NCBI GenBank assembly: GCA_964016885.1
Contig: OZ024756.1
Span: 4,774,001-4,838,000 of the forward strand
Direction: 5' to 3'
DNA length: 64,000 nucleotides
Source of the DNA: Eledone cirrhosa
Taxonomy: Eukaryota
Positions 1 to 64,000 of the stretch are shown here, in pieces; positions within the stretch are counted from its first letter, which is position 1, and each line of letters starts with the position of its first letter. The notes under the pieces are model-generated. The model was not told the DNA's origin. It did no database searches and worked only from the letters and a program-made list of their open reading frames with translations. Made by a program: the position numbers and the translations under genes.

Positions 1-427
1 TATATCATAGAGATGTAACATTGTTGTGAGGTAAGCCAGCTTTTCAAGGTAACACTTCGGGAAAAGACACCTTCTAGACACGTCTGAAACATGCGAGAAA
101 ATTTCAAAAAGGTGGAGGGAGATACTATCACGTGATACACCGGTCAAGAAAGGGGACTAAATCCCTTGTAGCAGTGAAAAATATCTCAGAAGGCGGAGGG
201 GGATATTGATATGGTACAGAGGCTACAGAGGAGTGGTAAGGTTGACTGAAAGTGTATATAGTGCTTGCTTGAAAGCAGTTACTATACTTCCGTGGTTACT
301 CTACCGTGAGGGAGTTAGAGACAATAATGAGAGGTATACAGATATATGTGCATACATACATATACATGTATATATACACATATATACATGTGTATGTATG
401 TATACACATATATGTGTGTGTACCTGT

Positions 428-600
428 GGATTGGCAGCGGACGCCATGCTTTGGAACAAAGAGTTACGGCCCTTTATGGTCTGAGTTCAAATCCCGCCAA
501 GGTTAACTTTGCCTTTCATCCTTACGGGGTCGATAAAATAAAGCACCAGTAATTCACTGGGATAATTGCTGGCTTTGTGCCAAATATAGAAACAATTATT
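428..600 (+). mobile_element. tRNA-derived SINE, family A, copy 1 (partly deleted head)
   Basis: B-box-like GAGTTCAAATCC followed by the core AACTTTGCCTTTCATCCTTACGGGGTCGATAAAATAAAG, shared with three other copies in the window; ends in (ATT)n/(TA)n. Confidence 0.75.
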
Positions 601-608
601 ATTATTAT

Positions 609-645
<37 letters not shown>

Positions 646-648
<3 letters not shown>

Positions 649-1295
649 GTAGAATAATCGAGTATCGAAAAATCGGCGCACGAGTTCACGATAAACAAAA
701 TTCGATAAGAGCGGCAGAGGGCTCAATAATTTATATAGAGCTATAACTATCGTTAAAATACCGTCACACATAGAACAAGTCTATAATCAACCATACAACC
801 GAAAAATTGTGATCTGGAAGATTCGGGACACTCAGATAAAAAAATCAATAAATCAATAAATCAAATGAATGTAAAAAGCATACCCGGACCCGCTAGAAAG
901 ATGGTAAATGTAGCTTCTTGGGTTTCTGTAAATCCTTAAACTGTCCTCTATCAGCTCACATAAAAATATATAAGACTTCTAGGTGCCAGCGGACGGGAGT
1001 TTACTTCCTCAACGAGCTTTGTCCAAACGAATGAAAAGGCATAACCCAGGCTAAATACGCACATGGAATTCATCAAGGGAGATAACCTCTATATCCGCGA
1101 AAAATATTCGGGAAAATGTGGAAATACACATATCGAATAAGAGTGCTCAATAGACATGTTAAAATAAACAGGAGCTATTCATCATTTAATAGAATCGACA
1201 AAAAATGAACAATAAAATTAACTGGTCAATAGCTAGGTCTAGAGCTAAATATAGTAGAATAATCGAGTATCGAAAAATCGGCGCACGAGTTCACG

Positions 1296-1298
<3 letters not shown>
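646..1298 (+). mobile_element. Degenerate element bounded by a 48-bp direct repeat, possibly a Penelope-like remnant
   Basis: ATAGTAGAATAATCGAGTATCGAAAAATCGGCGCACGAGTTCACGATA occurs at 646-693 and 1251-1298, with (TA)n on both outer sides. The interior (~945-1050) gives broken peptides PLSAHIKIYK..C and RALSKRMKRHNP, weakly reminiscent of a GIY-YIG motif. Confidence 0.4.
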
Positions 1299-1363
<65 letters not shown>

Positions 1364-1378
1364 GTATAATATAATATA

Positions 1379-1582
1379 GGGCAGTAGAATCGGTAGAGCG
1401 TCCGACCCCATGCTTCGCATCATAGAGTTACAACTCTTTACGGTCTGAGTTCTCTGAGGTTAGCTTTGCCTTTCATCCTTGCGGGGTCGATAAAATAAAG
1501 TACCAGTAACGTACTGAGGTTGATTTAATCGACTTTCGTCTCACCCAAAATTATTGGCCTTGTGTCTATAGTAGAAACCATT
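1379..1582 (+). mobile_element. tRNA-derived SINE, family A, copy 2
   Basis: A-box-like GCAGTAGAATCGG head, core CTTTGCCTTTCATCCTTGCGGGGTCGATAAAATAAAGTACCAG and 3' end GGCCTTGTGTC..AGTAGAAAC; lies between (TA)n tracts. Confidence 0.75.
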
Positions 1583-1792
1583 ATATATATATATATATAT
1601 ATATAAATGAAGTAATTCCGTCGGAAAGGTCCAGGAAAAAAGAGTGCTCTATGTAGGTAACAGAGCTTAATAGTTATGTAATAAACAACATAAGGCAATT
1701 ATTCCATTTACCATTTGCTTTCAATCCTCAGAATGAAAAAATCCTGGTCTGTTTATTGAATTTGGATTTTTATTTTTTATTTTTATTTATTT

Positions 1793-1900
<108 letters not shown>

Positions 1901-2048
1901 ATTTAAAACTGCACTATCCACAAGTGTTTTTAACCTTCAAATCATGTCCTATTTTATCTGATGAAAACACAAATGTTATTGCATGATGATATTTGTTTTT
2001 GAAATGCGCATAATAAAATACATGGAACTCATTTAACCATCTTTTGAT

Positions 2049-3262
<1,214 letters not shown>

Positions 3263-3264
<2 letters not shown>

Positions 3265-3453
3265 GCGGAGGATTGGCAGTATCGGTAGAAGGTTGGACGC
3301 CATGCTTTGATGCGTTGAGTTACGTCCCTTTATGATCTGAGTTCAAATCCCGCCGAGGTTAACTTTGCCTTTCATCCTTACGAGGTCGATAAAATAAAGT
3401 ACCAGTAATACACCGGGATAATTGCTGACCTTGTGCCAAAAGTAGAAACAATT
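3263..3453 (+). mobile_element. tRNA-derived SINE, family A, copy 3 (near full length)
   Basis: A box TGGCAGTATCGG, B box GAGTTCAAATCC, core GCCTTTCATCCTTACGAGGTCGATAAAATAAAGTACCAG and tail AGAAACAATTA(TA)n. Confidence 0.8.
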
Positions 3454-3902
3454 ATATAATATATATATATATAGTATTTTATTGTTAAACTTTGGGAGGG
3501 TCATGTTGCCAATAAGAAACACACGTACCAGTTGCTTTCACATCAATTTATTATAAATTAAATTTATAAATTTCCGGTTGGTTGGTTGGTTCCACAACCA
3601 GACGATTGTTCATATATTGTCAAAGTTCTTTCGTCACATATTCTGTGACCTCTTCAGTGACTTGGATTCTTTTCTTTGTTTTTGTGCCTCCCCTTTGTTC
3701 TCTCCTACGCCATCTTGTTTTTGTGTGTGTTGTTTGCTTAGTTTGCGCATGTGTTACATCCGGGTGTCTGTGTGTGTTTATATTTGTTTATTTATTTGTT
3801 TATTTACATGTTACTGGTTGTTTGCATAACAATATCGGTTTCAACACACGTTTTCAGATAAAGAATCTTGCTAAACAAATTCAGAAACGAAATATAGTAT
3901 TT

Positions 3903-3958
3903 TATATATACATATAATATTATATATTATTATATAATAGTATATGTATATATATATA

Positions 3959-4033
<75 letters not shown>

Positions 4034-4076
4034 CACACATACATAAATATATACACAGTCACACACATGTACGTAT

Positions 4077-4137
<61 letters not shown>
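3903..4137. repeat. Compound (TA)n/(CA)n microsatellite
   Basis: Directly visible. Confidence 0.92.
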
Positions 4138-4140
<3 letters not shown>

Positions 4141-4306
4141 ATACAATAACAGAGATAGCTTAAAGCTAAACTCTGACTGGTAACCATCTCACTCAACAAA
4201 CATTAGGTTATATGTTAGTATAAACCCAATTTAAGTGTTTGGGGTGCTAACTATATGTATTATGTGGAAAGCCAGTTGTATTATTTTATGAGATATAATT
4301 AAAGTT

Positions 4307-4357
<51 letters not shown>

Positions 4358-4540
4358 TGGCTGCCAACTCGTTTTCGAGTACGGCCACTACTTTATATCC
4401 ATGTAGGAGAACCCCTACCGATGCGCTGAACGAGTGTGACTTTTTAGTCTAGCCAGCGACTTGAAAACTCTGGTACAAACACTACACTTGTGACAATTAT
4501 TGACACACAGTGCTGGGCCCATGGTACCATGTGACGACAA

Positions 4541-4587
<47 letters not shown>

Positions 4588-5204
4588 TTATGCATACATA
4601 CTTTTACAACACACGTTTTATATAACGTTTCAACATTAGAAAAGAAAAAAGAAAAAAACAAGCTAAATTCCCATTACAGACTTATGTAAATATTCACCTC
4701 TTCGTCTGTTGTCAATTTAGCCATTTTTTGGCGACATGTGATGCTGGTTTGAACAATGGACGCATGTAGGCGCCAGTCGAAATACTTATAGAGACGATTG
4801 TGGAACGTAAAATTAGGTTGGAATTTCATTCGTACCACTAACCTTAATAAATGGCTCTATTTATAAGGTTTTAGAATTTCTATACAACAAAATACACAGT
4901 TGGTAAGAAACTACATAGAGAAATCTAAACTAATTTTCAACACCATTGGAATGTCAATTGACGTATTAGAAAGAAAACAAAAGTAAATAAATAAAAGAAA
5001 AATGAATTAAATAATAATAATATTAATAATGATTTCTTTATTGCTCACTAATGCCGGAACACAAAGGAAAATACCAATGAAGAGGAACGGTGGAGGTTAC
5101 ATGAATCGAGTAAATAGAATAGAATTAGGTAACAAAGGTGTTGTTGTTACAGCTCACACCTATGCAGGTTTAGCTGGCCTCCTCCATGGTATATCGCGTT
5201 GGAG

Positions 5205-5358
5205 GTGCCTTATCTCATTTCTACAGCTGAGTAAACTGGAGCAACGTGAAATAAAGTGTCTTGCTCAAGGAAACAACACATCACCCGGTCCGAGAATTGA
5301 ACTCACAACCTTTCGATTGCAAGCCCAATGCTCTAACCATTAAGCCATTCGCCTTCAC
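5205..5358 (-). mobile_element. tRNA-derived SINE, family B (CORE/MIR-like motif), partial
   Basis: Minus strand reads GGCTTAATGGTTAGAGCATTGGGC (A box), GAGTTCAATTC (B box), then CCTTGAGCAAGACACTTTATTTCACGTTGCTCCAGT; homologous to 6678-6990. Confidence 0.7.
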
Positions 5359-5785
5359 AGGTAACATAGGTAACAAAGTAAAAAGAAGTAAATTTATGAT
5401 GACATAATTCCCCAATAGAGAGGTGGACCAGCTCAGTGGCATCAAAAAGAACAACACTTTAAATGAAGGACGGGTTACTCACCACCTGCATTGAAATTTG
5501 AAACTAAATATTGGCTAAATAAATATATGAGGACATTTTTTAAGAAACAGAAAGAAAGTGATGTCCGAACAAGTATCCCTCACCTCCAACTAACTTACCC
5601 TCTACCTCTAGGTTGCGGCTGACAGGAAAGAGAATATATGAATACATTGCCCCGGAGGACAGTTAAGGAAATGCGCTGGAACAGCCACTCTACGTTCCGG
5701 GGCTTGCACTTGCGAACAGCCAACAAATCACTAAAATCCTTTATCAAAAAGAAGACAAGTTTTATACTTCTTCTTCTTCGCCAAC

Positions 5786-6180
5786 TTATTCCGGAGGTTC
5801 GTGGGGGTAGATCCGTCAATAACTCCGTCCAATGGGTCCTGTCAGAAGCAACCGTTTGTAACTGGTCCAGCTGATCAGGTTTCAGACTTCTTCTATGCCC
5901 ACTTATTCAAATGGGCCCTGTCAGAAGCAACAGTTTCCTACAGATCCAGCTGATCAGCTTTTAGACTTAAGACTAAAATAGTAATTTAATATAAGTTTCA
6001 TATTTATGAATTCGTAAAATAAAAGATACATTATTTTTCTCAGCGTAGTTGTCCACTATTATATATTGTTTTGAAGAACACTAAAACCTGATCAGCTGGA
6101 CAAGTTACAAACGATTGCTTCTGACAGGACCCATTGGACGGAGTGTTTGACGGATCTGCTCCCACGAATCTCCGGAATAA
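5786..6180. mobile_element. MITE / fold-back element with ~97-bp terminal inverted repeats
   Basis: 5786-5882 (TTATTCCGGAGGTTCGTGGG...CAGCTGATCAGGTTT) is the near-perfect reverse complement of 6084-6180; non-coding AT-rich interior with a partial internal copy of the left TIR at ~5910-5968. Confidence 0.8.
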
Positions 6181-6185
6181 AGAAG

Positions 6186-6376
6186 GGCAGTGGATTGGCA
6201 GTATCGGTAGAGGGTCGGACGCCATGCTTTGATGCATAGAGTTACGGCGCTTGCCATTCTGAGTTCAAATCCTGCCGAGGTTAACTTTGCCTTTCATCCT
6301 TACAGGGTTGATAAAATAAAGTACCAGTAATACACCGGGTAATTGCTGGCCTTGTGCCAAAAGTAGAAACAATTAT
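6186..6376 (+). mobile_element. tRNA-derived SINE, family A, copy 4
   Basis: Same A box, B box and core as 3263-3453. Confidence 0.8.
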
Positions 6377-6677
6377 TTATTGTTTTGCACTTCACATACA
6401 ACAATATACTATTGTCTCCGAAGCTTTTATTTGAACCTAAAACAACATATAATAATAGACTTGTAAAAAGGAAATCTAGTAGCTTTCACATCACAACTAC
6501 ATCACCACCAGCTTTCTCACTTAATACTAATAGTATATTCGAAACAGATTTGAAATAAATACAATGTAACGAAACCTTCCAAACTTTTCACATTGGGTGA
6601 CTCATTACTTTTTAAAAATAATACTTTCCGTGGCTTATAAATATTTTTTAGCGACATTGAATTTTTGACTGGCACTC

Positions 6678-6990
6678 CGTCGGTTACGACGATGAGTGTT
6701 ACGGTTGAACCGATCAACGAAGCAGCTTGTTCGTGAAATTAACGTGCAAGCAGCTGAGCATTCCACAGACACGCGTACTCCTAACGTAGTTCTCAGGAAG
6801 ATTCCGCGTGACACAGAATATGACAAGGCTGACCTTTCGAATTACAGATACAACTCATTTTTGCTTGCTGAGTGGACTGGAGTAACATGAAATAGAGTGT
6901 CTTGCTGAAGGACACAACGCGCCGCCGGAATTGAACTAACGACCTTACGATTGTGAGCCGAATACCCTAACCAGAAAGCCACACACCTCC
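6678..6990 (-). mobile_element. tRNA-derived SINE, family B, near full length
   Basis: Minus-strand tRNA-like head (GTGGCTTTCTGGTTAGGGTATTCGGC...TAGTTCAATTCCGG), then CCTTCAGCAAGACACTCTATTTCATGTTACTCCAGTCCACTCAGC and a longer 3' body; resembles abundant octopus SINEs (from memory). Confidence 0.72.
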
Positions 6991-7659
6991 ACGACACAGA
7001 ATTAATGAACAATTAAACATCATATCGCGTGTCACAACTCACGTAGCTAATGGAGAACAACATTTATCGCTGCAGTATATAATGATAATAATATTTATAT
7101 GAAAAACAAAAAGGGATTAAAGTATTAAACAGGATAAGAGAAAGACAAGGGGAGGATTAGATTTATGAAAAAAAGAGGGAGAGGGCAAGCAAGATATATC
7201 TCAGCTGCACTCTGGGGAAATTGAAGTATTGTCACAGGGAACAACCACTGATACCCACTGCATCAGCCATTCCACCTGACGGCGTTTATTCTTCTGGCGA
7301 GATCTACTTCTTCCGATCTGGGGAGGGAAAATGTCAGTCCTGGGACCGAGGACACCAGGAAATCTATACACAAAAAGGAAATGGTCAGTAAAATCCCGGT
7401 GTCTGGATATTTTACGTGGCAATGTTATGGTTTTTGTCCGAAGGGACAAGATAATTGTTAATTGATATATAATTTAATATCGTGTGTTACCAGTCACATA
7501 GCTAACTGTATGCTGAGTTATAGGATCTCAAATATATTTCATAGCCAAATATTCGTATATATTGATCAGATTAAACTTAATCCCGCAACACACCCAGAGA
7601 TTATCGTTGACAAACTAAAGTGTCACGGCGGCACACAGGTTGAAAACCTCTGCCTTAGA

Positions 7660-8013
7660 GTACACTGTTACTGGTTTGCAATTAGGACTACACAAAGGAG
7701 CTTTTGGCGTGTCCCCTTCACAAACGAGAAGGTTATAGAAATGGTTCAGGGTATCACCATGGTATGAAGGCGGAAAATGCTTTGACATGCGCTACACTTA
7801 ACCACGAAAGTCAGCAAGAAAGCATAAAAGGCAAGTGAGACGCGTCAAGAACTGGTTGGGGCCTGTGGAGGAATATCTTGAAGACACGAGCCTGGCCTGG
7901 CTAATATCTCCAAGATATTTAAGATGACTTGTATTTAAGCAGAAAAACAAATTTCCCTCGGATACTACACATTGATCTTAGCGATGAGGCCAAGAGGAAG
8001 AAGAAGAAGAAGA
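7660..8013 (+). mobile_element. Possible degenerate 3' fragment of an RTE-type LINE
   Basis: Peptide RSFWRVPFTNEKV resembles the RTE C-terminal R.LRI.W....TNEEV motif; ends in a (GAA)n tail at ~7997-8012. Weak. Confidence 0.3.
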
Positions 8014-8073
8014 CGAAATCAAATAAAAATAACTTAACTAAAATATAAGCTGAACTTACAAAATAAAACAGTT

Positions 8074-11000
8074 TAGTGTGTGGTACTGAGTTAAATATCT
8101 TTATATAGTGTGTGGTACTGAGTTAAATATCTTTATATAGTGTGTGGTACTGTGGTAAATATCTTTATATAGTGTGTGGTACTGTGGTAAATATCTTTAT
8201 ATAGTGTGTGGTACTGTGTTAATATCTTTATATAGTGTGTGGTACTGTGTTAAATATCTTTATATAGTGTGTGGTACTGTGGTAAATATCTTTATACAGT
8301 GTGTGGTACTGTGTTAAATATCTTTATATAGTGTGTGGTACTGTGTTAAATATCTTTATATAGTGTGTGGTACTGTGTTAAATATCTTTATATAGTGTGT
8401 GGTACTGAGTTAAATATCTTTATATAGTGTGTGGTACTGTGTTAAATATCTTTATATAGTGTGCGGTACTGAGTTAAATATCTTTATATAGTGTGTGGTA
8501 CTGAGTTAAATGTCTTTATATAGTGTGTGGTACTGTGGTAAATATCTTTATATAGTGTGTGGTACTGTGGTAAATATCTTTATATAGTGTGTGGTACTGA
8601 GTTAAATATCTTTATATAGTGTGTGGTACTGCGTTAAATATCTTTATATAGTGTGTGGTACTGTGTTAAATATCTTTATATAGTGTGTGGTACTCTGTTA
8701 AATATCTTTATATAGTGTGTGGTACTGAGTTAAATATCTTTATATAGTGTGTGGTACTGTGTTAATATCTTTATATAGTGTGTGGTACTAAGTTAAATAT
8801 CTTTATATAGTGTGTGGTACTGTGTTAATTATCTTTATATAGTGTGTGGTACTGAGTTAAATATCTTTTTATAGTGTGTGGTACTGTGTTAATATCTTTA
8901 TATAGTGTGTGGTACTGTGTTAAATATCTTTATATAGTGTGTGGTACTGAGTTAAATATCTTTATATAGTGTGTGGTACTTATTTAAATATCTTTATATA
9001 GTGTGTGGTACTGTGTTAAATATCTTTATATAGTGTGTGGTACTGTGTTAAATATCTTTATATAGTGTGTGGTACTGTGGTAAATATCTTTATACAGTGT
9101 GTGGTACTGTGTTAAATATCTTCATATAGTGTGTGGTACTGTGTTAAATATCTTTATATAGTGTGTGGTACTGTGTTAAATATCTTTATATAGTGTGTGG
9201 TACTGTGTTAAATATCTTTATATAGTGTGTGGTACTGTGTTAAATATCTTTATATAGTGTGTGGTACTGTGGTAAATATCTTTATATAGTGTGTGGTACT
9301 GTGGTAAATATCTTTATATAGTGTGTGGTACTGTGGTAAATATCTTTATATAGTGTGTGGTACTGAATTAAATATCTTTATATAGTGTGTGGTACTGAGT
9401 TAAATATCTTTATATAGTGTGTGGTACTGTCGTAAATATCTTTATATAGTGTGTGGTACTGTGGTAAATATCTTTATATAGTGTGTGGTACTGAGTTAAA
9501 TATCTTTATATAGTGTGTGGTACTGTGTTAATATCTTTATATAGTGTGTGGTACTGAGTTAAATATCTTTATATAGTGTGTGGTACTGTGTTAAATATCT
9601 TTATATAGTGTGTGGTACTGAGTTAAATATCTTTATATAGTGTGTGGTACTGTGTTAAATATCTTTATATAGTGTGTGGTACTGTGTTAATATCTTTATA
9701 TAGTGTGTGGTACTGTGTTAAATATCTTTATATAGTGTGTGGTACTGAGTTAAATATCTTTATATATTGTGTGGTACTGTGTTAATATCTTTATATAGTG
9801 TGTGGTAGTGTGTTAGATATCTTTATATAGTGTGTGGTACTGAGTTAAATATCTTTATATAGTGTGTGGTACTGTGTTAAATATCTTTATATAGTGTGCG
9901 GTACTGTGGTAAATATCTTTATATAGTGTGTGGTACTGTGTTAAATATCTTTATATAGTGTGTGGTACTGTGTTAAATATCTTTATATAGTGTGTGGTAC
10001 TGTGGTAAATATCTTTATACAGTGTGTGGTACTGTGGTAAATATATGTATATAGTGTGTGGTACTGTGGTAAATATCTTTATATAGTGTGTGGTACTGTG
10101 GTAAATATCTTTATATAGTGTGTGGTACTGTGGTAAATATCTTTATATAGTGTGTGGTACTGTGGTAAATATCTTTATATAGTGTGTGGTACTGTGGTAA
10201 ATATCTTTATATAGTGTGTGGTACTCAGTTAAGTATCTTTATATAGTGTGTGGTACTGTGGTAAATATCTTTATATAGTGTGTGGTACTGTGGTAAATAT
10301 CTTTATATAGTGTGTGGTACTGAGTTAAATATCTTTATATAGTGTGTGGTACTGTGGTAAATATCTTTATATAGTGTGTGGTACTGAGTTAAATATCTTT
10401 ATATAGTGTGTGGTACTGTGGTAAATATCTTTATATAGTGTGTGGTACTGAGTTAAATATCTTTATATAGTTTGTGGTACTGTGGTAAATATCTTTATAT
10501 AGTGTGTGGTACTGTGTTAAATATCTTTATATAGTGTGTGGTACTGTGTTAAATATCTTTATATAGTGTGTGGTACTGTGGTAAATATCTTTATATAGTG
10601 TGTGGTACTGTGGTAAATATCTTTATAGAGTGTGTGGTACTGTGTTAAATATCTTTATATAGTGTGTGGTACTGAGTTAAATATCTTTATATAGTGTGTG
10701 GTACTGTGTTAAATATCTTTATATAGTGTGTGGTACTGAATTAAATATCTTTATATAGTGTGTGGTACTGAGTTAAATATCTTTATATAGTGTGTGGTAC
10801 TGTCGTAAATATCTTTATATAGTGTGTGGTACTGTGGTAAATATCTTTATATAGTGTGTGGTACTGAGTTAAATATCTTTATATAGTGTGTGGTACTGTG
10901 TTAATATCTTTATATAGTGTGTGGTACTGAGTTAAATATCTTTATATAGTGTGTGGTACTGTGTTAAATATCTTTATATAGTGTGTGGTACTGAGTTAAA

Positions 11001-14000
11001 TATCTTTATATAGTGTGTGGTACTGTGTTAAATATCTTTATATAGTGTGTGGTACTGTGTTAATATCTTTATATAGTGTGTGGTACTGTGTTAAAAATCT
11101 TTATATAGTGTGTGGTACTGTGTTAATATCTTTATATAGTGTGTGGTACTGCGTTAAATATCTTTATATAGTGTGTGGTACTGTGTTAAATATCTTTATA
11201 TAGTGTGTGGTGCTGTGGTAAATATCTTTATATAGTGTGTGGTACTGAGTTAAATATCTTTATATAGTGTGTGGTACTGTGTTAATATCTTTATATAGTG
11301 TGTGGTACTGTGTTAAATATCTTTATATAGTGTGTGGTACTGTGTTAAATATCTTTATATAGTGTGTGGTACTGTGTTAAATATCTTTATATAGTGTGCG
11401 GTACTGTGGTAAATATCTTTATATAGTGTGTGGTACTGTGTTAAATATCTTTATATAGTGTGTGGTACTGTGTTAAATATCTTTATATAGTGTGTGGTAC
11501 TGTGGTAAATATCTTTATACAGTGTGTGGTACTGTGGTAAATATATGTATATAGTGTGTGGTACTGTGGTAAATATCTTTATATAGTGTGTGGTACTGTG
11601 GTAAATATCTTTATATAGTGTGTGGTACTGTGGTAAATATCTTTATATAGTGTGTGGTACTGTGGTAAATATCTTTATATAGTGTGTGGTACTGTGGTAA
11701 ATATCTTTATATAGTGTGTGGTACTCAGTTAAGTATCTTTATATAGTGTGTGGTACTGTGGTAAATATCTTTATATAGTGTGTGGTACTGCGGTAAATAT
11801 CTTTATATAGTGTGTGGTACTGAGTTAAATATCTTTATATAGTGTGTGGTACTGTGGTAAATATCTTTATATAGTGTGTGGTACTGAGTTAAATATCTTT
11901 ATATAGTGTGTGGTACTCAGTAAAATATCTTTATATAGTGTGTGGTACTGAGTTAAATATCTTTATATAGTTTGTGGTACTGTGGTAAATATCTTTATAT
12001 AGTGTGTGGTACTGTGTTAAATATCTTTATATAGTGTGTGGTACTGTGTTAAATATCTTTATATAGTGTGTGGTACTGTGGTAAATATCTTTATATAGTG
12101 TGTGGTACTGTGGTAAATATCTTTATAGAGTGTGTGGTACTGTGTTAAATATCTTTATATAGTGTGTGGTACTGAGTTAAATATCTTTATATAGTGTGTG
12201 GCACTGTGTTAAATATCTTTATATAGTGTGTGGTACTGAATTAAATATCTTTATATAGTGTGTGGTACTGAGTTAAATATCTTTATATAGTGTGTGGTAC
12301 TGTCGTAAATATCTTTATATAGTGTGTGGTACTGTGGTAAATATCTTTATATAGTGTGTGGTACTGAGTTAAATATCTTTATATAGTGTGTGGTACTGTG
12401 TTAATATCTTTATATAGTGTGTGGTACTGAGTTAAATATCTTTATATAGTGTGTGGTACTGTGTTAAATATCTTTATATAGTGTGTGGTACTCAGTTAAA
12501 TATCTTTATATAGTGTGTGGTACTGTGTTAAATATCTTTATATAGTGTGTGGTACTGTGTTAATATCTTTATATAGTGTGTGGTACTGTGTTAAAAATCT
12601 TTATATAGTGTGTGGTACTGAGTTAAATATCTTTATATAGTGTGTGGTACTGTGTTAATATCTTTATATAGTGTGTGGTACTGTGTTAAATATCTTTATA
12701 TAGTGTGTGGTACTGAGTTAAATATCTTTATATAGTGTGTGGTACTGTGTTAATATCTTTATATAGTGTGTGGTACTGCGTTAAATATCTTTATATAGTG
12801 TGTGGTACTGTGTTAAATATCTTTATATAGTGTGTGGTGCTGTGGTAAATATCTTTATATAGTGTGTGGTACTGTGTTAAATATCTTTATATAGTGTGTG
12901 GTACTGTGTTAAATATCTTTATATAGTGTGTGGTACTTTGGTAAATATCTTTATACAGTGTGTGGTACTGTGGTAAATATATGTATATAGTGTGTGGTAC
13001 TGTGGTAAATATCTTTATATAGTGTGTGGTACTGTGGTAAATATCTTTATATAGTGTGTGGTACTGTGGTAAATATCTTTATATAGTGTGTGGTACTGTG
13101 GTAAATATCTTTATATAGTGTGTGGTACTCAGTTAAGTATCTTTATATAGTGTGTGGTACTGTGGTAAATATCTTTATATAGTGTGTGGTACTGTGGTAA
13201 ATATCTTTATATAGTGTGTGGTACTGAGTTAAATATCTTTATATAGTGTGTGGTACTGTGGTAAATATCTTTATATAGTGTGTGGTACTGAGATAAATAT
13301 CTTTATATAGTGTGTGGTACTCAGTAAAATATCTTTATATAGTGTGTGGTACTGAGTTAAATATCTTTATATAGTGTGTGGTACTGAGTTAAATATCTTT
13401 ATATAGTGTGTGGTACTGTGGTAAATATCTTTATATAGTGTGTGGTACTGTGGTAATTATCTTTATATAGTGTGTGGTACTCAGTTAAGTATCTTTATAT
13501 AGTGTGTGGTACTGTGGTAAATATCTTTATATAGTGTGTGGTACTGTGTTAAATATCTTTATATAGTGTGTGGTACTGTGGTAAATATCTTTATATAGTG
13601 TGTGGTACTGTGGTAAATATCTTTATATAGTGTGTGGTACTGCGTTAAATATCTTTATATAGTGTGTGGTACTGTGTTAAATATCTTTATATAGTGTGTG
13701 GTACTGAGTTAAATATCTTTATATAGTGTGTGGTACTGTGGTAAATATCTTTATATAGTGTGTGGTACTGTGTTAAATATCTTTATATAGTGTGTGGTAC
13801 TGTGTTAAATATATTTATATAGTGTGTGGTACTGTGGTAAATATCTTTATATAGTGTGTGGTACTGTGTTAAATATCTTTATATAGTGTGTGGTACTGAG
13901 TTAAATATCTTTATATAGTGTGTGGTACTGTGGTAAATATCTTTATATAGTGTGTGGTACTGAGTTAAATATCTTTATATAGTGTGTGGTACTGTGGTAA

Positions 14001-14200
14001 ATATCTTTATATAGTGTGTGGTACTGAGTTAAATATCTTTATATAGCGTGTGGTACTCAGTAAAATATCTTTATATAGTGTGTGGTACTGAGTTAAATAT
14101 CTTTATATAGTGTGTGGTACTGTGGTAAATATCTTTATATAGTGTGTGGTACTGTGGTAAATATCTTTATATAGTGTGTGGTACTGTGGTAAATATCTTT
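8074..14200 (+). repeat. 32-bp satellite array, block 1
   Basis: Head-to-tail TAGTGTGTGGTACTG(T/A)G(T/G)TAAATATCTTTATA; GGTAC recurs every 32 bp, with occasional 31-bp units. Confidence 0.99.
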
Positions 14201-15311
14201 AAGGCTACGGCACCTCTACGTATTCCTCACCGGACAACCGGTGTGGGCCTCGTTTGTGAGACGAACCTTTCCCAGACTCGTCTCACTCACCGAGCTGCAA
14301 TCCTGGGTCAAGCAAAGACCGAGAAAACTGGGCGCCTGGCACACCGAGTGTGCCCAGGCGCTCCCCGCCCTCTGGCAGGCGGATCCGGTTATCAGTGGAG
14401 ACTCCACCGCAATATTCTATAGAGGGCTGGTACGCAGCAGGTGCGACGACGCCCTCGGAGAAGCCCTAGACATGGAGGAGGACGAACTGGCCAGCCTGTT
14501 CGGTAGGACATTCAGCCCGGGACCTATGGACAACTTCCAGAAGTCCCTGGCCTGGCAGTGCTACCGAGGGGCTTTACCCGTTCGAGAATGGCTCTACAGA
14601 CACGGGCGCCCGGGTAGGGACCCCGCCAAAAAGATCTGTCCCAGATGCGTGTGCGACGAGGAAACCGTTGCACACGCATTGGTACACTGCTCGGGCGCAG
14701 CCGATCTGTGGGGCTATGTCGAACAACTGCTGTCAAGGGTGGGACCGATCCGGTTGACCACCGAGTCTATTGTAATGATCAAGCCGCCTCCCCCCTTCAA
14801 AGATGAAGCAGAGGCGGTGTTTCTGTGCGTAATAGCCATGGCGAAAGAGGTTGTATGGTGGACGCGTCTGAAAGGACTGAGGTCAGGCACCTTTCTCTCT
14901 GGCCAACAACTGGTCCGTTTCTTCCGATATCATTTCGGAAGAAGGATCAGGATGGAGAGAGAGGTGCTGCACCCCAGCCGTTTCTATGAAAGATGGGTGA
15001 AAGCGGCGAGAATGGCCCGTGTGAATGGGCCTTCACTCTAGATCAGACTATAGGTGAGGAAGATGAAAGACCAAGGGAGCACCCCTTCTCTGTGCTCCTG
15101 AGGAGAAGGGTTGCACAATTTTTTCGGGGGTGTGTGCGACCCCCCAAGGCGCCTCCTCTCTATTGAGGATTTTGTTAAAAATTTTATTTTTTGTTATATC
15201 TTATTTTATTTTTATATTTTGTTATTGCCTCCTCCTTATTGAGGACGCCTTGTTTTGTAAACTCCCCCCTTTGTACTTGTCCCACTTTTGATGCCCTAGT
15301 GGCAAATAAAA
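14201..15311 (+). mobile_element. Tx1-like non-LTR retrotransposon copy 1 (5'-truncated, ~1.1 kb)
   Basis: ORF2 C-terminus with CCHC motif and a premature TAG at 15039-15041, then 3' UTR ending GGCAAATAAAA fused directly to copy 2. Confidence 0.95.
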
Positions 15312-18300
15312 ATGGGCGTGGCCTGGGCTCAACTTGGAAGCAAGCAATGCTTCTAAATGACCTCAGGTCACAACGTATAGATGTGATGGTTATTTGCGAG
15401 GCCCGGATCAGCAACGTGCGACAGCTGGCCCCCACCTTTGATGACTTTGAGATGCACGCATCTCTCTGTCAGCCCGGAGGTGGGAGTGGAGTTGTCGTTC
15501 TGCTGCAAAAACATCTGGGTCTCGCAACACAGATGGTACATTTGGACCCGGAGGGTCGACTAGTGGTTCTGGACCTTGGCAGTGGTAAAGGCGGAGCGTT
15601 TAGGTTGGTAGCCGCCTACGGCCCTTTCGGGTCAATGCGGCCGGACTTCTTCCATCGTCTGGAGACTTTTCTAGGGACGTCCCGCTCCTTGCTATTAGTG
15701 GGGGACTGGAATGGTATCCTAGATGCACGCTGGGACTACGTAGGGGCCTGCCCCGATAGAGAGGGGGGTAATAGCCTCAAAGGGTTAATCAGTCGATTTG
15801 ACCTGGCCGATAGATATCGACTAGATTTTCCGACTGCGCCAACCTGGACTTGGGCAAATCGTAGCGGATCATCTAGGTCGTACCTAGATAGGTTCTTAGT
15901 TAGAATTAAGGATAAGGACTTTTTAAGTTGTCCAAAAATGCGCATTGTTGGCTATTCAGACCACAAATTAGTGACCTGCATGGTCAACCTTGACAGAACT
16001 CATAGACAGGGCCCCGGTTACTGGAAGCTCAACTTGTCCTTGCCGGCAAGTAGAGCCTACAGGAATCGGATTAGTACGTTAGTTAAGGAACGGTTGACTG
16101 GAGCGATCGTCAACAGCAGGTGGTGGGTATCTCTAAAGAGAGAGATTAGAGTAGTCTCGATAGAATTTAGTAAGGTTCTAGCTGCGGATAGGAATAGGAA
16201 GGAAAGGGAGCTAATAGATAGAGTAGAAGAGGCAATTAGAAGCGGCGACGTGGCCAGAGTGCTAGCGTCGAGAACGGCTTTGAGCCAGTTTTTCGACGCG
16301 AAGCACGAAGGCTGCGTTGTCCGAAGTAAAATACGTGCTCTAGGGAACGAGGGGACCAAAGCTGTTAGCTGGGCCCGCGTGACAGAGGCCAACAGTGGAA
16401 CTAAATCCACCATCCGGTCTTTGCGAGACCTGGATGGACGGGCGATTCTTGAGCCTAAGCAGATGTGTGAGGCCTTTCAAAGGCACTTTGCCCGACTGTT
16501 CGGGAGGGGCGGGGAGCCGGTTGGGAACGTGGACTTCGGACCATACCTCGACGGCCTGCCGCGCCTCTCGGACAGGGAGGCGAAGTCCTGCGAGGAGCCG
16601 ATTTCGGCCGCTGAGATAGAGGACGTGCTGAGCCAATGCGGCAAACGCAAATCCCCGGGTCTCGATGGTCTTCCTTACGAATTATATCTAGCTATGCCGG
16701 ACTTGTTCCCCGATCTCCTCGAGGCGGTCTACTGCAACTGGCAACAGAACGGGAGAATTCCCTGTACTGTGACCAAGGGCGTAGTCACGCTAGTGAGGAA
16801 GGACGAGAACAAGGGGGACGAAATAAGTAACTTCAGGCCCATAACACTGCTAAATACAGAGTTACAGATTTTGGCCAAGGTGCTAGCAAAGAGGTTGGCG
16901 CTTGTCGTGGGCAACCTGGTGGGAGATGCGCAGACATGCGCTATCCCGTCCAGGTCCATCCATGACAACCTCCACCTCATGCGATACATCATAGAGAGGG
17001 TTGGGAACGAACCCGGCTTTGGTGGGGCTCTGATCAACTTGGATCAATCTAAGGCGTTCGATAGGGTCGACCATGGTTACCTGGATGCGGTGCTAGCGGC
17101 GGCAGGCTTCGGACCCGTTTTCAGGGGCTGGATCACTGCTATGCACAGCAGCCGCATCTGCTCTAGGGTCAAGGTGAACGGCTACCTCTCGGAGCCGTTC
17201 AAAATCGCGCGGTCCATCCGACAAGGGTGCCTTCTCTCCTCCCTTCTGTATGTGTTGACTCTCGAGCCACTACTGCGGAAGTTGGAGTTGTTGCAGGGCA
17301 TCCCTTTGGAACCGGGATTGCGGAAAGCGGTGTCGGCCTACGCCGATGACGTGACAGTAATGGTGTCGACGGCCTCCGAAATCGAGGCGGTCGGCACCTT
17401 ACTGGAGGAGTACGAAAAGTTCACAGGGGCTAAGCTGAACCGGGACAAGTCGATCGGTTTGCAACTCGGCACGTGGAGGGGCAGACCGATGCCCTCCGAT
17501 AGCGTCGTCGGACGCTGGACGGAGGGCCCGGTGAAGTTGCTCGGGGTCTGGTTCGGACCGGACCTCCAGGTGGAGAAAAACTGGGCGGAGGTTACGAACA
17601 GGGTGTTTGCACTGACCCAGAAGTGGGCCAGTTGCAAACTATCCCTGAAAGGTCGGGCGGAGGTGGCGAACACCTACATAGCGTCCGTCATCTACTACCG
17701 CCTGACCGTAGTGCCCTGCCCAAGGGAAACCCTCACCAAGATGGAGCGCGCGCTCTTCCAATTCCTTTGGAAGAGGCGGGCTCCTATGGTGAGGAGATCC
17801 ATCTGCTGTCAACACCCTTCGAAAGGAGGGCTGGGGATGCCGTGGCTAATGATGCGTAAACACGCATTAAGGCTACGGCACCTCTACGTATTCCTCACCG
17901 GACAACCGGTGTGGGCCTCGTTTGTGAGACGAACCTTTCCCAGACTCGTCTCACTCACCGAGCTGCAATCCTGGGTCAAGCAAAGACCGAGAAAACTGGG
18001 CGCCTGGCACACTGAGTGTGCCCAGGCGCTCACCGCCCTCTGGCAGGCGGATACGGTTATCAGTGGAGACTCCACCGCAACATTCTATAGAGGGCTGGTA
18101 CGCAGCAGGTGCCACGACGCCCTCGGAGAAGCCCTAGACATGGAGGAGGACGAACTGGCCAGCCTGTTCGGTAGGACATTCAGCCCGGGACCTATGGGCA
18201 ACTTCCAGAAGTCCCTGGCCTGGCAGTGCTACCGAGGGGATTTACCCGTTCGAGAAAGGCTCTACAGACACGGGCGCCCGGGTAGGGACCCCGCCAAAAA

Positions 18301-18721
18301 GATCTGTCCCAGATGCGTGTGCGACGAGGAGACCGTTGCACACGCATTAGTACACTGCTCGGGCGTAGCCGATCTGTGGGGCTATGTCGAACAACTGCTG
18401 TCAAGGGTGGGACCGATCCGGTTGACCACCGAGTCTATTGTAATGATCAAGCCGCCTCCCCCCTTCAAAGATGAAGCAGAGGCGGTGTTTCTGTGCGTAA
18501 TAGCCATGGCGAAAGAGGTTGTATGGTGGACGCGTCTGAAAGGACTGAGGTCGGGCACCTTTCTCTCTGGCCAACAACTGGTCCGTTTCTTCCGATATCA
18601 TTTCGGAAGAAGGATCAGGATGGAGAGAGAGGTGCTGCACCCCAGCCGTTTCTATGAAAGATGGGTGAAAGTGGCGAGAATGGCCCGTGTGAATGGGCCT
18701 TCACTCTACATCAGACTATAG
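15311..18721 (+). pseudogene. ORF2 (APE-RT-CCHC) lacking its native start, with QGCPLS changed to QGCLLS
   Basis: The track ORF 15191..18721 is chimeric: its first ~40 codons are copy-1 3' UTR; the remainder is ORF2 missing ~9 N-terminal residues. Confidence 0.85.
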
Positions 18722-18982
18722 GTGAGGAAGATGAAAGACCAAGGGAGCACCCCTTCTCTGTGCTCCTGAGGAGAAGGGTTGCACACTTTTTTCGGGGGTG
18801 TGTGCGACCCCCCAAGGCGCCTCCTCTCTATTGAGGATTTTGTTAAAAATCTTATTTTTTGTTATATCTTATTTTATTTTTATATTTTGTTATTGCCTCC
18901 TCCTTATTGAGGACGCCTTTTTGTGTAAACTCCCCCTTTGTACTTGTCCCACTTTTGATGCCCTAGTGGCAAATAAAAGAAA
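15311..18982 (+). mobile_element. Tx1-like non-LTR retrotransposon copy 2 (truncated just inside the ORF2 N-terminus)
   Basis: Begins at the (N)ARGLG endonuclease motif; open to TAG at 18721; 3' UTR ends AAATAAAAGAAA+CC then satellite TATCTTT. Confidence 0.96.
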
Positions 18983-18984
18983 CC

Positions 18985-21900
18985 TATCTTTATATAGTGT
19001 GTGGTACTGTGTTAAATATCTTTATATAGTGTGTGGTACTGTGGTAAATATATTTATATAGTGTGTGGTACTGTGTTAAATATCTTTATATAGTGTGTGG
19101 TACTGTGGTAAATATCTTTATATAGAGTGTGGTACTGAGTTAAATATCTTTATATAGTGTGTGGTACTGTGGTAAATATCTTTATATAGAGTGTGGTACT
19201 GAGTTAAATATCTTTATATAGTGTGTGGTACTTAGTAAAATATCTTTATATAGTGTGTGGTACTGAGTTAAATATCTTTATATAGTGTGTGGTACTGTGG
19301 TAAATATCTTTATATAGTGTGTGGTACTGTGGTAAATATCTTTATATAGTGTGTGGTACTGAGTTAAATATCTTTATATAGTGTGTGGTACTCAGTAAAA
19401 TATCTTTATATAGTGTGTGGTACTGAGTTAAATATCTTTATATAGTGTGTGGTACTGAGTTAAATATCTTTATATAGTGTGTGGTACTGTGGTAAATATC
19501 TTTATATAGTGTGTAGTATTGTGGTAAATATCTTTATTTAGTGTGTGGTACTGTGGTAAATATCTTTATATAGTGTGAGGTACTGTGTTAAATATCTTTA
19601 TATAGTGTGTGGTACTGTGTTAAATATCTTTATATAGTGTGTGGTACTGTGTTAAATATCTTTATATAGTGTGTGGCACTGTGTTAAATATCTTTATATA
19701 GTGTGTGGTACTGTGGCAAATATCTTTATATAGTGTGTGGTACTGTGGTAATTATCTTTATATAGTGTGTGGTACTGTGTTAAATATCTTTATATAGTGT
19801 GTGGTACTGTGTTAAATATCTTTATATAGTGTGTGGTACTGAGTTAAATATCTTTATATAGTGTGTGGTACTGTGTTAAATATCTTTATATAGTGTGTGG
19901 TACTGTGTTAAATATCTTTATATAGTGTGTGGTACTGTGTTAAATATATTTATATAGTGTGTGGTACTGTGGTAAATATCTTTATATAGTGTGTGGTACT
20001 GTGTTAAATATCTTTATATAGTGTGTGGTACTGAGTTAAATATCTTTATATAGTGTGTGGTACTGTGGTAAATATCTTTATGTAGTGTGTGGTACTGAGT
20101 TAAATATCTTTATATAGTGTGTGGTACTGTGGTAAATATCTTTATATAGTGTGTGGTACTGAGTTAAATATCTTTATATAGTGTGTGGTACTCAGTAAAA
20201 TATCTTTATATAGTGTGTGGTACTGAGTTAAATATCTTTATATAGTGTGTGGTACTGTGGTAAATATCTTTATATAGTGTGTGGTACTGTGGTAAATATC
20301 TTTATATAGTGTGTGGTACTGAGTTAAATATCTTTATAAAGTGTGTGGTACTGTGTTAAATATCTTTATATAGTGTGTGGTACTGTGGTAAATATCTTTA
20401 TAAAGTGTGTGGTACTGTGGTAAATATCTTTATATAGTGTGTGGTACTGTGGTAAATATCTTTATATAGTGTGTGGTACTGAGTTAAATATCTTTATATA
20501 GTGTGTGGTACTGAGTTAAATATCTTTATATAGTGTGTGGTACTGTGGTAAATATCTTTATATAGTGTGTGGTACTGAGTTAAATATCTTTATATAGTGT
20601 GTGGTACTTAGTAAAATATCTTTATATAGTGTGTGTTACTGAGTTAAATATCTTTATATAGTGAGTGGTACTGTGGTAAATATCTTTATATAGTTTGTGG
20701 TACTGTGTTAAATATCTTTATATAGTGTGTGGTACCGAGTTAAATATCTTTATATAGTGTGTGGTACTGTGGTAATTATCTTTATATAGTGTGTGGTACT
20801 CAGTTAAGTATCTTTATATAGTGTGTGGTACTGTGGTAAATATCTTTATATAGTGTGTGGTACTGTGTTAAATATCTTTATATAGTGTGTGGTACTGTGG
20901 TAAATATCTTTATATAGTGTGTGGTACTGTGGTAAATATCTTTATATAGTGTGTGGTACTGTGTTAAATATCTTTATATAGTGTGTGGTACTGTGTTAAA
21001 TATCTTTATATAGTGTGTGGTACTGTGGTAAACATTTTTATATAGTGTGTGGTACTGAGTTACATATCTTTATATAGTGTGTGGTACTTAGTAAAATATC
21101 TTTATATAGTGTGTGGTACTGAGTTAAATATCTTTATATAGTGTGTGGTACTGAGTTAAATATCTTTATATAGTGTGTGGTACTGTGTTAAATATCTTTA
21201 TATAGTGTGTGGTACTGTGGTAAATATCTTTATATAGTGTGTGGTACTGTGGTAAATATCTTTATATAGTGTGTGGTACTGTGGTAAATATCTTTGTAGA
21301 GTGTGTGGTACTGTGTTAAATATCTTTATATAGTGTGTGGTACTGAGTTAAATATCTTTACATAGTGTGTGGTACTGTGTTAAGTATCTTTATATAGTGT
21401 GTGGTACTGAATTAAATATCTTTATATAGTGTGTGGTACTGAGTTAAATATCTTTATATAGTGTGTGGTACTGTCGTAAATATCTTTATATAGTGTGTGG
21501 TACTGTGTTAAATATCTTTATATAGTGTGTGGTACTGAGTTAAATATCTTTATATAGTGTGTGGTACTGTGTTAACATCTTTATATAGTGTGTGGTACTG
21601 AGTCAAATATCTTTATATAGTGTGTGGTACTGTGTTAAATATCTTTATATAGTGTGTGGTACTGAGTTAGATATCTTTATATAGTGTGTGGTACTGTGTT
21701 AAATATCTTTATATAGTGTGTGGTACTGTGTTAATATCTTTATATAGTGTGTGGTACTGTGTTAAATATCTTTATATAGTGTGTGGTACTGAGTTAAATA
21801 TCTTTATATAGTGTGTGGTACTGTGTTAATATCTTTATATAGTGTGTGGTACTGTGTTAAATATCTTTATATAGTGTGTGGTACTGAGTTAAATATCTTT

Positions 21901-22710
21901 ATATAGTGTGTGGTATTGTGTTAATATCTTTATATAGTGTGTGGTACTGTGTTAAATATCTTTATATAGTGTGTGGTACTGTGTTAAATATCTTTATATA
22001 GTGTGTGGAACTGTGTTAAATATCTTTATATAGTGTGTGGTACTGTGGTAAATATCTTTATATAGTGTGTGGTACTGTGTTAAATATCTTTATATAGTGT
22101 GTGGTACTGTGTTAAATATCTTTATATAGTGTGTGGTACTGTGGTAAATATCTTTATACAGTGTGTGGTACTGTGGTAAATATATGTATATAGTGTGTGG
22201 TACTGTGGTAAATATCTTTATATAGTGTGTGGTACTGTGGTAAATATCTTTATATAGTGTGTGGTACTGTGGTAAATATCTTTATATAGTGTGTGGTACT
22301 GTGGTAAATATCTTTATATAGTGTGTGGTACTCAGTTAAGTATCTTTATATAGTGTGTGGTATTGTGGTAAATATCTTTATATAGTGTGTGGTACTGTGG
22401 TAAATATCTATATATAGTGTGTGGTACTGAGTTAAATATCTTTATATAGTGTGTGGTACTGTGGTAAATATCTTTATATAGTGTGTGGTACTGAGTTAAA
22501 CATCTTTATATAGTGTGTGGTACTCAGTAAAATATCTTTATATAGTGTGTGGTACTGAGTTAAATATCTTTATATAGTGTGTGGTACTGTGGTAAATATC
22601 TTTATATAGTGTGTGGTACTGTGTTAAATATCTTTATATAGTGTGTGGTACTGAGTTAAATATCTTTATATGGTGTGTGGTACTGTGGTAATTATCTTTA
22701 TATAGTGTGT
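18985..22710 (+). repeat. 32-bp satellite array, block 2
   Basis: Same unit and orientation as block 1. Confidence 0.99.
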
Positions 22711-24495
22711 TCAAAATCGCGCGGTCCATCCGACAAGGGTGCCCTCTCTCCTCCCTTCTGTATGTGTTGACTCTCGAGCCACTACTGCGGAAGTTGGAGT
22801 TGTTGCAGGGCATCCCTTTGGAACCGGGATTGCGGAAAGCGGTGTCGGCCTACGCCGATGACGTGACAGTAATGGTGTCGACGGCCTCCGAAATCGAGGC
22901 GGTCGGCACCTTACTGGAGGAGTACGAAAAGTTCACAGGGGCTAAGCTGAACCGGGACAAGTCGATCGGTTTGCAACTCGGCACGTGGAGGGGCAGACCG
23001 ATGCCCTCCGATAGCGTCGTCGGACGCTGGACGGAGGGCCCGGTGAAGTTGCTCGGGGTCTGGTTCGGACCGGACCTCCAGGTGGAGAAAAACTGGGCGG
23101 GGGTTACGAACAGAGTGTTTGCACTGACCCAGAAGTGGGCCAGTTGCAAACTATCCCTGAAAGGTCGGGCGGAGGCGGCGAACACCTACATAGCGTCCGT
23201 CATCTACTACCGCCTGACCGTAGTGCCCTGCCCAAGGGAAACCCTCACCAAGATGGAGCGCGCGCTCTTCCAATTCCTTTGGAAGAGGCGGGCTCCTATG
23301 GTGAGGAGATCCATCTGCTGTCAACACCCTTCGAAAGGAGGGCTGGGGATGCCGTGGCTAATGATGCGTAAACACGCATTAAGGCTACGGCACCTCTACG
23401 TATTCCTCACCGGACAACCGGTGTGGGCCTCGTTTGTGAGACGAACCTTTCCCAGACTCGTCTCACTCACCGAGCTGCAATCCTGGGTCAAGCAAAGACC
23501 GAGAAAACTGGGCGCCTGGCACACTGAGTGTGCCCAGGCGCTCACCGCCCTCTGGCAGGCGGATCCGGTTATCAGTGGAGACTCCACCGCAACATTCTAT
23601 AGAGGGCTGGTACGCAGCAGGTGCGACGACGCCCTCGGAGAAGCCCTAAACATGGAGGAGGACGAACTGGCCAGCCTGTTCGGTAGGACATTCAGCCCGG
23701 GACCTATGGACAACTTCCAGAAGTCCCTGGCCTGGCAGTGCTACCGAGGGGCTTTACCCGTTCGAGAAAGGCTCTACAGAGACGGGCGCCCGGGTAGGGA
23801 CCCCGCCAAAAAGATCTGTCCCAGATGCGTGTGCGACGAGGAAACCGTTGCACACGCATTAGTACACTGCTCGGGCGTAGCCGATCTGTGGGGCTATGTC
23901 GAACAACTGCTGTCAAGGGTGGGACCGATCCGGTTGACCACCGAGTCTATTGTAATGATCAAGCCGCCTCCCCCCTTCAAAGATGAAGCAGAGGCGGTGT
24001 TTCTGTGCGTAATAGCCATGGCGAAAGAGGTTGTATGGTGGACGCGTCTGAAAGGACTGAGGTCGGGCACCTTTCTCTCTGGCCAACAACTGGTCCGTTT
24101 CTTCCGATATCATTTCGGAAGAAGGATCAGGATGGAGAGAGAGGTGCTGCACCCCAGCCGTTTCTATGAAAGATGGGTGAAAGTGGCGAGAATGGCCCGT
24201 GTGAATGGGCCTTCACTCTACATCAGACTATAGGTGAGGAAGATGAAAGACCAAGGGAGCACCCCTTCTCTGTGCTCCTGAGGAGAAGGGTTGCACACTT
24301 TTTTCGGGGGTGTGTGCGACCCCCCAAGGCGCCTCCTCTCTATTGAGGATTTTGTTAAAAATTTTATTTTTTGTTATATCTTATTTTATTTTTATATTTT
24401 GTTATTGCCTCCTCCTTATTGAGGACGCCTTTTTGTGTAAACTCCCCCCTTTGTACTTGTCCCACTTTTGATGCCCTAGTGGCAAATAAAAGAAA
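22711..24495 (+). mobile_element. Tx1-like non-LTR retrotransposon copy 3 (5'-truncated within RT, ~1.8 kb)
   Basis: Starts at FKIARSIRQGCPLS; open to 24233; flanked by a 16-18-bp target-site duplication TATCTTTATATAGTGT(GT). Confidence 0.96.
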
Positions 24496-24497
24496 TA

Positions 24498-27400
24498 TAT
24501 CTTTATATAGTGTGTGGTACTCAGTTAAGTATCTTTATATAGTGTGTGGTACTGTGGTAAATATCTTTATATAGTGTGTGGTACTGTGTTAAATATCTTT
24601 ATATAGTGTGTGGTACTGTGGTAAATATCTTTATATAGTGTGTGGTACTGTAGTAAATATCTTTATATAGTGTGTGGTACTGTGTTAAATATCTTTATAT
24701 AGTGTGTGGTACTGTGTTAAATATCTTTATATAGTGTGTGGTACTGAGTTAAATATCTTTATATAGTGTGTGGTACTGTGTTAAATATCTTTATATAGTG
24801 TGTGGTACTGTGTTAAATATCTTTATATAGTGTGTGGTACTGTGTTAAATATATTTATATAGTGTGTGGTACTGTGGTAAATATCTTTATATAGTGTGTG
24901 GTACTGTGTTAAATATCTTTATATAGTGTGTGGTACTGAGTTAAATATCTTTATATAGTGTGTGGTACTGTGGTAAATATCTTTATATAGTGTGTGGTAC
25001 TGAGTTAAATATCTTTATATAGTGTGTGGTACTGTGGTAAATATCTGTATATAGTGTGTGGTACTGAGTTAAATATCTTTATATAGTGTGTGGTACTCAG
25101 TAAAATATCTTTATATAGTGTGTGGTACTGAGTTAAATATCTTTATATAGTGTGTGGTACTGTGGTAAATATCTTTATATTGTGTGTGGTACTGTGGTAA
25201 ATATCTTTATATAGTGTGTGGTACTGTGGTAAATATCTTTATATAGTGTGTGGTACTGAGTTAAATATCTTTATATAGTGTGTGGTACTGTGTTAAATAT
25301 CTTTATATAGTGTGTGGTACTGTGGTAAATATCTTTATAAAGTGTGTGGTACTGTGGTAAATATCTTTATATAGTGTGTGGTACTGAGTTAAATACTTTA
25401 TATAGTGTGTGGTACTGAGTTAAATATCTTTATATAGTGTGTGGTACTGAGTTAAATATCTTTATATAGTGTGTGGTACTGTGGTAAATATCTTTATATA
25501 GTGTGTGGTACTGAGTTAAATATCTGTATATAGTGTGTGGTACTTAGTAAAATATCTTTATATAGTGTGTTGTACTGAGTTAAATATCTTTATATAGTGT
25601 GTGGTACTGTGGTAAATATCTTTATATAGTGTGTGGTACTGTGTTAAATATCTTTATATAGTGTGTGGTACTGAGTTAAATATCTTTATATAGTGTGTGG
25701 TACTGTGGTAATTATCTTTATGTAGTGTGTGGTACTCAGTTAAGTATCTTTATATAGTGTGTGGTACTGTGGTAAATATCTTTATATAGTGTGTGGTACT
25801 GTGTTAAATATCTTTATATAGTGTGTGGTACTGTGGTAAATATCTTTATATAGTGTGTGGTACTGTGGTAAATATCTTTATATAGTGTGTCGTACTGTAT
25901 TAAATATCTTTATATAGTGTGTGGTACTGTGTTAAATATCTTTATATAGTGTGTGGTACTGTGGTAAACATCTTTATATAGTGTGTGGTACTGTGGTAAA
26001 TATCTTTATACAGTGTGTGGTACTGTGGTAAATATATGTATATAGTGTGTGGTACTGTGGTAAATATTTTTATATAGTGTGTGGTACTGTGGTAAATATC
26101 TTTATATAGTGTGTGGTACTGTGGTAAATATCTTTATATAGTGTGTGGTACTGTGGTAAATATCTTTATATAGTGTGTGGTACTCAGTTAAGTATCTTTA
26201 TATAGTGTGTGGTACTGTGGTAAATATCTTTATATAGTGTGTGGTACTGTGGTAAATATCTTTATATAGTGTGTGGTACTGAGTTAAATATCTTTATATA
26301 GTGTGTGGTACTGTGGTAAATATCTTTATATAGTGTGTGGTACTGAGTTAAATATCTTTATATAGTGTGTGGTACTCAGTAAAATATCTTTATATAGTGT
26401 GTGGTACTGAGTTAAATATCTTTATATAGTGTGTGGTACTGTGGTAAATATCTTTATATAGTGTGTGGTACTGTGTTAAATATCTTTATATAGTGTGTGG
26501 TACTGAGTTAAATATCTTTATATAGTGTGTGGTACTGTGGTAATTATCTTTATATAGTGTGTGGTACTGTGTTAAATATCTTTATATAGTGTGTGGTACT
26601 GTGTTAAATATCTTTATATAGTGTGTGGTACTGTGTTAAATATATTTATATAGTGTGTGGTACTGTGGTAAATATCTTTATATAGTGTGTGGTACTGTGT
26701 TAAATATCTTTATATAGTGTGTGGTACTGAGTTAAATATCTTTATATAGTGTGTGGTACTGTGGTAAATATCTTTATATAGTGTGTGGTACTGAGTTAAA
26801 TATCTTTATATAGTGTGTGGTACTGTGTTAATATCTTTATATAGTGTGTGGTACTGAGTTAAATATCTTTATATAGTGTGTGGTACTGTGTTAAATATCT
26901 TTATATAGTGTGTGGTACTGAGTTAAATATCTTTATATAGTGTGTGGTACTGTGTTAAATATCTTTATATAGTGTGTGGTACTGTGTTAATATCTTTATA
27001 TAGTGTGTGGTACTGTGTTAAATATCTTTATATAGTGTGTGGTACTGAGTTAAATATCTTTATATAGTGTGTGGTACTGTGTTAATATCTTTATATAGTG
27101 TGTGGTACTGTGTTAAATATCTTTATATAGTGTGTGGTACTGTGTTAAATATCTTTATATAGTGTGTGGTACTGTGTTAAATATCTTTATATAGTGTGTG
27201 ATACTGTGGTAAATATCTTTATATAGTGTGTGGTACTGTGTTAAATATCTTTATATAGTGTGTGGTACTGTGTTAAATATCTTTATATAGTGTGTGGTAC
27301 TGTGGTAAATATCTTTATACAGTGTGTGGTACTGTGGTAAATATATGTATATAGTGTGTGGTACTGTGGTAAATATCTTTATATAGTGTGTGGTACTGTG

Positions 27401-27760
27401 GTAAATATCTTTATATAGTGTGTGGTACTGTGGTAAATATCTATATATAGTGTGTGGTACTGAGTTAAATATCTTTATATAGTGTGTGGTACTGTGGTAA
27501 ATATCTTTTTATAGTGTGTGGTATTGAGTTAAACATCTTTATATAGTGTGTGGTACTCAGTAAAATATCTTTATATAGTGTGTGGTACTGAGTTAAATAT
27601 CTTTATATAGTGTGTGGTACTGTGGTAAATATCTTTATATAGTGTGTGGTACTGTGGTAAATATCTTTATATAGTGTGTGGTACTGTGTTAAATATCTTT
27701 ATATAGTGTGTGGTACTGTGTTAAATATCTTTATATAGTGTGTGGTACTGAGTTAAATAT
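24498..27760 (+). repeat. 32-bp satellite array, block 3
   Basis: Same unit and orientation. Confidence 0.99.
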
Positions 27761-27967
27761 GTGGGTCCCCCCTGCGTCGGGCCCATTAACCGCGTCCTCC
27801 TAAAAAACTATCCCACCCCTCCCCCAAACACCCACACAACTGTAAGCTCCCCAACCACACAATACACTGATGCCCCCACACTTCCACAAACCACCACCCC
27901 ACCCAACAACCCATCCCCCACCCTAATGGAAATTGTGCAGCCCGATACCCGGGACGCAGAGAGGTAA
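27761..27967 (+). pseudogene. C-terminal Pro/Thr-rich fragment of putative ORF1
   Basis: Open frame ending in TAA directly upstream of, and in frame with, ORF2; conserved in copies 4, 6, 7 and 10. Confidence 0.6.
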
Positions 27968-27991
27968 GTGCCTTTTCTCTTCACCACCAAC

Positions 27992-30900
27992 ATGGCTATG
28001 CTAAGAGTAGGCTGTTTAAATGCGCGTGGCCTGGGCTCAACTTGGAAGCAAGCAATGCTTCTAAATGACCTCAGGTCACAACGTATAGATGTGATAGTTA
28101 TTTGCGAGGCCCGGATCAGCAACGTGCGACAGCTGGCCCCCACCTTTGATGACTTTGAGATGCACGCATCTCTCTGTCAGCCCGGAGGTGGGGGTGGAGT
28201 TGTCGTTCTGCTGCAAAAACATCTGGGTCTCGCAACACAGATGGTACATTTGGACCCGGAGGGTCGACTAGTGGTTCTGGACCTTGGCAGTGGTAAAGGC
28301 GGAGCGTTTAGGTTGGTAGCCGCCTACGGCCCTTTCGGGTCAATGCGGCCGGACTTCTTCCATCGTCTGGAGACTTTTCTAGGGACGTCCCGCTCCTTGC
28401 TATTAGTGGGGGACTGGAATGGTATCCTAGATGCACGCTGGGACTACGTAGGGGCCTGCCCCGATAGAGAGGGGTGTAATAGCCTCAAAGGGTTAATCGG
28501 TCGATTTGACCTGGCCGATAGATATCGACTAGATTTTCCGACTGCGCCAACCTGGACTTGGGCAAATCGTAGCGGATCATCTAGGTCGTACCTAGATAGG
28601 TTCTTAGTTAGAATTAAGGATAAGGACTTTTTAAGTTGTCCAAAAATGCGCATGGTTGGCTATTCAGACCACAAATTAGTGACCTGCATGGTCAACCTTG
28701 ACAGAACTCATAGACAGGGCCCCGGTTACTGGAAGCTCAACTTGTCCTTGCCGGCAAGTAGAGCCTACAAGAATCGGATTAGTACGTTAGTTAAGGAACG
28801 GTTGACTGGAGCGATCGTCAACAGCAGGTGGTGGGTATCTCTAAAGAGAGAGATTAGAGTAGTCTCGATAGAATTTAGTAAGGTTCTAGCTGCGGATAGG
28901 AATAGGAAGGAAAGGGAGCTAATAGATAGAGTAGAAGAGGCAATTAGAAGCGGCGACGTGGCCAGAGTGCTAGCGTCGAGAACGGCTTTGAGCCAGTTTT
29001 TCGACGCGAAGCACGAAGGCTGCGTTGTCCGAAGTAAAATACATGCTCTAGGGAACGAGGGGACCAAAGCTGTTAGCTGGGCCCGCGTGACAGAGGCCAA
29101 CAGTGGAACTAAATCCACCATCCGGTCTTTGCGAGACCTGGATGGACGGGCGATTCTTGAGCCTAAGCAGATGTGTGAGGCCTTTCAAAGGCACTTTGCC
29201 CGACTGTTCGGGAGGGGCGGGGAGCCGGTTGGGAACGTGGATTACGGTCCATACCTCGACGGCCTGCCGCGCCTCTCGGACAGGGAGGCGAAGTCCTGCG
29301 AGGAGCCGATTTCGGCCGCTGAGATAGAGGACGTGCTGAGCCAATGCGGCAAACGCAAATCCCCGGGTCTCGATGGTCTTCCTTACGAATTATATCTAGC
29401 TATGCCGGACTTGTTCCCCGATCTCCTCGAGGCGGTCTACTGCAACTGGCAACAGAACGGGAGAATTCCCTGTACTGTGACCAAGGGCGTAGTCACGCTA
29501 GTGAGGAAGGACGAGAACAAGGGGGACGAAATAAGTAACTTCAGGCCCATAACACTGCTAAATACAGAGTTACAGATTTTGGCCAAGGTGCTAGCAAAGA
29601 GGTTGGCGCTTGTCGTGGGCAACCTGGTGGGAGATGCACAGACATGCGCTATCCCGTCCAGGTCCATCCATGACAACCTCCACCTCATGCGATACATCAT
29701 AGAGAGGGTTGGGAACGAACCCGGCTTTGGTGGGGCTCTGATCAACTTGGATCAATCTAAGGCGTTCGATAGGGTCGACCATGGTTACCTGGATGCGGTG
29801 CTAGCGGCGGCAGGCTTCGGACCCGTTTTCAGGGACTGGATCACTGCTATGCACAGCAGCCGCATCTGCTCTAGGGTCAAGGTGAACGGCTACCTCTCGG
29901 AGCCGTTCAAAATCGCGCGGTCCATCCGACAAGGGTGCCCTCTCTCCTCCCTTCTGTATGTGTTTACTCTCGAGCCACTACTGCGGAAGTTGGAGTTGTT
30001 GCAGGGCATCCCTTTGGAACCGGGATTGCGGAAAGCGGTGTCGGCCTACGCCGATGACGTGACAGTAATGGTGTCGACGGCCTCCGAAATCGAGGCGGTC
30101 GGCACCTTACTGGAGGAGTACGAAAAGTTCACAGGGGCTAAGCTGAACCGGGACAAGTCGATCGGTTTGCAACTCGGCACGTGGAGGGGCAGACCGATGC
30201 CCTCCGATAGCGTCGTCGGACGCTGGACGGAGGGCCCGGTGAAGTTGCTCGGGGTCTGGTTCGGACCGGACCTCCAGGTGGAGAAAAACTGGGCGGAGGT
30301 TACGAACAGGGTGTTTGCACTGACCCAGAAGTGGGCCAGTTGCAAACTATCCCTGAAAGGTCGGGCGGAGGTGGCGAACACCTACATAGCGTCCGTCATC
30401 TACTACCGCCTGACCGTAGTGCCCTGCCCAAGGGAAACCCTCACCAAGATGGAGCGCGCGCTCTTCCAATTCCTTTGGAAGAGGCGGGCTCCTATGGTGA
30501 GGAGATCCATCTGCTGTCAACACCCTTCGAAAGGAGGGCTGGGGATGCCGTGGCTAATGATGCGTAAACACGCATTAAGGCTACGGCACCTCTACGTATT
30601 CCTCACCGGACAACCGGTGTGGGCCTCGTTTGTGAGACGAACCTTTCCCAGACTCGTCTCACTCACCGAGCTGCAATCCTATGTCAAGCAAAGACCGAGA
30701 AAACTGGGCGCCTGGCACACTGTGTGTGCCCAGGCGCTCACCGCCCTCTGGCAGGCGGATACGGTTATCAGTGGAGACTCCACCGCAACATTCTATAGAG
30801 GGCTGGTACGCAGCAGGTGCCACGACGCACTCGGAGAAGCCCTAGACATGGAGGAGGACGAACTGGCCAGCCTGTTCGGTAGGACATTCAGCCCGGGACC

Positions 30901-31429
30901 TATGGACAACTTCCAGAAGTCCCTGGCCTGGCAGTGCTACCGAGGGGCTTTACCCGTTCGAGAAAGGCTCTACAGACACGGGCGCCCGGGTAGGGACCCC
31001 GCCAAAAAGATCTGTCCCAGATGCGTGTGCGACGAGGAAACCGTTGCACACGCATTAGTACACTGCTCGGGCGTAGCCGATCTGTGGGGCTATGTCGAAC
31101 AACTGCTGTCAAGGGTGGGACCGATCCGGTTGGCCACCGAGTCTATTGTAATGATCAAGCCGCCTCCCCCCTTCAAAGATGAAGCAGAGGAGGTGTTTCT
31201 GTGCGTAATAGCCATGGCGAAAGAGGTTGTATGGTGGACGCGTCTGAAAGGACTGAGGTCGGGCACCTTTCTCTCTGGCCAACAACTGGTCCGTTTCTTC
31301 CGATATCATTTCGGAAGAAGGATCAGGATGGAGAGAGAGGTGCTGCACCCCAGCCGTTTCTATGAAAGATGGGTGAAAGTGGCGAGAATGGCCCGTGTGA
31401 ATGGGCCTTCACTCTACATCAGACTATAG
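27992..31429 (+). CDS. Non-LTR retrotransposon ORF2: APE endonuclease, reverse transcriptase, CCHC zinc knuckle (L1/Tx1 clade), ~1145 aa
   Basis: EN motifs CLNARG, ICEAR, GDWN, YLDRF, SDH; linker GPGYWKLN; RT motifs KSPGLDG, NFRPITLLN, LDQSKAFDRV, RQGCPLS, YADD; KGGLG; CPRC-X8-H-X4-C. First ATG in context ACCAACATGG. Confidence 0.95.
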   Translation: MAMLRVGCLNARGLGSTWKQAMLLNDLRSQRIDVIVICEARISNVRQLAPTFDDFEMHASLCQPGGGGGVVVLLQKHLGLATQMVHLDPEGRLVVLDLGSGKGGAFRLVAAYGPFGSMRPDFFHRLETFLGTSRSLLLVGDWNGILDARWDYVGACPDREGCNSLKGLIGRFDLADRYRLDFPTAPTWTWANRSGSSRSYLDRFLVRIKDKDFLSCPKMRMVGYSDHKLVTCMVNLDRTHRQGPGYWKLNLSLPASRAYKNRISTLVKERLTGAIVNSRWWVSLKREIRVVSIEFSKVLAADRNRKERELIDRVEEAIRSGDVARVLASRTALSQFFDAKHEGCVVRSKIHALGNEGTKAVSWARVTEANSGTKSTIRSLRDLDGRAILEPKQMCEAFQRHFARLFGRGGEPVGNVDYGPYLDGLPRLSDREAKSCEEPISAAEIEDVLSQCGKRKSPGLDGLPYELYLAMPDLFPDLLEAVYCNWQQNGRIPCTVTKGVVTLVRKDENKGDEISNFRPITLLNTELQILAKVLAKRLALVVGNLVGDAQTCAIPSRSIHDNLHLMRYIIERVGNEPGFGGALINLDQSKAFDRVDHGYLDAVLAAAGFGPVFRDWITAMHSSRICSRVKVNGYLSEPFKIARSIRQGCPLSSLLYVFTLEPLLRKLELLQGIPLEPGLRKAVSAYADDVTVMVSTASEIEAVGTLLEEYEKFTGAKLNRDKSIGLQLGTWRGRPMPSDSVVGRWTEGPVKLLGVWFGPDLQVEKNWAEVTNRVFALTQKWASCKLSLKGRAEVANTYIASVIYYRLTVVPCPRETLTKMERALFQFLWKRRAPMVRRSICCQHPSKGGLGMPWLMMRKHALRLRHLYVFLTGQPVWASFVRRTFPRLVSLTELQSYVKQRPRKLGAWHTVCAQALTALWQADTVISGDSTATFYRGLVRSRCHDALGEALDMEEDELASLFGRTFSPGPMDNFQKSLAWQCYRGALPVRERLYRHGRPGRDPAKKICPRCVCDEETVAHALVHCSGVADLWGYVEQLLSRVGPIRLATESIVMIKPPPPFKDEAEEVFLCVIAMAKEVVWWTRLKGLRSGTFLSGQQLVRFFRYHFGRRIRMEREVLHPSRFYERWVKVARMARVNGPSLYIRL

Positions 31430-31680
31430 GTGAGGAAGATGAAAGACCAAGGGAGCACCCCTTCTCTGTGCTCCTGAGGAGAAGGGTTGCACACTTTTTT
31501 CTGGGGTGTGTGCGACCCCCCAAGGCGCCTCCTCTCTATTGAGGATTTTGTTAAAAATTTTATTTTTTGTTATATCTTATTTTATTTTTATATTTTGTTA
31601 TTGCCTCCTCCTTATTGAGGACGCCTTTTTGTGTAAACTCCCCCCTTTGTACTTGTCCCACTTTTGATGCCCTAGTGGCA

Positions 31681-31686
31681 AATAAA
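31681..31686 (+). promoter_or_regulatory. AATAAA polyadenylation-signal-like hexamer at the element 3' terminus (present in all copies with a visible 3' end)
   Basis: GGCAAATAAAAGAAA terminates each copy; no long poly(A) tail follows. Confidence 0.5.
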
Positions 31687-31693
31687 AGAAATA

Positions 31694-34600
31694 TATCTTT
31701 ATATAGTGTGTGGTACTGTGTTAAATATCTTTATATAGTGTGTGGTACTGTGTTAAATATCTTTATATAGTGTGTGGTACTGTGTTAAATATATTTATAT
31801 AGTGTGTGGTACTGTGGTAAATATCTTTATATAGTGTGTGGTACTGTGTTAAATATCTTTATATAGTGTGTGGTACTGAGTTAAATATCTTTATATAGTG
31901 TGTGGTACTGTGGTAAATATCTTTATATAGTGTGTGGTACTGAGTTAAATATCTTTATATAGTGTGTGGTACTGTGGTAAATATCTGTATATAGTGTGTG
32001 GTACTGAGTTAAATATCTTTATATAGTGTGTGGTACTCAGTAAAATATCTTTATATAGTGTGTGGTACTGAGTTAAATATCTTTATATAGTGTGTGGTAC
32101 TGTGGTAAATATCTTTATATAGTGTGTGGTACTGTGGTAAATATCTTTATATAGTGTGTGGTACTGTGGTAAATATCTTTATATAGTGTGTGGTACTGAG
32201 TTAAATATCTTTATATAGTGTGTGGTACTGTGTTAAATATCTTTATATAGTGTGTGGTACTGTGGTAAATATCTTTATATAGTGTGTGGTACTGTGGTAA
32301 ATATCTTTATATAGTGTGTGGTACTGAGTTAAATATCTTTATATAGTGTGTGGTACTGAGTTAAATATCTTTATATAGTGTGTGGTACTGAGTTAAATAT
32401 CTTTATATAGTGTGTGGTACTGTGGTAAATATCTTTATATAGTGTGTGGTACTGAGTTAAATATCTGTATATAGTGTGTGGTACTTAGTAAAATATCTTT
32501 ATATAGTGTGTGGTACTGAGTTAAATATCTTTATATAGTGTGTGGTACTGTGGTAAATATCTTTATATAGTGTGTGGTACTGTGTTAAATATCTTTATAT
32601 AGTGTGTGGTACTGAGTTAAATATCTTTATATAGTGTGTGGTACTGTGGTAATTATCTTTATGTAGTGTGTGGTACTCAGTTAAGTATCTTTATATAGTG
32701 TGTGGTACTGTGGTAAATATCTTTATATAGTGTGTGGTACTGTGTTAAATATCTTTATATAGTGTGTGGTACTGTGGTAAATATCTTTATATAGTGTGTG
32801 GTACTGTGGTAAATATCTTTATATAGTGTGTGGTACTGTGTTAAATATCTTTATATAGTGTGTGGTACTGTGTTAAATATCTTTATATAGTGTGTGGTAC
32901 TGTGGTAAACATCTTTATATAGTGTGTGGTACTGTGGTAAATATCTTTATACAGTGTGTGGTACTGTGGTAAATATATGTATATAGTGTGTGGTACTGTG
33001 GTAAATATCTTTATATAGTGTGTGGTACTGTGGTAAATATCTTTATATAGTGTGTGGTACTGTGGTAAATATCTTTATATAGTGTGTGGTACTGTGGTAA
33101 ATATCTTTATATAGTGTGTGGTACTCAGTTAAATATCTTTATATAGTGTGTGGTACTGAGTTAAATATCTTTATATAGTGTGTGGTACTGTGGTAAATAT
33201 CTTTATATAGTGTGTGGTACTGAGTTAAATATCTTTATATAGTGTGTGGTACTGTGGTAAATATCTGTATATAGTGTGTGGTACTGAGTTAAATATCTTT
33301 ATATAGTGTGTGGTACTCAGTAAAATATCTTTATATAGTGTGTGGTACTGAGTTAAATATCTTTATATAGTGTGTGGTACTGTGGTAAATATCTTTATAT
33401 AGTGTGTGGTACTGTGGTAAATATCTTTATATAGTGTGTGGTACTGTGGTAAATATCTTTATATAGTGTGTGGTACTGAGTTAAATATCTTTATATAGTG
33501 TGTGGTACTGTGTTAAATATCTTTATATAGTGTGTGGTACTGTGGTAAATATCTTTATAAAGTGTGTGGTACTGTGGTAAATATCTTTATATAGTGTGTG
33601 GTACTGTGGTAAATATCTTTATATAGTGTGTGGTACTGAGTTAAATATCTTTATATAGTGTGTGGTACTGAGTTAAATATCTTTATATAGTGTGTGGTAC
33701 AGAGTTAAATATCTTTATATAGTGTGTGGTACTGTGGTAAATATCTTTATATAGTGTGTGGTACTGAGTTAAATATCTGTATATAGTGTGTGGTACTTAG
33801 TAAAATATCTTTATATAGTGTGTGGTACTGAGTTAAATATCTTTATATAGTGTGTGGTACTGTGGTAAATATCTTTATATAGTGTGTGGTACTGTGTTAA
33901 ATATCTTTATATAGTGTGTGGTACTGAGTTAAATATCTTTATATAGTGTGTGGTACTGTGGTAATTATCTTTATGTAGTGTGTGGTACTCAGTTAAGTAT
34001 CTTTATATAGTGTGTGGTACTGTGGTAAATATCTTTATATAGTGTGTGGTACTGTGTTAAATATCTTTATATAGTGTGTGGTACTGTGGTAAATATCTTT
34101 ATATAGTGTGTGGTACTGTGGTAAATATCTTTATATAGTGTGTGGTACTGTGTTAAATATCTTTATATAGTGTGTGGTACTGTGTTAAATATCTTTATAT
34201 AGTGTGTGGTACTGTGGTAAACATCTTTATATAGTGTGTGGTACTGTGGTAAATATCTTTATACAGTGTGTGGTACTGTGGTAAATATATGTATATAGTG
34301 TGTGGTACTGTGGTAAATATCTTTATATAGTGTGTGGTACTGTGGTAAATATCTTTATATAGTGTGTGGTACTGTGGTAAATATCTTTATATAGTGTGTG
34401 GTACTGTGGTAAATATCTTTATATAGTGTGTGGTACTCAGTTAAGTATCTTTATATAGCGTGTGGTACTGTGGTAAATATCTTTATATAGTGTGTGGTAC
34501 TGTGGTAAATATCTGTATATAGTGTGTGGTACTGAGTTAAATATCTTTATATAGTGTGTGGTACTGTGGTAAATATCTTTATATAGTGTGTGGTACTGGG

Positions 34601-37600
34601 TTAAATATCTTTATATAGTGTGTGGTACTCAGTAAAATATCTTTATATAGTGTGTGGTACTGTGGTAAATATCTTTATACAGTGTGTGGTACTGTGGTAA
34701 ATATCTTTATATAGTGTGTGGTACTGTGTTAAATATCTTTATATAGTGTGTGGTACTGAGTTAAATATCTTTATATAGTGTGTGGTACTGTGGTAATTAT
34801 CTTTATATAGTGTGTGGTACTGTGTTAAATATGTTTATATAGTGTGTGGTACTGTGTTAAATATCTTTATATAGTGTGTGGTACTGTGGTAAATATCTTT
34901 ATATAGTGTGTGGTACTGTGTTAAATATCTTTATATAGTGTGTGGTACTGAGTTAAATATCTTTATATAGTGTGTGGTACTGTGGTAAATATCTTTATAT
35001 AGTGTGTGGTACTGAGTTAAATACCTTTATATAGTGTGTGGTACTGTGGTAAATATCTTTATATAGTGTGTGGTACTGAGTTAAATATCTTTATATAGTG
35101 TGTGGTACTCAGTAAAATATCTTTATATAGTGTGTGGTACTGAGTTAAATATCTTTATATAGTGTGTGGTACTGAGTTAAATATCTTTATATAGTGTGTG
35201 GTACTGTGGTAAATATCTTTATATAGTGTGTAGTATTGTGGTAAATATCTTTATTTAGTGTGTGGTACTGTGGTAAATATCTTTATATAGTGTGAGGTAC
35301 TGTGTTAAATATCTTTATATAGTGTGTGGTACTGTGTTAAATATCTTTATATAGTGTGTGGTACTGTGTTAAATATCTTTATATAGTGTGTGGCACTGTG
35401 TTAAATATCTTTATATAGTGTGTGGTACTGTGGCAAATATCTTTATATAGTGTGTGGTACTGTGGTAATTATCTTTATATAGTGTGTGGTACTGTGTTAA
35501 ATATCTTTATATAGTGTGTGGTACTGTGTTAAATATCTTTATATAGTGTGTGGTACTGAGTTAAATATCTTTATATAGTGTGTGGTACTGTGGTAAATAT
35601 CTTTATATAGTGTGTGGTACTGTGTTAAATATCTTTATATAGTGTGTGGTACTGTGTTAAATATATTTATATAGTGTGTGGTACTGTGGTAAATATCTTT
35701 ATATAGTGTGTGGTACTGTGTTAAATATCTTTATATAGTGTGTGGTACTGAGTTAAATATCTTTATATAGTGTGTGGTACTGTGGTAAATATCTTTATGT
35801 AGTGTGTGGTACTGAGTTAAATATCTTTATATAGTGTGTGGTACTGTGTTAAATATCTTTATATAGTGTGTGGTACTGAGTTAAATATCTTTATATAGTG
35901 TGTGGTACTCAGTAAAATATCTTTATATAGTGTGTGGTACTGAGTTAAATATCTTTATATAGTGTGTGGTAAATATCTTTATATAGTGTGTGGTACTGTG
36001 GTAAATATCTTTATATAGTGTGTGGTACTGAGTTAAATATCTTTATAAAGTGTGTGGTACTGTGTTAAATATCTTTATATAGTGTGTGGTACTGTGGTAA
36101 ATATCTTTATAAAGTGTGTGGTACTTAGTAAAATATCTTTATATAGTGTGTGTTACTGAGTTAAATATCTTTATATAGTGAGTGGTACTGTGGTAAATAT
36201 CTTTATATAGTGAGTGGTACTGTGGTAAATATCTTTATATAGTTTGTGGTACTGTGTTAAATATCTTTATATAGTGTGTGGTACCGAGTTAAATATCTTT
36301 ATATAGTGTGTGGTACTGTGGTAATTATCTTTATATAGTGTGTGGTACTCAGTTAAGTATCTTTATATAGTGTGTGGTACTGTGGTAAATATCTTTATAT
36401 AGTGTGTGGTACTGTGTTAAATATCTTTATATAGTGTGTGGTACTGTGGTAAATATCTTTATATAGTGTGTGGTACTGTGGTAAATATCTTTATATAGTG
36501 TGTGGTACTGTGTTAAATATCTTTATATAGTGTGTGGTACTGTGTTAAATATCTTTATATAGTGTGTGGTACTGTGGTAAACATTTTTATATAGTGTGTG
36601 GTACTGAGTTACATATCTTTATATAGTGTGTGGTACTTAGTAAAATATCTTTATATAGTGTGTGGTACTGAGTTAAATATCTTTATATAGTGTGTGGTAC
36701 TGAGTTAAATATCTTTATATAGTGTGTGGTACTGTGGTAAATATCTTTGTAGAGTGTGTGGTACTGTGTTAAATATCTTTATATAGTGTGTGGTACTGAG
36801 TTAAATATCTTTACATAGTGTGTGGTACTGTGTTAAGTATCTTTATATAGTGTGTGGTACTGAATTAAATATCTTTATATAGTGTGTGGTACTGAGTTAA
36901 ATATCTTTATATAGTGTGTGGTACTGTCGTAAATATCTTTATATAGTGTGTGGTACTGTGTTAAATATCTTTATATAGTGTGTGGTACTGAGTTAAATAT
37001 CTTTATATAGTGTGTGGTACTGTGTTAACATCTTTATATAGTGTGTGGTACTGAGTCAAATATCTTTATATAGTGTGTGGTACTGTGTTAAATATCTTTA
37101 TATAGTGTGTGGTACTGAGTTAGATATCTTTATATAGTGTGTGGTACTGTGTTAAATATCTTTATATAGTGTGTGGTACTGTGTTAATATCTTTATATAG
37201 TGTGTGGTACTGTGTTAAATATCTTTATATAGTGTGTGGTATCGAGTTAAATATCTTTATATAGTGTGTGGTACTGTGTTAATATCTTTATATAGTGTGT
37301 GGTACTGTGTTAAATATCTTTATATAGTGTGTGGTACTGAGTTAAATATCTTTATATAGTGTGTGGTATTGTGTTAATATCTTTATATAGTGTGTGGTAC
37401 TGTGTTAAATATCTTTATATAGTGTGTGGTACTGTGTTAAATATCTTTATATAGTGTGTGGAACTGTGTTAAATATCTTTATATAGTGTGTGGTACTGTG
37501 GTAAATATCTTTATATAGTGTGTGGTACTGTGTTAAATATCTTTATATAGTGTGTGGTACTGTGTTAAATATCTTTATATAGTGTGTGGTACTGTGGTAA

Positions 37601-38163
37601 ATATCTTTATACAGTGTGTGGTACTGTGGTAAATATATGTATATAGTGTGTGGTACTGTGGTAAATATCTTTATATAGTGTGTGGTACTGTGGTAAATAT
37701 CTTTATATAGTGTGTGGTACTGTGGTAAATATCTTTATATAGTGTGTGGTACTGTGGTAAATATCTTTATATAGTGTGTGGTACTCAGTTAAGTATCTTT
37801 ATATAGTGTGTGGTATTGTGGTAAATATCTTTATATAGTGTGTGGTACTGTGGTAAATATCTATATATAGTGTGTGGTACTGAGTTAAATATCTTTATAT
37901 AGTGTGTGGTACTGTGGTAAATATCTTTATATAGTGTGTGGTACTGAGTTAAACATCTTTATATAGTGTGTGGTACTCAGTAAAATATCTTTATATAGTG
38001 TGTGGTACTGAGTTAAATATCTTTATATAGTGTGTGGTACTGTGGTAAATATCTTTATATAGTGTGTGGTACTGTGTTAAATATCTTTATATAGTGTGTG
38101 GTACTGAGTTAAATATCTTTATATGGTGTGTGGTACTGTGGTAATTATCTTTATATAGTGTGT
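31694..38163 (+). repeat. 32-bp satellite array, block 4
   Basis: Same unit and orientation. Confidence 0.99.
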
Positions 38164-39948
38164 TCAAAATCGCGCGGTCCATCCGACAAGGGTGCCCTCT
38201 CTCCTCCCTTCTGTATGTGTTGACTCTCGAGCCACTACTGCGGAAGTTGGAGTTGTTGCAGGGCATCCCTTTGGAACCGGGATTGCGGAAAGCGGTGTCG
38301 GCCTACGCCGATGACGTGACAGTAATGGTGTCGACGGCCTCCGAAATCGAGGCGGTCGGCACCTTACTGGAGGAGTACGAAAAGTTCACAGGGGCTAAGC
38401 TGAACCGGGACAAGTCGATCGGTTTGCAACTCGGCACGTGGAGGGGCAGACCGATGCCCTCCGATAGCGTCGTCGGACGCTGGACGGAGGGCCCGGTGAA
38501 GTTGCTCGGGGTCTGGTTCGGACCGGACCTCCAGGTGGAGAAAAACTGGGCGGGGGTTACGAACAGAGTGTTTGCACTGACCCAGAAGTGGGCCAGTTGC
38601 AAACTATCCCTGAAAGGTCGGGCGGAGGCGGCGAACACCTACATAGCGTCCGTCATCTACTACCGCCTGACCGTAGTGCCCTGCCCAAGGGAAACCCTCA
38701 CCAAGATGGAGCGCGCGCTCTTCCAATTCCTTTGGAAGAGGCGGGCTCCTATGGTGAGGAGATCCATCTGCTGTCAACACCCTTCGAAAGGAGGGCTGGG
38801 GATGCCGTGGCTAATGATGCGTAAACACGCATTAAGGCTACGGCACCTCTACGTATTCCTCACCGGACAACCGGTGTGGGCCTCGTTTGTGAGACGAACC
38901 TTTCCCAGACTCGTCTCACTCACCGAGCTGCAATCCTGGGTCAAGCAAAGACCGAGAAAACTGGGCGCCTGGCACACTGAGTGTGCCCAGGCGCTCACCG
39001 CCCTCTGGCAGGCGGATCCGGTTATCAGTGGAGACTCCACCGCAACATTCTATAGAGGGCTGGTACGCAGCAGGTGCGACGACGCCCTCGGAGAAGCCCT
39101 AAACATGGAGGAGGACGAACTGGCCAGCCTGTTCGGTAGGACATTCAGCCCGGGACCTATGGACAACTTCCAGAAGTCCCTGGCCTGGCAGTGCTACCGA
39201 GGGGCTTTACCCGTTCGAGAAAGGCTCTACAGAGACGGGCGCCCGGGTAGGGACCCCGCCAAAAAGATCTGTCCCAGATGCGTGTGCGACGAGGAAACCG
39301 TTGCACACGCATTAGTACACTGCTCGGGCGTAGCCGATCTGTGGGGCTATGTCGAACAACTGCTGTCAAGGGTGGGACCGATCCGGTTGACCACCGAGTC
39401 TATTGTAATGATCAAGCCGCCTCCCCCCTTCAAAGATGAAGCAGAGGCGGTGTTTCTGTGCGTAATAGCCATGGCGAAAGAGGTTGTATGGTGGACGCGT
39501 CTGAAAGGACTGAGGTCGGGCACCTTTCTCTCTGGCCAACAACTGGTCCGTTTCTTCCGATATCATTTCGGAAGAAGGATCAGGATGGAGAGAGAGGTGC
39601 TGCACCCCAGCCGTTTCTATGAAAGATGGGTGAAAGTGGCGAGAATGGCCCGTGTGAATGGGCCTTCACTCTACATCAGACTATAGGTGAGGAAGATGAA
39701 AGACCAAGGGAGCACCCCTTCTCTGTGCTCCTGAGGAGAAGGGTTGCACACTTTTTTCGGGGGTGTGTGCGACCCCCCAAGGCGCCTCCTCTCTATTGAG
39801 GATTTTGTTAAAAATTTTATTTTTTGTTATATCTTATTTTATTTTTATATTTTGTTATTGCCTCCTCCTTATTGAGGACGCCTTTTTGTGTAAACTCCCC
39901 CCTTTGTACTTGTCCCACTTTTGATGCCCTAGTGGCAAATAAAAGAAA
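38164..39948 (+). mobile_element. Tx1-like retrotransposon copy 5 (duplicate of copy 3)
   Basis: Same 5' junction, same translated ORF and same flanking satellite variants as copy 3, offset 15,453 bp. Confidence 0.96.
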
Positions 39949-39950
39949 TA

Positions 39951-42900
39951 TATTTTTATATAGTGTGTGGTACTCAGTTAAGTATCTTTATATAGTGTGT
40001 GGTACTGTGGTAAATATCTTTATATAGTGTGTGGTACTGTGTTAAATATCTTTATATAGTGTGTGGTACTGTGGTAAATATCTTTATATAGTGTGTGGTA
40101 CTGTAGTAAATATCTTTATATAGTGTGTGGTACTGTGTTAAATATCTTTATATAGTGTGTGGTACTGTGTTAAATATCTTTATATAGTGTGTGGTACTGA
40201 GTTAAATATCTTTATATAGTGTGTGGTACTGTGTTAAATATCTTTATATAGTGTGTGGTACTGTGTTAAATATCTTTATATAGTGTGTGGTACTGTGTTA
40301 AATATATTTATATAGTGTGTGGTACTGTGGTAAATATCTTTATATAGTGTGTGGTACTGTGTTAAATATCTTTATATAGTGTGTGGTACTGAGTTAAATA
40401 TCTTTATATAGTGTGTGGTACTGTGGTAAATATCTTTATATAGTGTGTGGTACTGAGTTAAATATCTTTATATAGTGTGTGGTACTGTGGTAAATATCTG
40501 TATATAGTGTGTGGTACTGAGTTAAATATCTTTATATAGTGTGTGGTACTCAGTAAAATATCTTTATATAGTGTGTGGTACTGAGTTAAATATCTTTATA
40601 TAGTGTGTGGTACTGTGGTAAATATCTTTATATTGTGTGTGGTACTGTGGTAAATATCTTTATATAGTGTGTGGTACTGTGGTAAATATCTTTATATAGT
40701 GTGTGGTACTGAGTTAAATATCTTTATATAGTGTGTGGTACTGTGTTAAATATCTTTATATAGTGTGTGGTACTGTGGTAAATATCTTTATAAAGTGTGT
40801 GGTACTGTGGTAAATATCTTTATATAGTGTGTGGTACTGAGTTAAATACTTTATATAGTGTGTGGTACTGAGTTAAATATCTTTATATAGTGTGTGGTAC
40901 TGAGTTAAATATCTTTATATAGTGTGTGGTACTGTGGTAAATATCTTTATATAGTGTGTGGTACTGAGTTAAATATCTGTATATAGTGTGTGGTACTTAG
41001 TAAAATATCTTTATATAGTGTGTTGTACTGAGTTAAATATCTTTATATAGTGTGTGGTACTGTGGTAAATATCTTTATATAGTGTGTGGTACTGTGTTAA
41101 ATATCTTTATATAGTGTGTGGTACTGAGTTAAATATCTTTATATAGTGTGTGGTACTGTGGTAATTATCTTTATGTAGTGTGTGGTACTCAGTTAAGTAT
41201 CTTTATATAGTGTGTGGTACTGTGGTAAATATCTTTATATAGTGTGTGGTACTGTGTTAAATATCTTTATATAGTGTGTGGTACTGTGGTAAATATCTTT
41301 ATATAGTGTGTGGTACTGTGGTAAATATCTTTATATAGTGTGTCGTACTGTATTAAATATCTTTATATAGTGTGTGGTACTGTGTTAAATATCTTTATAT
41401 AGTGTGTGGTACTGTGGTAAACATCTTTATATAGTGTGTGGTACTGTGGTAAATATCTTTATACAGTGTGTGGTACTGTGGTAAATATATGTATATAGTG
41501 TGTGGTACTGTGGTAAATATTTTTATATAGTGTGTGGTACTGTGGTAAATATCTTTATATAGTGTGTGGTACTGTGGTAAATATCTTTATATAGTGTGTG
41601 GTACTGTGGTAAATATCTTTATATAGTGTGTGGTACTCAGTTAAGTATCTTTATATAGTGTGTGGTACTGTGGTAAATATCTTTATATAGTGTGTGGTAC
41701 TGTGGTAAATATCTTTATATAGTGTGTGGTACTGAGTTAAATATCTTTATATAGTGTGTGGTACTGTGGTAAATATCTTTATATAGTGTGTGGTACTGAG
41801 TTAAATATCTTTATATAGTGTGTGGTACTCAGTAAAATATCTTTATATAGTGTGTGGTACTGAGTTAAATATCTTTATATAGTGTGTGGTACTGTGGTAA
41901 ATATCTTTATATAGTGTGTGGTACTGTGTTAAATATCTTTATATAGTGTGTGGTACTGAGTTAAATATCTTTATATAGTGTGTGGTACTGTGGTAATTAT
42001 CTTTATATAGTGTGTGGTACTGTGTTAAATATCTTTATATAGTGTGTGGTACTGTGTTAAATATCTTTATATAGTGTGTGGTACTGTGTTAAATATATTT
42101 ATATAGTGTGTGGTACTGTGGTAAATATCTTTATATAGTGTGTGGTACTGTGTTAAATATCTTTATATAGTGTGTGGTACTGAGTTAAATATCTTTATAT
42201 AGTGTGTGGTACTGTGGTAAATATCTTTATATAGTGTGTGGTACTGAGTTAAATATCTTTATATAGTGTGTGGTACTGTGTTAATATCTTTATATAGTGT
42301 GTGGTACTGAGTTAAATATCTTTATATAGTGTGTGGTACTGTGTTAAATATCTTTATATAGTGTGTGGTACTGAGTTAAATATCTTTATATAGTGTGTGG
42401 TACTGTGTTAAATATCTTTATATAGTGTGTGGTACTGTGTTAATATCTTTATATAGTGTGTGGTACTGTGTTAAATATCTTTATATAGTGTGTGGTACTG
42501 AGTTAAATATCTTTATATAGTGTGTGGTACTGTGTTAATATCTTTATATAGTGTGTGGTACTGTGTTAAATATCTTTATATAGTGTGTGGTACTGTGTTA
42601 AATATCTTTATATAGTGTGTGGTACTGTGTTAAATATCTTTATATAGTGTGTGATACTGTGGTAAATATCTTTATATAGTGTGTGGTACTGTGTTAAATA
42701 TCTTTATATAGTGTGTGGTACTGTGTTAAATATCTTTATATAGTGTGTGGTACTGTGGTAAATATCTTTATACAGTGTGTGGTACTGTGGTAAATATATG
42801 TATATAGTGTGTGGTACTGTGGTAAATATCTTTATATAGTGTGTGGTACTGTGGTAAATATCTTTATATAGTGTGTGGTACTGTGGTAAATATCTATATA

Positions 42901-43213
42901 TAGTGTGTGGTACTGAGTTAAATATCTTTATATAGTGTGTGGTACTGTGGTAAATATCTTTTTATAGTGTGTGGTATTGAGTTAAACATCTTTATATAGT
43001 GTGTGGTACTCAGTAAAATATCTTTATATAGTGTGTGGTACTGAGTTAAATATCTTTATATAGTGTGTGGTACTGTGGTAAATATCTTTATATAGTGTGT
43101 GGTACTGTGGTAAATATCTTTATATAGTGTGTGGTACTGTGTTAAATATCTTTATATAGTGTGTGGTACTGTGTTAAATATCTTTATATAGTGTGTGGTA
43201 CTGAGTTAAATAT
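39951..43213 (+). repeat. 32-bp satellite array, block 5 (duplicate of block 3)
   Basis: Same length and rare variants as block 3 (e.g. TGTCGTACTGTATT, GTGATACT). Confidence 0.99.
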
Positions 43214-46200
43214 GTGGGTCCCCCCTGCGTCGGGCCCATTAACCGCGTCCTCCTAAAAAACTATCCCACCCCTCCCCCAAACACCCACACAACTCTAAGC
43301 TCCCCAACCACACAATACACTGATGCCCCCACACTTCCACAAACCACCACCCCACCCAACAACCCATCCCCCACCCTAATGGAAATTGTGCAGCCCGATA
43401 CCCGGGACGCAGAGAGGTAAGTGCCTTTTCTCTTCACCACCAACATGGCTATGCTAAGAGTAGGCTGTTTAAATGCGCGTGGCCTGGGCTCAACTTGGAA
43501 GCAAGCAATGCTTCTAAATGACCTCAGGTCACAACGTATAGATGTGATAGTTATTTGCGAGGCCCGGATCAGCAACGTGCGACAGCTGGCCCCCACCTTT
43601 GATGACTTTGAGATGCACGCATCTCTCTGTCAGCCCGGAGGTGGGGGTGGAGTTGTCGTTCTGCTGCAAAAACATCTGGGTCTCGCAACACAGATGGTAC
43701 ATTTGGACCCGGAGGGTCGACTAGTGGTTCTGGACCTTGGCAGTGGTAAAGGCGGAGCGTTTAGGTTGGTAGCCGCCTACGGCCCTTTCGGGTCAATGCG
43801 GCCGGACTTCTTCCATCGTCTGGAGACTTTTCTAGGGACGTCCCGCTCCTTGCTATTAGTGGGGGACTGGAATGGTATCCTAGATGCACGCTGGGACTAC
43901 GTAGGGGCCTGCCCCGATAGAGAGGGGTGTAATAGCCTCAAAGGGTTAATCGGTCGATTTGACCTGGCCGATAGATATCGACTAGATTTTCCGACTGCGC
44001 CAACCTGGACTTGGGCAAATCGTAGCGGATCATCTAGGTCGTACCTAGATAGGTTCTTAGTTAGAATTAAGGATAAGGACTTTTTAAGTTGTCCAAAAAT
44101 GCGCATGGTTGGCTATTCAGACCACAAATTAGTGACCTGCATGGTCAACCTTGACAGAACTCATAGACAGGGCCCCGGTTACTGGAAGCTCAACTTGTCC
44201 TTGCCGGCAAGTAGAGCCTACAAGAATCGGATTAGTACGTTAGTTAAGGAACGGTTGACTGGAGCGATCGTCAACAGCAGGTGGTGGGTATCTCTAAAGA
44301 GAGAGATTAGAGTAGTCTCGATAGAATTTAGTAAGGTTCTAGCTGCGGATAGGAATAGGAAGGAAAGGGAGCTAATAGATAGAGTAGAAGAGGCAATTAG
44401 AAGCGGCGACGTGGCCAGAGTGCTAGCGTCGAGAACGGCTTTGAGCCAGTTTTTCGACGCGAAGCACGAAGGCTGCGTTGTCCGAAGTAAAATACATGCT
44501 CTAGGGAACGAGGGGACCAAAGCTGTTAGCTGGGCCCGCGTGACAGAGGCCAACAGTGGAACTAAATCCACCATCCGGTCTTTGCGAGACCTGGATGGAC
44601 GGGCGATTCTTGAGCCTAAGCAGATGTGTGAGGCCTTTCAAAGGCACTTTGCCCGACTGTTCGGGAGGGGCGGGGAGCCGGTTGGGAACGTGGACTTCGG
44701 TCCATACCTCGACGGCCTGCCGCGCCTCTCGGACAGGGAGGCGAAGTCCTGCGAGGAGCCGATTTCGGCCGCTGAGATAGAGGACGTGCTGAGCCAATGC
44801 GGCAAACGCAAATCCCCGGGTCTCGATGGTCTTCCTTACGAATTATATCTAGCTATGCCGGACTTGTTCCCCGATCTCCTCGAGGCGGTCTACTGCAACT
44901 GGCAACAGAACGGGAGAATTCCCTGTACTGTGACCAAGGGCGTAGTCACGCTAGTGAGGAAGGACGAGAACAAGGGGGACGAAATAAGTAACTTCAGGCC
45001 CATAACACTGCTAAATACAGAGTTACAGATTTTGGCCAAGGTGCTAGCAAAGAGGTTGGCGCTTGTCGTGGGCAACCTGGTGGGAGATGCACAGACATGC
45101 GCTATCCCGTCCAGGTCCATCCATGACAACCTCCACCTCATGCGATACATCATAGAGAGGGTTGGGAACGAACCCGGCTTTGGTGGGGCTCTGATCAACT
45201 TGGATCAATCTAAGGCGTTCGATAGGGTCGACCATGGTTACCTGGATGCGGTGCTAGCGGCGGCAGGCTTCGGACCCGTTTTCAGGGACTGGATCACTGC
45301 TATGCACAGCAGCCGCATCTGCTCTAGGGTCAAGGTGAACGGCTACCTCTCGGAGCCGTTCAAAATCGCGCGGTCCATCCGACAAGGGTGCCCTCTCTCC
45401 TCCCTTCTGTATGTGTTTACTCTCGAGCCACTACTGCGGAAGTTGGAGTTGTTGCAGGGCATCCCTTTGGAACCGGGATTGCGGAAAGCGGTGTCGGCCT
45501 ACGCCGATGACGTGACAGTAATGGTGTCGACGGCCTCCGAAATCGAGGCGGTCGGCACCTTACTGGAGGAGTACGAAAAGTTCACAGGGGCTAAGCTGAA
45601 CCGGGACAAGTCGATCGGTTTGCAACTCGGCACGTGGAGGGGCAGACCGATGCCCTCCGATAGCGTCGTCGGACGCTGGACGGAGGGCCCGGTGAAGTTG
45701 CTCGGGGTCTGGTTCGGACCGGACCTCCAGGTGGAGAAAAACTGGGCGGAGGTTACGAACAGGGTGTTTGCACTGACCCAGAAGTGGGCCAGTTGCAAAC
45801 TATCCCTGAAAGGTCGGGCGGAGGTGGCGAACACCTACATAGCGTCCGTCATCTACTACCGCCTGACCGTAGTGCCCTGCCCAAGGGAAACCCTCACCAA
45901 GATGGAGCGCGCGCTCTTCCAATTCCTTTGGAAGAGGCGGGCTCCTATGGTGAGGAGATCCATCTGCTGTCAACACCCTTCGAAAGGAGGGCTGGGGATG
46001 CCGTGGCTAATGATGCGTAAACACGCATTAAGGCTACGGCACCTCTACGTATTCCTCACCGGACAACCGGTGTGGGCCTCGTTTGTGAGACGAACCTTTC
46101 CCAGACTCGTCTCACTCACCGAGCTGCAATCCTATGTCAAGCAAAGACCGAGAAAACTGGGCGCCTGGCACACTGTGTGTGCCCAGGCGCTCACCGCCCT

Positions 46201-47144
46201 CTGGCAGGCGGATACGGTTATCAGTGGAGACTCCACCGCAACATTCTATAGAGGGCTGGTACGCAGCAGGTGCCACGACGCACTCGGAGAAGCCCTAGAC
46301 ATGGAGGAGGACGAACTGGCCAGCCTGTTCGGTAGGACATTCAGCCCGGGACCTATGGACAACTTCCAGAAGTCCCTGGCCTGGCAGTGCTACCGAGGGG
46401 CTTTACCCGTTCGAGAAAGGCTCTACAGACACGGGCGCCCGGGTAGGGACCCCGCCAAAAAGATCTGTCCCAGATGCGTGTGCGACGAGGAAACCGTTGC
46501 ACACGCATTAGTACACTGCTCGGGCGTAGCCGATCTGTGGGGCTATGTCGAACAACTGCTGTCAAGGGTGGGACCGATCCGGTTGGCCACCGAGTCTATT
46601 GTAATGATCAAGCCGCCTCCTCCCTTCAAAGATGAAGCAGAGGAGGTGTTTCTGTGCGTAATAGCCATGGCGAAAGAGGTTGTATGGTGGACGCGTCTGA
46701 AAGGACTGAGGTCGGGCACCTTTCTCTCTGGCCAACAACTGGTCCGTTTCTTCCGATATCATTTCGGAAGAAGGATCAGGATGGAGAGAGAGGTGCTGCA
46801 CCCCAGCCGTTTCTATGAAAGATGGGTGAAAGTGGCGAGAATGGCCCGTGTGAATGGGCCTTCACTCTACATCAGACTATAGGTGAGGAAGATGAAAGAC
46901 CAAGGGAGCACCCCTTCTCTGTGCTCCTGAGGAGAAGGGTTGCACACTTTTTTCTGGGGTGTGTGCGACCCCCCAAGGCGCCTCCTCTCTATTGAGGATT
47001 TTGTTAAAAATTTTATTTTTTGTTATATCTTATTTTATTTTTATATTTTGTTATTGCCTCCTCCTTATTGAGGACGCCTTTTTGTGTAAACTCCCCCCTT
47101 TGTACTTGTCCCACTTTTGATGCCCTAGTGGCAAATAAAAGAAA
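43214..47144 (+). mobile_element. Tx1-like retrotransposon copy 6 (duplicate of copy 4)
   Basis: Same junctions and private substitutions as copy 4 (QSYVK, HTVCA, RLATE, EAEEV), offset 15,453 bp. Confidence 0.97.
43445..46882 (+). CDS. Intact ORF2 (APE-RT-CCHC), copy 6
   Basis: Uninterrupted frame with all EN/RT catalytic motifs as in copy 4. Confidence 0.95.
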   Translation: MAMLRVGCLNARGLGSTWKQAMLLNDLRSQRIDVIVICEARISNVRQLAPTFDDFEMHASLCQPGGGGGVVVLLQKHLGLATQMVHLDPEGRLVVLDLGSGKGGAFRLVAAYGPFGSMRPDFFHRLETFLGTSRSLLLVGDWNGILDARWDYVGACPDREGCNSLKGLIGRFDLADRYRLDFPTAPTWTWANRSGSSRSYLDRFLVRIKDKDFLSCPKMRMVGYSDHKLVTCMVNLDRTHRQGPGYWKLNLSLPASRAYKNRISTLVKERLTGAIVNSRWWVSLKREIRVVSIEFSKVLAADRNRKERELIDRVEEAIRSGDVARVLASRTALSQFFDAKHEGCVVRSKIHALGNEGTKAVSWARVTEANSGTKSTIRSLRDLDGRAILEPKQMCEAFQRHFARLFGRGGEPVGNVDFGPYLDGLPRLSDREAKSCEEPISAAEIEDVLSQCGKRKSPGLDGLPYELYLAMPDLFPDLLEAVYCNWQQNGRIPCTVTKGVVTLVRKDENKGDEISNFRPITLLNTELQILAKVLAKRLALVVGNLVGDAQTCAIPSRSIHDNLHLMRYIIERVGNEPGFGGALINLDQSKAFDRVDHGYLDAVLAAAGFGPVFRDWITAMHSSRICSRVKVNGYLSEPFKIARSIRQGCPLSSLLYVFTLEPLLRKLELLQGIPLEPGLRKAVSAYADDVTVMVSTASEIEAVGTLLEEYEKFTGAKLNRDKSIGLQLGTWRGRPMPSDSVVGRWTEGPVKLLGVWFGPDLQVEKNWAEVTNRVFALTQKWASCKLSLKGRAEVANTYIASVIYYRLTVVPCPRETLTKMERALFQFLWKRRAPMVRRSICCQHPSKGGLGMPWLMMRKHALRLRHLYVFLTGQPVWASFVRRTFPRLVSLTELQSYVKQRPRKLGAWHTVCAQALTALWQADTVISGDSTATFYRGLVRSRCHDALGEALDMEEDELASLFGRTFSPGPMDNFQKSLAWQCYRGALPVRERLYRHGRPGRDPAKKICPRCVCDEETVAHALVHCSGVADLWGYVEQLLSRVGPIRLATESIVMIKPPPPFKDEAEEVFLCVIAMAKEVVWWTRLKGLRSGTFLSGQQLVRFFRYHFGRRIRMEREVLHPSRFYERWVKVARMARVNGPSLYIRL

Positions 47145-47146
47145 TA

Positions 47147-50100
47147 TATCTTTATATAGTGTGTGGTACTGTGTTAAATATCTTTATATAGTGTGTGGTA
47201 CTGTGTTAAATATCTTTATATAGTGTGTGGTACTGTGTTAAATATATTTATATAGTGTGTGGTACTGTGGTAAATATCTTTATATAGTGTGTGGTACTGT
47301 GTTAAATATCTTTATATAGTGTGTGGTACTGAGTTAAATATCTTTATATAGTGTGTGGTACTGTGGTAAATATCTTTATATAGTGTGTGGTACTGAGTTA
47401 AATATCTTTATATAGTGTGTGGTACTGTGGTAAATATCTGTATATAGTGTGTGGTACTGAGTTAAATATCTTTATATAGTGTGTGGTACTCAGTAAAATA
47501 TCTTTATATAGTGTGTGGTACTGAGTTAAATATCTTTATATAGTGTGTGGTACTGTGGTAAATATCTTTATATAGTGTGTGGTACTGTGGTAAATATCTT
47601 TATATAGTGTGTGGTACTGTGGTAAATATCTTTATATAGTGTGTGGTACTGAGTTAAATATCTTTATATAGTGTGTGGTACTGTGTTAAATATCTTTATA
47701 TAGTGTGTGGTACTGTGGTAAATATCTTTATAAAGTGTGTGGTACTGTGGTAAATATCTTTATATAGTGTGTGGTACTGTGGTAAATATCTTTATATAGT
47801 GTGTGGTACTGAGTTAAATATCTTTATATAGTGTGTGGTACTGAGTTAAATATCTTTATATAGTGTGTGGTACTGAGTTAAATATCTTTATATAGTGTGT
47901 GGTACTGTGGTAAATATCTTTATATAGTGTGTGGTACTGAGTTAAATATCTGTATATAGTGTGTGGTACTTAGTAAAATATCTTTATATAGTGTGTGGTA
48001 CTGAGTTAAATATCTTTATATAGTGTGTGGTACTGTGGTAAATATCTTTATATAGTGTGTGGTACTGTGTTAAATATCTTTATATAGTGTGTGGTACTGA
48101 GTTAAATATCTTTATATAGTGTGTGGTACTGTGGTAATTATCTTTATGTAGTGTGTGGTACTCAGTTAAGTATCTTTATATAGTGTGTGGTACTGTGGTA
48201 AATATCTTTATATAGTGTGTGGTACTGTGTTAAATATCTTTATATAGTGTGTGGTACTGTGGTAAATATCTTTATATAGTGTGTGGTACTGTGGTAAATA
48301 TCTTTATATAGTGTGTGGTACTGTGTTAAATATCTTTATATAGTGTGTGGTACTGTGTTAAATATCTTTATATAGTGTGTGGTACTGTGGTAAACATCTT
48401 TATATAGTGTGTGGTACTGTGGTAAATATCTTTATACAGTGTGTGGTACTGTGGTAAATATATGTATATAGTGTGTGGTACTGTGGTAAATATCTTTATA
48501 TAGTGTGTGGTACTGTGGTAAATATCTTTATATAGTGTGTGGTACTGTGGTAAATATCTTTATATAGTGTGTGGTACTGTGGTAAATATCTTTATATAGT
48601 GTGTGGTACTCAGTTAAATATCTTTATATAGTGTGTGGTACTGAGTTAAATATCTTTATATAGTGTGTGGTACTGTGGTAAATATCTTTATATAGTGTGT
48701 GGTACTGAGTTAAATATCTTTATATAGTGTGTGGTACTGTGGTAAATATCTGTATATAGTGTGTGGTACTGAGTTAAATATCTTTATATAGTGTGTGGTA
48801 CTCAGTAAAATATCTTTATATAGTGTGTGGTACTGAGTTAAATATCTTTATATAGTGTGTGGTACTGTGGTAAATATCTTTATATAGTGTGTGGTACTGT
48901 GGTAAATATCTTTATATAGTGTGTGGTACTGTGGTAAATATCTTTATATAGTGTGTGGTACTGAGTTAAATATCTTTATATAGTGTGTGGTACTGTGTTA
49001 AATATCTTTATATAGTGTGTGGTACTGTGGTAAATATCTTTATAAAGTGTGTGGTACTGTGGTAAATATCTTTATATAGTGTGTGGTACTGTGGTAAATA
49101 TCTTTATATAGTGTGTGGTACTGAGTTAAATATCTTTATATAGTGTGTGGTACTGAGTTAAATATCTTTATATAGTGTGTGGTACTGAGTTAAATATCTT
49201 TATATAGTGTGTGGTACTGTGGTAAATATCTTTATATAGTGTGTGGTACTGAGTTAAATATCTGTATATAGTGTGTGGTACTTAGTAAAATATCTTTATA
49301 TAGTGTGTGGTACTGAGTTAAATATCTTTATATAGTGTGTGGTACTGTGGTAAATATCTTTATATAGTGTGTGGTACTGTGTTAAATATCTTTATATAGT
49401 GTGTGGTACTGAGTTAAATATCTTTATATAGTGTGTGGTACTGTGGTAATTATCTTTATGTAGTGTGTGGTACTCAGTTAAGTATCTTTATATAGTGTGT
49501 GGTACTGTGGTAAATATCTTTATATAGTGTGTGGTACTGTGTTAAATATCTTTATATAGTGTGTGGTACTGTGGTAAATATCTTTATATAGTGTGTGGTA
49601 CTGTGGTAAATATCTTTATATAGTGTGTGGTACTGTGTTAAATATCTTTATATAGTGTGTGGTACTGTGTTAAATATCTTTATATAGTGTGTGGTACTGT
49701 GGTAAACATCTTTATATAGTGTGTGGTACTGTGGTAAATATCTTTATACAGTGTGTGGTACTGTGGTAAATATATGTATATAGTGTGTGGTACTGTGGTA
49801 AATATCTTTATATAGTGTGTGGTACTGTGGTAAATATCTTTATATAGTGTGTGGTACTGTGGTAAATATCTTTATATAGTGTGTGGTACTGTGGTAAATA
49901 TCTTTATATAGTGTGTGGTACTCAGTTAAGTATCTTTATATAGCGTGTGGTACTGTGGTAAATATCTTTATATAGTGTGTGGTACTGTGGTAAATATCTG
50001 TATATAGTGTGTGGTACTGAGTTAAATATCTTTATATAGTGTGTGGTACTGTGGTAAATATCTTTATATAGTGTGTGGTACTGGGTTAAATATCTTTATA

Positions 50101-50597
50101 TAGTGTGTGGTACTCAGTAAAATATCTTTATATAGTGTGTGGTACTGTGGTAAATATCTTTATACAGTGTGTGGTACTGTGGTAAATATCTTTATATAGT
50201 GTGTGGTACTGTGTTAAATATCTTTATATAGTGTGTGGTACTGAGTTAAATATCTTTATATAGTGTGTGGTACTGTGGTAATTATCTTTATATAGTGTGT
50301 GGTACTGTGTTAAATATGTTTATATAGTGTGTGGTACTGTGTTAAATATCTTTATATAGTGTGTGGTACTGTGGTAAATATCTTTATATAGTGTGTGGTA
50401 CTGTGTTAAATATCTTTATATAGTGTGTGGTACTGAGTTAAATATCTTTATATAGTGTGTGGTACTGTGGTAAATATCTTTATATAGTGTGTGGTACTGA
50501 GTTAAATACCTTTATATAGTGTGTGGTACTGTGGTAAATATCTTTATATAGTGTGTGGTACTGAGTTAAATATCTTTATATAGTGTGTGGTACTGTG
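47147..50597 (+). repeat. 32-bp satellite array, block 6
   Basis: Same unit; variant order matches the first half of block 4. Confidence 0.99.
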
Positions 50598-53500
50598 CAA
50601 GGGCCTAACTTCACCCAGGCAGGGGATTTCCCCCACCTCAAAATGATTAAGGCCCCACAGGACACCTATAAAACTTTAAAAAACAATTTTAAAGAGGACG
50701 TGGGTCCCCCCTACTTCGGGCCCATTAACCGCGTCCTCCTAAAAAACTATCCCACCCCCTCCCCAAACACCCTCACAACTCCAAGCTCCCCAACCACACA
50801 ACACACTGATGCCCCCACACTTCCACAAACCACCACCCCACCCAACAACCCATCCCCCACCCTAATGGAAATTGTGCAGCCCGATACCCGGGACGCAGAG
50901 AGGTAAGTGCCTTTTCTCTTCACCACCAACATGGCTATGCTAAGAGTAGGCTGTTTAAATGCGCGTGGCCTGGGCTCAACTTGGAAGCAAGCAATGCTTC
51001 TAAATGACCTCAGGTCACAACGTATAGATGTGATGGTTATTTGCGAGGCCCGGATCAGCAACGTGCGACAGCTGGCCCCCGCCTTTGATGACTTTGAGAT
51101 GCAGGCATCTCTCTGTCAGCCCGGAGGTGGGGGTGGAGTTGTCGTTCTGCTGCAAAAACATCTGGGTCTCGCAACACAGACGGTACATTTGGACCCGGAG
51201 GGTCGACTAGTGGTTCTGGACCTTGGCAGTGGTAAAGGCGGAGCGTTTAGGTTGGTAGCCGCCTACGGCCCTTTCGGGTCAATGCGGCCGGACTCCTTCC
51301 ATCGTCTGGAGACTTTTCTAGGGACGTCCCGCTCCTTGCTATTAGTGGGGGACTGGAATGGTATCCTAGATGCACGCTGGGACTACGTAGGGGCCTGCCC
51401 CGATAGAGAGGGGTGTAATAGCCTCAAAGGGTTAATCGGTCGATTTGACCTGGCCGATAGATATCGACTAGATTTTCCGACTGCGCCAACCTGGACTTGG
51501 GCAAATCGTAGCGGATCATCTAGGTCGTACCTAGATAGGTTCTTAGTTAGAATTAAGGATAAGGACTTTTTAAGTTGTCCAAAAATGCGCATGGTTGGCT
51601 ATTCAGACCACAAATTAGTGACCTGCATGGTCAACCTTGACAGAACTCATAGACAGGGCCCCGGTTACTGGAAGCTCAACTTGTCCTTGCCGGCAAGTAG
51701 AGCCTACAGGAATCGGATTAGTACGTTAGTTAAGGAACGGTTGACTGGAGCGATCGTCAACAGCAGGTGGTGGGTATCTCTAAAGAGAGAGATTAGAGTA
51801 GTCTCGATAGAATTTAGTAAGGTTCTAGCTGCGGATAGGAATAGGAAGGAAAGGGAGCTAATAGATAGAGTAGAAGAGGCAATTAGAAGAGGCGACGTGG
51901 CCAGAGTGCTAGCGTCGAGAACGGCTTTGAGCCAGTTTTTCGACGCGAAGCACGAAGGCTGCGTTGTCCGAAGTAAAATACGTGCTCTAGGGAACGAGGG
52001 GAACAAAGCTGTTAGCTGGGCCCGCGTGACAGAGGCCAACAGTGGAACTAAATCCACCATCCGGTCTTTGCGAGACCTGGATGGACGGGCGATTCTTGGG
52101 CCTAAGCAGATGTGTGAGGCCTTTCAAAGGCACTTTGCCCGACTGTTCGGGAGGGGCGGGGAGCCGGTTGGGAACGTGGACTTCGGTCCATACCTCAACG
52201 GCCTGCCGTGCCTCTCGGACAGGGAGGCGAAGTCCTGCGAGGAGCCGATTTCGGCCGCTGAGATAGAGGACGTGCTGAGCCAATGCGGCAAACGCAAATC
52301 CCCGGGTCTCGATGGTCTTCCTTACGAATTATATCTAGCTATGCCGGACTTGTTCCCCGATCTCCTCGAGGCGGTCTACTGCAACTGGCAACAGAACGGG
52401 AGAATTCCCTGTACTGTGACCAAGGGCGTAGTCACGCTAGTGAGGAAGGACGAGAACAAGGGGGACGAAATAAGTAACTTCAGGCCCATAACTCTTCTAA
52501 ATACAGAGTTACAGATTTTGGCCAAGGTGCTAGCAAAGAGGTTGGCGCTTGTCGTGGGCAACCTGGTGGGAGATGCGCAGACATGCGCTATCCCGTCCAG
52601 GTCCATCCATGACAACCTCCACCTCATGCGATACATCATAGAGAGGGTTGGGAACGAACCCGGCTTTGGTGGGGCTCTGATCAACTTGGATCAATCTAAG
52701 GCGTTCGATAGGGTCGACCATGGTTACCTGGATGCGGTGCTAGCGGCGGCAGGCTTCGGACCCGTTTTCAGGGGCTGGATCACTGCTATGCACAGCAGCC
52801 GCATCTGCTCTAGGGTCAAGGTGAACGGCTACCTCTCGGAGCCGTTCAAAATCGCGCGGTCCATCCGACAAGGGTGCCCTCTCTCCTCCCTTCTGTATGT
52901 GTTGACTCTCGAGCCACTACTGCGGAAGTTGGAGTTGTTGCAGGGCATCCCTTTGGAACCGGGATTGCGGAAAGCGGTGTCGGCCTACGCCGATGACGTG
53001 ACAGTAATGGTGTCGACTGCCTCCGAATTCGAGGCGGTCGGCACCTTACTGGAGGAGTACGAAAAGTTCACAGGGGCTAAGCTGAACCGGGACAAGTCGA
53101 TCGGTTTGCAACTCGGCACGTGGAGGGGCAGACCGATGCCCTCCGATGGCGTCGTCGGACGCTGGACGGAGGGCCCGGTGAAGTTGCTCGGGGTCTGGTT
53201 CGGACCGGACCTCCAGGTGGAGAAAAACTGGGCGGAGGTTACGAACAGGGTGTTTGCACTGACCCAGAAGTGGGCCAGTTGCAAACTATCCCTGAAAGGT
53301 CGGGCGGAGGTGGCGAACACCTACATAGCGTCCGTCATCTACTACCGCCTGACCGTAGTGCCCTGCCCAAGGGAAACCCTCACCAAGATGGAGCGCGCGC
53401 TCTTCCAATTCCTTTGGAAGAGGCGGGCTCCTATGGTGAGGAGATCCATCTGCTGTCAACACCCTTCGAAAGGAGGGCTGGGGATGCCGTGGCTAATGAT

Positions 53501-54630
53501 GCGTAAACACGCATTAAGGCTACGGCACCTCTACGTATTCCTCACCGGACAACCGGTGTGGGCCTCGTTTGTGAGACGAACCTTTCCCAGACTCGTCTCA
53601 CTGACCGAGCTGCAATCCTGGGTCAAGCAAAGACCGAGAAAACTGGGCGCCTGGCACACTGAGTGTGCCCAGGCGCTCACCGCCCTCTGGCAGGCGGATC
53701 CGGTTATCAGTGGAGACTCCACCGCAACATTCTATAGAGGGCTGGTACGCAGCAGGTGCCACGACGCCCTCGGAGAAGCCCTAAACATGGAGGAGGACGA
53801 ACTGGCCAGCCTGTTCGGTAGGACATTCAGCCCGGGACCTATGGACAACTTCCAGAAGTCCCTGGCCTGGCAGTGCTACCGAGGGGCTTTACCCGTTCGA
53901 GAAAGGCTCTACAGACACGGGCGCCCGGGTAGGGACCCCGCCAAAAAGATCTGTCCCAGATGCGTGTGCGACGAGGAAACCGTTGCACACGCATTGGTAC
54001 ACTGCTCGGGCGTAGCCGATCTGTGGGGCTATGTCGAACAACTGCTGTCAAGGGTGGGACCGATCCGGTTGACCACCGAGTCTATTGTAATGATCAAGCC
54101 GCCTCCCCCCTTCAAAGATGAAGCAGAGGCGGTGTTTCTGTGCGTAATAGCCATGGCGAAAGAGGTTGTATGGTGGACGCGTCTGAAAGGACTGAGGTCA
54201 GGCACCTTTCTCTCTGGCCAACAACTGGTCCGTTTCTTCCGTTATCATTTCGGAAGAAGGATCAGGATGGAGAGAGAGGTGCTGCACCCCAGCCGTTTCT
54301 ATGAAAGATGGGTGAAAGTGGCGAGAATGGCCCGTGTGAATGGGCCTTCACTCTACATCAGACTATAGGTGAGGAAGATGAAAGACCAAGGGAGCACCCC
54401 TTCTCTGTGCTCCTGAGGAGAAGGGTTGCACACTTTTTTCGGGAGTGTGTGCGACCCCCCAAGGCGCCTCCTCTCTATTGAGGATTTTGTTAAAAATTTT
54501 ATTTTTTGTTATATCTTATTTTATTTTTATATTTTGTTATTGCCTCCTCCTTATTGAGGACGCCTTTTTGTGTAAACTCCCCCCTTTGTACTTGTCCCAC
54601 TTTTGATGCCCTAGTGGCAAATAAAAGAAA
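50598..54630 (+). mobile_element. Tx1-like retrotransposon copy 7 (longest form, ~4.03 kb)
   Basis: Junction GGTACTGTG|CAAGGGCCTAAC; ~309 bp ORF1-like frame to TAA 50906; intact ORF2; ends AAATAAAAGAAA+CC+TATCTTT. Confidence 0.97.
50931..54368 (+). CDS. Intact ORF2 (APE-RT-CCHC), copy 7
   Basis: Uninterrupted frame with GDWN, SDH, YADD and CCHC motifs. Confidence 0.95.
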   Translation: MAMLRVGCLNARGLGSTWKQAMLLNDLRSQRIDVMVICEARISNVRQLAPAFDDFEMQASLCQPGGGGGVVVLLQKHLGLATQTVHLDPEGRLVVLDLGSGKGGAFRLVAAYGPFGSMRPDSFHRLETFLGTSRSLLLVGDWNGILDARWDYVGACPDREGCNSLKGLIGRFDLADRYRLDFPTAPTWTWANRSGSSRSYLDRFLVRIKDKDFLSCPKMRMVGYSDHKLVTCMVNLDRTHRQGPGYWKLNLSLPASRAYRNRISTLVKERLTGAIVNSRWWVSLKREIRVVSIEFSKVLAADRNRKERELIDRVEEAIRRGDVARVLASRTALSQFFDAKHEGCVVRSKIRALGNEGNKAVSWARVTEANSGTKSTIRSLRDLDGRAILGPKQMCEAFQRHFARLFGRGGEPVGNVDFGPYLNGLPCLSDREAKSCEEPISAAEIEDVLSQCGKRKSPGLDGLPYELYLAMPDLFPDLLEAVYCNWQQNGRIPCTVTKGVVTLVRKDENKGDEISNFRPITLLNTELQILAKVLAKRLALVVGNLVGDAQTCAIPSRSIHDNLHLMRYIIERVGNEPGFGGALINLDQSKAFDRVDHGYLDAVLAAAGFGPVFRGWITAMHSSRICSRVKVNGYLSEPFKIARSIRQGCPLSSLLYVLTLEPLLRKLELLQGIPLEPGLRKAVSAYADDVTVMVSTASEFEAVGTLLEEYEKFTGAKLNRDKSIGLQLGTWRGRPMPSDGVVGRWTEGPVKLLGVWFGPDLQVEKNWAEVTNRVFALTQKWASCKLSLKGRAEVANTYIASVIYYRLTVVPCPRETLTKMERALFQFLWKRRAPMVRRSICCQHPSKGGLGMPWLMMRKHALRLRHLYVFLTGQPVWASFVRRTFPRLVSLTELQSWVKQRPRKLGAWHTECAQALTALWQADPVISGDSTATFYRGLVRSRCHDALGEALNMEEDELASLFGRTFSPGPMDNFQKSLAWQCYRGALPVRERLYRHGRPGRDPAKKICPRCVCDEETVAHALVHCSGVADLWGYVEQLLSRVGPIRLTTESIVMIKPPPPFKDEAEAVFLCVIAMAKEVVWWTRLKGLRSGTFLSGQQLVRFFRYHFGRRIRMEREVLHPSRFYERWVKVARMARVNGPSLYIRL

Positions 54631-54642
54631 CCTATCTTTATG

Positions 54643-55947
54643 TAGCGTCCGTCATCTACTACCGCCTGACCGTAGTGCCCTGCCCAAGGGAAACCCTCAC
54701 CAAGATGGAGCGCGCGCTCTTCCAATTCCTTTGGAAGAGGCGGGCTCCTATGGTGAGGAGATCCATCTGCTGTCAACACCCTTCGAAAGGAGGGCTGGGG
54801 ATGCCGTGGCTAATGATGCGTAAACACGCATTAATGCTACGGCACCTCTACGTATTCCTCACCGGACAACCGGTGTGGGCCTCGTTTGTGAGACGAACCT
54901 TTCCCAGACTCGTCTCACTAACCGAGCTGCAATCCTGGGTCAAGCAAAGACCGAGAAAACTGGGCGCCTGGCACACTGAGTGTGCCCAGGCGCTCACCGC
55001 CCTCTGGCAGGCGGATCCGGTTATCAGTGGAGACTCCACCGCAACATTCTATAGAGGGCTGGTACGCAGCAGGTGCGACGACGCCCTCGGAGAAGCCCTA
55101 GACATGGAGGAGGACGAACTGGCCAGCCTGTTCGGTAGGACATTCAGCCCGGGACCTATGGACAACTTCCAGAAGTCCCTGGCCTGGCAGTGCTACCGAG
55201 GGGCTTTACCCGTTCGAGAAAGGCTCTACAGACACGGGCGCCCGGGTAGAGACCCCGCCAAAAAGATCTGTCCCAGATGCGTGTGCGACGAGGAAACCGT
55301 TGCACACGCATTAGTACACTGCTCGGGCGTAGCCGATCTGTGGGGCTATGTCGAACAACTGCTGTCAAGGGTGGGACCGATCCGGTTGACCACCGAGTCT
55401 ATTGTAATGATCAAGCCGCCTCCCCCCTTCAAAGATGAAGCAGAGGCGGTGTTTCTGTGCGTAATAGCCATGGCGAAAGAGGTTGTATGGTGGACGCGTC
55501 TGAAAGGACTGAGGTCAGGCACCTTTCTCTCTGGCCAACAACTGGTCCGTTTCTTCCGTTATCATTTCGGAAGAAGGATCAGGATGGAGAGAGAGGTGCT
55601 GCACCCCAGCCGTTTCTATGAAAGATGGGTGAAAGTGGCGAGAATGGCCCGTGTGAATGGGCCTTCACTCTACATCAGACTATAGGTGAGGAAGATGAAA
55701 GACCAAGGGAGCACCCCTTCTCTGTGCTCCTGAGGAGAAGGGTTGCACACTTTTTTCGGGAGTGTGTGCGACCCCCCAAGGCGCCTCCTCTCTATTGAGG
55801 ATTTTGTTAAAAATTTTATTTTTTGTTATATCTTATTTTATTTTTAGATTTTGTTATTGCCTCCTCCTTATTGAGGACGCCTTTTTGTGTAAACTCCCCC
55901 CTTTGTACTTGTCCCACTTTTGATGCCCTAGTGGCAAATAAAAGAAA
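54643..55947 (+). mobile_element. Tx1-like retrotransposon copy 8 (5'-truncated, recombinant of copies 9 and 7)
   Basis: Separated from copy 7 by only ~10-13 bp of satellite (TATCTTTATGTAG); ORF2 C-terminal fragment to 55685. Confidence 0.95.
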
Positions 55948-55959
55948 CCTATCTTTATG

Positions 55960-57264
55960 TAGCGTCCGTCATCTACTACCGCCTGACCGTAGTGCCCTGC
56001 CCAAGGGAAACCCTCACCAAGATGGAGCGCGCGCTCTTCCAATTCCTTTGGAAGAGGCGGGCTCCTATGGTGAGGAGATCCATCTGCTGTCAACACCCTT
56101 CGAAAGGAGGGCTGGGGATGCCGTGGCTAATGATGCGTAAACACGCATTAATGCTACGGCACCTCTACGTATTCCTCACCGGACAACCGGTGTGGGCCTC
56201 GTTTGTGAGACGAACCTTTCCCAGACTCGTCTCACTAACCGAGCTGCAATCCTGGGTCAAGCAAAGACCGAGAAAACTGGGCGCCTGGCACACTGAGTGT
56301 GCCCAGGCGCTCACCGCCCTCTGGCAGGCGGATCCGGTTATCAGTGGAGACTCCACCGCAACATTCTATAGAGGGCTGGTACGCAGCAGGTGCGACGACG
56401 CCCTCGGAGAAGCCCTAGACATGGAGGAGGACGAACTGGCCAGCCTGTTCGGTAGGACATTCAGCCCGGGACCTATGGACAACTTCCAGAAGTCCCTGGC
56501 CTGGCAGTGCTACCGAGGGGCTTTACCCGTTCGAGAAAGGCTCTACAGACAGGGGCGCCCGGGTAGAGACCCCGCCAAAAAGATCTGTCCCAGATGCGTG
56601 TGCGACGAGGAAACCGTTGCACACGCATTAGTACACTGCTCGGGCGTAGCCGATCTGTGGGGCTATGTCGAACAACTGCTGTCAAGGGTGGGACCGATCC
56701 GGTTGACCACCGAGTCTATTGTAATGATCAAGCCGCCTCCCCCCTTCAAAGATGAAGCAGAGGCGGTGTTTCTGTGCGTAATAGCCATGGCGAAAGAGGT
56801 TGTATGGTGGACGCGTCTGAAAGGACTGAGGTCGGGCACCTTTCTCTCTGGCCAACAACTGGTCCGTTTCTTCCGATATCATTTCGGAAGAAGGATCAGG
56901 ATGGAGAGAGAGGTGCTGCACCCCAGCCGTTTCTATGAAAGATGGGTGAAAGTGGCGAGAATGGCCCGTGTGAATGGGCCTTCACTCTACATCAGACTAT
57001 AGGTGAGGAAGATGAAAGACCAAGGGAGCACCCCTTCTCTGTGCTCCTGAGGAGAAGGGTTGCACACTTTTTTCGGGGGTGTGTGCGACCCCCCAAGGCG
57101 CCTCCTCTCTATTGAGGATTTTGTTAAAAATTTTATTTTTTGTTATATCTTATTTTATTTTTATATTTTGTTATTGCCTCCTCCTTATTGAGGACGCCTT
57201 TTTGTGTAAACTCCCCCCTTTGTACTTGTCCCACTTTTGATGCCCTAGTGGCAAATAAAAGAAA
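55960..57264 (+). mobile_element. Tx1-like retrotransposon copy 9 (5'-truncated, ~1.3 kb)
   Basis: Same 5' junction as copy 8 at 1317-bp offset; ends AAATAAAAGAAA+TA+TATCTTT. Confidence 0.95.
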
Positions 57265-57266
57265 TA

Positions 57267-59995
57267 TATCTTTATATAGTGTGTGGTACTGTGTTAAATA
57301 TCTTTATATAGTGTGTGGTACTGAGTTAAATATCTTTATATAGTGTGTGGTACTCAGTAAAATATCTTTATATAGTGTGTGGTACTGAGTTAAATATCTT
57401 TATATAGTGTGTGGTACTGAGTTAAATATCTTTATATAGTGTGTGGTACTGTGGTAAATATCTTTATATAGTGTGTGGTATTGTGGTAAATATCTTTATT
57501 TAGTGTATGGTACTGTGGTAAATATCTTTATATAGTGTGAGGTACTGTGTTAAATATCTTTATATAGTGTGTGGTACTGTGTTAAATATCTTTATATAGT
57601 GTGTGGTACTGTGTTAAATATCTTTATATAGTGTGTGGCACTGTGTTAAATATCTTTATATAGTGTGTGGTACTGTGTTAAATATCTTTATATAGTGTGT
57701 GGTACTGTGGTAAATATCTTTATAGAGTGTGTGGTACTGTGGTAAATATCTTTATATAGTGGGTGGTACTGTGTTAATATCTTTATATAGTGTGTGGTAC
57801 TGTGTTAAATATCTTTATATAGTGTGTGGTACTGAGTTAAATATCTTTATATAGTGTGTGGTACTGTGGTAAATATCTTTATATAGTGTGTGGTACTGTG
57901 GTAAATATCTTTATATAGTGTGTGGTACTGTGGGAAATATCTTTATATAGTGTGTGGTACTCAGTTAAATATCTTTATATAGTGTGTGGTACTGAGTTAA
58001 ATATCTTTATATAGTGTGTGGTACTGAGTTAAATATCTTTATATAGTGTGTGGTACTGTGTTAAATATCTTTATATAGTGTGTGGTACTGTGGTAAATAT
58101 CTTTATATAGTGTGTGGTACTGTGATAAATATCTTTATATAGTGTGTGGTACTGTGTTAAATATTTTTATATAGTGTGTTGTACTGAGTTAAATATCTTT
58201 ATATAGTGTGAGGTACTGAGTTAAGTATCTTTATATAGTGTGTGGTACTGAGTTAAGTATCTTTATATCGTGTGTGGTACTGTGGTAAATATCTTTATAT
58301 AGTGTGTGGTACTGTGGTAAATATCTTTATATAGTGTGTGGTACTGTGGTAAATATCTTTATATAGTGTGTGGTACTGAGTTAAATATCTTTATATAGTG
58401 TGTGGTACTGTGGTAAATATCTTTATATAGTGTGTGGTACTGAGTTAAATATCTTTATATAGTGTGTGGTACTGTGTTAAATATCTTTATATAGTGTGTG
58501 GTACTGTGTTAAATATCTTTATATAGTGTGTGGTACTGAGTTAAATATCTTTATATAGTGTGTGGTACTGAGTTAAGTATCTTTATATAGTGTGTGGTAC
58601 TGTGGTAAATATCTTTATATAGTGTGTGGTACTGTGGTAAATATCTTTATATAGTGTGTGGTACTGAGTTAAATATCTTTATATAGTGTGTGGTACTGTG
58701 GTAAATATCTTTATATAGTGTGTGGTACTGTGTTAAATATCTTTATATAGTGTGTGGTACTGTGTTAAATATCTTTATATAGTGTGTGGTACTGTGTTAA
58801 ATATCTTTATATAGTGTGTGGTACTGTGGTAAATATCTTTATATAGTGTGTTGTACTGTGTTAAATATCTTTATATAGTGTGTGGTACTGAGTTAAATAT
58901 CTTTATATAGTGTGTGGTACTGTGTTAAATATCTTTATATAGTGTGTGATACTGTGGTAAATATCTTTATATAGTGTGTGGTACTGAGTTAAATATCTTT
59001 AAATAGTGTGTGGTACTGAGTTAAATATCTTTATATAGTGTGTGGTACTGAGTTAAATATCTTTATATAGTGTGTGGTACTGTGGTAAATATCTTTATAT
59101 AGTGTGTGGTACTGAGTTAAATATCTTTATATAGTGTGTGGTACTGTGTTAAATATCTTTATACAGTGTGTGGTACTGAGTTAAATATCTTTATATAGTG
59201 TGTGGTACTGAGTTAAATATATTTATATAGTGTGTGATACTGAGTTAAATATCTTTATATAGTGTGTGGTACTGTGGTAAATATCTTTATATAGTGTGTG
59301 GTACTGTGGTAAATATCTTTATATAGTGTGTGGTACTGAGTTAAATATCTTTATATAGTGTGTGGTACCGTGGTAAATATCTTTATATAGTGTGTGGTAC
59401 TGAGTTAAATATCTTTAAATAGTGTGTGGTACTGTGGTAAATATCTTTATACAGTGTGTGGTACTGAGTTAAATATCTTTATATAGTGTGTGGTACTGTG
59501 TTAAATATCTTTATATAGTGTGTGGTACTGTGTTAAATATCTTTATATAGTGTGTGGTACTGAGTTAAATATCTTTATATAGTGTGTGGTACTGTGTTAA
59601 ATATCTTTATATAGTGTGTGGTACTGAGTTAAATATCTTTATATAGTGTGTGGTACTGTGTTAAATAGCTTTATATAGTGTGTGGTACTGTGTTAAATAT
59701 CTTTATATAGTGTGTGGTACTGTGTTAAATATCTTTATATAGTGTGTGGTACTGTGTTAAATATCTTTATATAGTGTGTGGTACTGTGTTAAATATCTTT
59801 ATATAGTGTGTGGTACTGTGTTAAATATCTTTATATAGTGTGTGGTACTGTGTTAAATATCTTTATATAGTGTGTGGTACTGTGGTAAATATCTTTATAT
59901 AGTCTGTGGTACTCAGTTAAATACCTTTATATAGTGTGTGGTACTGTAGTGTATGGTACTGAGTTAAATATCTTTATATAGTGTGTGGTACTGTG
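57267..59995 (+). repeat. 32-bp satellite array, block 7
   Basis: Same unit; more private point variants than blocks 3-6. Confidence 0.99.
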
Positions 59996-62900
59996 CAAGG
60001 GCCTAACTTCACCCAGGCAGGGGATTTCCCCCACCTCAAAATGATTAAGGCCCCACAGGACACCTATAAAACTTTAAAAAACAATTTTAAAGAGGACGTG
60101 GGTCCCCCCTGCGTCGGGCCCATTAACCGCGTCCTCCTAAAAAACTATCCCACCCCCTCCCCAAACACCCTCACAACTCCAAGCTCCCCAACCACACAAC
60201 ACACTGATGCCCCCACACTTCCACAAACCACCACCCCACCCAACAACCCATCCCCCACCCTAATGGAAATTGTGCAGCCCGATACCCGCGACGCAGAGAG
60301 GTAAGTGCCTTTTCTCTTCACCACCAACATGGTTATGCTAAGAGTAGGCTGTTTAAATGCGCGTGGCCTGGGCTCAACTTGGAAGCAAGCAATGCTTCTA
60401 AATGACCTCAGGTCACAACGTATAGATGTGATGGTTATTTGCGAGGCCCGGATCAGCAACGTGCGACAGCTGGCCCCCGCCTTTGATGACTTTGAGATGC
60501 ACGCATCTCTCTGTCAGCCCGGAGGTGGGGGTGGAGTTGTCGTTCTGCTGCAAAAACATCTGGGTCTCGCAACACAGATTGTACATTTGGACCCGGAGGG
60601 TCGACTAGTGGTTCTGGACCTTGGCAGTGGTAAAGGCGGAGCGTTTAGGTTGGTAGCCGCCTACGGCCCTTTCGGGTCAATGCGGCCGGACTTCTTCCAT
60701 CGTCTGGAGACTTTTCTAGGGACGTCCCGCTCCTTGCTATTAGTGGGGGACTGGAATGGTATCCTAGATGCACGCTGGGACTACGTAGGGGCCTGCCCCG
60801 ATAGAGAGGGGTGTAATAGCCTCAAAGGGTTAATCGGTCGATTTGACCTGGCCGATAGATATCGTCTAGATTTTCCGAATGCGCCAACCTGGACTTGGGC
60901 AAATCGTAGCGGATCATCTAGGTCGTACCTATATAGGCTCTTATTTAGAATTAAGGATAAGGACTTTTTAAGTTGTCCAAAAATGCGCATGGTTGGCTAT
61001 TCAGACCACAAATTAGTGACCTGCGTGGTCAACCTTGACAGAACTCATAGACAGGGCCCCGGTTACTGGAAGCTCAACTTGTCCTTGCCGGCAAGTAGAG
61101 CCTACAGGAATCGGATTAATACGTTAGTTAAGGTACGGTTGACTGGAGCGATCGTCAACAGCAGGTGGTGGGTATCTCTAAAGAGAGAGATTAGAGTAGT
61201 CTCGATAGAATTTAGTAAGGTTCTAGCTGCGGATAGGAATAGGAAGGAAAGGGAGCTAATAGATAGAGTAGAAGAGGCAATTAGAAGCGGCGACGTGGCC
61301 AGAGTGCTAGCGTCGAGAACGGCTTTGAGCCAGTTTTTCGACGCGAAGCACGAAGGCTGCGTTGTCCGAAGTAAAATACGTGCTCTAGGGAACGAGGGGA
61401 CCAAAGCTGTTAGCTGGGCCCGCGTGACAGAGGCCAACAGTGGAACTAAATCCACCATCCGGTCTTTGCGAGACCTGGATGGACGGGCCATTCTTGAGCC
61501 TAAGCAGATGTGTGAGGCCTTTCAAAGGCACTTTGCCCGACTGTTCGGGAGGGGCGGGGAGCCGGTTGGGAACGTGGACTTCGGTCCATACCTCGACGGC
61601 CTGCCGCGCCTCTCGGACAGGGAGGCGAAGTCCTGCGAGGAGCCGATTTCGGCCGCTGAGATAGAGGACGTGCTGAGCCAATGCGGCAAACGCAAATCCC
61701 CGGGTCTCGATGGTCTTCCTTACGAATTATATCTAGCTATGCCGGACTTGTTCCCCGATCTCCTCGAGGCGGTCTACTGCAACTGGCAACAGAACGGGAA
61801 AATTCCCTGTACTGTGACCAAAGACGTAGTCACGCTAGTGAGGAAGGACGAGAACAAGGGGGACGAAATAAGTAACTTCAAGCCCATAACACTGCTAAAT
61901 ACAGAGTTACAGATTTTGGCCAAGGTGCTAGCAAAGAGGTTGGCGCTTGTCGTGGGCAACCTGGTGGGAGATGCGCAGACATGCGCTATCCCGTCCAGGT
62001 TCATCCATGACAACCTCCACCTCATGCGATACATCATAGAGAGGGTTGGGAATGAACCCGGCTTTGGTGGGGCTCTGATCAACTTGGATCAATCTAAGGC
62101 GTTCGATAGGGTCGACCATGGTTACCTGGATGCGGTGCTAGCGGCGGCAGGCTTCGGACCCGTTTTCAGGGGCTGAATCACTGCTATGCACAGCAGCCGC
62201 ATCTGCTCTAGGGTCAAGGTGAACGGCTACCTCTCGGAGCCGTTCAAAATCGCGCGGTCCATCCGACAAGGGTGCCCTCTCTCCTCCCTTCTGTATGTGT
62301 TGACTCTCGAGCCACTACTGCGGAAGTTGGAGTTGTTGCAGGGCATCCCTTTGGAACCGGGATTGCGGAAAGCGGTGTCGGCCTACGCCGATGACGTGAC
62401 AGTAATGGTGTCGACGGCCTCCGAAATCGAGGCGGTCAGCACCTTACTGGAGGAGTACGAAAAGTTCACAGGGGCTAAGCTGAACCGGGACAAGTCGATC
62501 GGTTTGCAACTCGGCACGTGGAGGGGCAGACCGATGCCCTCCGATAGCGTCGTCGGACGCTGGACGGAGGGCCCGGTGAAGTTGCTCGAGGTCTGGTTCG
62601 GACCGGACCTCCAGGTGGAGAAAAACTGGGCGGAGGTTACGAACAGGGTGTTTGCACTGACCCAGAAGTGGGCCAGTTGCAAACTATCCCTGAAAGGTCG
62701 GGTGGAGGTGGCGAACACCTACATAGCATCCGTCACCTACTACCGCCTGACCGTAGTGCCCTGCCCAAGGGAAACCCTCACCAAGATGGAGCGCGCGATC
62801 TTCCAATTCCTTTGGAAGAGGCGGGCTCCTATGGTGAGGAGATCCATCTGCTGTCAACACCCTTCGAAAGGAGGGCTGGGGATGCCGTGGCTAATGATGC

Positions 62901-64000
62901 GTAAACACGCATTAAGGCTACGGCACCTCTACGTATTCCTCACCGGACAACCTGTGTGGGCCTCGTTTGTGAGACGAACCTTTCCCAGACTCGTCTCACT
63001 CACCGAGCTGCAATCCTGGGTCAAGCAAAGACCGAGAAAACTGGGCGCCTGGCACACTGAGTGTGCCCAGGCGCTCACCGCCCTCTGGCAGGCGGATCCG
63101 GTTATCAGTGGAGACTCCACCGCAACATTCTATAGAGGGCTGGTACGCAGCAGGTGCGACGACGCCCTCGGAGAAGCCCTAAACATGGAGGAGGACGAAC
63201 TGGCCAGCCTGTTCGGTAGGACATTCAGCCCGGGACCTATGGACAACTTCCAGAAGTCCCTGGCCTGGCAGTGCTACCGAGGGGCTTTACCCGTTCGAGA
63301 AAGGCTCTACAGAGACGGGCGCCCGGGTAGGGACCCCGCCAAAAAGATCTGTCCCAGATGCGTGTGCGACGAGGAAACCGTTGCACACGCATTAGTACAC
63401 TGCTCGGGCGTAGCCGATCTGTGGGGCTATGTCGAACAACTGCTGTCAAGGGTGGGACCGATCCGGTTGACCACCGAGTCTATTGTAATGATCAAGCCGC
63501 CTCCCCCCTTCAAAGATGAAGCAGAGGCGGTGTTTCTGTGCGTAATAGCCATGGCGAAAGAGGTTGTATGGTGGACGCGTCTGAAAGGACTGAGGTCGGG
63601 CACCTTTCTCTCTGGCCAACAACTGGTCCGTTTCTTCCGATATCATTTCGGAAGAAGGATCAGGATGGAGAGAGAGGTGCTGCACCCCAGCCGTTTCTAT
63701 GAAAGATGGGTGAAAGTGGCGAGAATGGCCCGTGTGAATGGGCCTTCACTCTACATCAGACTATAGGTGAGGAAGATGAAAGACCAAGGGAGCACCCCTT
63801 CTCTGTGCTCCTGAGGAGAAGGGTTGCACACTTTTTTTCGGGGGTGTGTGCGACCCCCCAAGGCGCCTCTTCTCTATTGAGGATTTTGTTAAAAATTTTA
63901 ATTTTTGTTATATCTTATTTTATTTTTATATTTTGTTATTGCCTCCTCCTTATTGAGGACGCCTTTTTGTGTAAACTCCCCCCTTTGTACTTGTCCCACT
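59996..64000 (+). mobile_element. Tx1-like retrotransposon copy 10 (3' end just outside the window)
   Basis: Same 5' junction as copy 7; 3' UTR runs to the window edge. Confidence 0.96.
60329..63766 (+). pseudogene. ORF2 inactivated by TGG>TGA at 62174-62176 and an endonuclease change YLDRF>YLYRL
   Basis: The track splits it into in-frame ORFs 60305..62176 and 62186..63766; other copies have Trp at that codon. Confidence 0.92.

Follow-up and report, generated by a model that had tools for sequence, protein, structure and literature searches.

A recently active, most likely Tx1-like retrotransposon inserts at a short TATC/TA motif and enters a 32-bp satellite of Eledone cirrhosa at what are probably look-alike sites

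Introduction

Several Tx1 elements have tandem repeats as targets. In the portions of PMC4494074 consulted, Kibi is given as inserting in (TC)n, Koshi in (TTC)n and a crocodilian Tx1 group in (TTCC)n/(TTTC)n, and satellites ('Sat') appear among the Tx1 targets in the legend of Fig. 3. Xenopus Tx1L has Tx1D as its target, and a recognition site of about 10 bp is cited for its endonuclease in the relevant part of PMC1919474. YURE and Utopia are RLE elements that occur occasionally in a U2-derived satellite (PMC4640811, in part). LINE-1 uses TPRT with primer-template pairing (PMC3649969, in part). L1-Tx1 elements are expanded in coleoids (PMC8967140, in part), and 13 recently active L1-Tx1 families, with 421 insertions, were reported in O. 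vulgaris (PMC13282606, in part).

Here, we analysed a 64,000-nt stretch of the E. cirrhosa genome (hereafter the window), in which ten copies of one element lie in a 32-bp tandem array. The initial annotation had read this cluster as the work of a satellite-specific Tx1 element. We compared the window with the exact 3' ends of the family in the genome, and with the described systems.

Results

Structure and class of the element

The element is an active 5.7-kb two-ORF non-LTR retrotransposon of the L1 group, most likely Tx1-like, which agrees with its initial assignment as an L1-group APE/RT/zinc-finger element. ORF2 has an N-terminal APE endonuclease (PF03372 at 23-227, 32.2 bits for a cut-off of 24.5), whose catalytic N, E, D-N, D and SDH align with L1 ORF2p, followed by a reverse transcriptase (PF00078, 92.2 bits) and a C-terminal zinc finger with a CX2C..HX4C motif (PF13966, E 3.8e-5, 24.7 bits, under the cut-off of 27.5). 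The best solved relative is L1 ORF2p (159 bits), ahead of R2 (72 bits). Full-length copies outside the array carry a separate ORF1 of ~595 aa with a CX2CX4HX4C motif, whose match to PF00098 (E 0.041) is under the cut-off. A separate ORF1 with a zinc knuckle is typical of the Tx1 clade. The 'Transposon TX1 uncharacterized 149 kDa protein' scores 292 bits and human L1 ORF2p 159, the two values coming from different databases. In a quick 50-row tree, built without curated Tx1 or animal L1 references, the family and the TX1-named protein fall in a 37-row group separate from plant L1s (SH-aLRT 86, not starred); a homologue search from the TX1-named protein gave three matches. A search of the Atlas yielded generic EN/RT clusters only, and the clusters of ten matches carried no informative names.

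The element ends in AAATAAAAGAAA followed by two variable bases (NN), and has no poly(A) tail. An A run follows 1/100 sampled 3' ends, and position counts place TAT after NN in 98/100, so the family lacks the poly(A) tail and TTTT/A target of the L1 clade proper (mammalian type). We rejected CAAGGGCC as the true 5' end, since at 20/20 loci examined the element runs on upstream into the ORF1 region. The recent activity proposed at first was supported: private alleles have a median of 0.17% in 78 genomic copies.

Ten copies in a 32-bp array

A BLAST search of a full-length natural copy against the window and the next 10 kb confirmed that all ten copies are on the + strand and within the array (the tenth ends just past the window), and gave no match of at least 60 bp in positions 1-8073. 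The features are as follows (reference positions are those of the 5,719-nt element).

8074..64000, + strand: 32-bp tandem array (TRF; commonest unit TGTGTGGTACTGTGGTAAATATCTTTATATAG), which extends beyond the window by 3.1 kb, to position 67,142 in the same numbering
21000..47450, no strand: segmental duplication with a lag of 15,453 bp (~21,000-32,000 repeated at ~36,450-47,450)
14202..15311, + strand: copy 1, 5'-truncated, reference 4604-5715; its 3' end stops at AAATAAAA
15310..18984, + strand: copy 2, reference 2048-end, ends CC; ORF at 15347-18721 without the ORF2 start
22711..24497, + strand: copy 3, reference 3934-end, ends TA; target duplication TATCTTTATATAGTGTGT, 16-18 bp
27761..31693, + strand: copy 4, reference 1791-end, ends TA; open ORF2 at 27992-31429 (1,145 aa)
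38164..39950, + strand: copy 5, a duplicate identical to copy 3 over 1,786 nt
43214..47146, + strand: copy 6, a duplicate that differs from copy 4 at 4 of 3,929 nt; open ORF2 at 43445-46882
50598..54632, + strand: copy 7, reference 1689-end, CC lineage; open ORF2 at 50931-54368 (Exo_endo_phos 23-227, RVT_1 512-755, zf-RVT 976-1032)
54643..55949, + strand: copy 8, recombinant; in the allele table it resembles copy 9 in its 5' part and, from ~reference 5290 onwards, copy 7
55960..57266, + strand: copy 9, reference 4416-end, ends TA
59996..64000, continuing to 64,031, + strand: copy 10, reference 1689-end, ends CA then TATCTTTATATAG; ORF2 broken (60329-62176 and 62186-63766)

The satellite amounts to ~32.1 kb (1,004 monomers) split into eight segments. 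It is a single locus, as 761/761 genome-wide motif matches are in the window and the next 10 kb. Nine of the ten 3' ends join the satellite at one phase. The eight 3' ends initially reported were all retrieved at the positions given, with the refinements that the junction of copy 5 reads TATTT and that copies 7 and 8 are each followed by only 9 nt of satellite (TATCTTTAT), after which another copy starts. Three ORF2s had been described as intact. The 1,145-aa frame is indeed open in copies 4, 6 and 7, but copies 4 and 6 are duplicates, and both ORF1 and the 5' UTR are absent from all ten copies, which start at or after reference position 1689. None of the array copies is autonomous. Nor are they the youngest of the family, since they have 0.22-0.67% private alleles compared with the genomic median given above.

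The end of copy 1 at 15311 is the start of copy 2, the two being joined by AA(A) microhomology, and the target duplication of copy 1 has its partner in the flank that follows copy 2 (TATCTTTA; 8 bp, of which 3 are microhomology). The 3' end of copy 2 is of the CC lineage (5587C), while its middle looks converted by copy 4/6. The apparent duplication of copy 4 is 3 bp long and is ambiguous in the periodic array. Copy 8 is the product of unequal exchange (or of assembly). The insertion site of copy 9 is the 3' junction of copy 7, where we infer a 13-bp duplication that includes 4 bp of microhomology with one later change.

The target across the genome

We identified 1,974 exact 3' ends in the genome. 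The pattern NN-TATHT directly follows 1,921 of them (97%), and a TATC/TA microsatellite (NN-TATMTATMT) follows 1,537 (78%). Only 9 (0.5%) join the 32-bp array, all at this locus: seven by the exact satellite pattern and two as TATCTTTAT-G junctions. Most copies are thus outside the satellite, the opposite of what the proposed specificity implied. According to PMC4494074, a family is target-specific when more than 20% of its flanks are in one repeat type; the TATC/TA microsatellite exceeds this proportion and the 32-bp satellite does not. We also rejected TATCTTTATATAG as a part of the element, because it follows only 7/1,974 3' ends.

We then characterised the first 100 sites on one contig (C1), a sample biased to young copies because an exact 35-mer was required. 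No site (0/100) is in the 32-bp satellite. Target positions 1-5 read T99 A99 T98 C81/A17 T97, with (TATC)2 at the junction in 69/100 and (TATC)4 in 49/100. Target duplications are 11-20 bp long, and the non-repetitive ones begin at the first T of TAT. These data support insertion that is sequence-specific and base-precise at NN^TAT(C/A)T. The dinucleotide itself is not derived from the target: it differs from the two preceding bases of the target in 39/51 sites with duplications of at least 10 bp, and it tracks the haplotype up to 1.1 kb upstream (61 copies; 0/2,000 permutations). This shows that NN is inherited by source lineage.

Four unrelated arrays (with units of 48, 69, 44 and 19 bp) were entered at the same kind of motif. 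The recognised motif is short, common to microsatellites and these four arrays, and not a property of the 32-bp monomer. We conclude that the target of the family is very probably the short NN^TAT(C/A)T motif, found mainly in (TATC)n/(TA)n microsatellites, and that the array was entered as a look-alike site.

Phase and density of insertions in the array

In a matrix built from the 100 junctions outside the array, the strand and phase seen here score highest of all 64 (10.3 bits, against 5.1). The 32-bp monomer has one such motif, TATCTTTATATA, one mismatch away from a mixed TATC/TA target and on one strand only. This single motif on a single strand explains why insertions share one strand and one phase, a coincidence whose probability would be ~1e-9 for five further events among 64.

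Density is less simply explained. Nine 3' ends are observed in 59 kb, where the genome mean predicts 0.04. The insertion rate per site is ~3.7e-3 for (TATC)4 and 5.6e-3 to 1.25e-2 in the 32-bp array, the latter with a pre-duplication site count (560) that is a rough estimate. For the background we used the number of (TATC)4 sites across the genome, because a 45-kb sample of unselected flank was too small (0 strong sites). The excess over the (TATC)4 rate has a Poisson P(6 or more) of 0.11 or 0.02, and the array rate is inflated because the window was picked as a cluster. The 48-bp array has a per-site rate of 7.7e-4, about ten times under that of the 32-bp array. Since the array motif scores 10.3 bits and a perfect (TATC)4 scores 19.4, yet the array rate is at least that of (TATC)4 and about tenfold that of the 48-bp array, the match to the motif is insufficient to account for density.

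Alternative explanations

The alternative that survives best adds to the short-motif explanation without replacing it. Source copies may differ in their preferred site, via read-through pairing or an endonuclease variant, such that a CC-ended lineage favours TATCTT/TATATT sites and over-contributes to satellites. We regard this target drift as possible, but tentative. CC ends are found at 22/1,974 sites, and 5332T is present in 14/14 dispersed CC copies checked but in only 4/77 non-CC copies. A T occupies target position 6 in 9/22 CC copies and, outside the array, in 6/19 (5/18 events) compared with 80/1,893 (Fisher p 1.2e-4 and 8.4e-4, respectively). Two CC events occurred in the 32-bp array (copies 2 and 7, which are unlike at 5587). 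On the other hand, the skew was found post hoc, with small numbers and in one of several NN classes, and 13/22 CC copies are at ordinary sites. The dispersed CC copies also lack the array-private alleles, so the array is not shown to be their source, and we rejected it in this role. Altogether, the CC lineage is rare and shows a post hoc skew towards TATHTT sites (p about 1e-3).

It could also be argued that the element itself makes the TATC run, much as some LINEs end in tandem repeats at their 3' tail, and that insertion is only weakly specific. This would fit the observation that the 3' flank is a microsatellite in 79/100 sites while the 5' flank is not in 29/81 resolved ones, and that 22/81 have no duplication. 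Yet, 52/81 sites with a resolved 5' end have the microsatellite on this side too, satellites and unique sites pass from NN straight into the target without extra units, and the duplications start with TAT. We find this reading very unlikely.

The cluster might instead go back largely to one or two insertions, with array expansion or assembly duplication accounting for the other copies. Part of it did grow in this way. The 15,453-bp duplication is nearly perfect (mismatches at this lag of 0/1,787, 1/3,263 and 4/3,933) and carried copies 3 and 4 to copies 5 and 6; copy 8 is a recombinant of copies 7 and 9; and copies 7 and 10 share their 5' junction and a rare upstream monomer variant (three occurrences in the array). 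We rejected a simple long duplication for copies 7 and 10, because the upstream satellite aligns over 1,200 bp no better than background (5.4%), and only local sharing is thus shown. Still, there are six distinct 5' breakpoints (reference 1689, 1791, 2048, 3934, 4416 and 4604) and three NN lineages, and lineage-marker alleles differ between copies. As the whole story, this highly improbable reading is already excluded. Array-private alleles within reference 4790-5006 are common to copies with different 5' ends. About 5-7 insertions underlie the cluster, and duplication, unequal exchange and, probably, gene conversion raised the count to ten, making the copies mosaics.

Finally, an endonuclease recognising a long site in the 32-bp monomer, as initially annotated, can be practically discounted: it would account for the nine 3' ends on one strand and phase and for a per-site rate as high as in the best microsatellite class, but genome-wide counts (7-9/1,974 3' ends in the array vs 1,537 in TATC/TA microsatellite, with 0.5% far under the 20% of PMC4494074) already refute satellite specificity at the level of the entire family, the satellite is one locus whose strand and phase are predicted from outside junctions, and unrelated arrays were entered in the same way.

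Discussion

Proposed mechanism of insertion

Under the short-motif explanation, and by analogy with standard TPRT, the APE endonuclease would nick the bottom strand a few bases from the junction (5'-..AGATA^ or ..AGAT^A), the reverse transcriptase would copy the RNA from this 3'-OH, often truncating, and a top-strand nick 11-20 bp downstream would yield the target duplication. Since the end of the AATAAA signal is 5 nt upstream of the junction, the mRNA should extend a few bases into the flanking TATC. More tentatively, this read-through RNA might pair with the nicked strand and fix the start. RNA-templated extra TATC units were absent from the junctions of the complex duplications examined. 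About 1,000 motif sites in presumably neutral array DNA would then have taken the 5-7 insertions.

Pairing of the transcript's own 3'-flank bases with the nicked target would make target choice partly inherited through RNA, which we consider unlikely. If it is true, a source at a variant site (TATCTT) sends its daughters to similar sites, as seems to be so for the CC-ended lineage (5/18 events vs 4%), resulting in a countable drift from microsatellites to complex satellites with an unchanged endonuclease. In about 2,000 young copies, NN would serve as an inherited tag by which such drift could be traced.

Comparison with known systems

Active octopod L1-Tx1 elements were already known, and the consulted part of PMC13282606 makes no mention of target sites. 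The suggestion that a satellite is a target class undescribed for Tx1 is weakened by the 'Sat' entry in the legend of PMC4494074. Those families are likewise in satellite DNA, but only 0.5% of the 3' ends of the present family are in its satellite. A Tx1 element targeting (TATC)n/(TA)n was not found in the literature searched, although primary Tx1 papers or the supplements of PMC4494074 may list a TATC/TA or satellite target. This target, which we did not find in print, and the rare CC-ended lineage are what remain of interest.

This Tx1-like family is very active and targets microsatellites with base precision. Its 3' ends, about 2,000 in number, are nearly identical, and it includes full-length copies that are intact. 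It is a natural data set and a candidate reagent for the study of target specificity in APE elements, in particular of endonuclease preference versus RNA-primer pairing. The short motif explains how LINEs of the same strand and phase fill unrelated satellites in this genome, and it is a caution that a cluster in the satellite of one window should not be taken as satellite specificity.

Among known systems, YURE and Utopia resemble the present family in entering a satellite as a look-alike of their main target, but they belong to another clade, have an RLE instead of an APE endonuclease, and mainly target the U2 snRNA gene (PMC4640811, in part). Human LINE-1 ORF2p (PDB 8sxt and 8uw3, among others) is homologous over EN-RT (residues 8-857, E 8e-46). 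Human L1 differs in its poly(A) tail and TTTT/A target; the present family lacks poly(A), joins its target precisely at TAT and carries a CCHC knuckle in ORF1. Tx1L, as cited in PMC1919474, shares the two ORFs, the EN-RT-zinc finger order, a short recognition site and precise insertion; its target is a DNA transposon and that of the present family a simple repeat. The closest parallels in the consulted portions of PMC4494074 are Kibi, Koshi and the crocodilian group, which are also APE-type L1-group elements with a microsatellite preference, a preference that at 78% is well above the 20% threshold in the present family. Unlike these, it has an octopod host and uses (TATC)n/(TA)n as its unit and unrelated satellites as secondary targets.

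Genome-wide insertion sites

The ten copies of the element are all on the + strand and confined to the 32-bp array. A BLAST search that used a full-length copy from the genome (5,719 nt) found none in window positions 1 to 8073. The array starts at 8074, ends 3.1 kb beyond the window (G000:C17:4,774,001-4,838,000) and holds about 32.1 kb of satellite, or about 1,004 monomers. At the mean density of this 3.0 Gb genome, a stretch of 59 kb should contain 0.04 3' ends. All eight 3' ends that the initial annotation gives are present; copy 10 ends just beyond the window, in the same phase, and copy 1 stops short where copy 2 begins. More tandem arrays, with units of 68, 57 and 62 bp, lie 12-37 kb past the array end (L089-L091) and hold no copies.

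The initial annotation took the satellite to be the target, a claim which genome-wide counts of junctions contradict. Exact matches to the 3' end number 1,906 (35-mer) or 1,974 (23-mer). With NN denoting the two bases that close the element (CC, TA or CA in the array copies), NN-TATHT follows 1,921 of the 1,974 ends and NN-TATMTATMT follows 1,537, against just 7 that run into the satellite pattern, each of them at this locus (9 once two TATCTTTAT-G junctions are included). The satellite is itself a single locus: all 761 motif matches fall in the window and the next 10 kb. The element is a real, sequence-specific and active Tx1-like family that targets a microsatellite and has been caught in a look-alike minisatellite.

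Of the first 100 listed sites of contig C1, all of which we retrieved, none lies in the 32-bp satellite. The bases after NN are T99 A99 T98 C81/A17 T97 A90 T96 C76/A19. TATC/TA microsatellite occupies 79 of the 100 3' flanks and 52 of the 81 resolved 5' flanks, the other 19 sites having too little upstream DNA. Target duplications in complex sequence span 11-20 bp including microhomology, their first base being the first T; 22 of the 81 sites have none. NN is element-encoded, since it differs from the bases preceding the target at 39 of 51 sites and is associated with haplotype (in 61 copies; 0 of 2,000 permutations). The element lacks poly(A).

Sister families, 76-92% identical, insert at the same sites. 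Another element's 3' end lies at most 150 bp upstream in 22 of 81 copies (23 pattern hits, one false), and a related element at most 150 bp downstream in 25 of 100, on the same strand in all 25. Clusters on C1 (L092-L098, L103-L107) are head-to-tail nested stacks of this family and its 76-92% sisters in (TATC)n runs, with one strand per stack and a target common to several sister families.

Why this array is entered

Of the 64 combinations of strand and phase, the one observed (TATCTTTATATA) scores highest on a 12-position matrix built on the 100 junctions outside the array, at 10.3 bits against 5.1 for the runner-up. Unrelated arrays have been entered in the same way:

C1:108,700,001-108,840,000 (L168-L181): 48-bp array, over 140 kb; three copies (two events), one strand and phase
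C4:76.73-76.77 Mb (L188-L190): 69-bp array; three copies, entry at TAT(C/A)TT
C7:90.44-90.45 Mb (L191-L192): 44-bp array; two copies, entry at TAT(C/A)TT
C765 (L193): 19-bp array; one fetched of two listed copies, entry at TAT(C/A)TT

The three copies in the 48-bp array, of which one is full-length and has an open ORF2, belong to the 100 sites that trained the matrix. The 44-bp unit contains TATCTTTATA, as does the 32-bp array.

The rate per site is about 3.7e-3 for (TATC)4 (262,150 genome matches; 49 of 100 junctions), 7.7e-4 for the 48-bp array and 5.6e-3 to 1.25e-2 for the 32-bp array (5-7 events over 886 sites, or over a roughly estimated 560 before duplication). At the (TATC)4 rate, six or more events have a Poisson probability of 0.11 or 0.02. 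Site for site, the array is therefore a good target, above the expectation from its matrix score, a rate to be read knowing that the window was chosen because it is clustered.

History of the array

Copies 3 and 4 recur as copies 5 and 6 in a duplication at a lag of 15,453 bp, in which about 9 kb show 5 mismatches. Copy 8 is a mosaic (5' part copy 9, 3' part copy 7). Copies 7 and 10 have the same 5' junction and the same rare variant of the monomer, but they end in different NN and disagree at 50 of 4,031 positions. From six 5' breakpoints and three NN classes we count 5-7 insertions. Copies 2 and 9 join at the 3' end of an older copy, an arrangement common genome-wide; a single event with a template switch fits copies 1 and 2 equally well.

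Array copies with unlike 5' ends (2, 3/5, 4/6, 7 and 10) share four alleles not found in 68-74 genomic copies, all within 217 bp at reference positions 4790-5006. We read these as probable gene conversion, the stretch being a possible conversion hotspot, although a rare source lineage could also have supplied them. Private alleles amount to 0.22-0.67% in array copies against a genomic median of 0.17% (quartiles 0.09-0.27; 78 copies). The family is thus young, as the claim of recent activity had it, but the array copies are not its youngest.

Other features of the window

2201-2857, + strand: 218-aa ORF, probably a decayed Tc1/mariner transposase from its weak match to DDE_3 (E 2.2e-6; 28.0 bits, cut-off 28.6)

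At 16500-19000, sequencing runs coded organisms B and C contain pieces that differ at 0-2 positions over 111-225 bp, and for eight organism codes the shared fraction of sampled words is at least 0.25. This similarity could reflect close relatives, mixed samples or recent transfer.

Structure and affiliation of the element

The 1,145-aa product of ORF2 combines an APE endonuclease with an RT and, scoring below the Pfam cut-off, a C-terminal zinc finger. Among solved structures L1 ORF2p is its best relative (E 8e-46), and its nearest named protein relative is from Argonauta hians (66% identity across 48% of the query region), which makes an octopod host probable. Full-length copies outside the array carry a 5' UTR as well as an ORF1 that is about 595 aa long and contains a CCHC knuckle. 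ORF2 is open in 9 of 14 long genomic copies examined, two of which also have an ORF1 of 593-595 aa. All ten array copies begin at reference position 1689 or later, without ORF1, and hence none is autonomous. The three intact ORF2s noted initially are indeed open, but represent only two events (copies 4 = 6, and 7).

The EN-RT region scores 292 bits against a protein from a coral, 'Transposon TX1 149 kDa protein', and 159 against human L1. A quick RT tree of 50 rows, among them 16 of the 81 closest hits, most of the distant ones and five sister copies of the same genome, places the element and the coral protein in one 37-row group (SH-aLRT 86). These scores and this tree make membership of the Tx1 clade likely, short of proof with an uncurated reference set. 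Tx1 has been placed inside the L1 group (PMC3747384). In the RT motif RPITLLNTELQIL of the ORF2 copies (e.g. the one at 50931-54368), glutamine replaces the conserved RT lysine. It does so in all 14 long copies examined across the genome and in the majority of sister copies, while one sister copy has K; the context elsewhere is NTELKIL in 53 homologues and NIDAK in L1. Yet the family counts about 2,000 young copies.

Integration and the CC-ended lineage

The motif, precise junction, inherited NN, duplications and truncations are seen in the copies themselves. By analogy with established TPRT (PMC1919474, PMC3649969), the bottom strand would be nicked near the junction and prime synthesis, with a second nick 11-20 bp downstream. 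Since AATAAA stops 5 nt short of the junction, a few target bases would be expected in the mRNA, and these would pair with the primer. Annealing of the 3' end to the target has been suggested in several clades from their identity (PMC3649969). No extra templated units were seen at junctions, and priming would therefore start within about five bases of NN. Several 5' junctions of full-length copies (e.g. L129, L105, L159) read ..ATCTCT/GGGATGG, one of them within the 48-bp satellite; the sequence suggests that the RNA 5' end may also bear a few target-like bases.

CC ends are rare (22 of 1,974). The allele 5332T occurs in 14 of 14 dispersed CC copies checked versus 4 of 77 non-CC copies. TATHTT sites hold nine CC ends, three of them in this array, and ordinary sites hold 13. 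Outside the array, TATHTT accounts for 5 of 18 CC events versus 80 of 1,893 (Fisher p 8.4e-4), a post hoc skew in small numbers. Array-private alleles are absent from dispersed CC copies. That target choice drifts by inheritance through RNA seems to us unlikely.

Comparison with known systems

L1-Tx1 elements are reported in octopods and other molluscs, in passages giving no target data (PMC13282606, PMC8967140, PMC10294476). Our literature search found no paper on a Tx1 element targeting (TATC)n or (TA)n; Repbase, Dfam or Kojima and Fujiwara 2004 may already list this family or its target. The satellite had been presented as a target class new for Tx1, but 'Sat, satellites' stands among the Tx1 targets in PMC4494074, which also gives a 20% criterion for target specificity. 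YURE enters a U2-derived satellite (PMC4640811). Microsatellite-targeting Tx1-like elements are already a known kind, with Kibi in (TC)n, Koshi in (TTC)n and crocodilian elements in (TTCC)n/(TTTC)n (PMC4494074).

Follow-up and report, generated by a model that had tools for sequence, protein, structure and literature searches.

A 5'-truncated LINE with a 16-18-bp target-site duplication in a minisatellite of Eledone cirrhosa, a secondary target of a TATC-preferring family

Several described retrotransposons target microsatellites. The accessible parts of PMC4494074 and PMC3812793 assign the teleost elements Kibi and Koshi to (TC)n and (TTC)n, respectively, and crocodilian Tx1 families to (TTCC)n/(TTTC)n, and the legend of Fig. 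3 in PMC4494074 also places satellites among Tx1 targets. For Tx1L of Xenopus laevis the L1-like APE endonuclease sets the target and is stringent for one Tx1D site, according to the sections seen of PMC1950540. In human L1, 5' truncation with short microhomology is standard and the length of target-site duplications (TSDs) peaks at 14-16 bp (PMC2912911, in part). For SART1Bm, target-like sequence downstream in the RNA was proposed to anneal to the nicked strand, and R1Bm is cited likewise (PMC7265360, in part). Recently active L1-Tx1 families are reported from Octopus vulgaris, with no targets given in the accessible part of that report (PMC13282606).

The LINE family analyzed here resembles Kibi, Koshi and the crocodilian Tx1 families in being an APE-type non-LTR element that prefers pyrimidine-rich microsatellites, as far as the accessible text of PMC4494074 and PMC3812793 describes them, but its target is (TATC)n, a repeat absent from that text, and a relaxed TATCT[A/T], minisatellites included. 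With Tx1L it shares an L1-like APE-type endonuclease and a target defined by sequence (PMC1950540). With human L1, as described in the parts seen of PMC2912911, it has in common two ORFs, an APE-RT-CCHC ORF2 and 5' truncation with microhomology, and truncated human L1 copies with short TSDs, like the 3 bp of copy 4 below, are also found there. Unlike human L1, the insertions carry no poly(A) tail, the target is another one and ORF1 has a single weak zinc knuckle. R1Bm and SART1Bm are R1-clade elements (PMC7265360, in part); for the present family we infer RNA-target pairing. No Tx1 element targeting TATC/GATA was found in the literature searched, with Repbase Reports, most subscription journals and supplements lying outside its scope; the supplements of PMC4494074 and PMC13282606 may name a (TATC)n-targeting family.

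Copy 3 and the minisatellite array

The window is the whole stretch of DNA analyzed (64,000 nucleotides; C17:4,774,001-4,838,000), while genome-wide counts cover the 3.0-Gb genome. The array, which runs past the window, amounts to ~32 kb of net repeat and is broken up by 10 LINE pieces of one family, all co-oriented. A 28-mer of the monomer was found to have 689 exact matches genome-wide, every one on the same strand. As all 689 lie in the window and the adjoining stretch, the 32-bp repeat is a single-locus minisatellite. The TATCTT motif is present once per monomer and on the + strand only, and the copies in the array therefore share phase and orientation. Positions 2159-2857 (+) hold, judging by its motifs, a probable degraded fragment of a Tc1/mariner-like transposase. 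The features of the array and of copy 3 are:

8074..64000, + strand: 32-bp minisatellite array, a single locus that continues past the window to ~67.1 kb
22685..22692, + strand: rare monomer variant GTGGTAAT in the left flank (17/900 monomers)
22693..22710, + strand: left copy of the duplication: 16 bp, extended by 2 bp (GT) of microhomology with the element
22709..24497, + strand: copy 3, a 5'-truncated LINE that corresponds to L003 (full-length, 5,715 bp) from position 3929 to its 3' end
22710..24233, + strand: open 3' part of ORF2 with the RT end (QGCPLS, YADD), thumb and C-terminal CCHC region
24485..24497, + strand: AATAAA signal, the fixed AAAGAAA end and TA, a dinucleotide derived from the element
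24498..24515, + strand: right copy of the duplication, the same 16-18 bp, directly after the ...AAAGAAA-TA end at 24497
24522..24529, + strand: rare monomer variant CAGTTAAG in the right flank (20/900 monomers)

Copy 3 is 99.7% identical to L003. A poly(A) tail is absent from its 3' end (24485-24497), despite the AATAAA just before the end. TATCTTTATATAGTGT occupies 22693-22708 and the element begins at 22709, with its first two bases, GT, also fitting the target. The sequence TATCTTTATATAGTGTGT was found both at 22693-22710 and at 24498-24515 as an exact repeat (18 of 18). The element's first two bases coincide with the final two of this sequence, and the length of the duplication is therefore given as 16-18 bp; two of the 18 bp duplicated are 5' microhomology. 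A preliminary description of this DNA had claimed a 16-18-bp TSD inside the satellite, preceded by a rare variant. Both claims were confirmed by the exact 18-bp repeat and by the frequencies of GTGGTAAT and, on the right side, CAGTTAAG. A 48-bp duplication was rejected, as it would need 6 mismatches.

The family is a candidate member of the Tx1 clade; its close homologues in homologue and cluster look-ups bore no clade name. In the full-length L003 an ORF1 of 593 aa lies upstream of a separate ORF2 of 1,145 aa. ORF1 gave a weak zf-CCHC hit, one zinc knuckle, below the Pfam cut-off (E 0.051). ORF2 matched Exo_endo_phos (PF03372, the N-terminal APE endonuclease) and RVT_1 (PF00078) above cut-off, and zf-RVT below its cut-off. 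The best PDB match of ORF2 was human L1 ORF2p (residues 8-857, E 1.7e-47), with R2 at 4.8e-18. The family thus has the features of APE-type non-LTR elements (L1 group): APE and RT in ORF2, a separate ORF1, a fixed 3' end, variable 5' truncation, TSDs of variable length and no LTRs. It is young, with ~2,000 exact 3' ends, many copies that are 99-100% identical and at least one site that is empty in other samples. With its youth and its preference for TATC, the family may lend itself to work on how specificity for short motifs arises in L1-like endonucleases.

Empty sites in the array

Three intact counterparts of the copy 3 target are present in the array as exact 40-mers:

13450..13489, + strand: intact paralogous empty site
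20769..20808, + strand: intact paralogous empty site
36318..36357, + strand: intact paralogous empty site, the third

The uninterrupted pair had been reported earlier at ~13450-13489 and ~20769-20808; both are exact, and the third is an addition. Six further intact pairs were slightly different. The empty-site support for copy 3 comes from paralogous sites only.

Uninterrupted GTGGTAAT monomers number 15, and the next monomer is CAGTTAAG in 9 and the common GTGTTAAA in 6, giving a likelihood ratio of ~27 for the rare partner CAGTTAAG (9/15 vs 20/900). Wherever CAGTTAAG-GTGGTAAA-GTGTTAAA stands intact in the monomer strings (9 cases), the monomer just before it is GTGGTAAT. Every junction within a tandem array can pass for a duplication, the length of which is defined only modulo 32 bp. 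The rare monomer variants are of methodological use here, in that they pin a duplication length otherwise hidden by the array.

The preliminary description had argued from the pair that is restored when the element is removed. The pair is indeed restored, but its existence elsewhere is a weak test as worded, because GTGGTAAT also precedes a common monomer: 198 of 897 random right partners (22%) passed. An exact-match statistic for the junction was uninformative, with 198/897 and 236/897 controls passing. It was replaced by ungapped mismatch counts between the rejoined flanks and intact array sites at four flank lengths (64-224 bp). With 160 bp per side, the best intact match to the rejoined copy 3 flanks had 3 mismatches in 320 bp. 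At most 3 mismatches were reached by 29 of 925 controls with the true left and any right flank, by 12 of 925 with any left and the true right flank, and by 4.4% of random-random combinations. Pass rates of controls were similar (2-7%) at flank lengths of 128 and 224 bp; 64 bp had no power and gave no support, as 520/973 controls passed. The within-array evidence for the copy 3 duplication is positive and of moderate strength (p ~0.01-0.04). Against it, the upstream context of copy 3 (~12 monomers) is more like GTGGTAAT-GTGTTAAA sites than GTGGTAAT-CAGTTAAG sites, except for the one at 13450.

Target preference and duplications of the family

Genome-wide, 1,971 exact 3' ends of the family were found. 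NN-TATCTA follows in 1,563 (79%) and NN-TATCTT in 62 (3%), 8 of them in the array; the rest are followed by other sequences. Compared to the stringency described for Tx1L in the accessible part of PMC1950540, the family is looser with respect to its target. The array holds 9 exact 3' ends, i.e., the 8 with NN-TATCTT and copy 5. With only 9 of 1,971 ends in the array, a satellite-specific element with the 32-bp repeat as primary target was rejected. We sampled 40 copies elsewhere, picked by identity to the 3' end of copy 3 and all located on C1/C2. Downstream of the fixed end, beyond two variable bases, 36 of these read TATCTAT, 3 TATATAT and 1 TATCTTT. At least three TATC units within 60 bp downstream were found for 25 of the 40, compared to the more than 20% of flanks with one repeat type that denotes microsatellite targeting in the accessible text of PMC4494074. 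The satellite monomer was found near none of the 40 outside the array. TATC repeats are where the family mostly inserts, and the satellite serves it as a minor, secondary target.

The same family was also observed in several unrelated TATCT minisatellites (L020, L027, L028, L035, L070, L076, L098, and L099), two of which hold two insertions each (L027/L028 and L098/L099). One TATC tract holds a head-to-tail stack of relatives, some older and some younger, with identities of 74-99% (L016, L013, L032, L022, and L025). Among the 3' ends genome-wide, the dinucleotide between element end and target is TA, CA, CT, TC or CC; it tracks subfamily age, with CT in more diverged copies. The full-length copies L020, L035, L064, and L101 have extra 5' TATC repeats that are not in the local target, which suggests that upstream target sequence was carried within the transcript.

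Duplications were analyzed at the TATCTT sites outside the array. All 54 were fetched and 53 analyzed; L109, with no alignment, was dropped. Exact duplications of at least 12 bp were found at 16 of the 53 sites, compared to 0.18% of 2,756 mismatched pairs. Thirty of the 53 had no exact duplication by the rule used, many being older subfamilies or full-length copies. In the young truncated subset (n = 23; at least 99% identical, 5'-truncated, >100 bp) the exact duplication was 11-19 bp in 15 copies and 7-8 bp in 2, with none in 6. A C preceded the target at 16 of the 20 sites with a duplication of at least 8 bp.

The copy L001 has the target TATCTTTAT, as in the satellite, but in unique DNA, with a 15-bp duplication and 6 bp of microhomology. 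Its empty allele was found in public contigs, one each from runs X2 and X3, with a single copy of the 15 bp. In both contigs the duplicated segment is followed directly by the far flank, and two bases differ. In a contig from X7 (same study, second sample), the match ends at the same base of L001. By the L001 empty allele, at a locus other than copy 3, the family does make such duplications.

Origin of the copy 3 junction and local recombination

The TSD of copy 3 is real, and it is an ordinary footprint of retrotransposition in a secondary target. What the window adds is that the satellite serves as a secondary target, together with the direct check of an empty allele for a TATC-preferring LINE. 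We are confident that copy 3 is a 5'-truncated LINE of a TATC-preferring family with a TATCTT-containing duplication of 16-18 bp, and that it most likely arose by target-primed reverse transcription (TPRT). TPRT fits copy 3 because of the APE endonuclease and RT, the 5' truncation and the fixed 3' end, and also because of the duplication lengths of the family at the 53 TATCTT sites and the L001 empty allele.

The endonuclease would nick the bottom strand at or within TATCT. The RNA would read through AATAAA into the TATC behind the parent copy and then pair with the freed primer, which would account for the lack of a poly(A) tail and for the dinucleotide being inherited. The dinucleotide is TA, whereas the two upstream bases of the target are AT at copy 3 and TC at L001, so it derives from the element. 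Reverse transcription would have halted after 1.8 kb, the top strand being cut 11-18 nt downstream and the ends joined via 2 bp of microhomology. If the RNA tail has TATCT in common with the target, the actual stagger could be only 11 nt. Copy 5 would stem from a later duplication of an ~11-kb block. Both the bottom-strand nick at TATCT and the priming aided by read-through are deduced from the sequence. It is conceivable, if somewhat short of probable, that (TATC)n is an undescribed target of a Tx1-type LINE whose endonuclease reads a short (C)TATCT, that minisatellites with the motif act as insertion sinks (at least 4 independent hits in one phase in the 32-kb array), and that the dinucleotide is an inherited tag of read-through priming. 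If true, the tag would allow insertion lineages to be followed.

The block concerned contains copies 3 and 4 (21260-32270) and is repeated at +15,453 with 8 differences, yielding copies 5 and 6; the cause is either unequal crossover in recent time or haplotypes joined during assembly. The duplicate of copy 3 is:

38162..39950, + strand: copy 5, identical to copy 3 over 1,789 bp

Copy 5 was rejected as a second insertion event, being identical to copy 3 and within the duplicated block.

If TPRT had deleted 16+32k bp of the target site, the result would resemble a duplication only through the repetition of the array. Junctions in the array are read modulo 32, and an existing pair arises with 22% of right partners drawn at random. 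However, the deletion would need to span exactly from one rare variant to another, GTGGTAAT stands before CAGTTAAG-GTGGTAAA-GTGTTAAA at every intact site (9/9), and the usual duplication of the family is 11-19 bp; we regard such a deletion as very unlikely. It is likewise highly improbable that copy 3 is a recombinant, with its flanks joined by unequal exchange or conversion, or its 5' part lost in a deletion at the 2-bp microhomology. The duplication of the ~11-kb block with few differences, the tandem 7a-7b-7c chimeras and the variants common to copies 3, 7a and 8 point in that direction, but one intact context fits both flanks and the 5' break point is found only in copy 3/5. Copy 3 also differs from dispersed copies at 3/1,300 nt, compared to 6-11 for its neighbours, although this is biased, the dispersed set having been picked by identity. 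That the junction is an artefact of assembling a repetitive array is hardly credible. Copies 3 and 5 show no difference in 1,789 bp, and the duplicate may be a false haplotype join, but this concerns the existence of copy 5 and not the junction, which has an anatomy normal for the family, and 8 differences separate the two blocks. TPRT accounts for how the copy 3 junction arose, not for the whole array. The earlier preference for TPRT over recombinational capture therefore holds for that junction but does not extend to the whole array, where recombination also acted (copy 5).

Junctions in the array may have been altered by recombination or conversion among local copies. Other insertions in the array do not show the length found at copy 3. 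Copy 4 has a 3-bp duplication (27758-27760 / 31694-31696) that is well supported by its empty-site context, with 1 mismatch in 320 bp and 8/928 and 13/928 controls passing. The 27-bp duplication of copy 7/8 was not supported in the ungapped context test. This test failed for copy 8 and for copy 1/2, where there are nearby indels or a compound structure. At three positions, local copies have variants in common that were seen in 0 of 39 comparison copies. Pieces 7a-7b-7c lie head-to-tail at 50598-57266, and 7b is chimeric, its 5' part being like 7c and its 3' part like 7a; 7c probably entered by insertion into the target remaining behind 7a. Copies 7a and 8 have one 5' junction in common and different 3' dinucleotides. 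At 14196-18984, copy 1 without its last 3' bases is fused to copy 2 via A-rich microhomology. Immediately upstream of copy 8, a single satellite monomer contains a 15-bp internal duplication (59947-59961).
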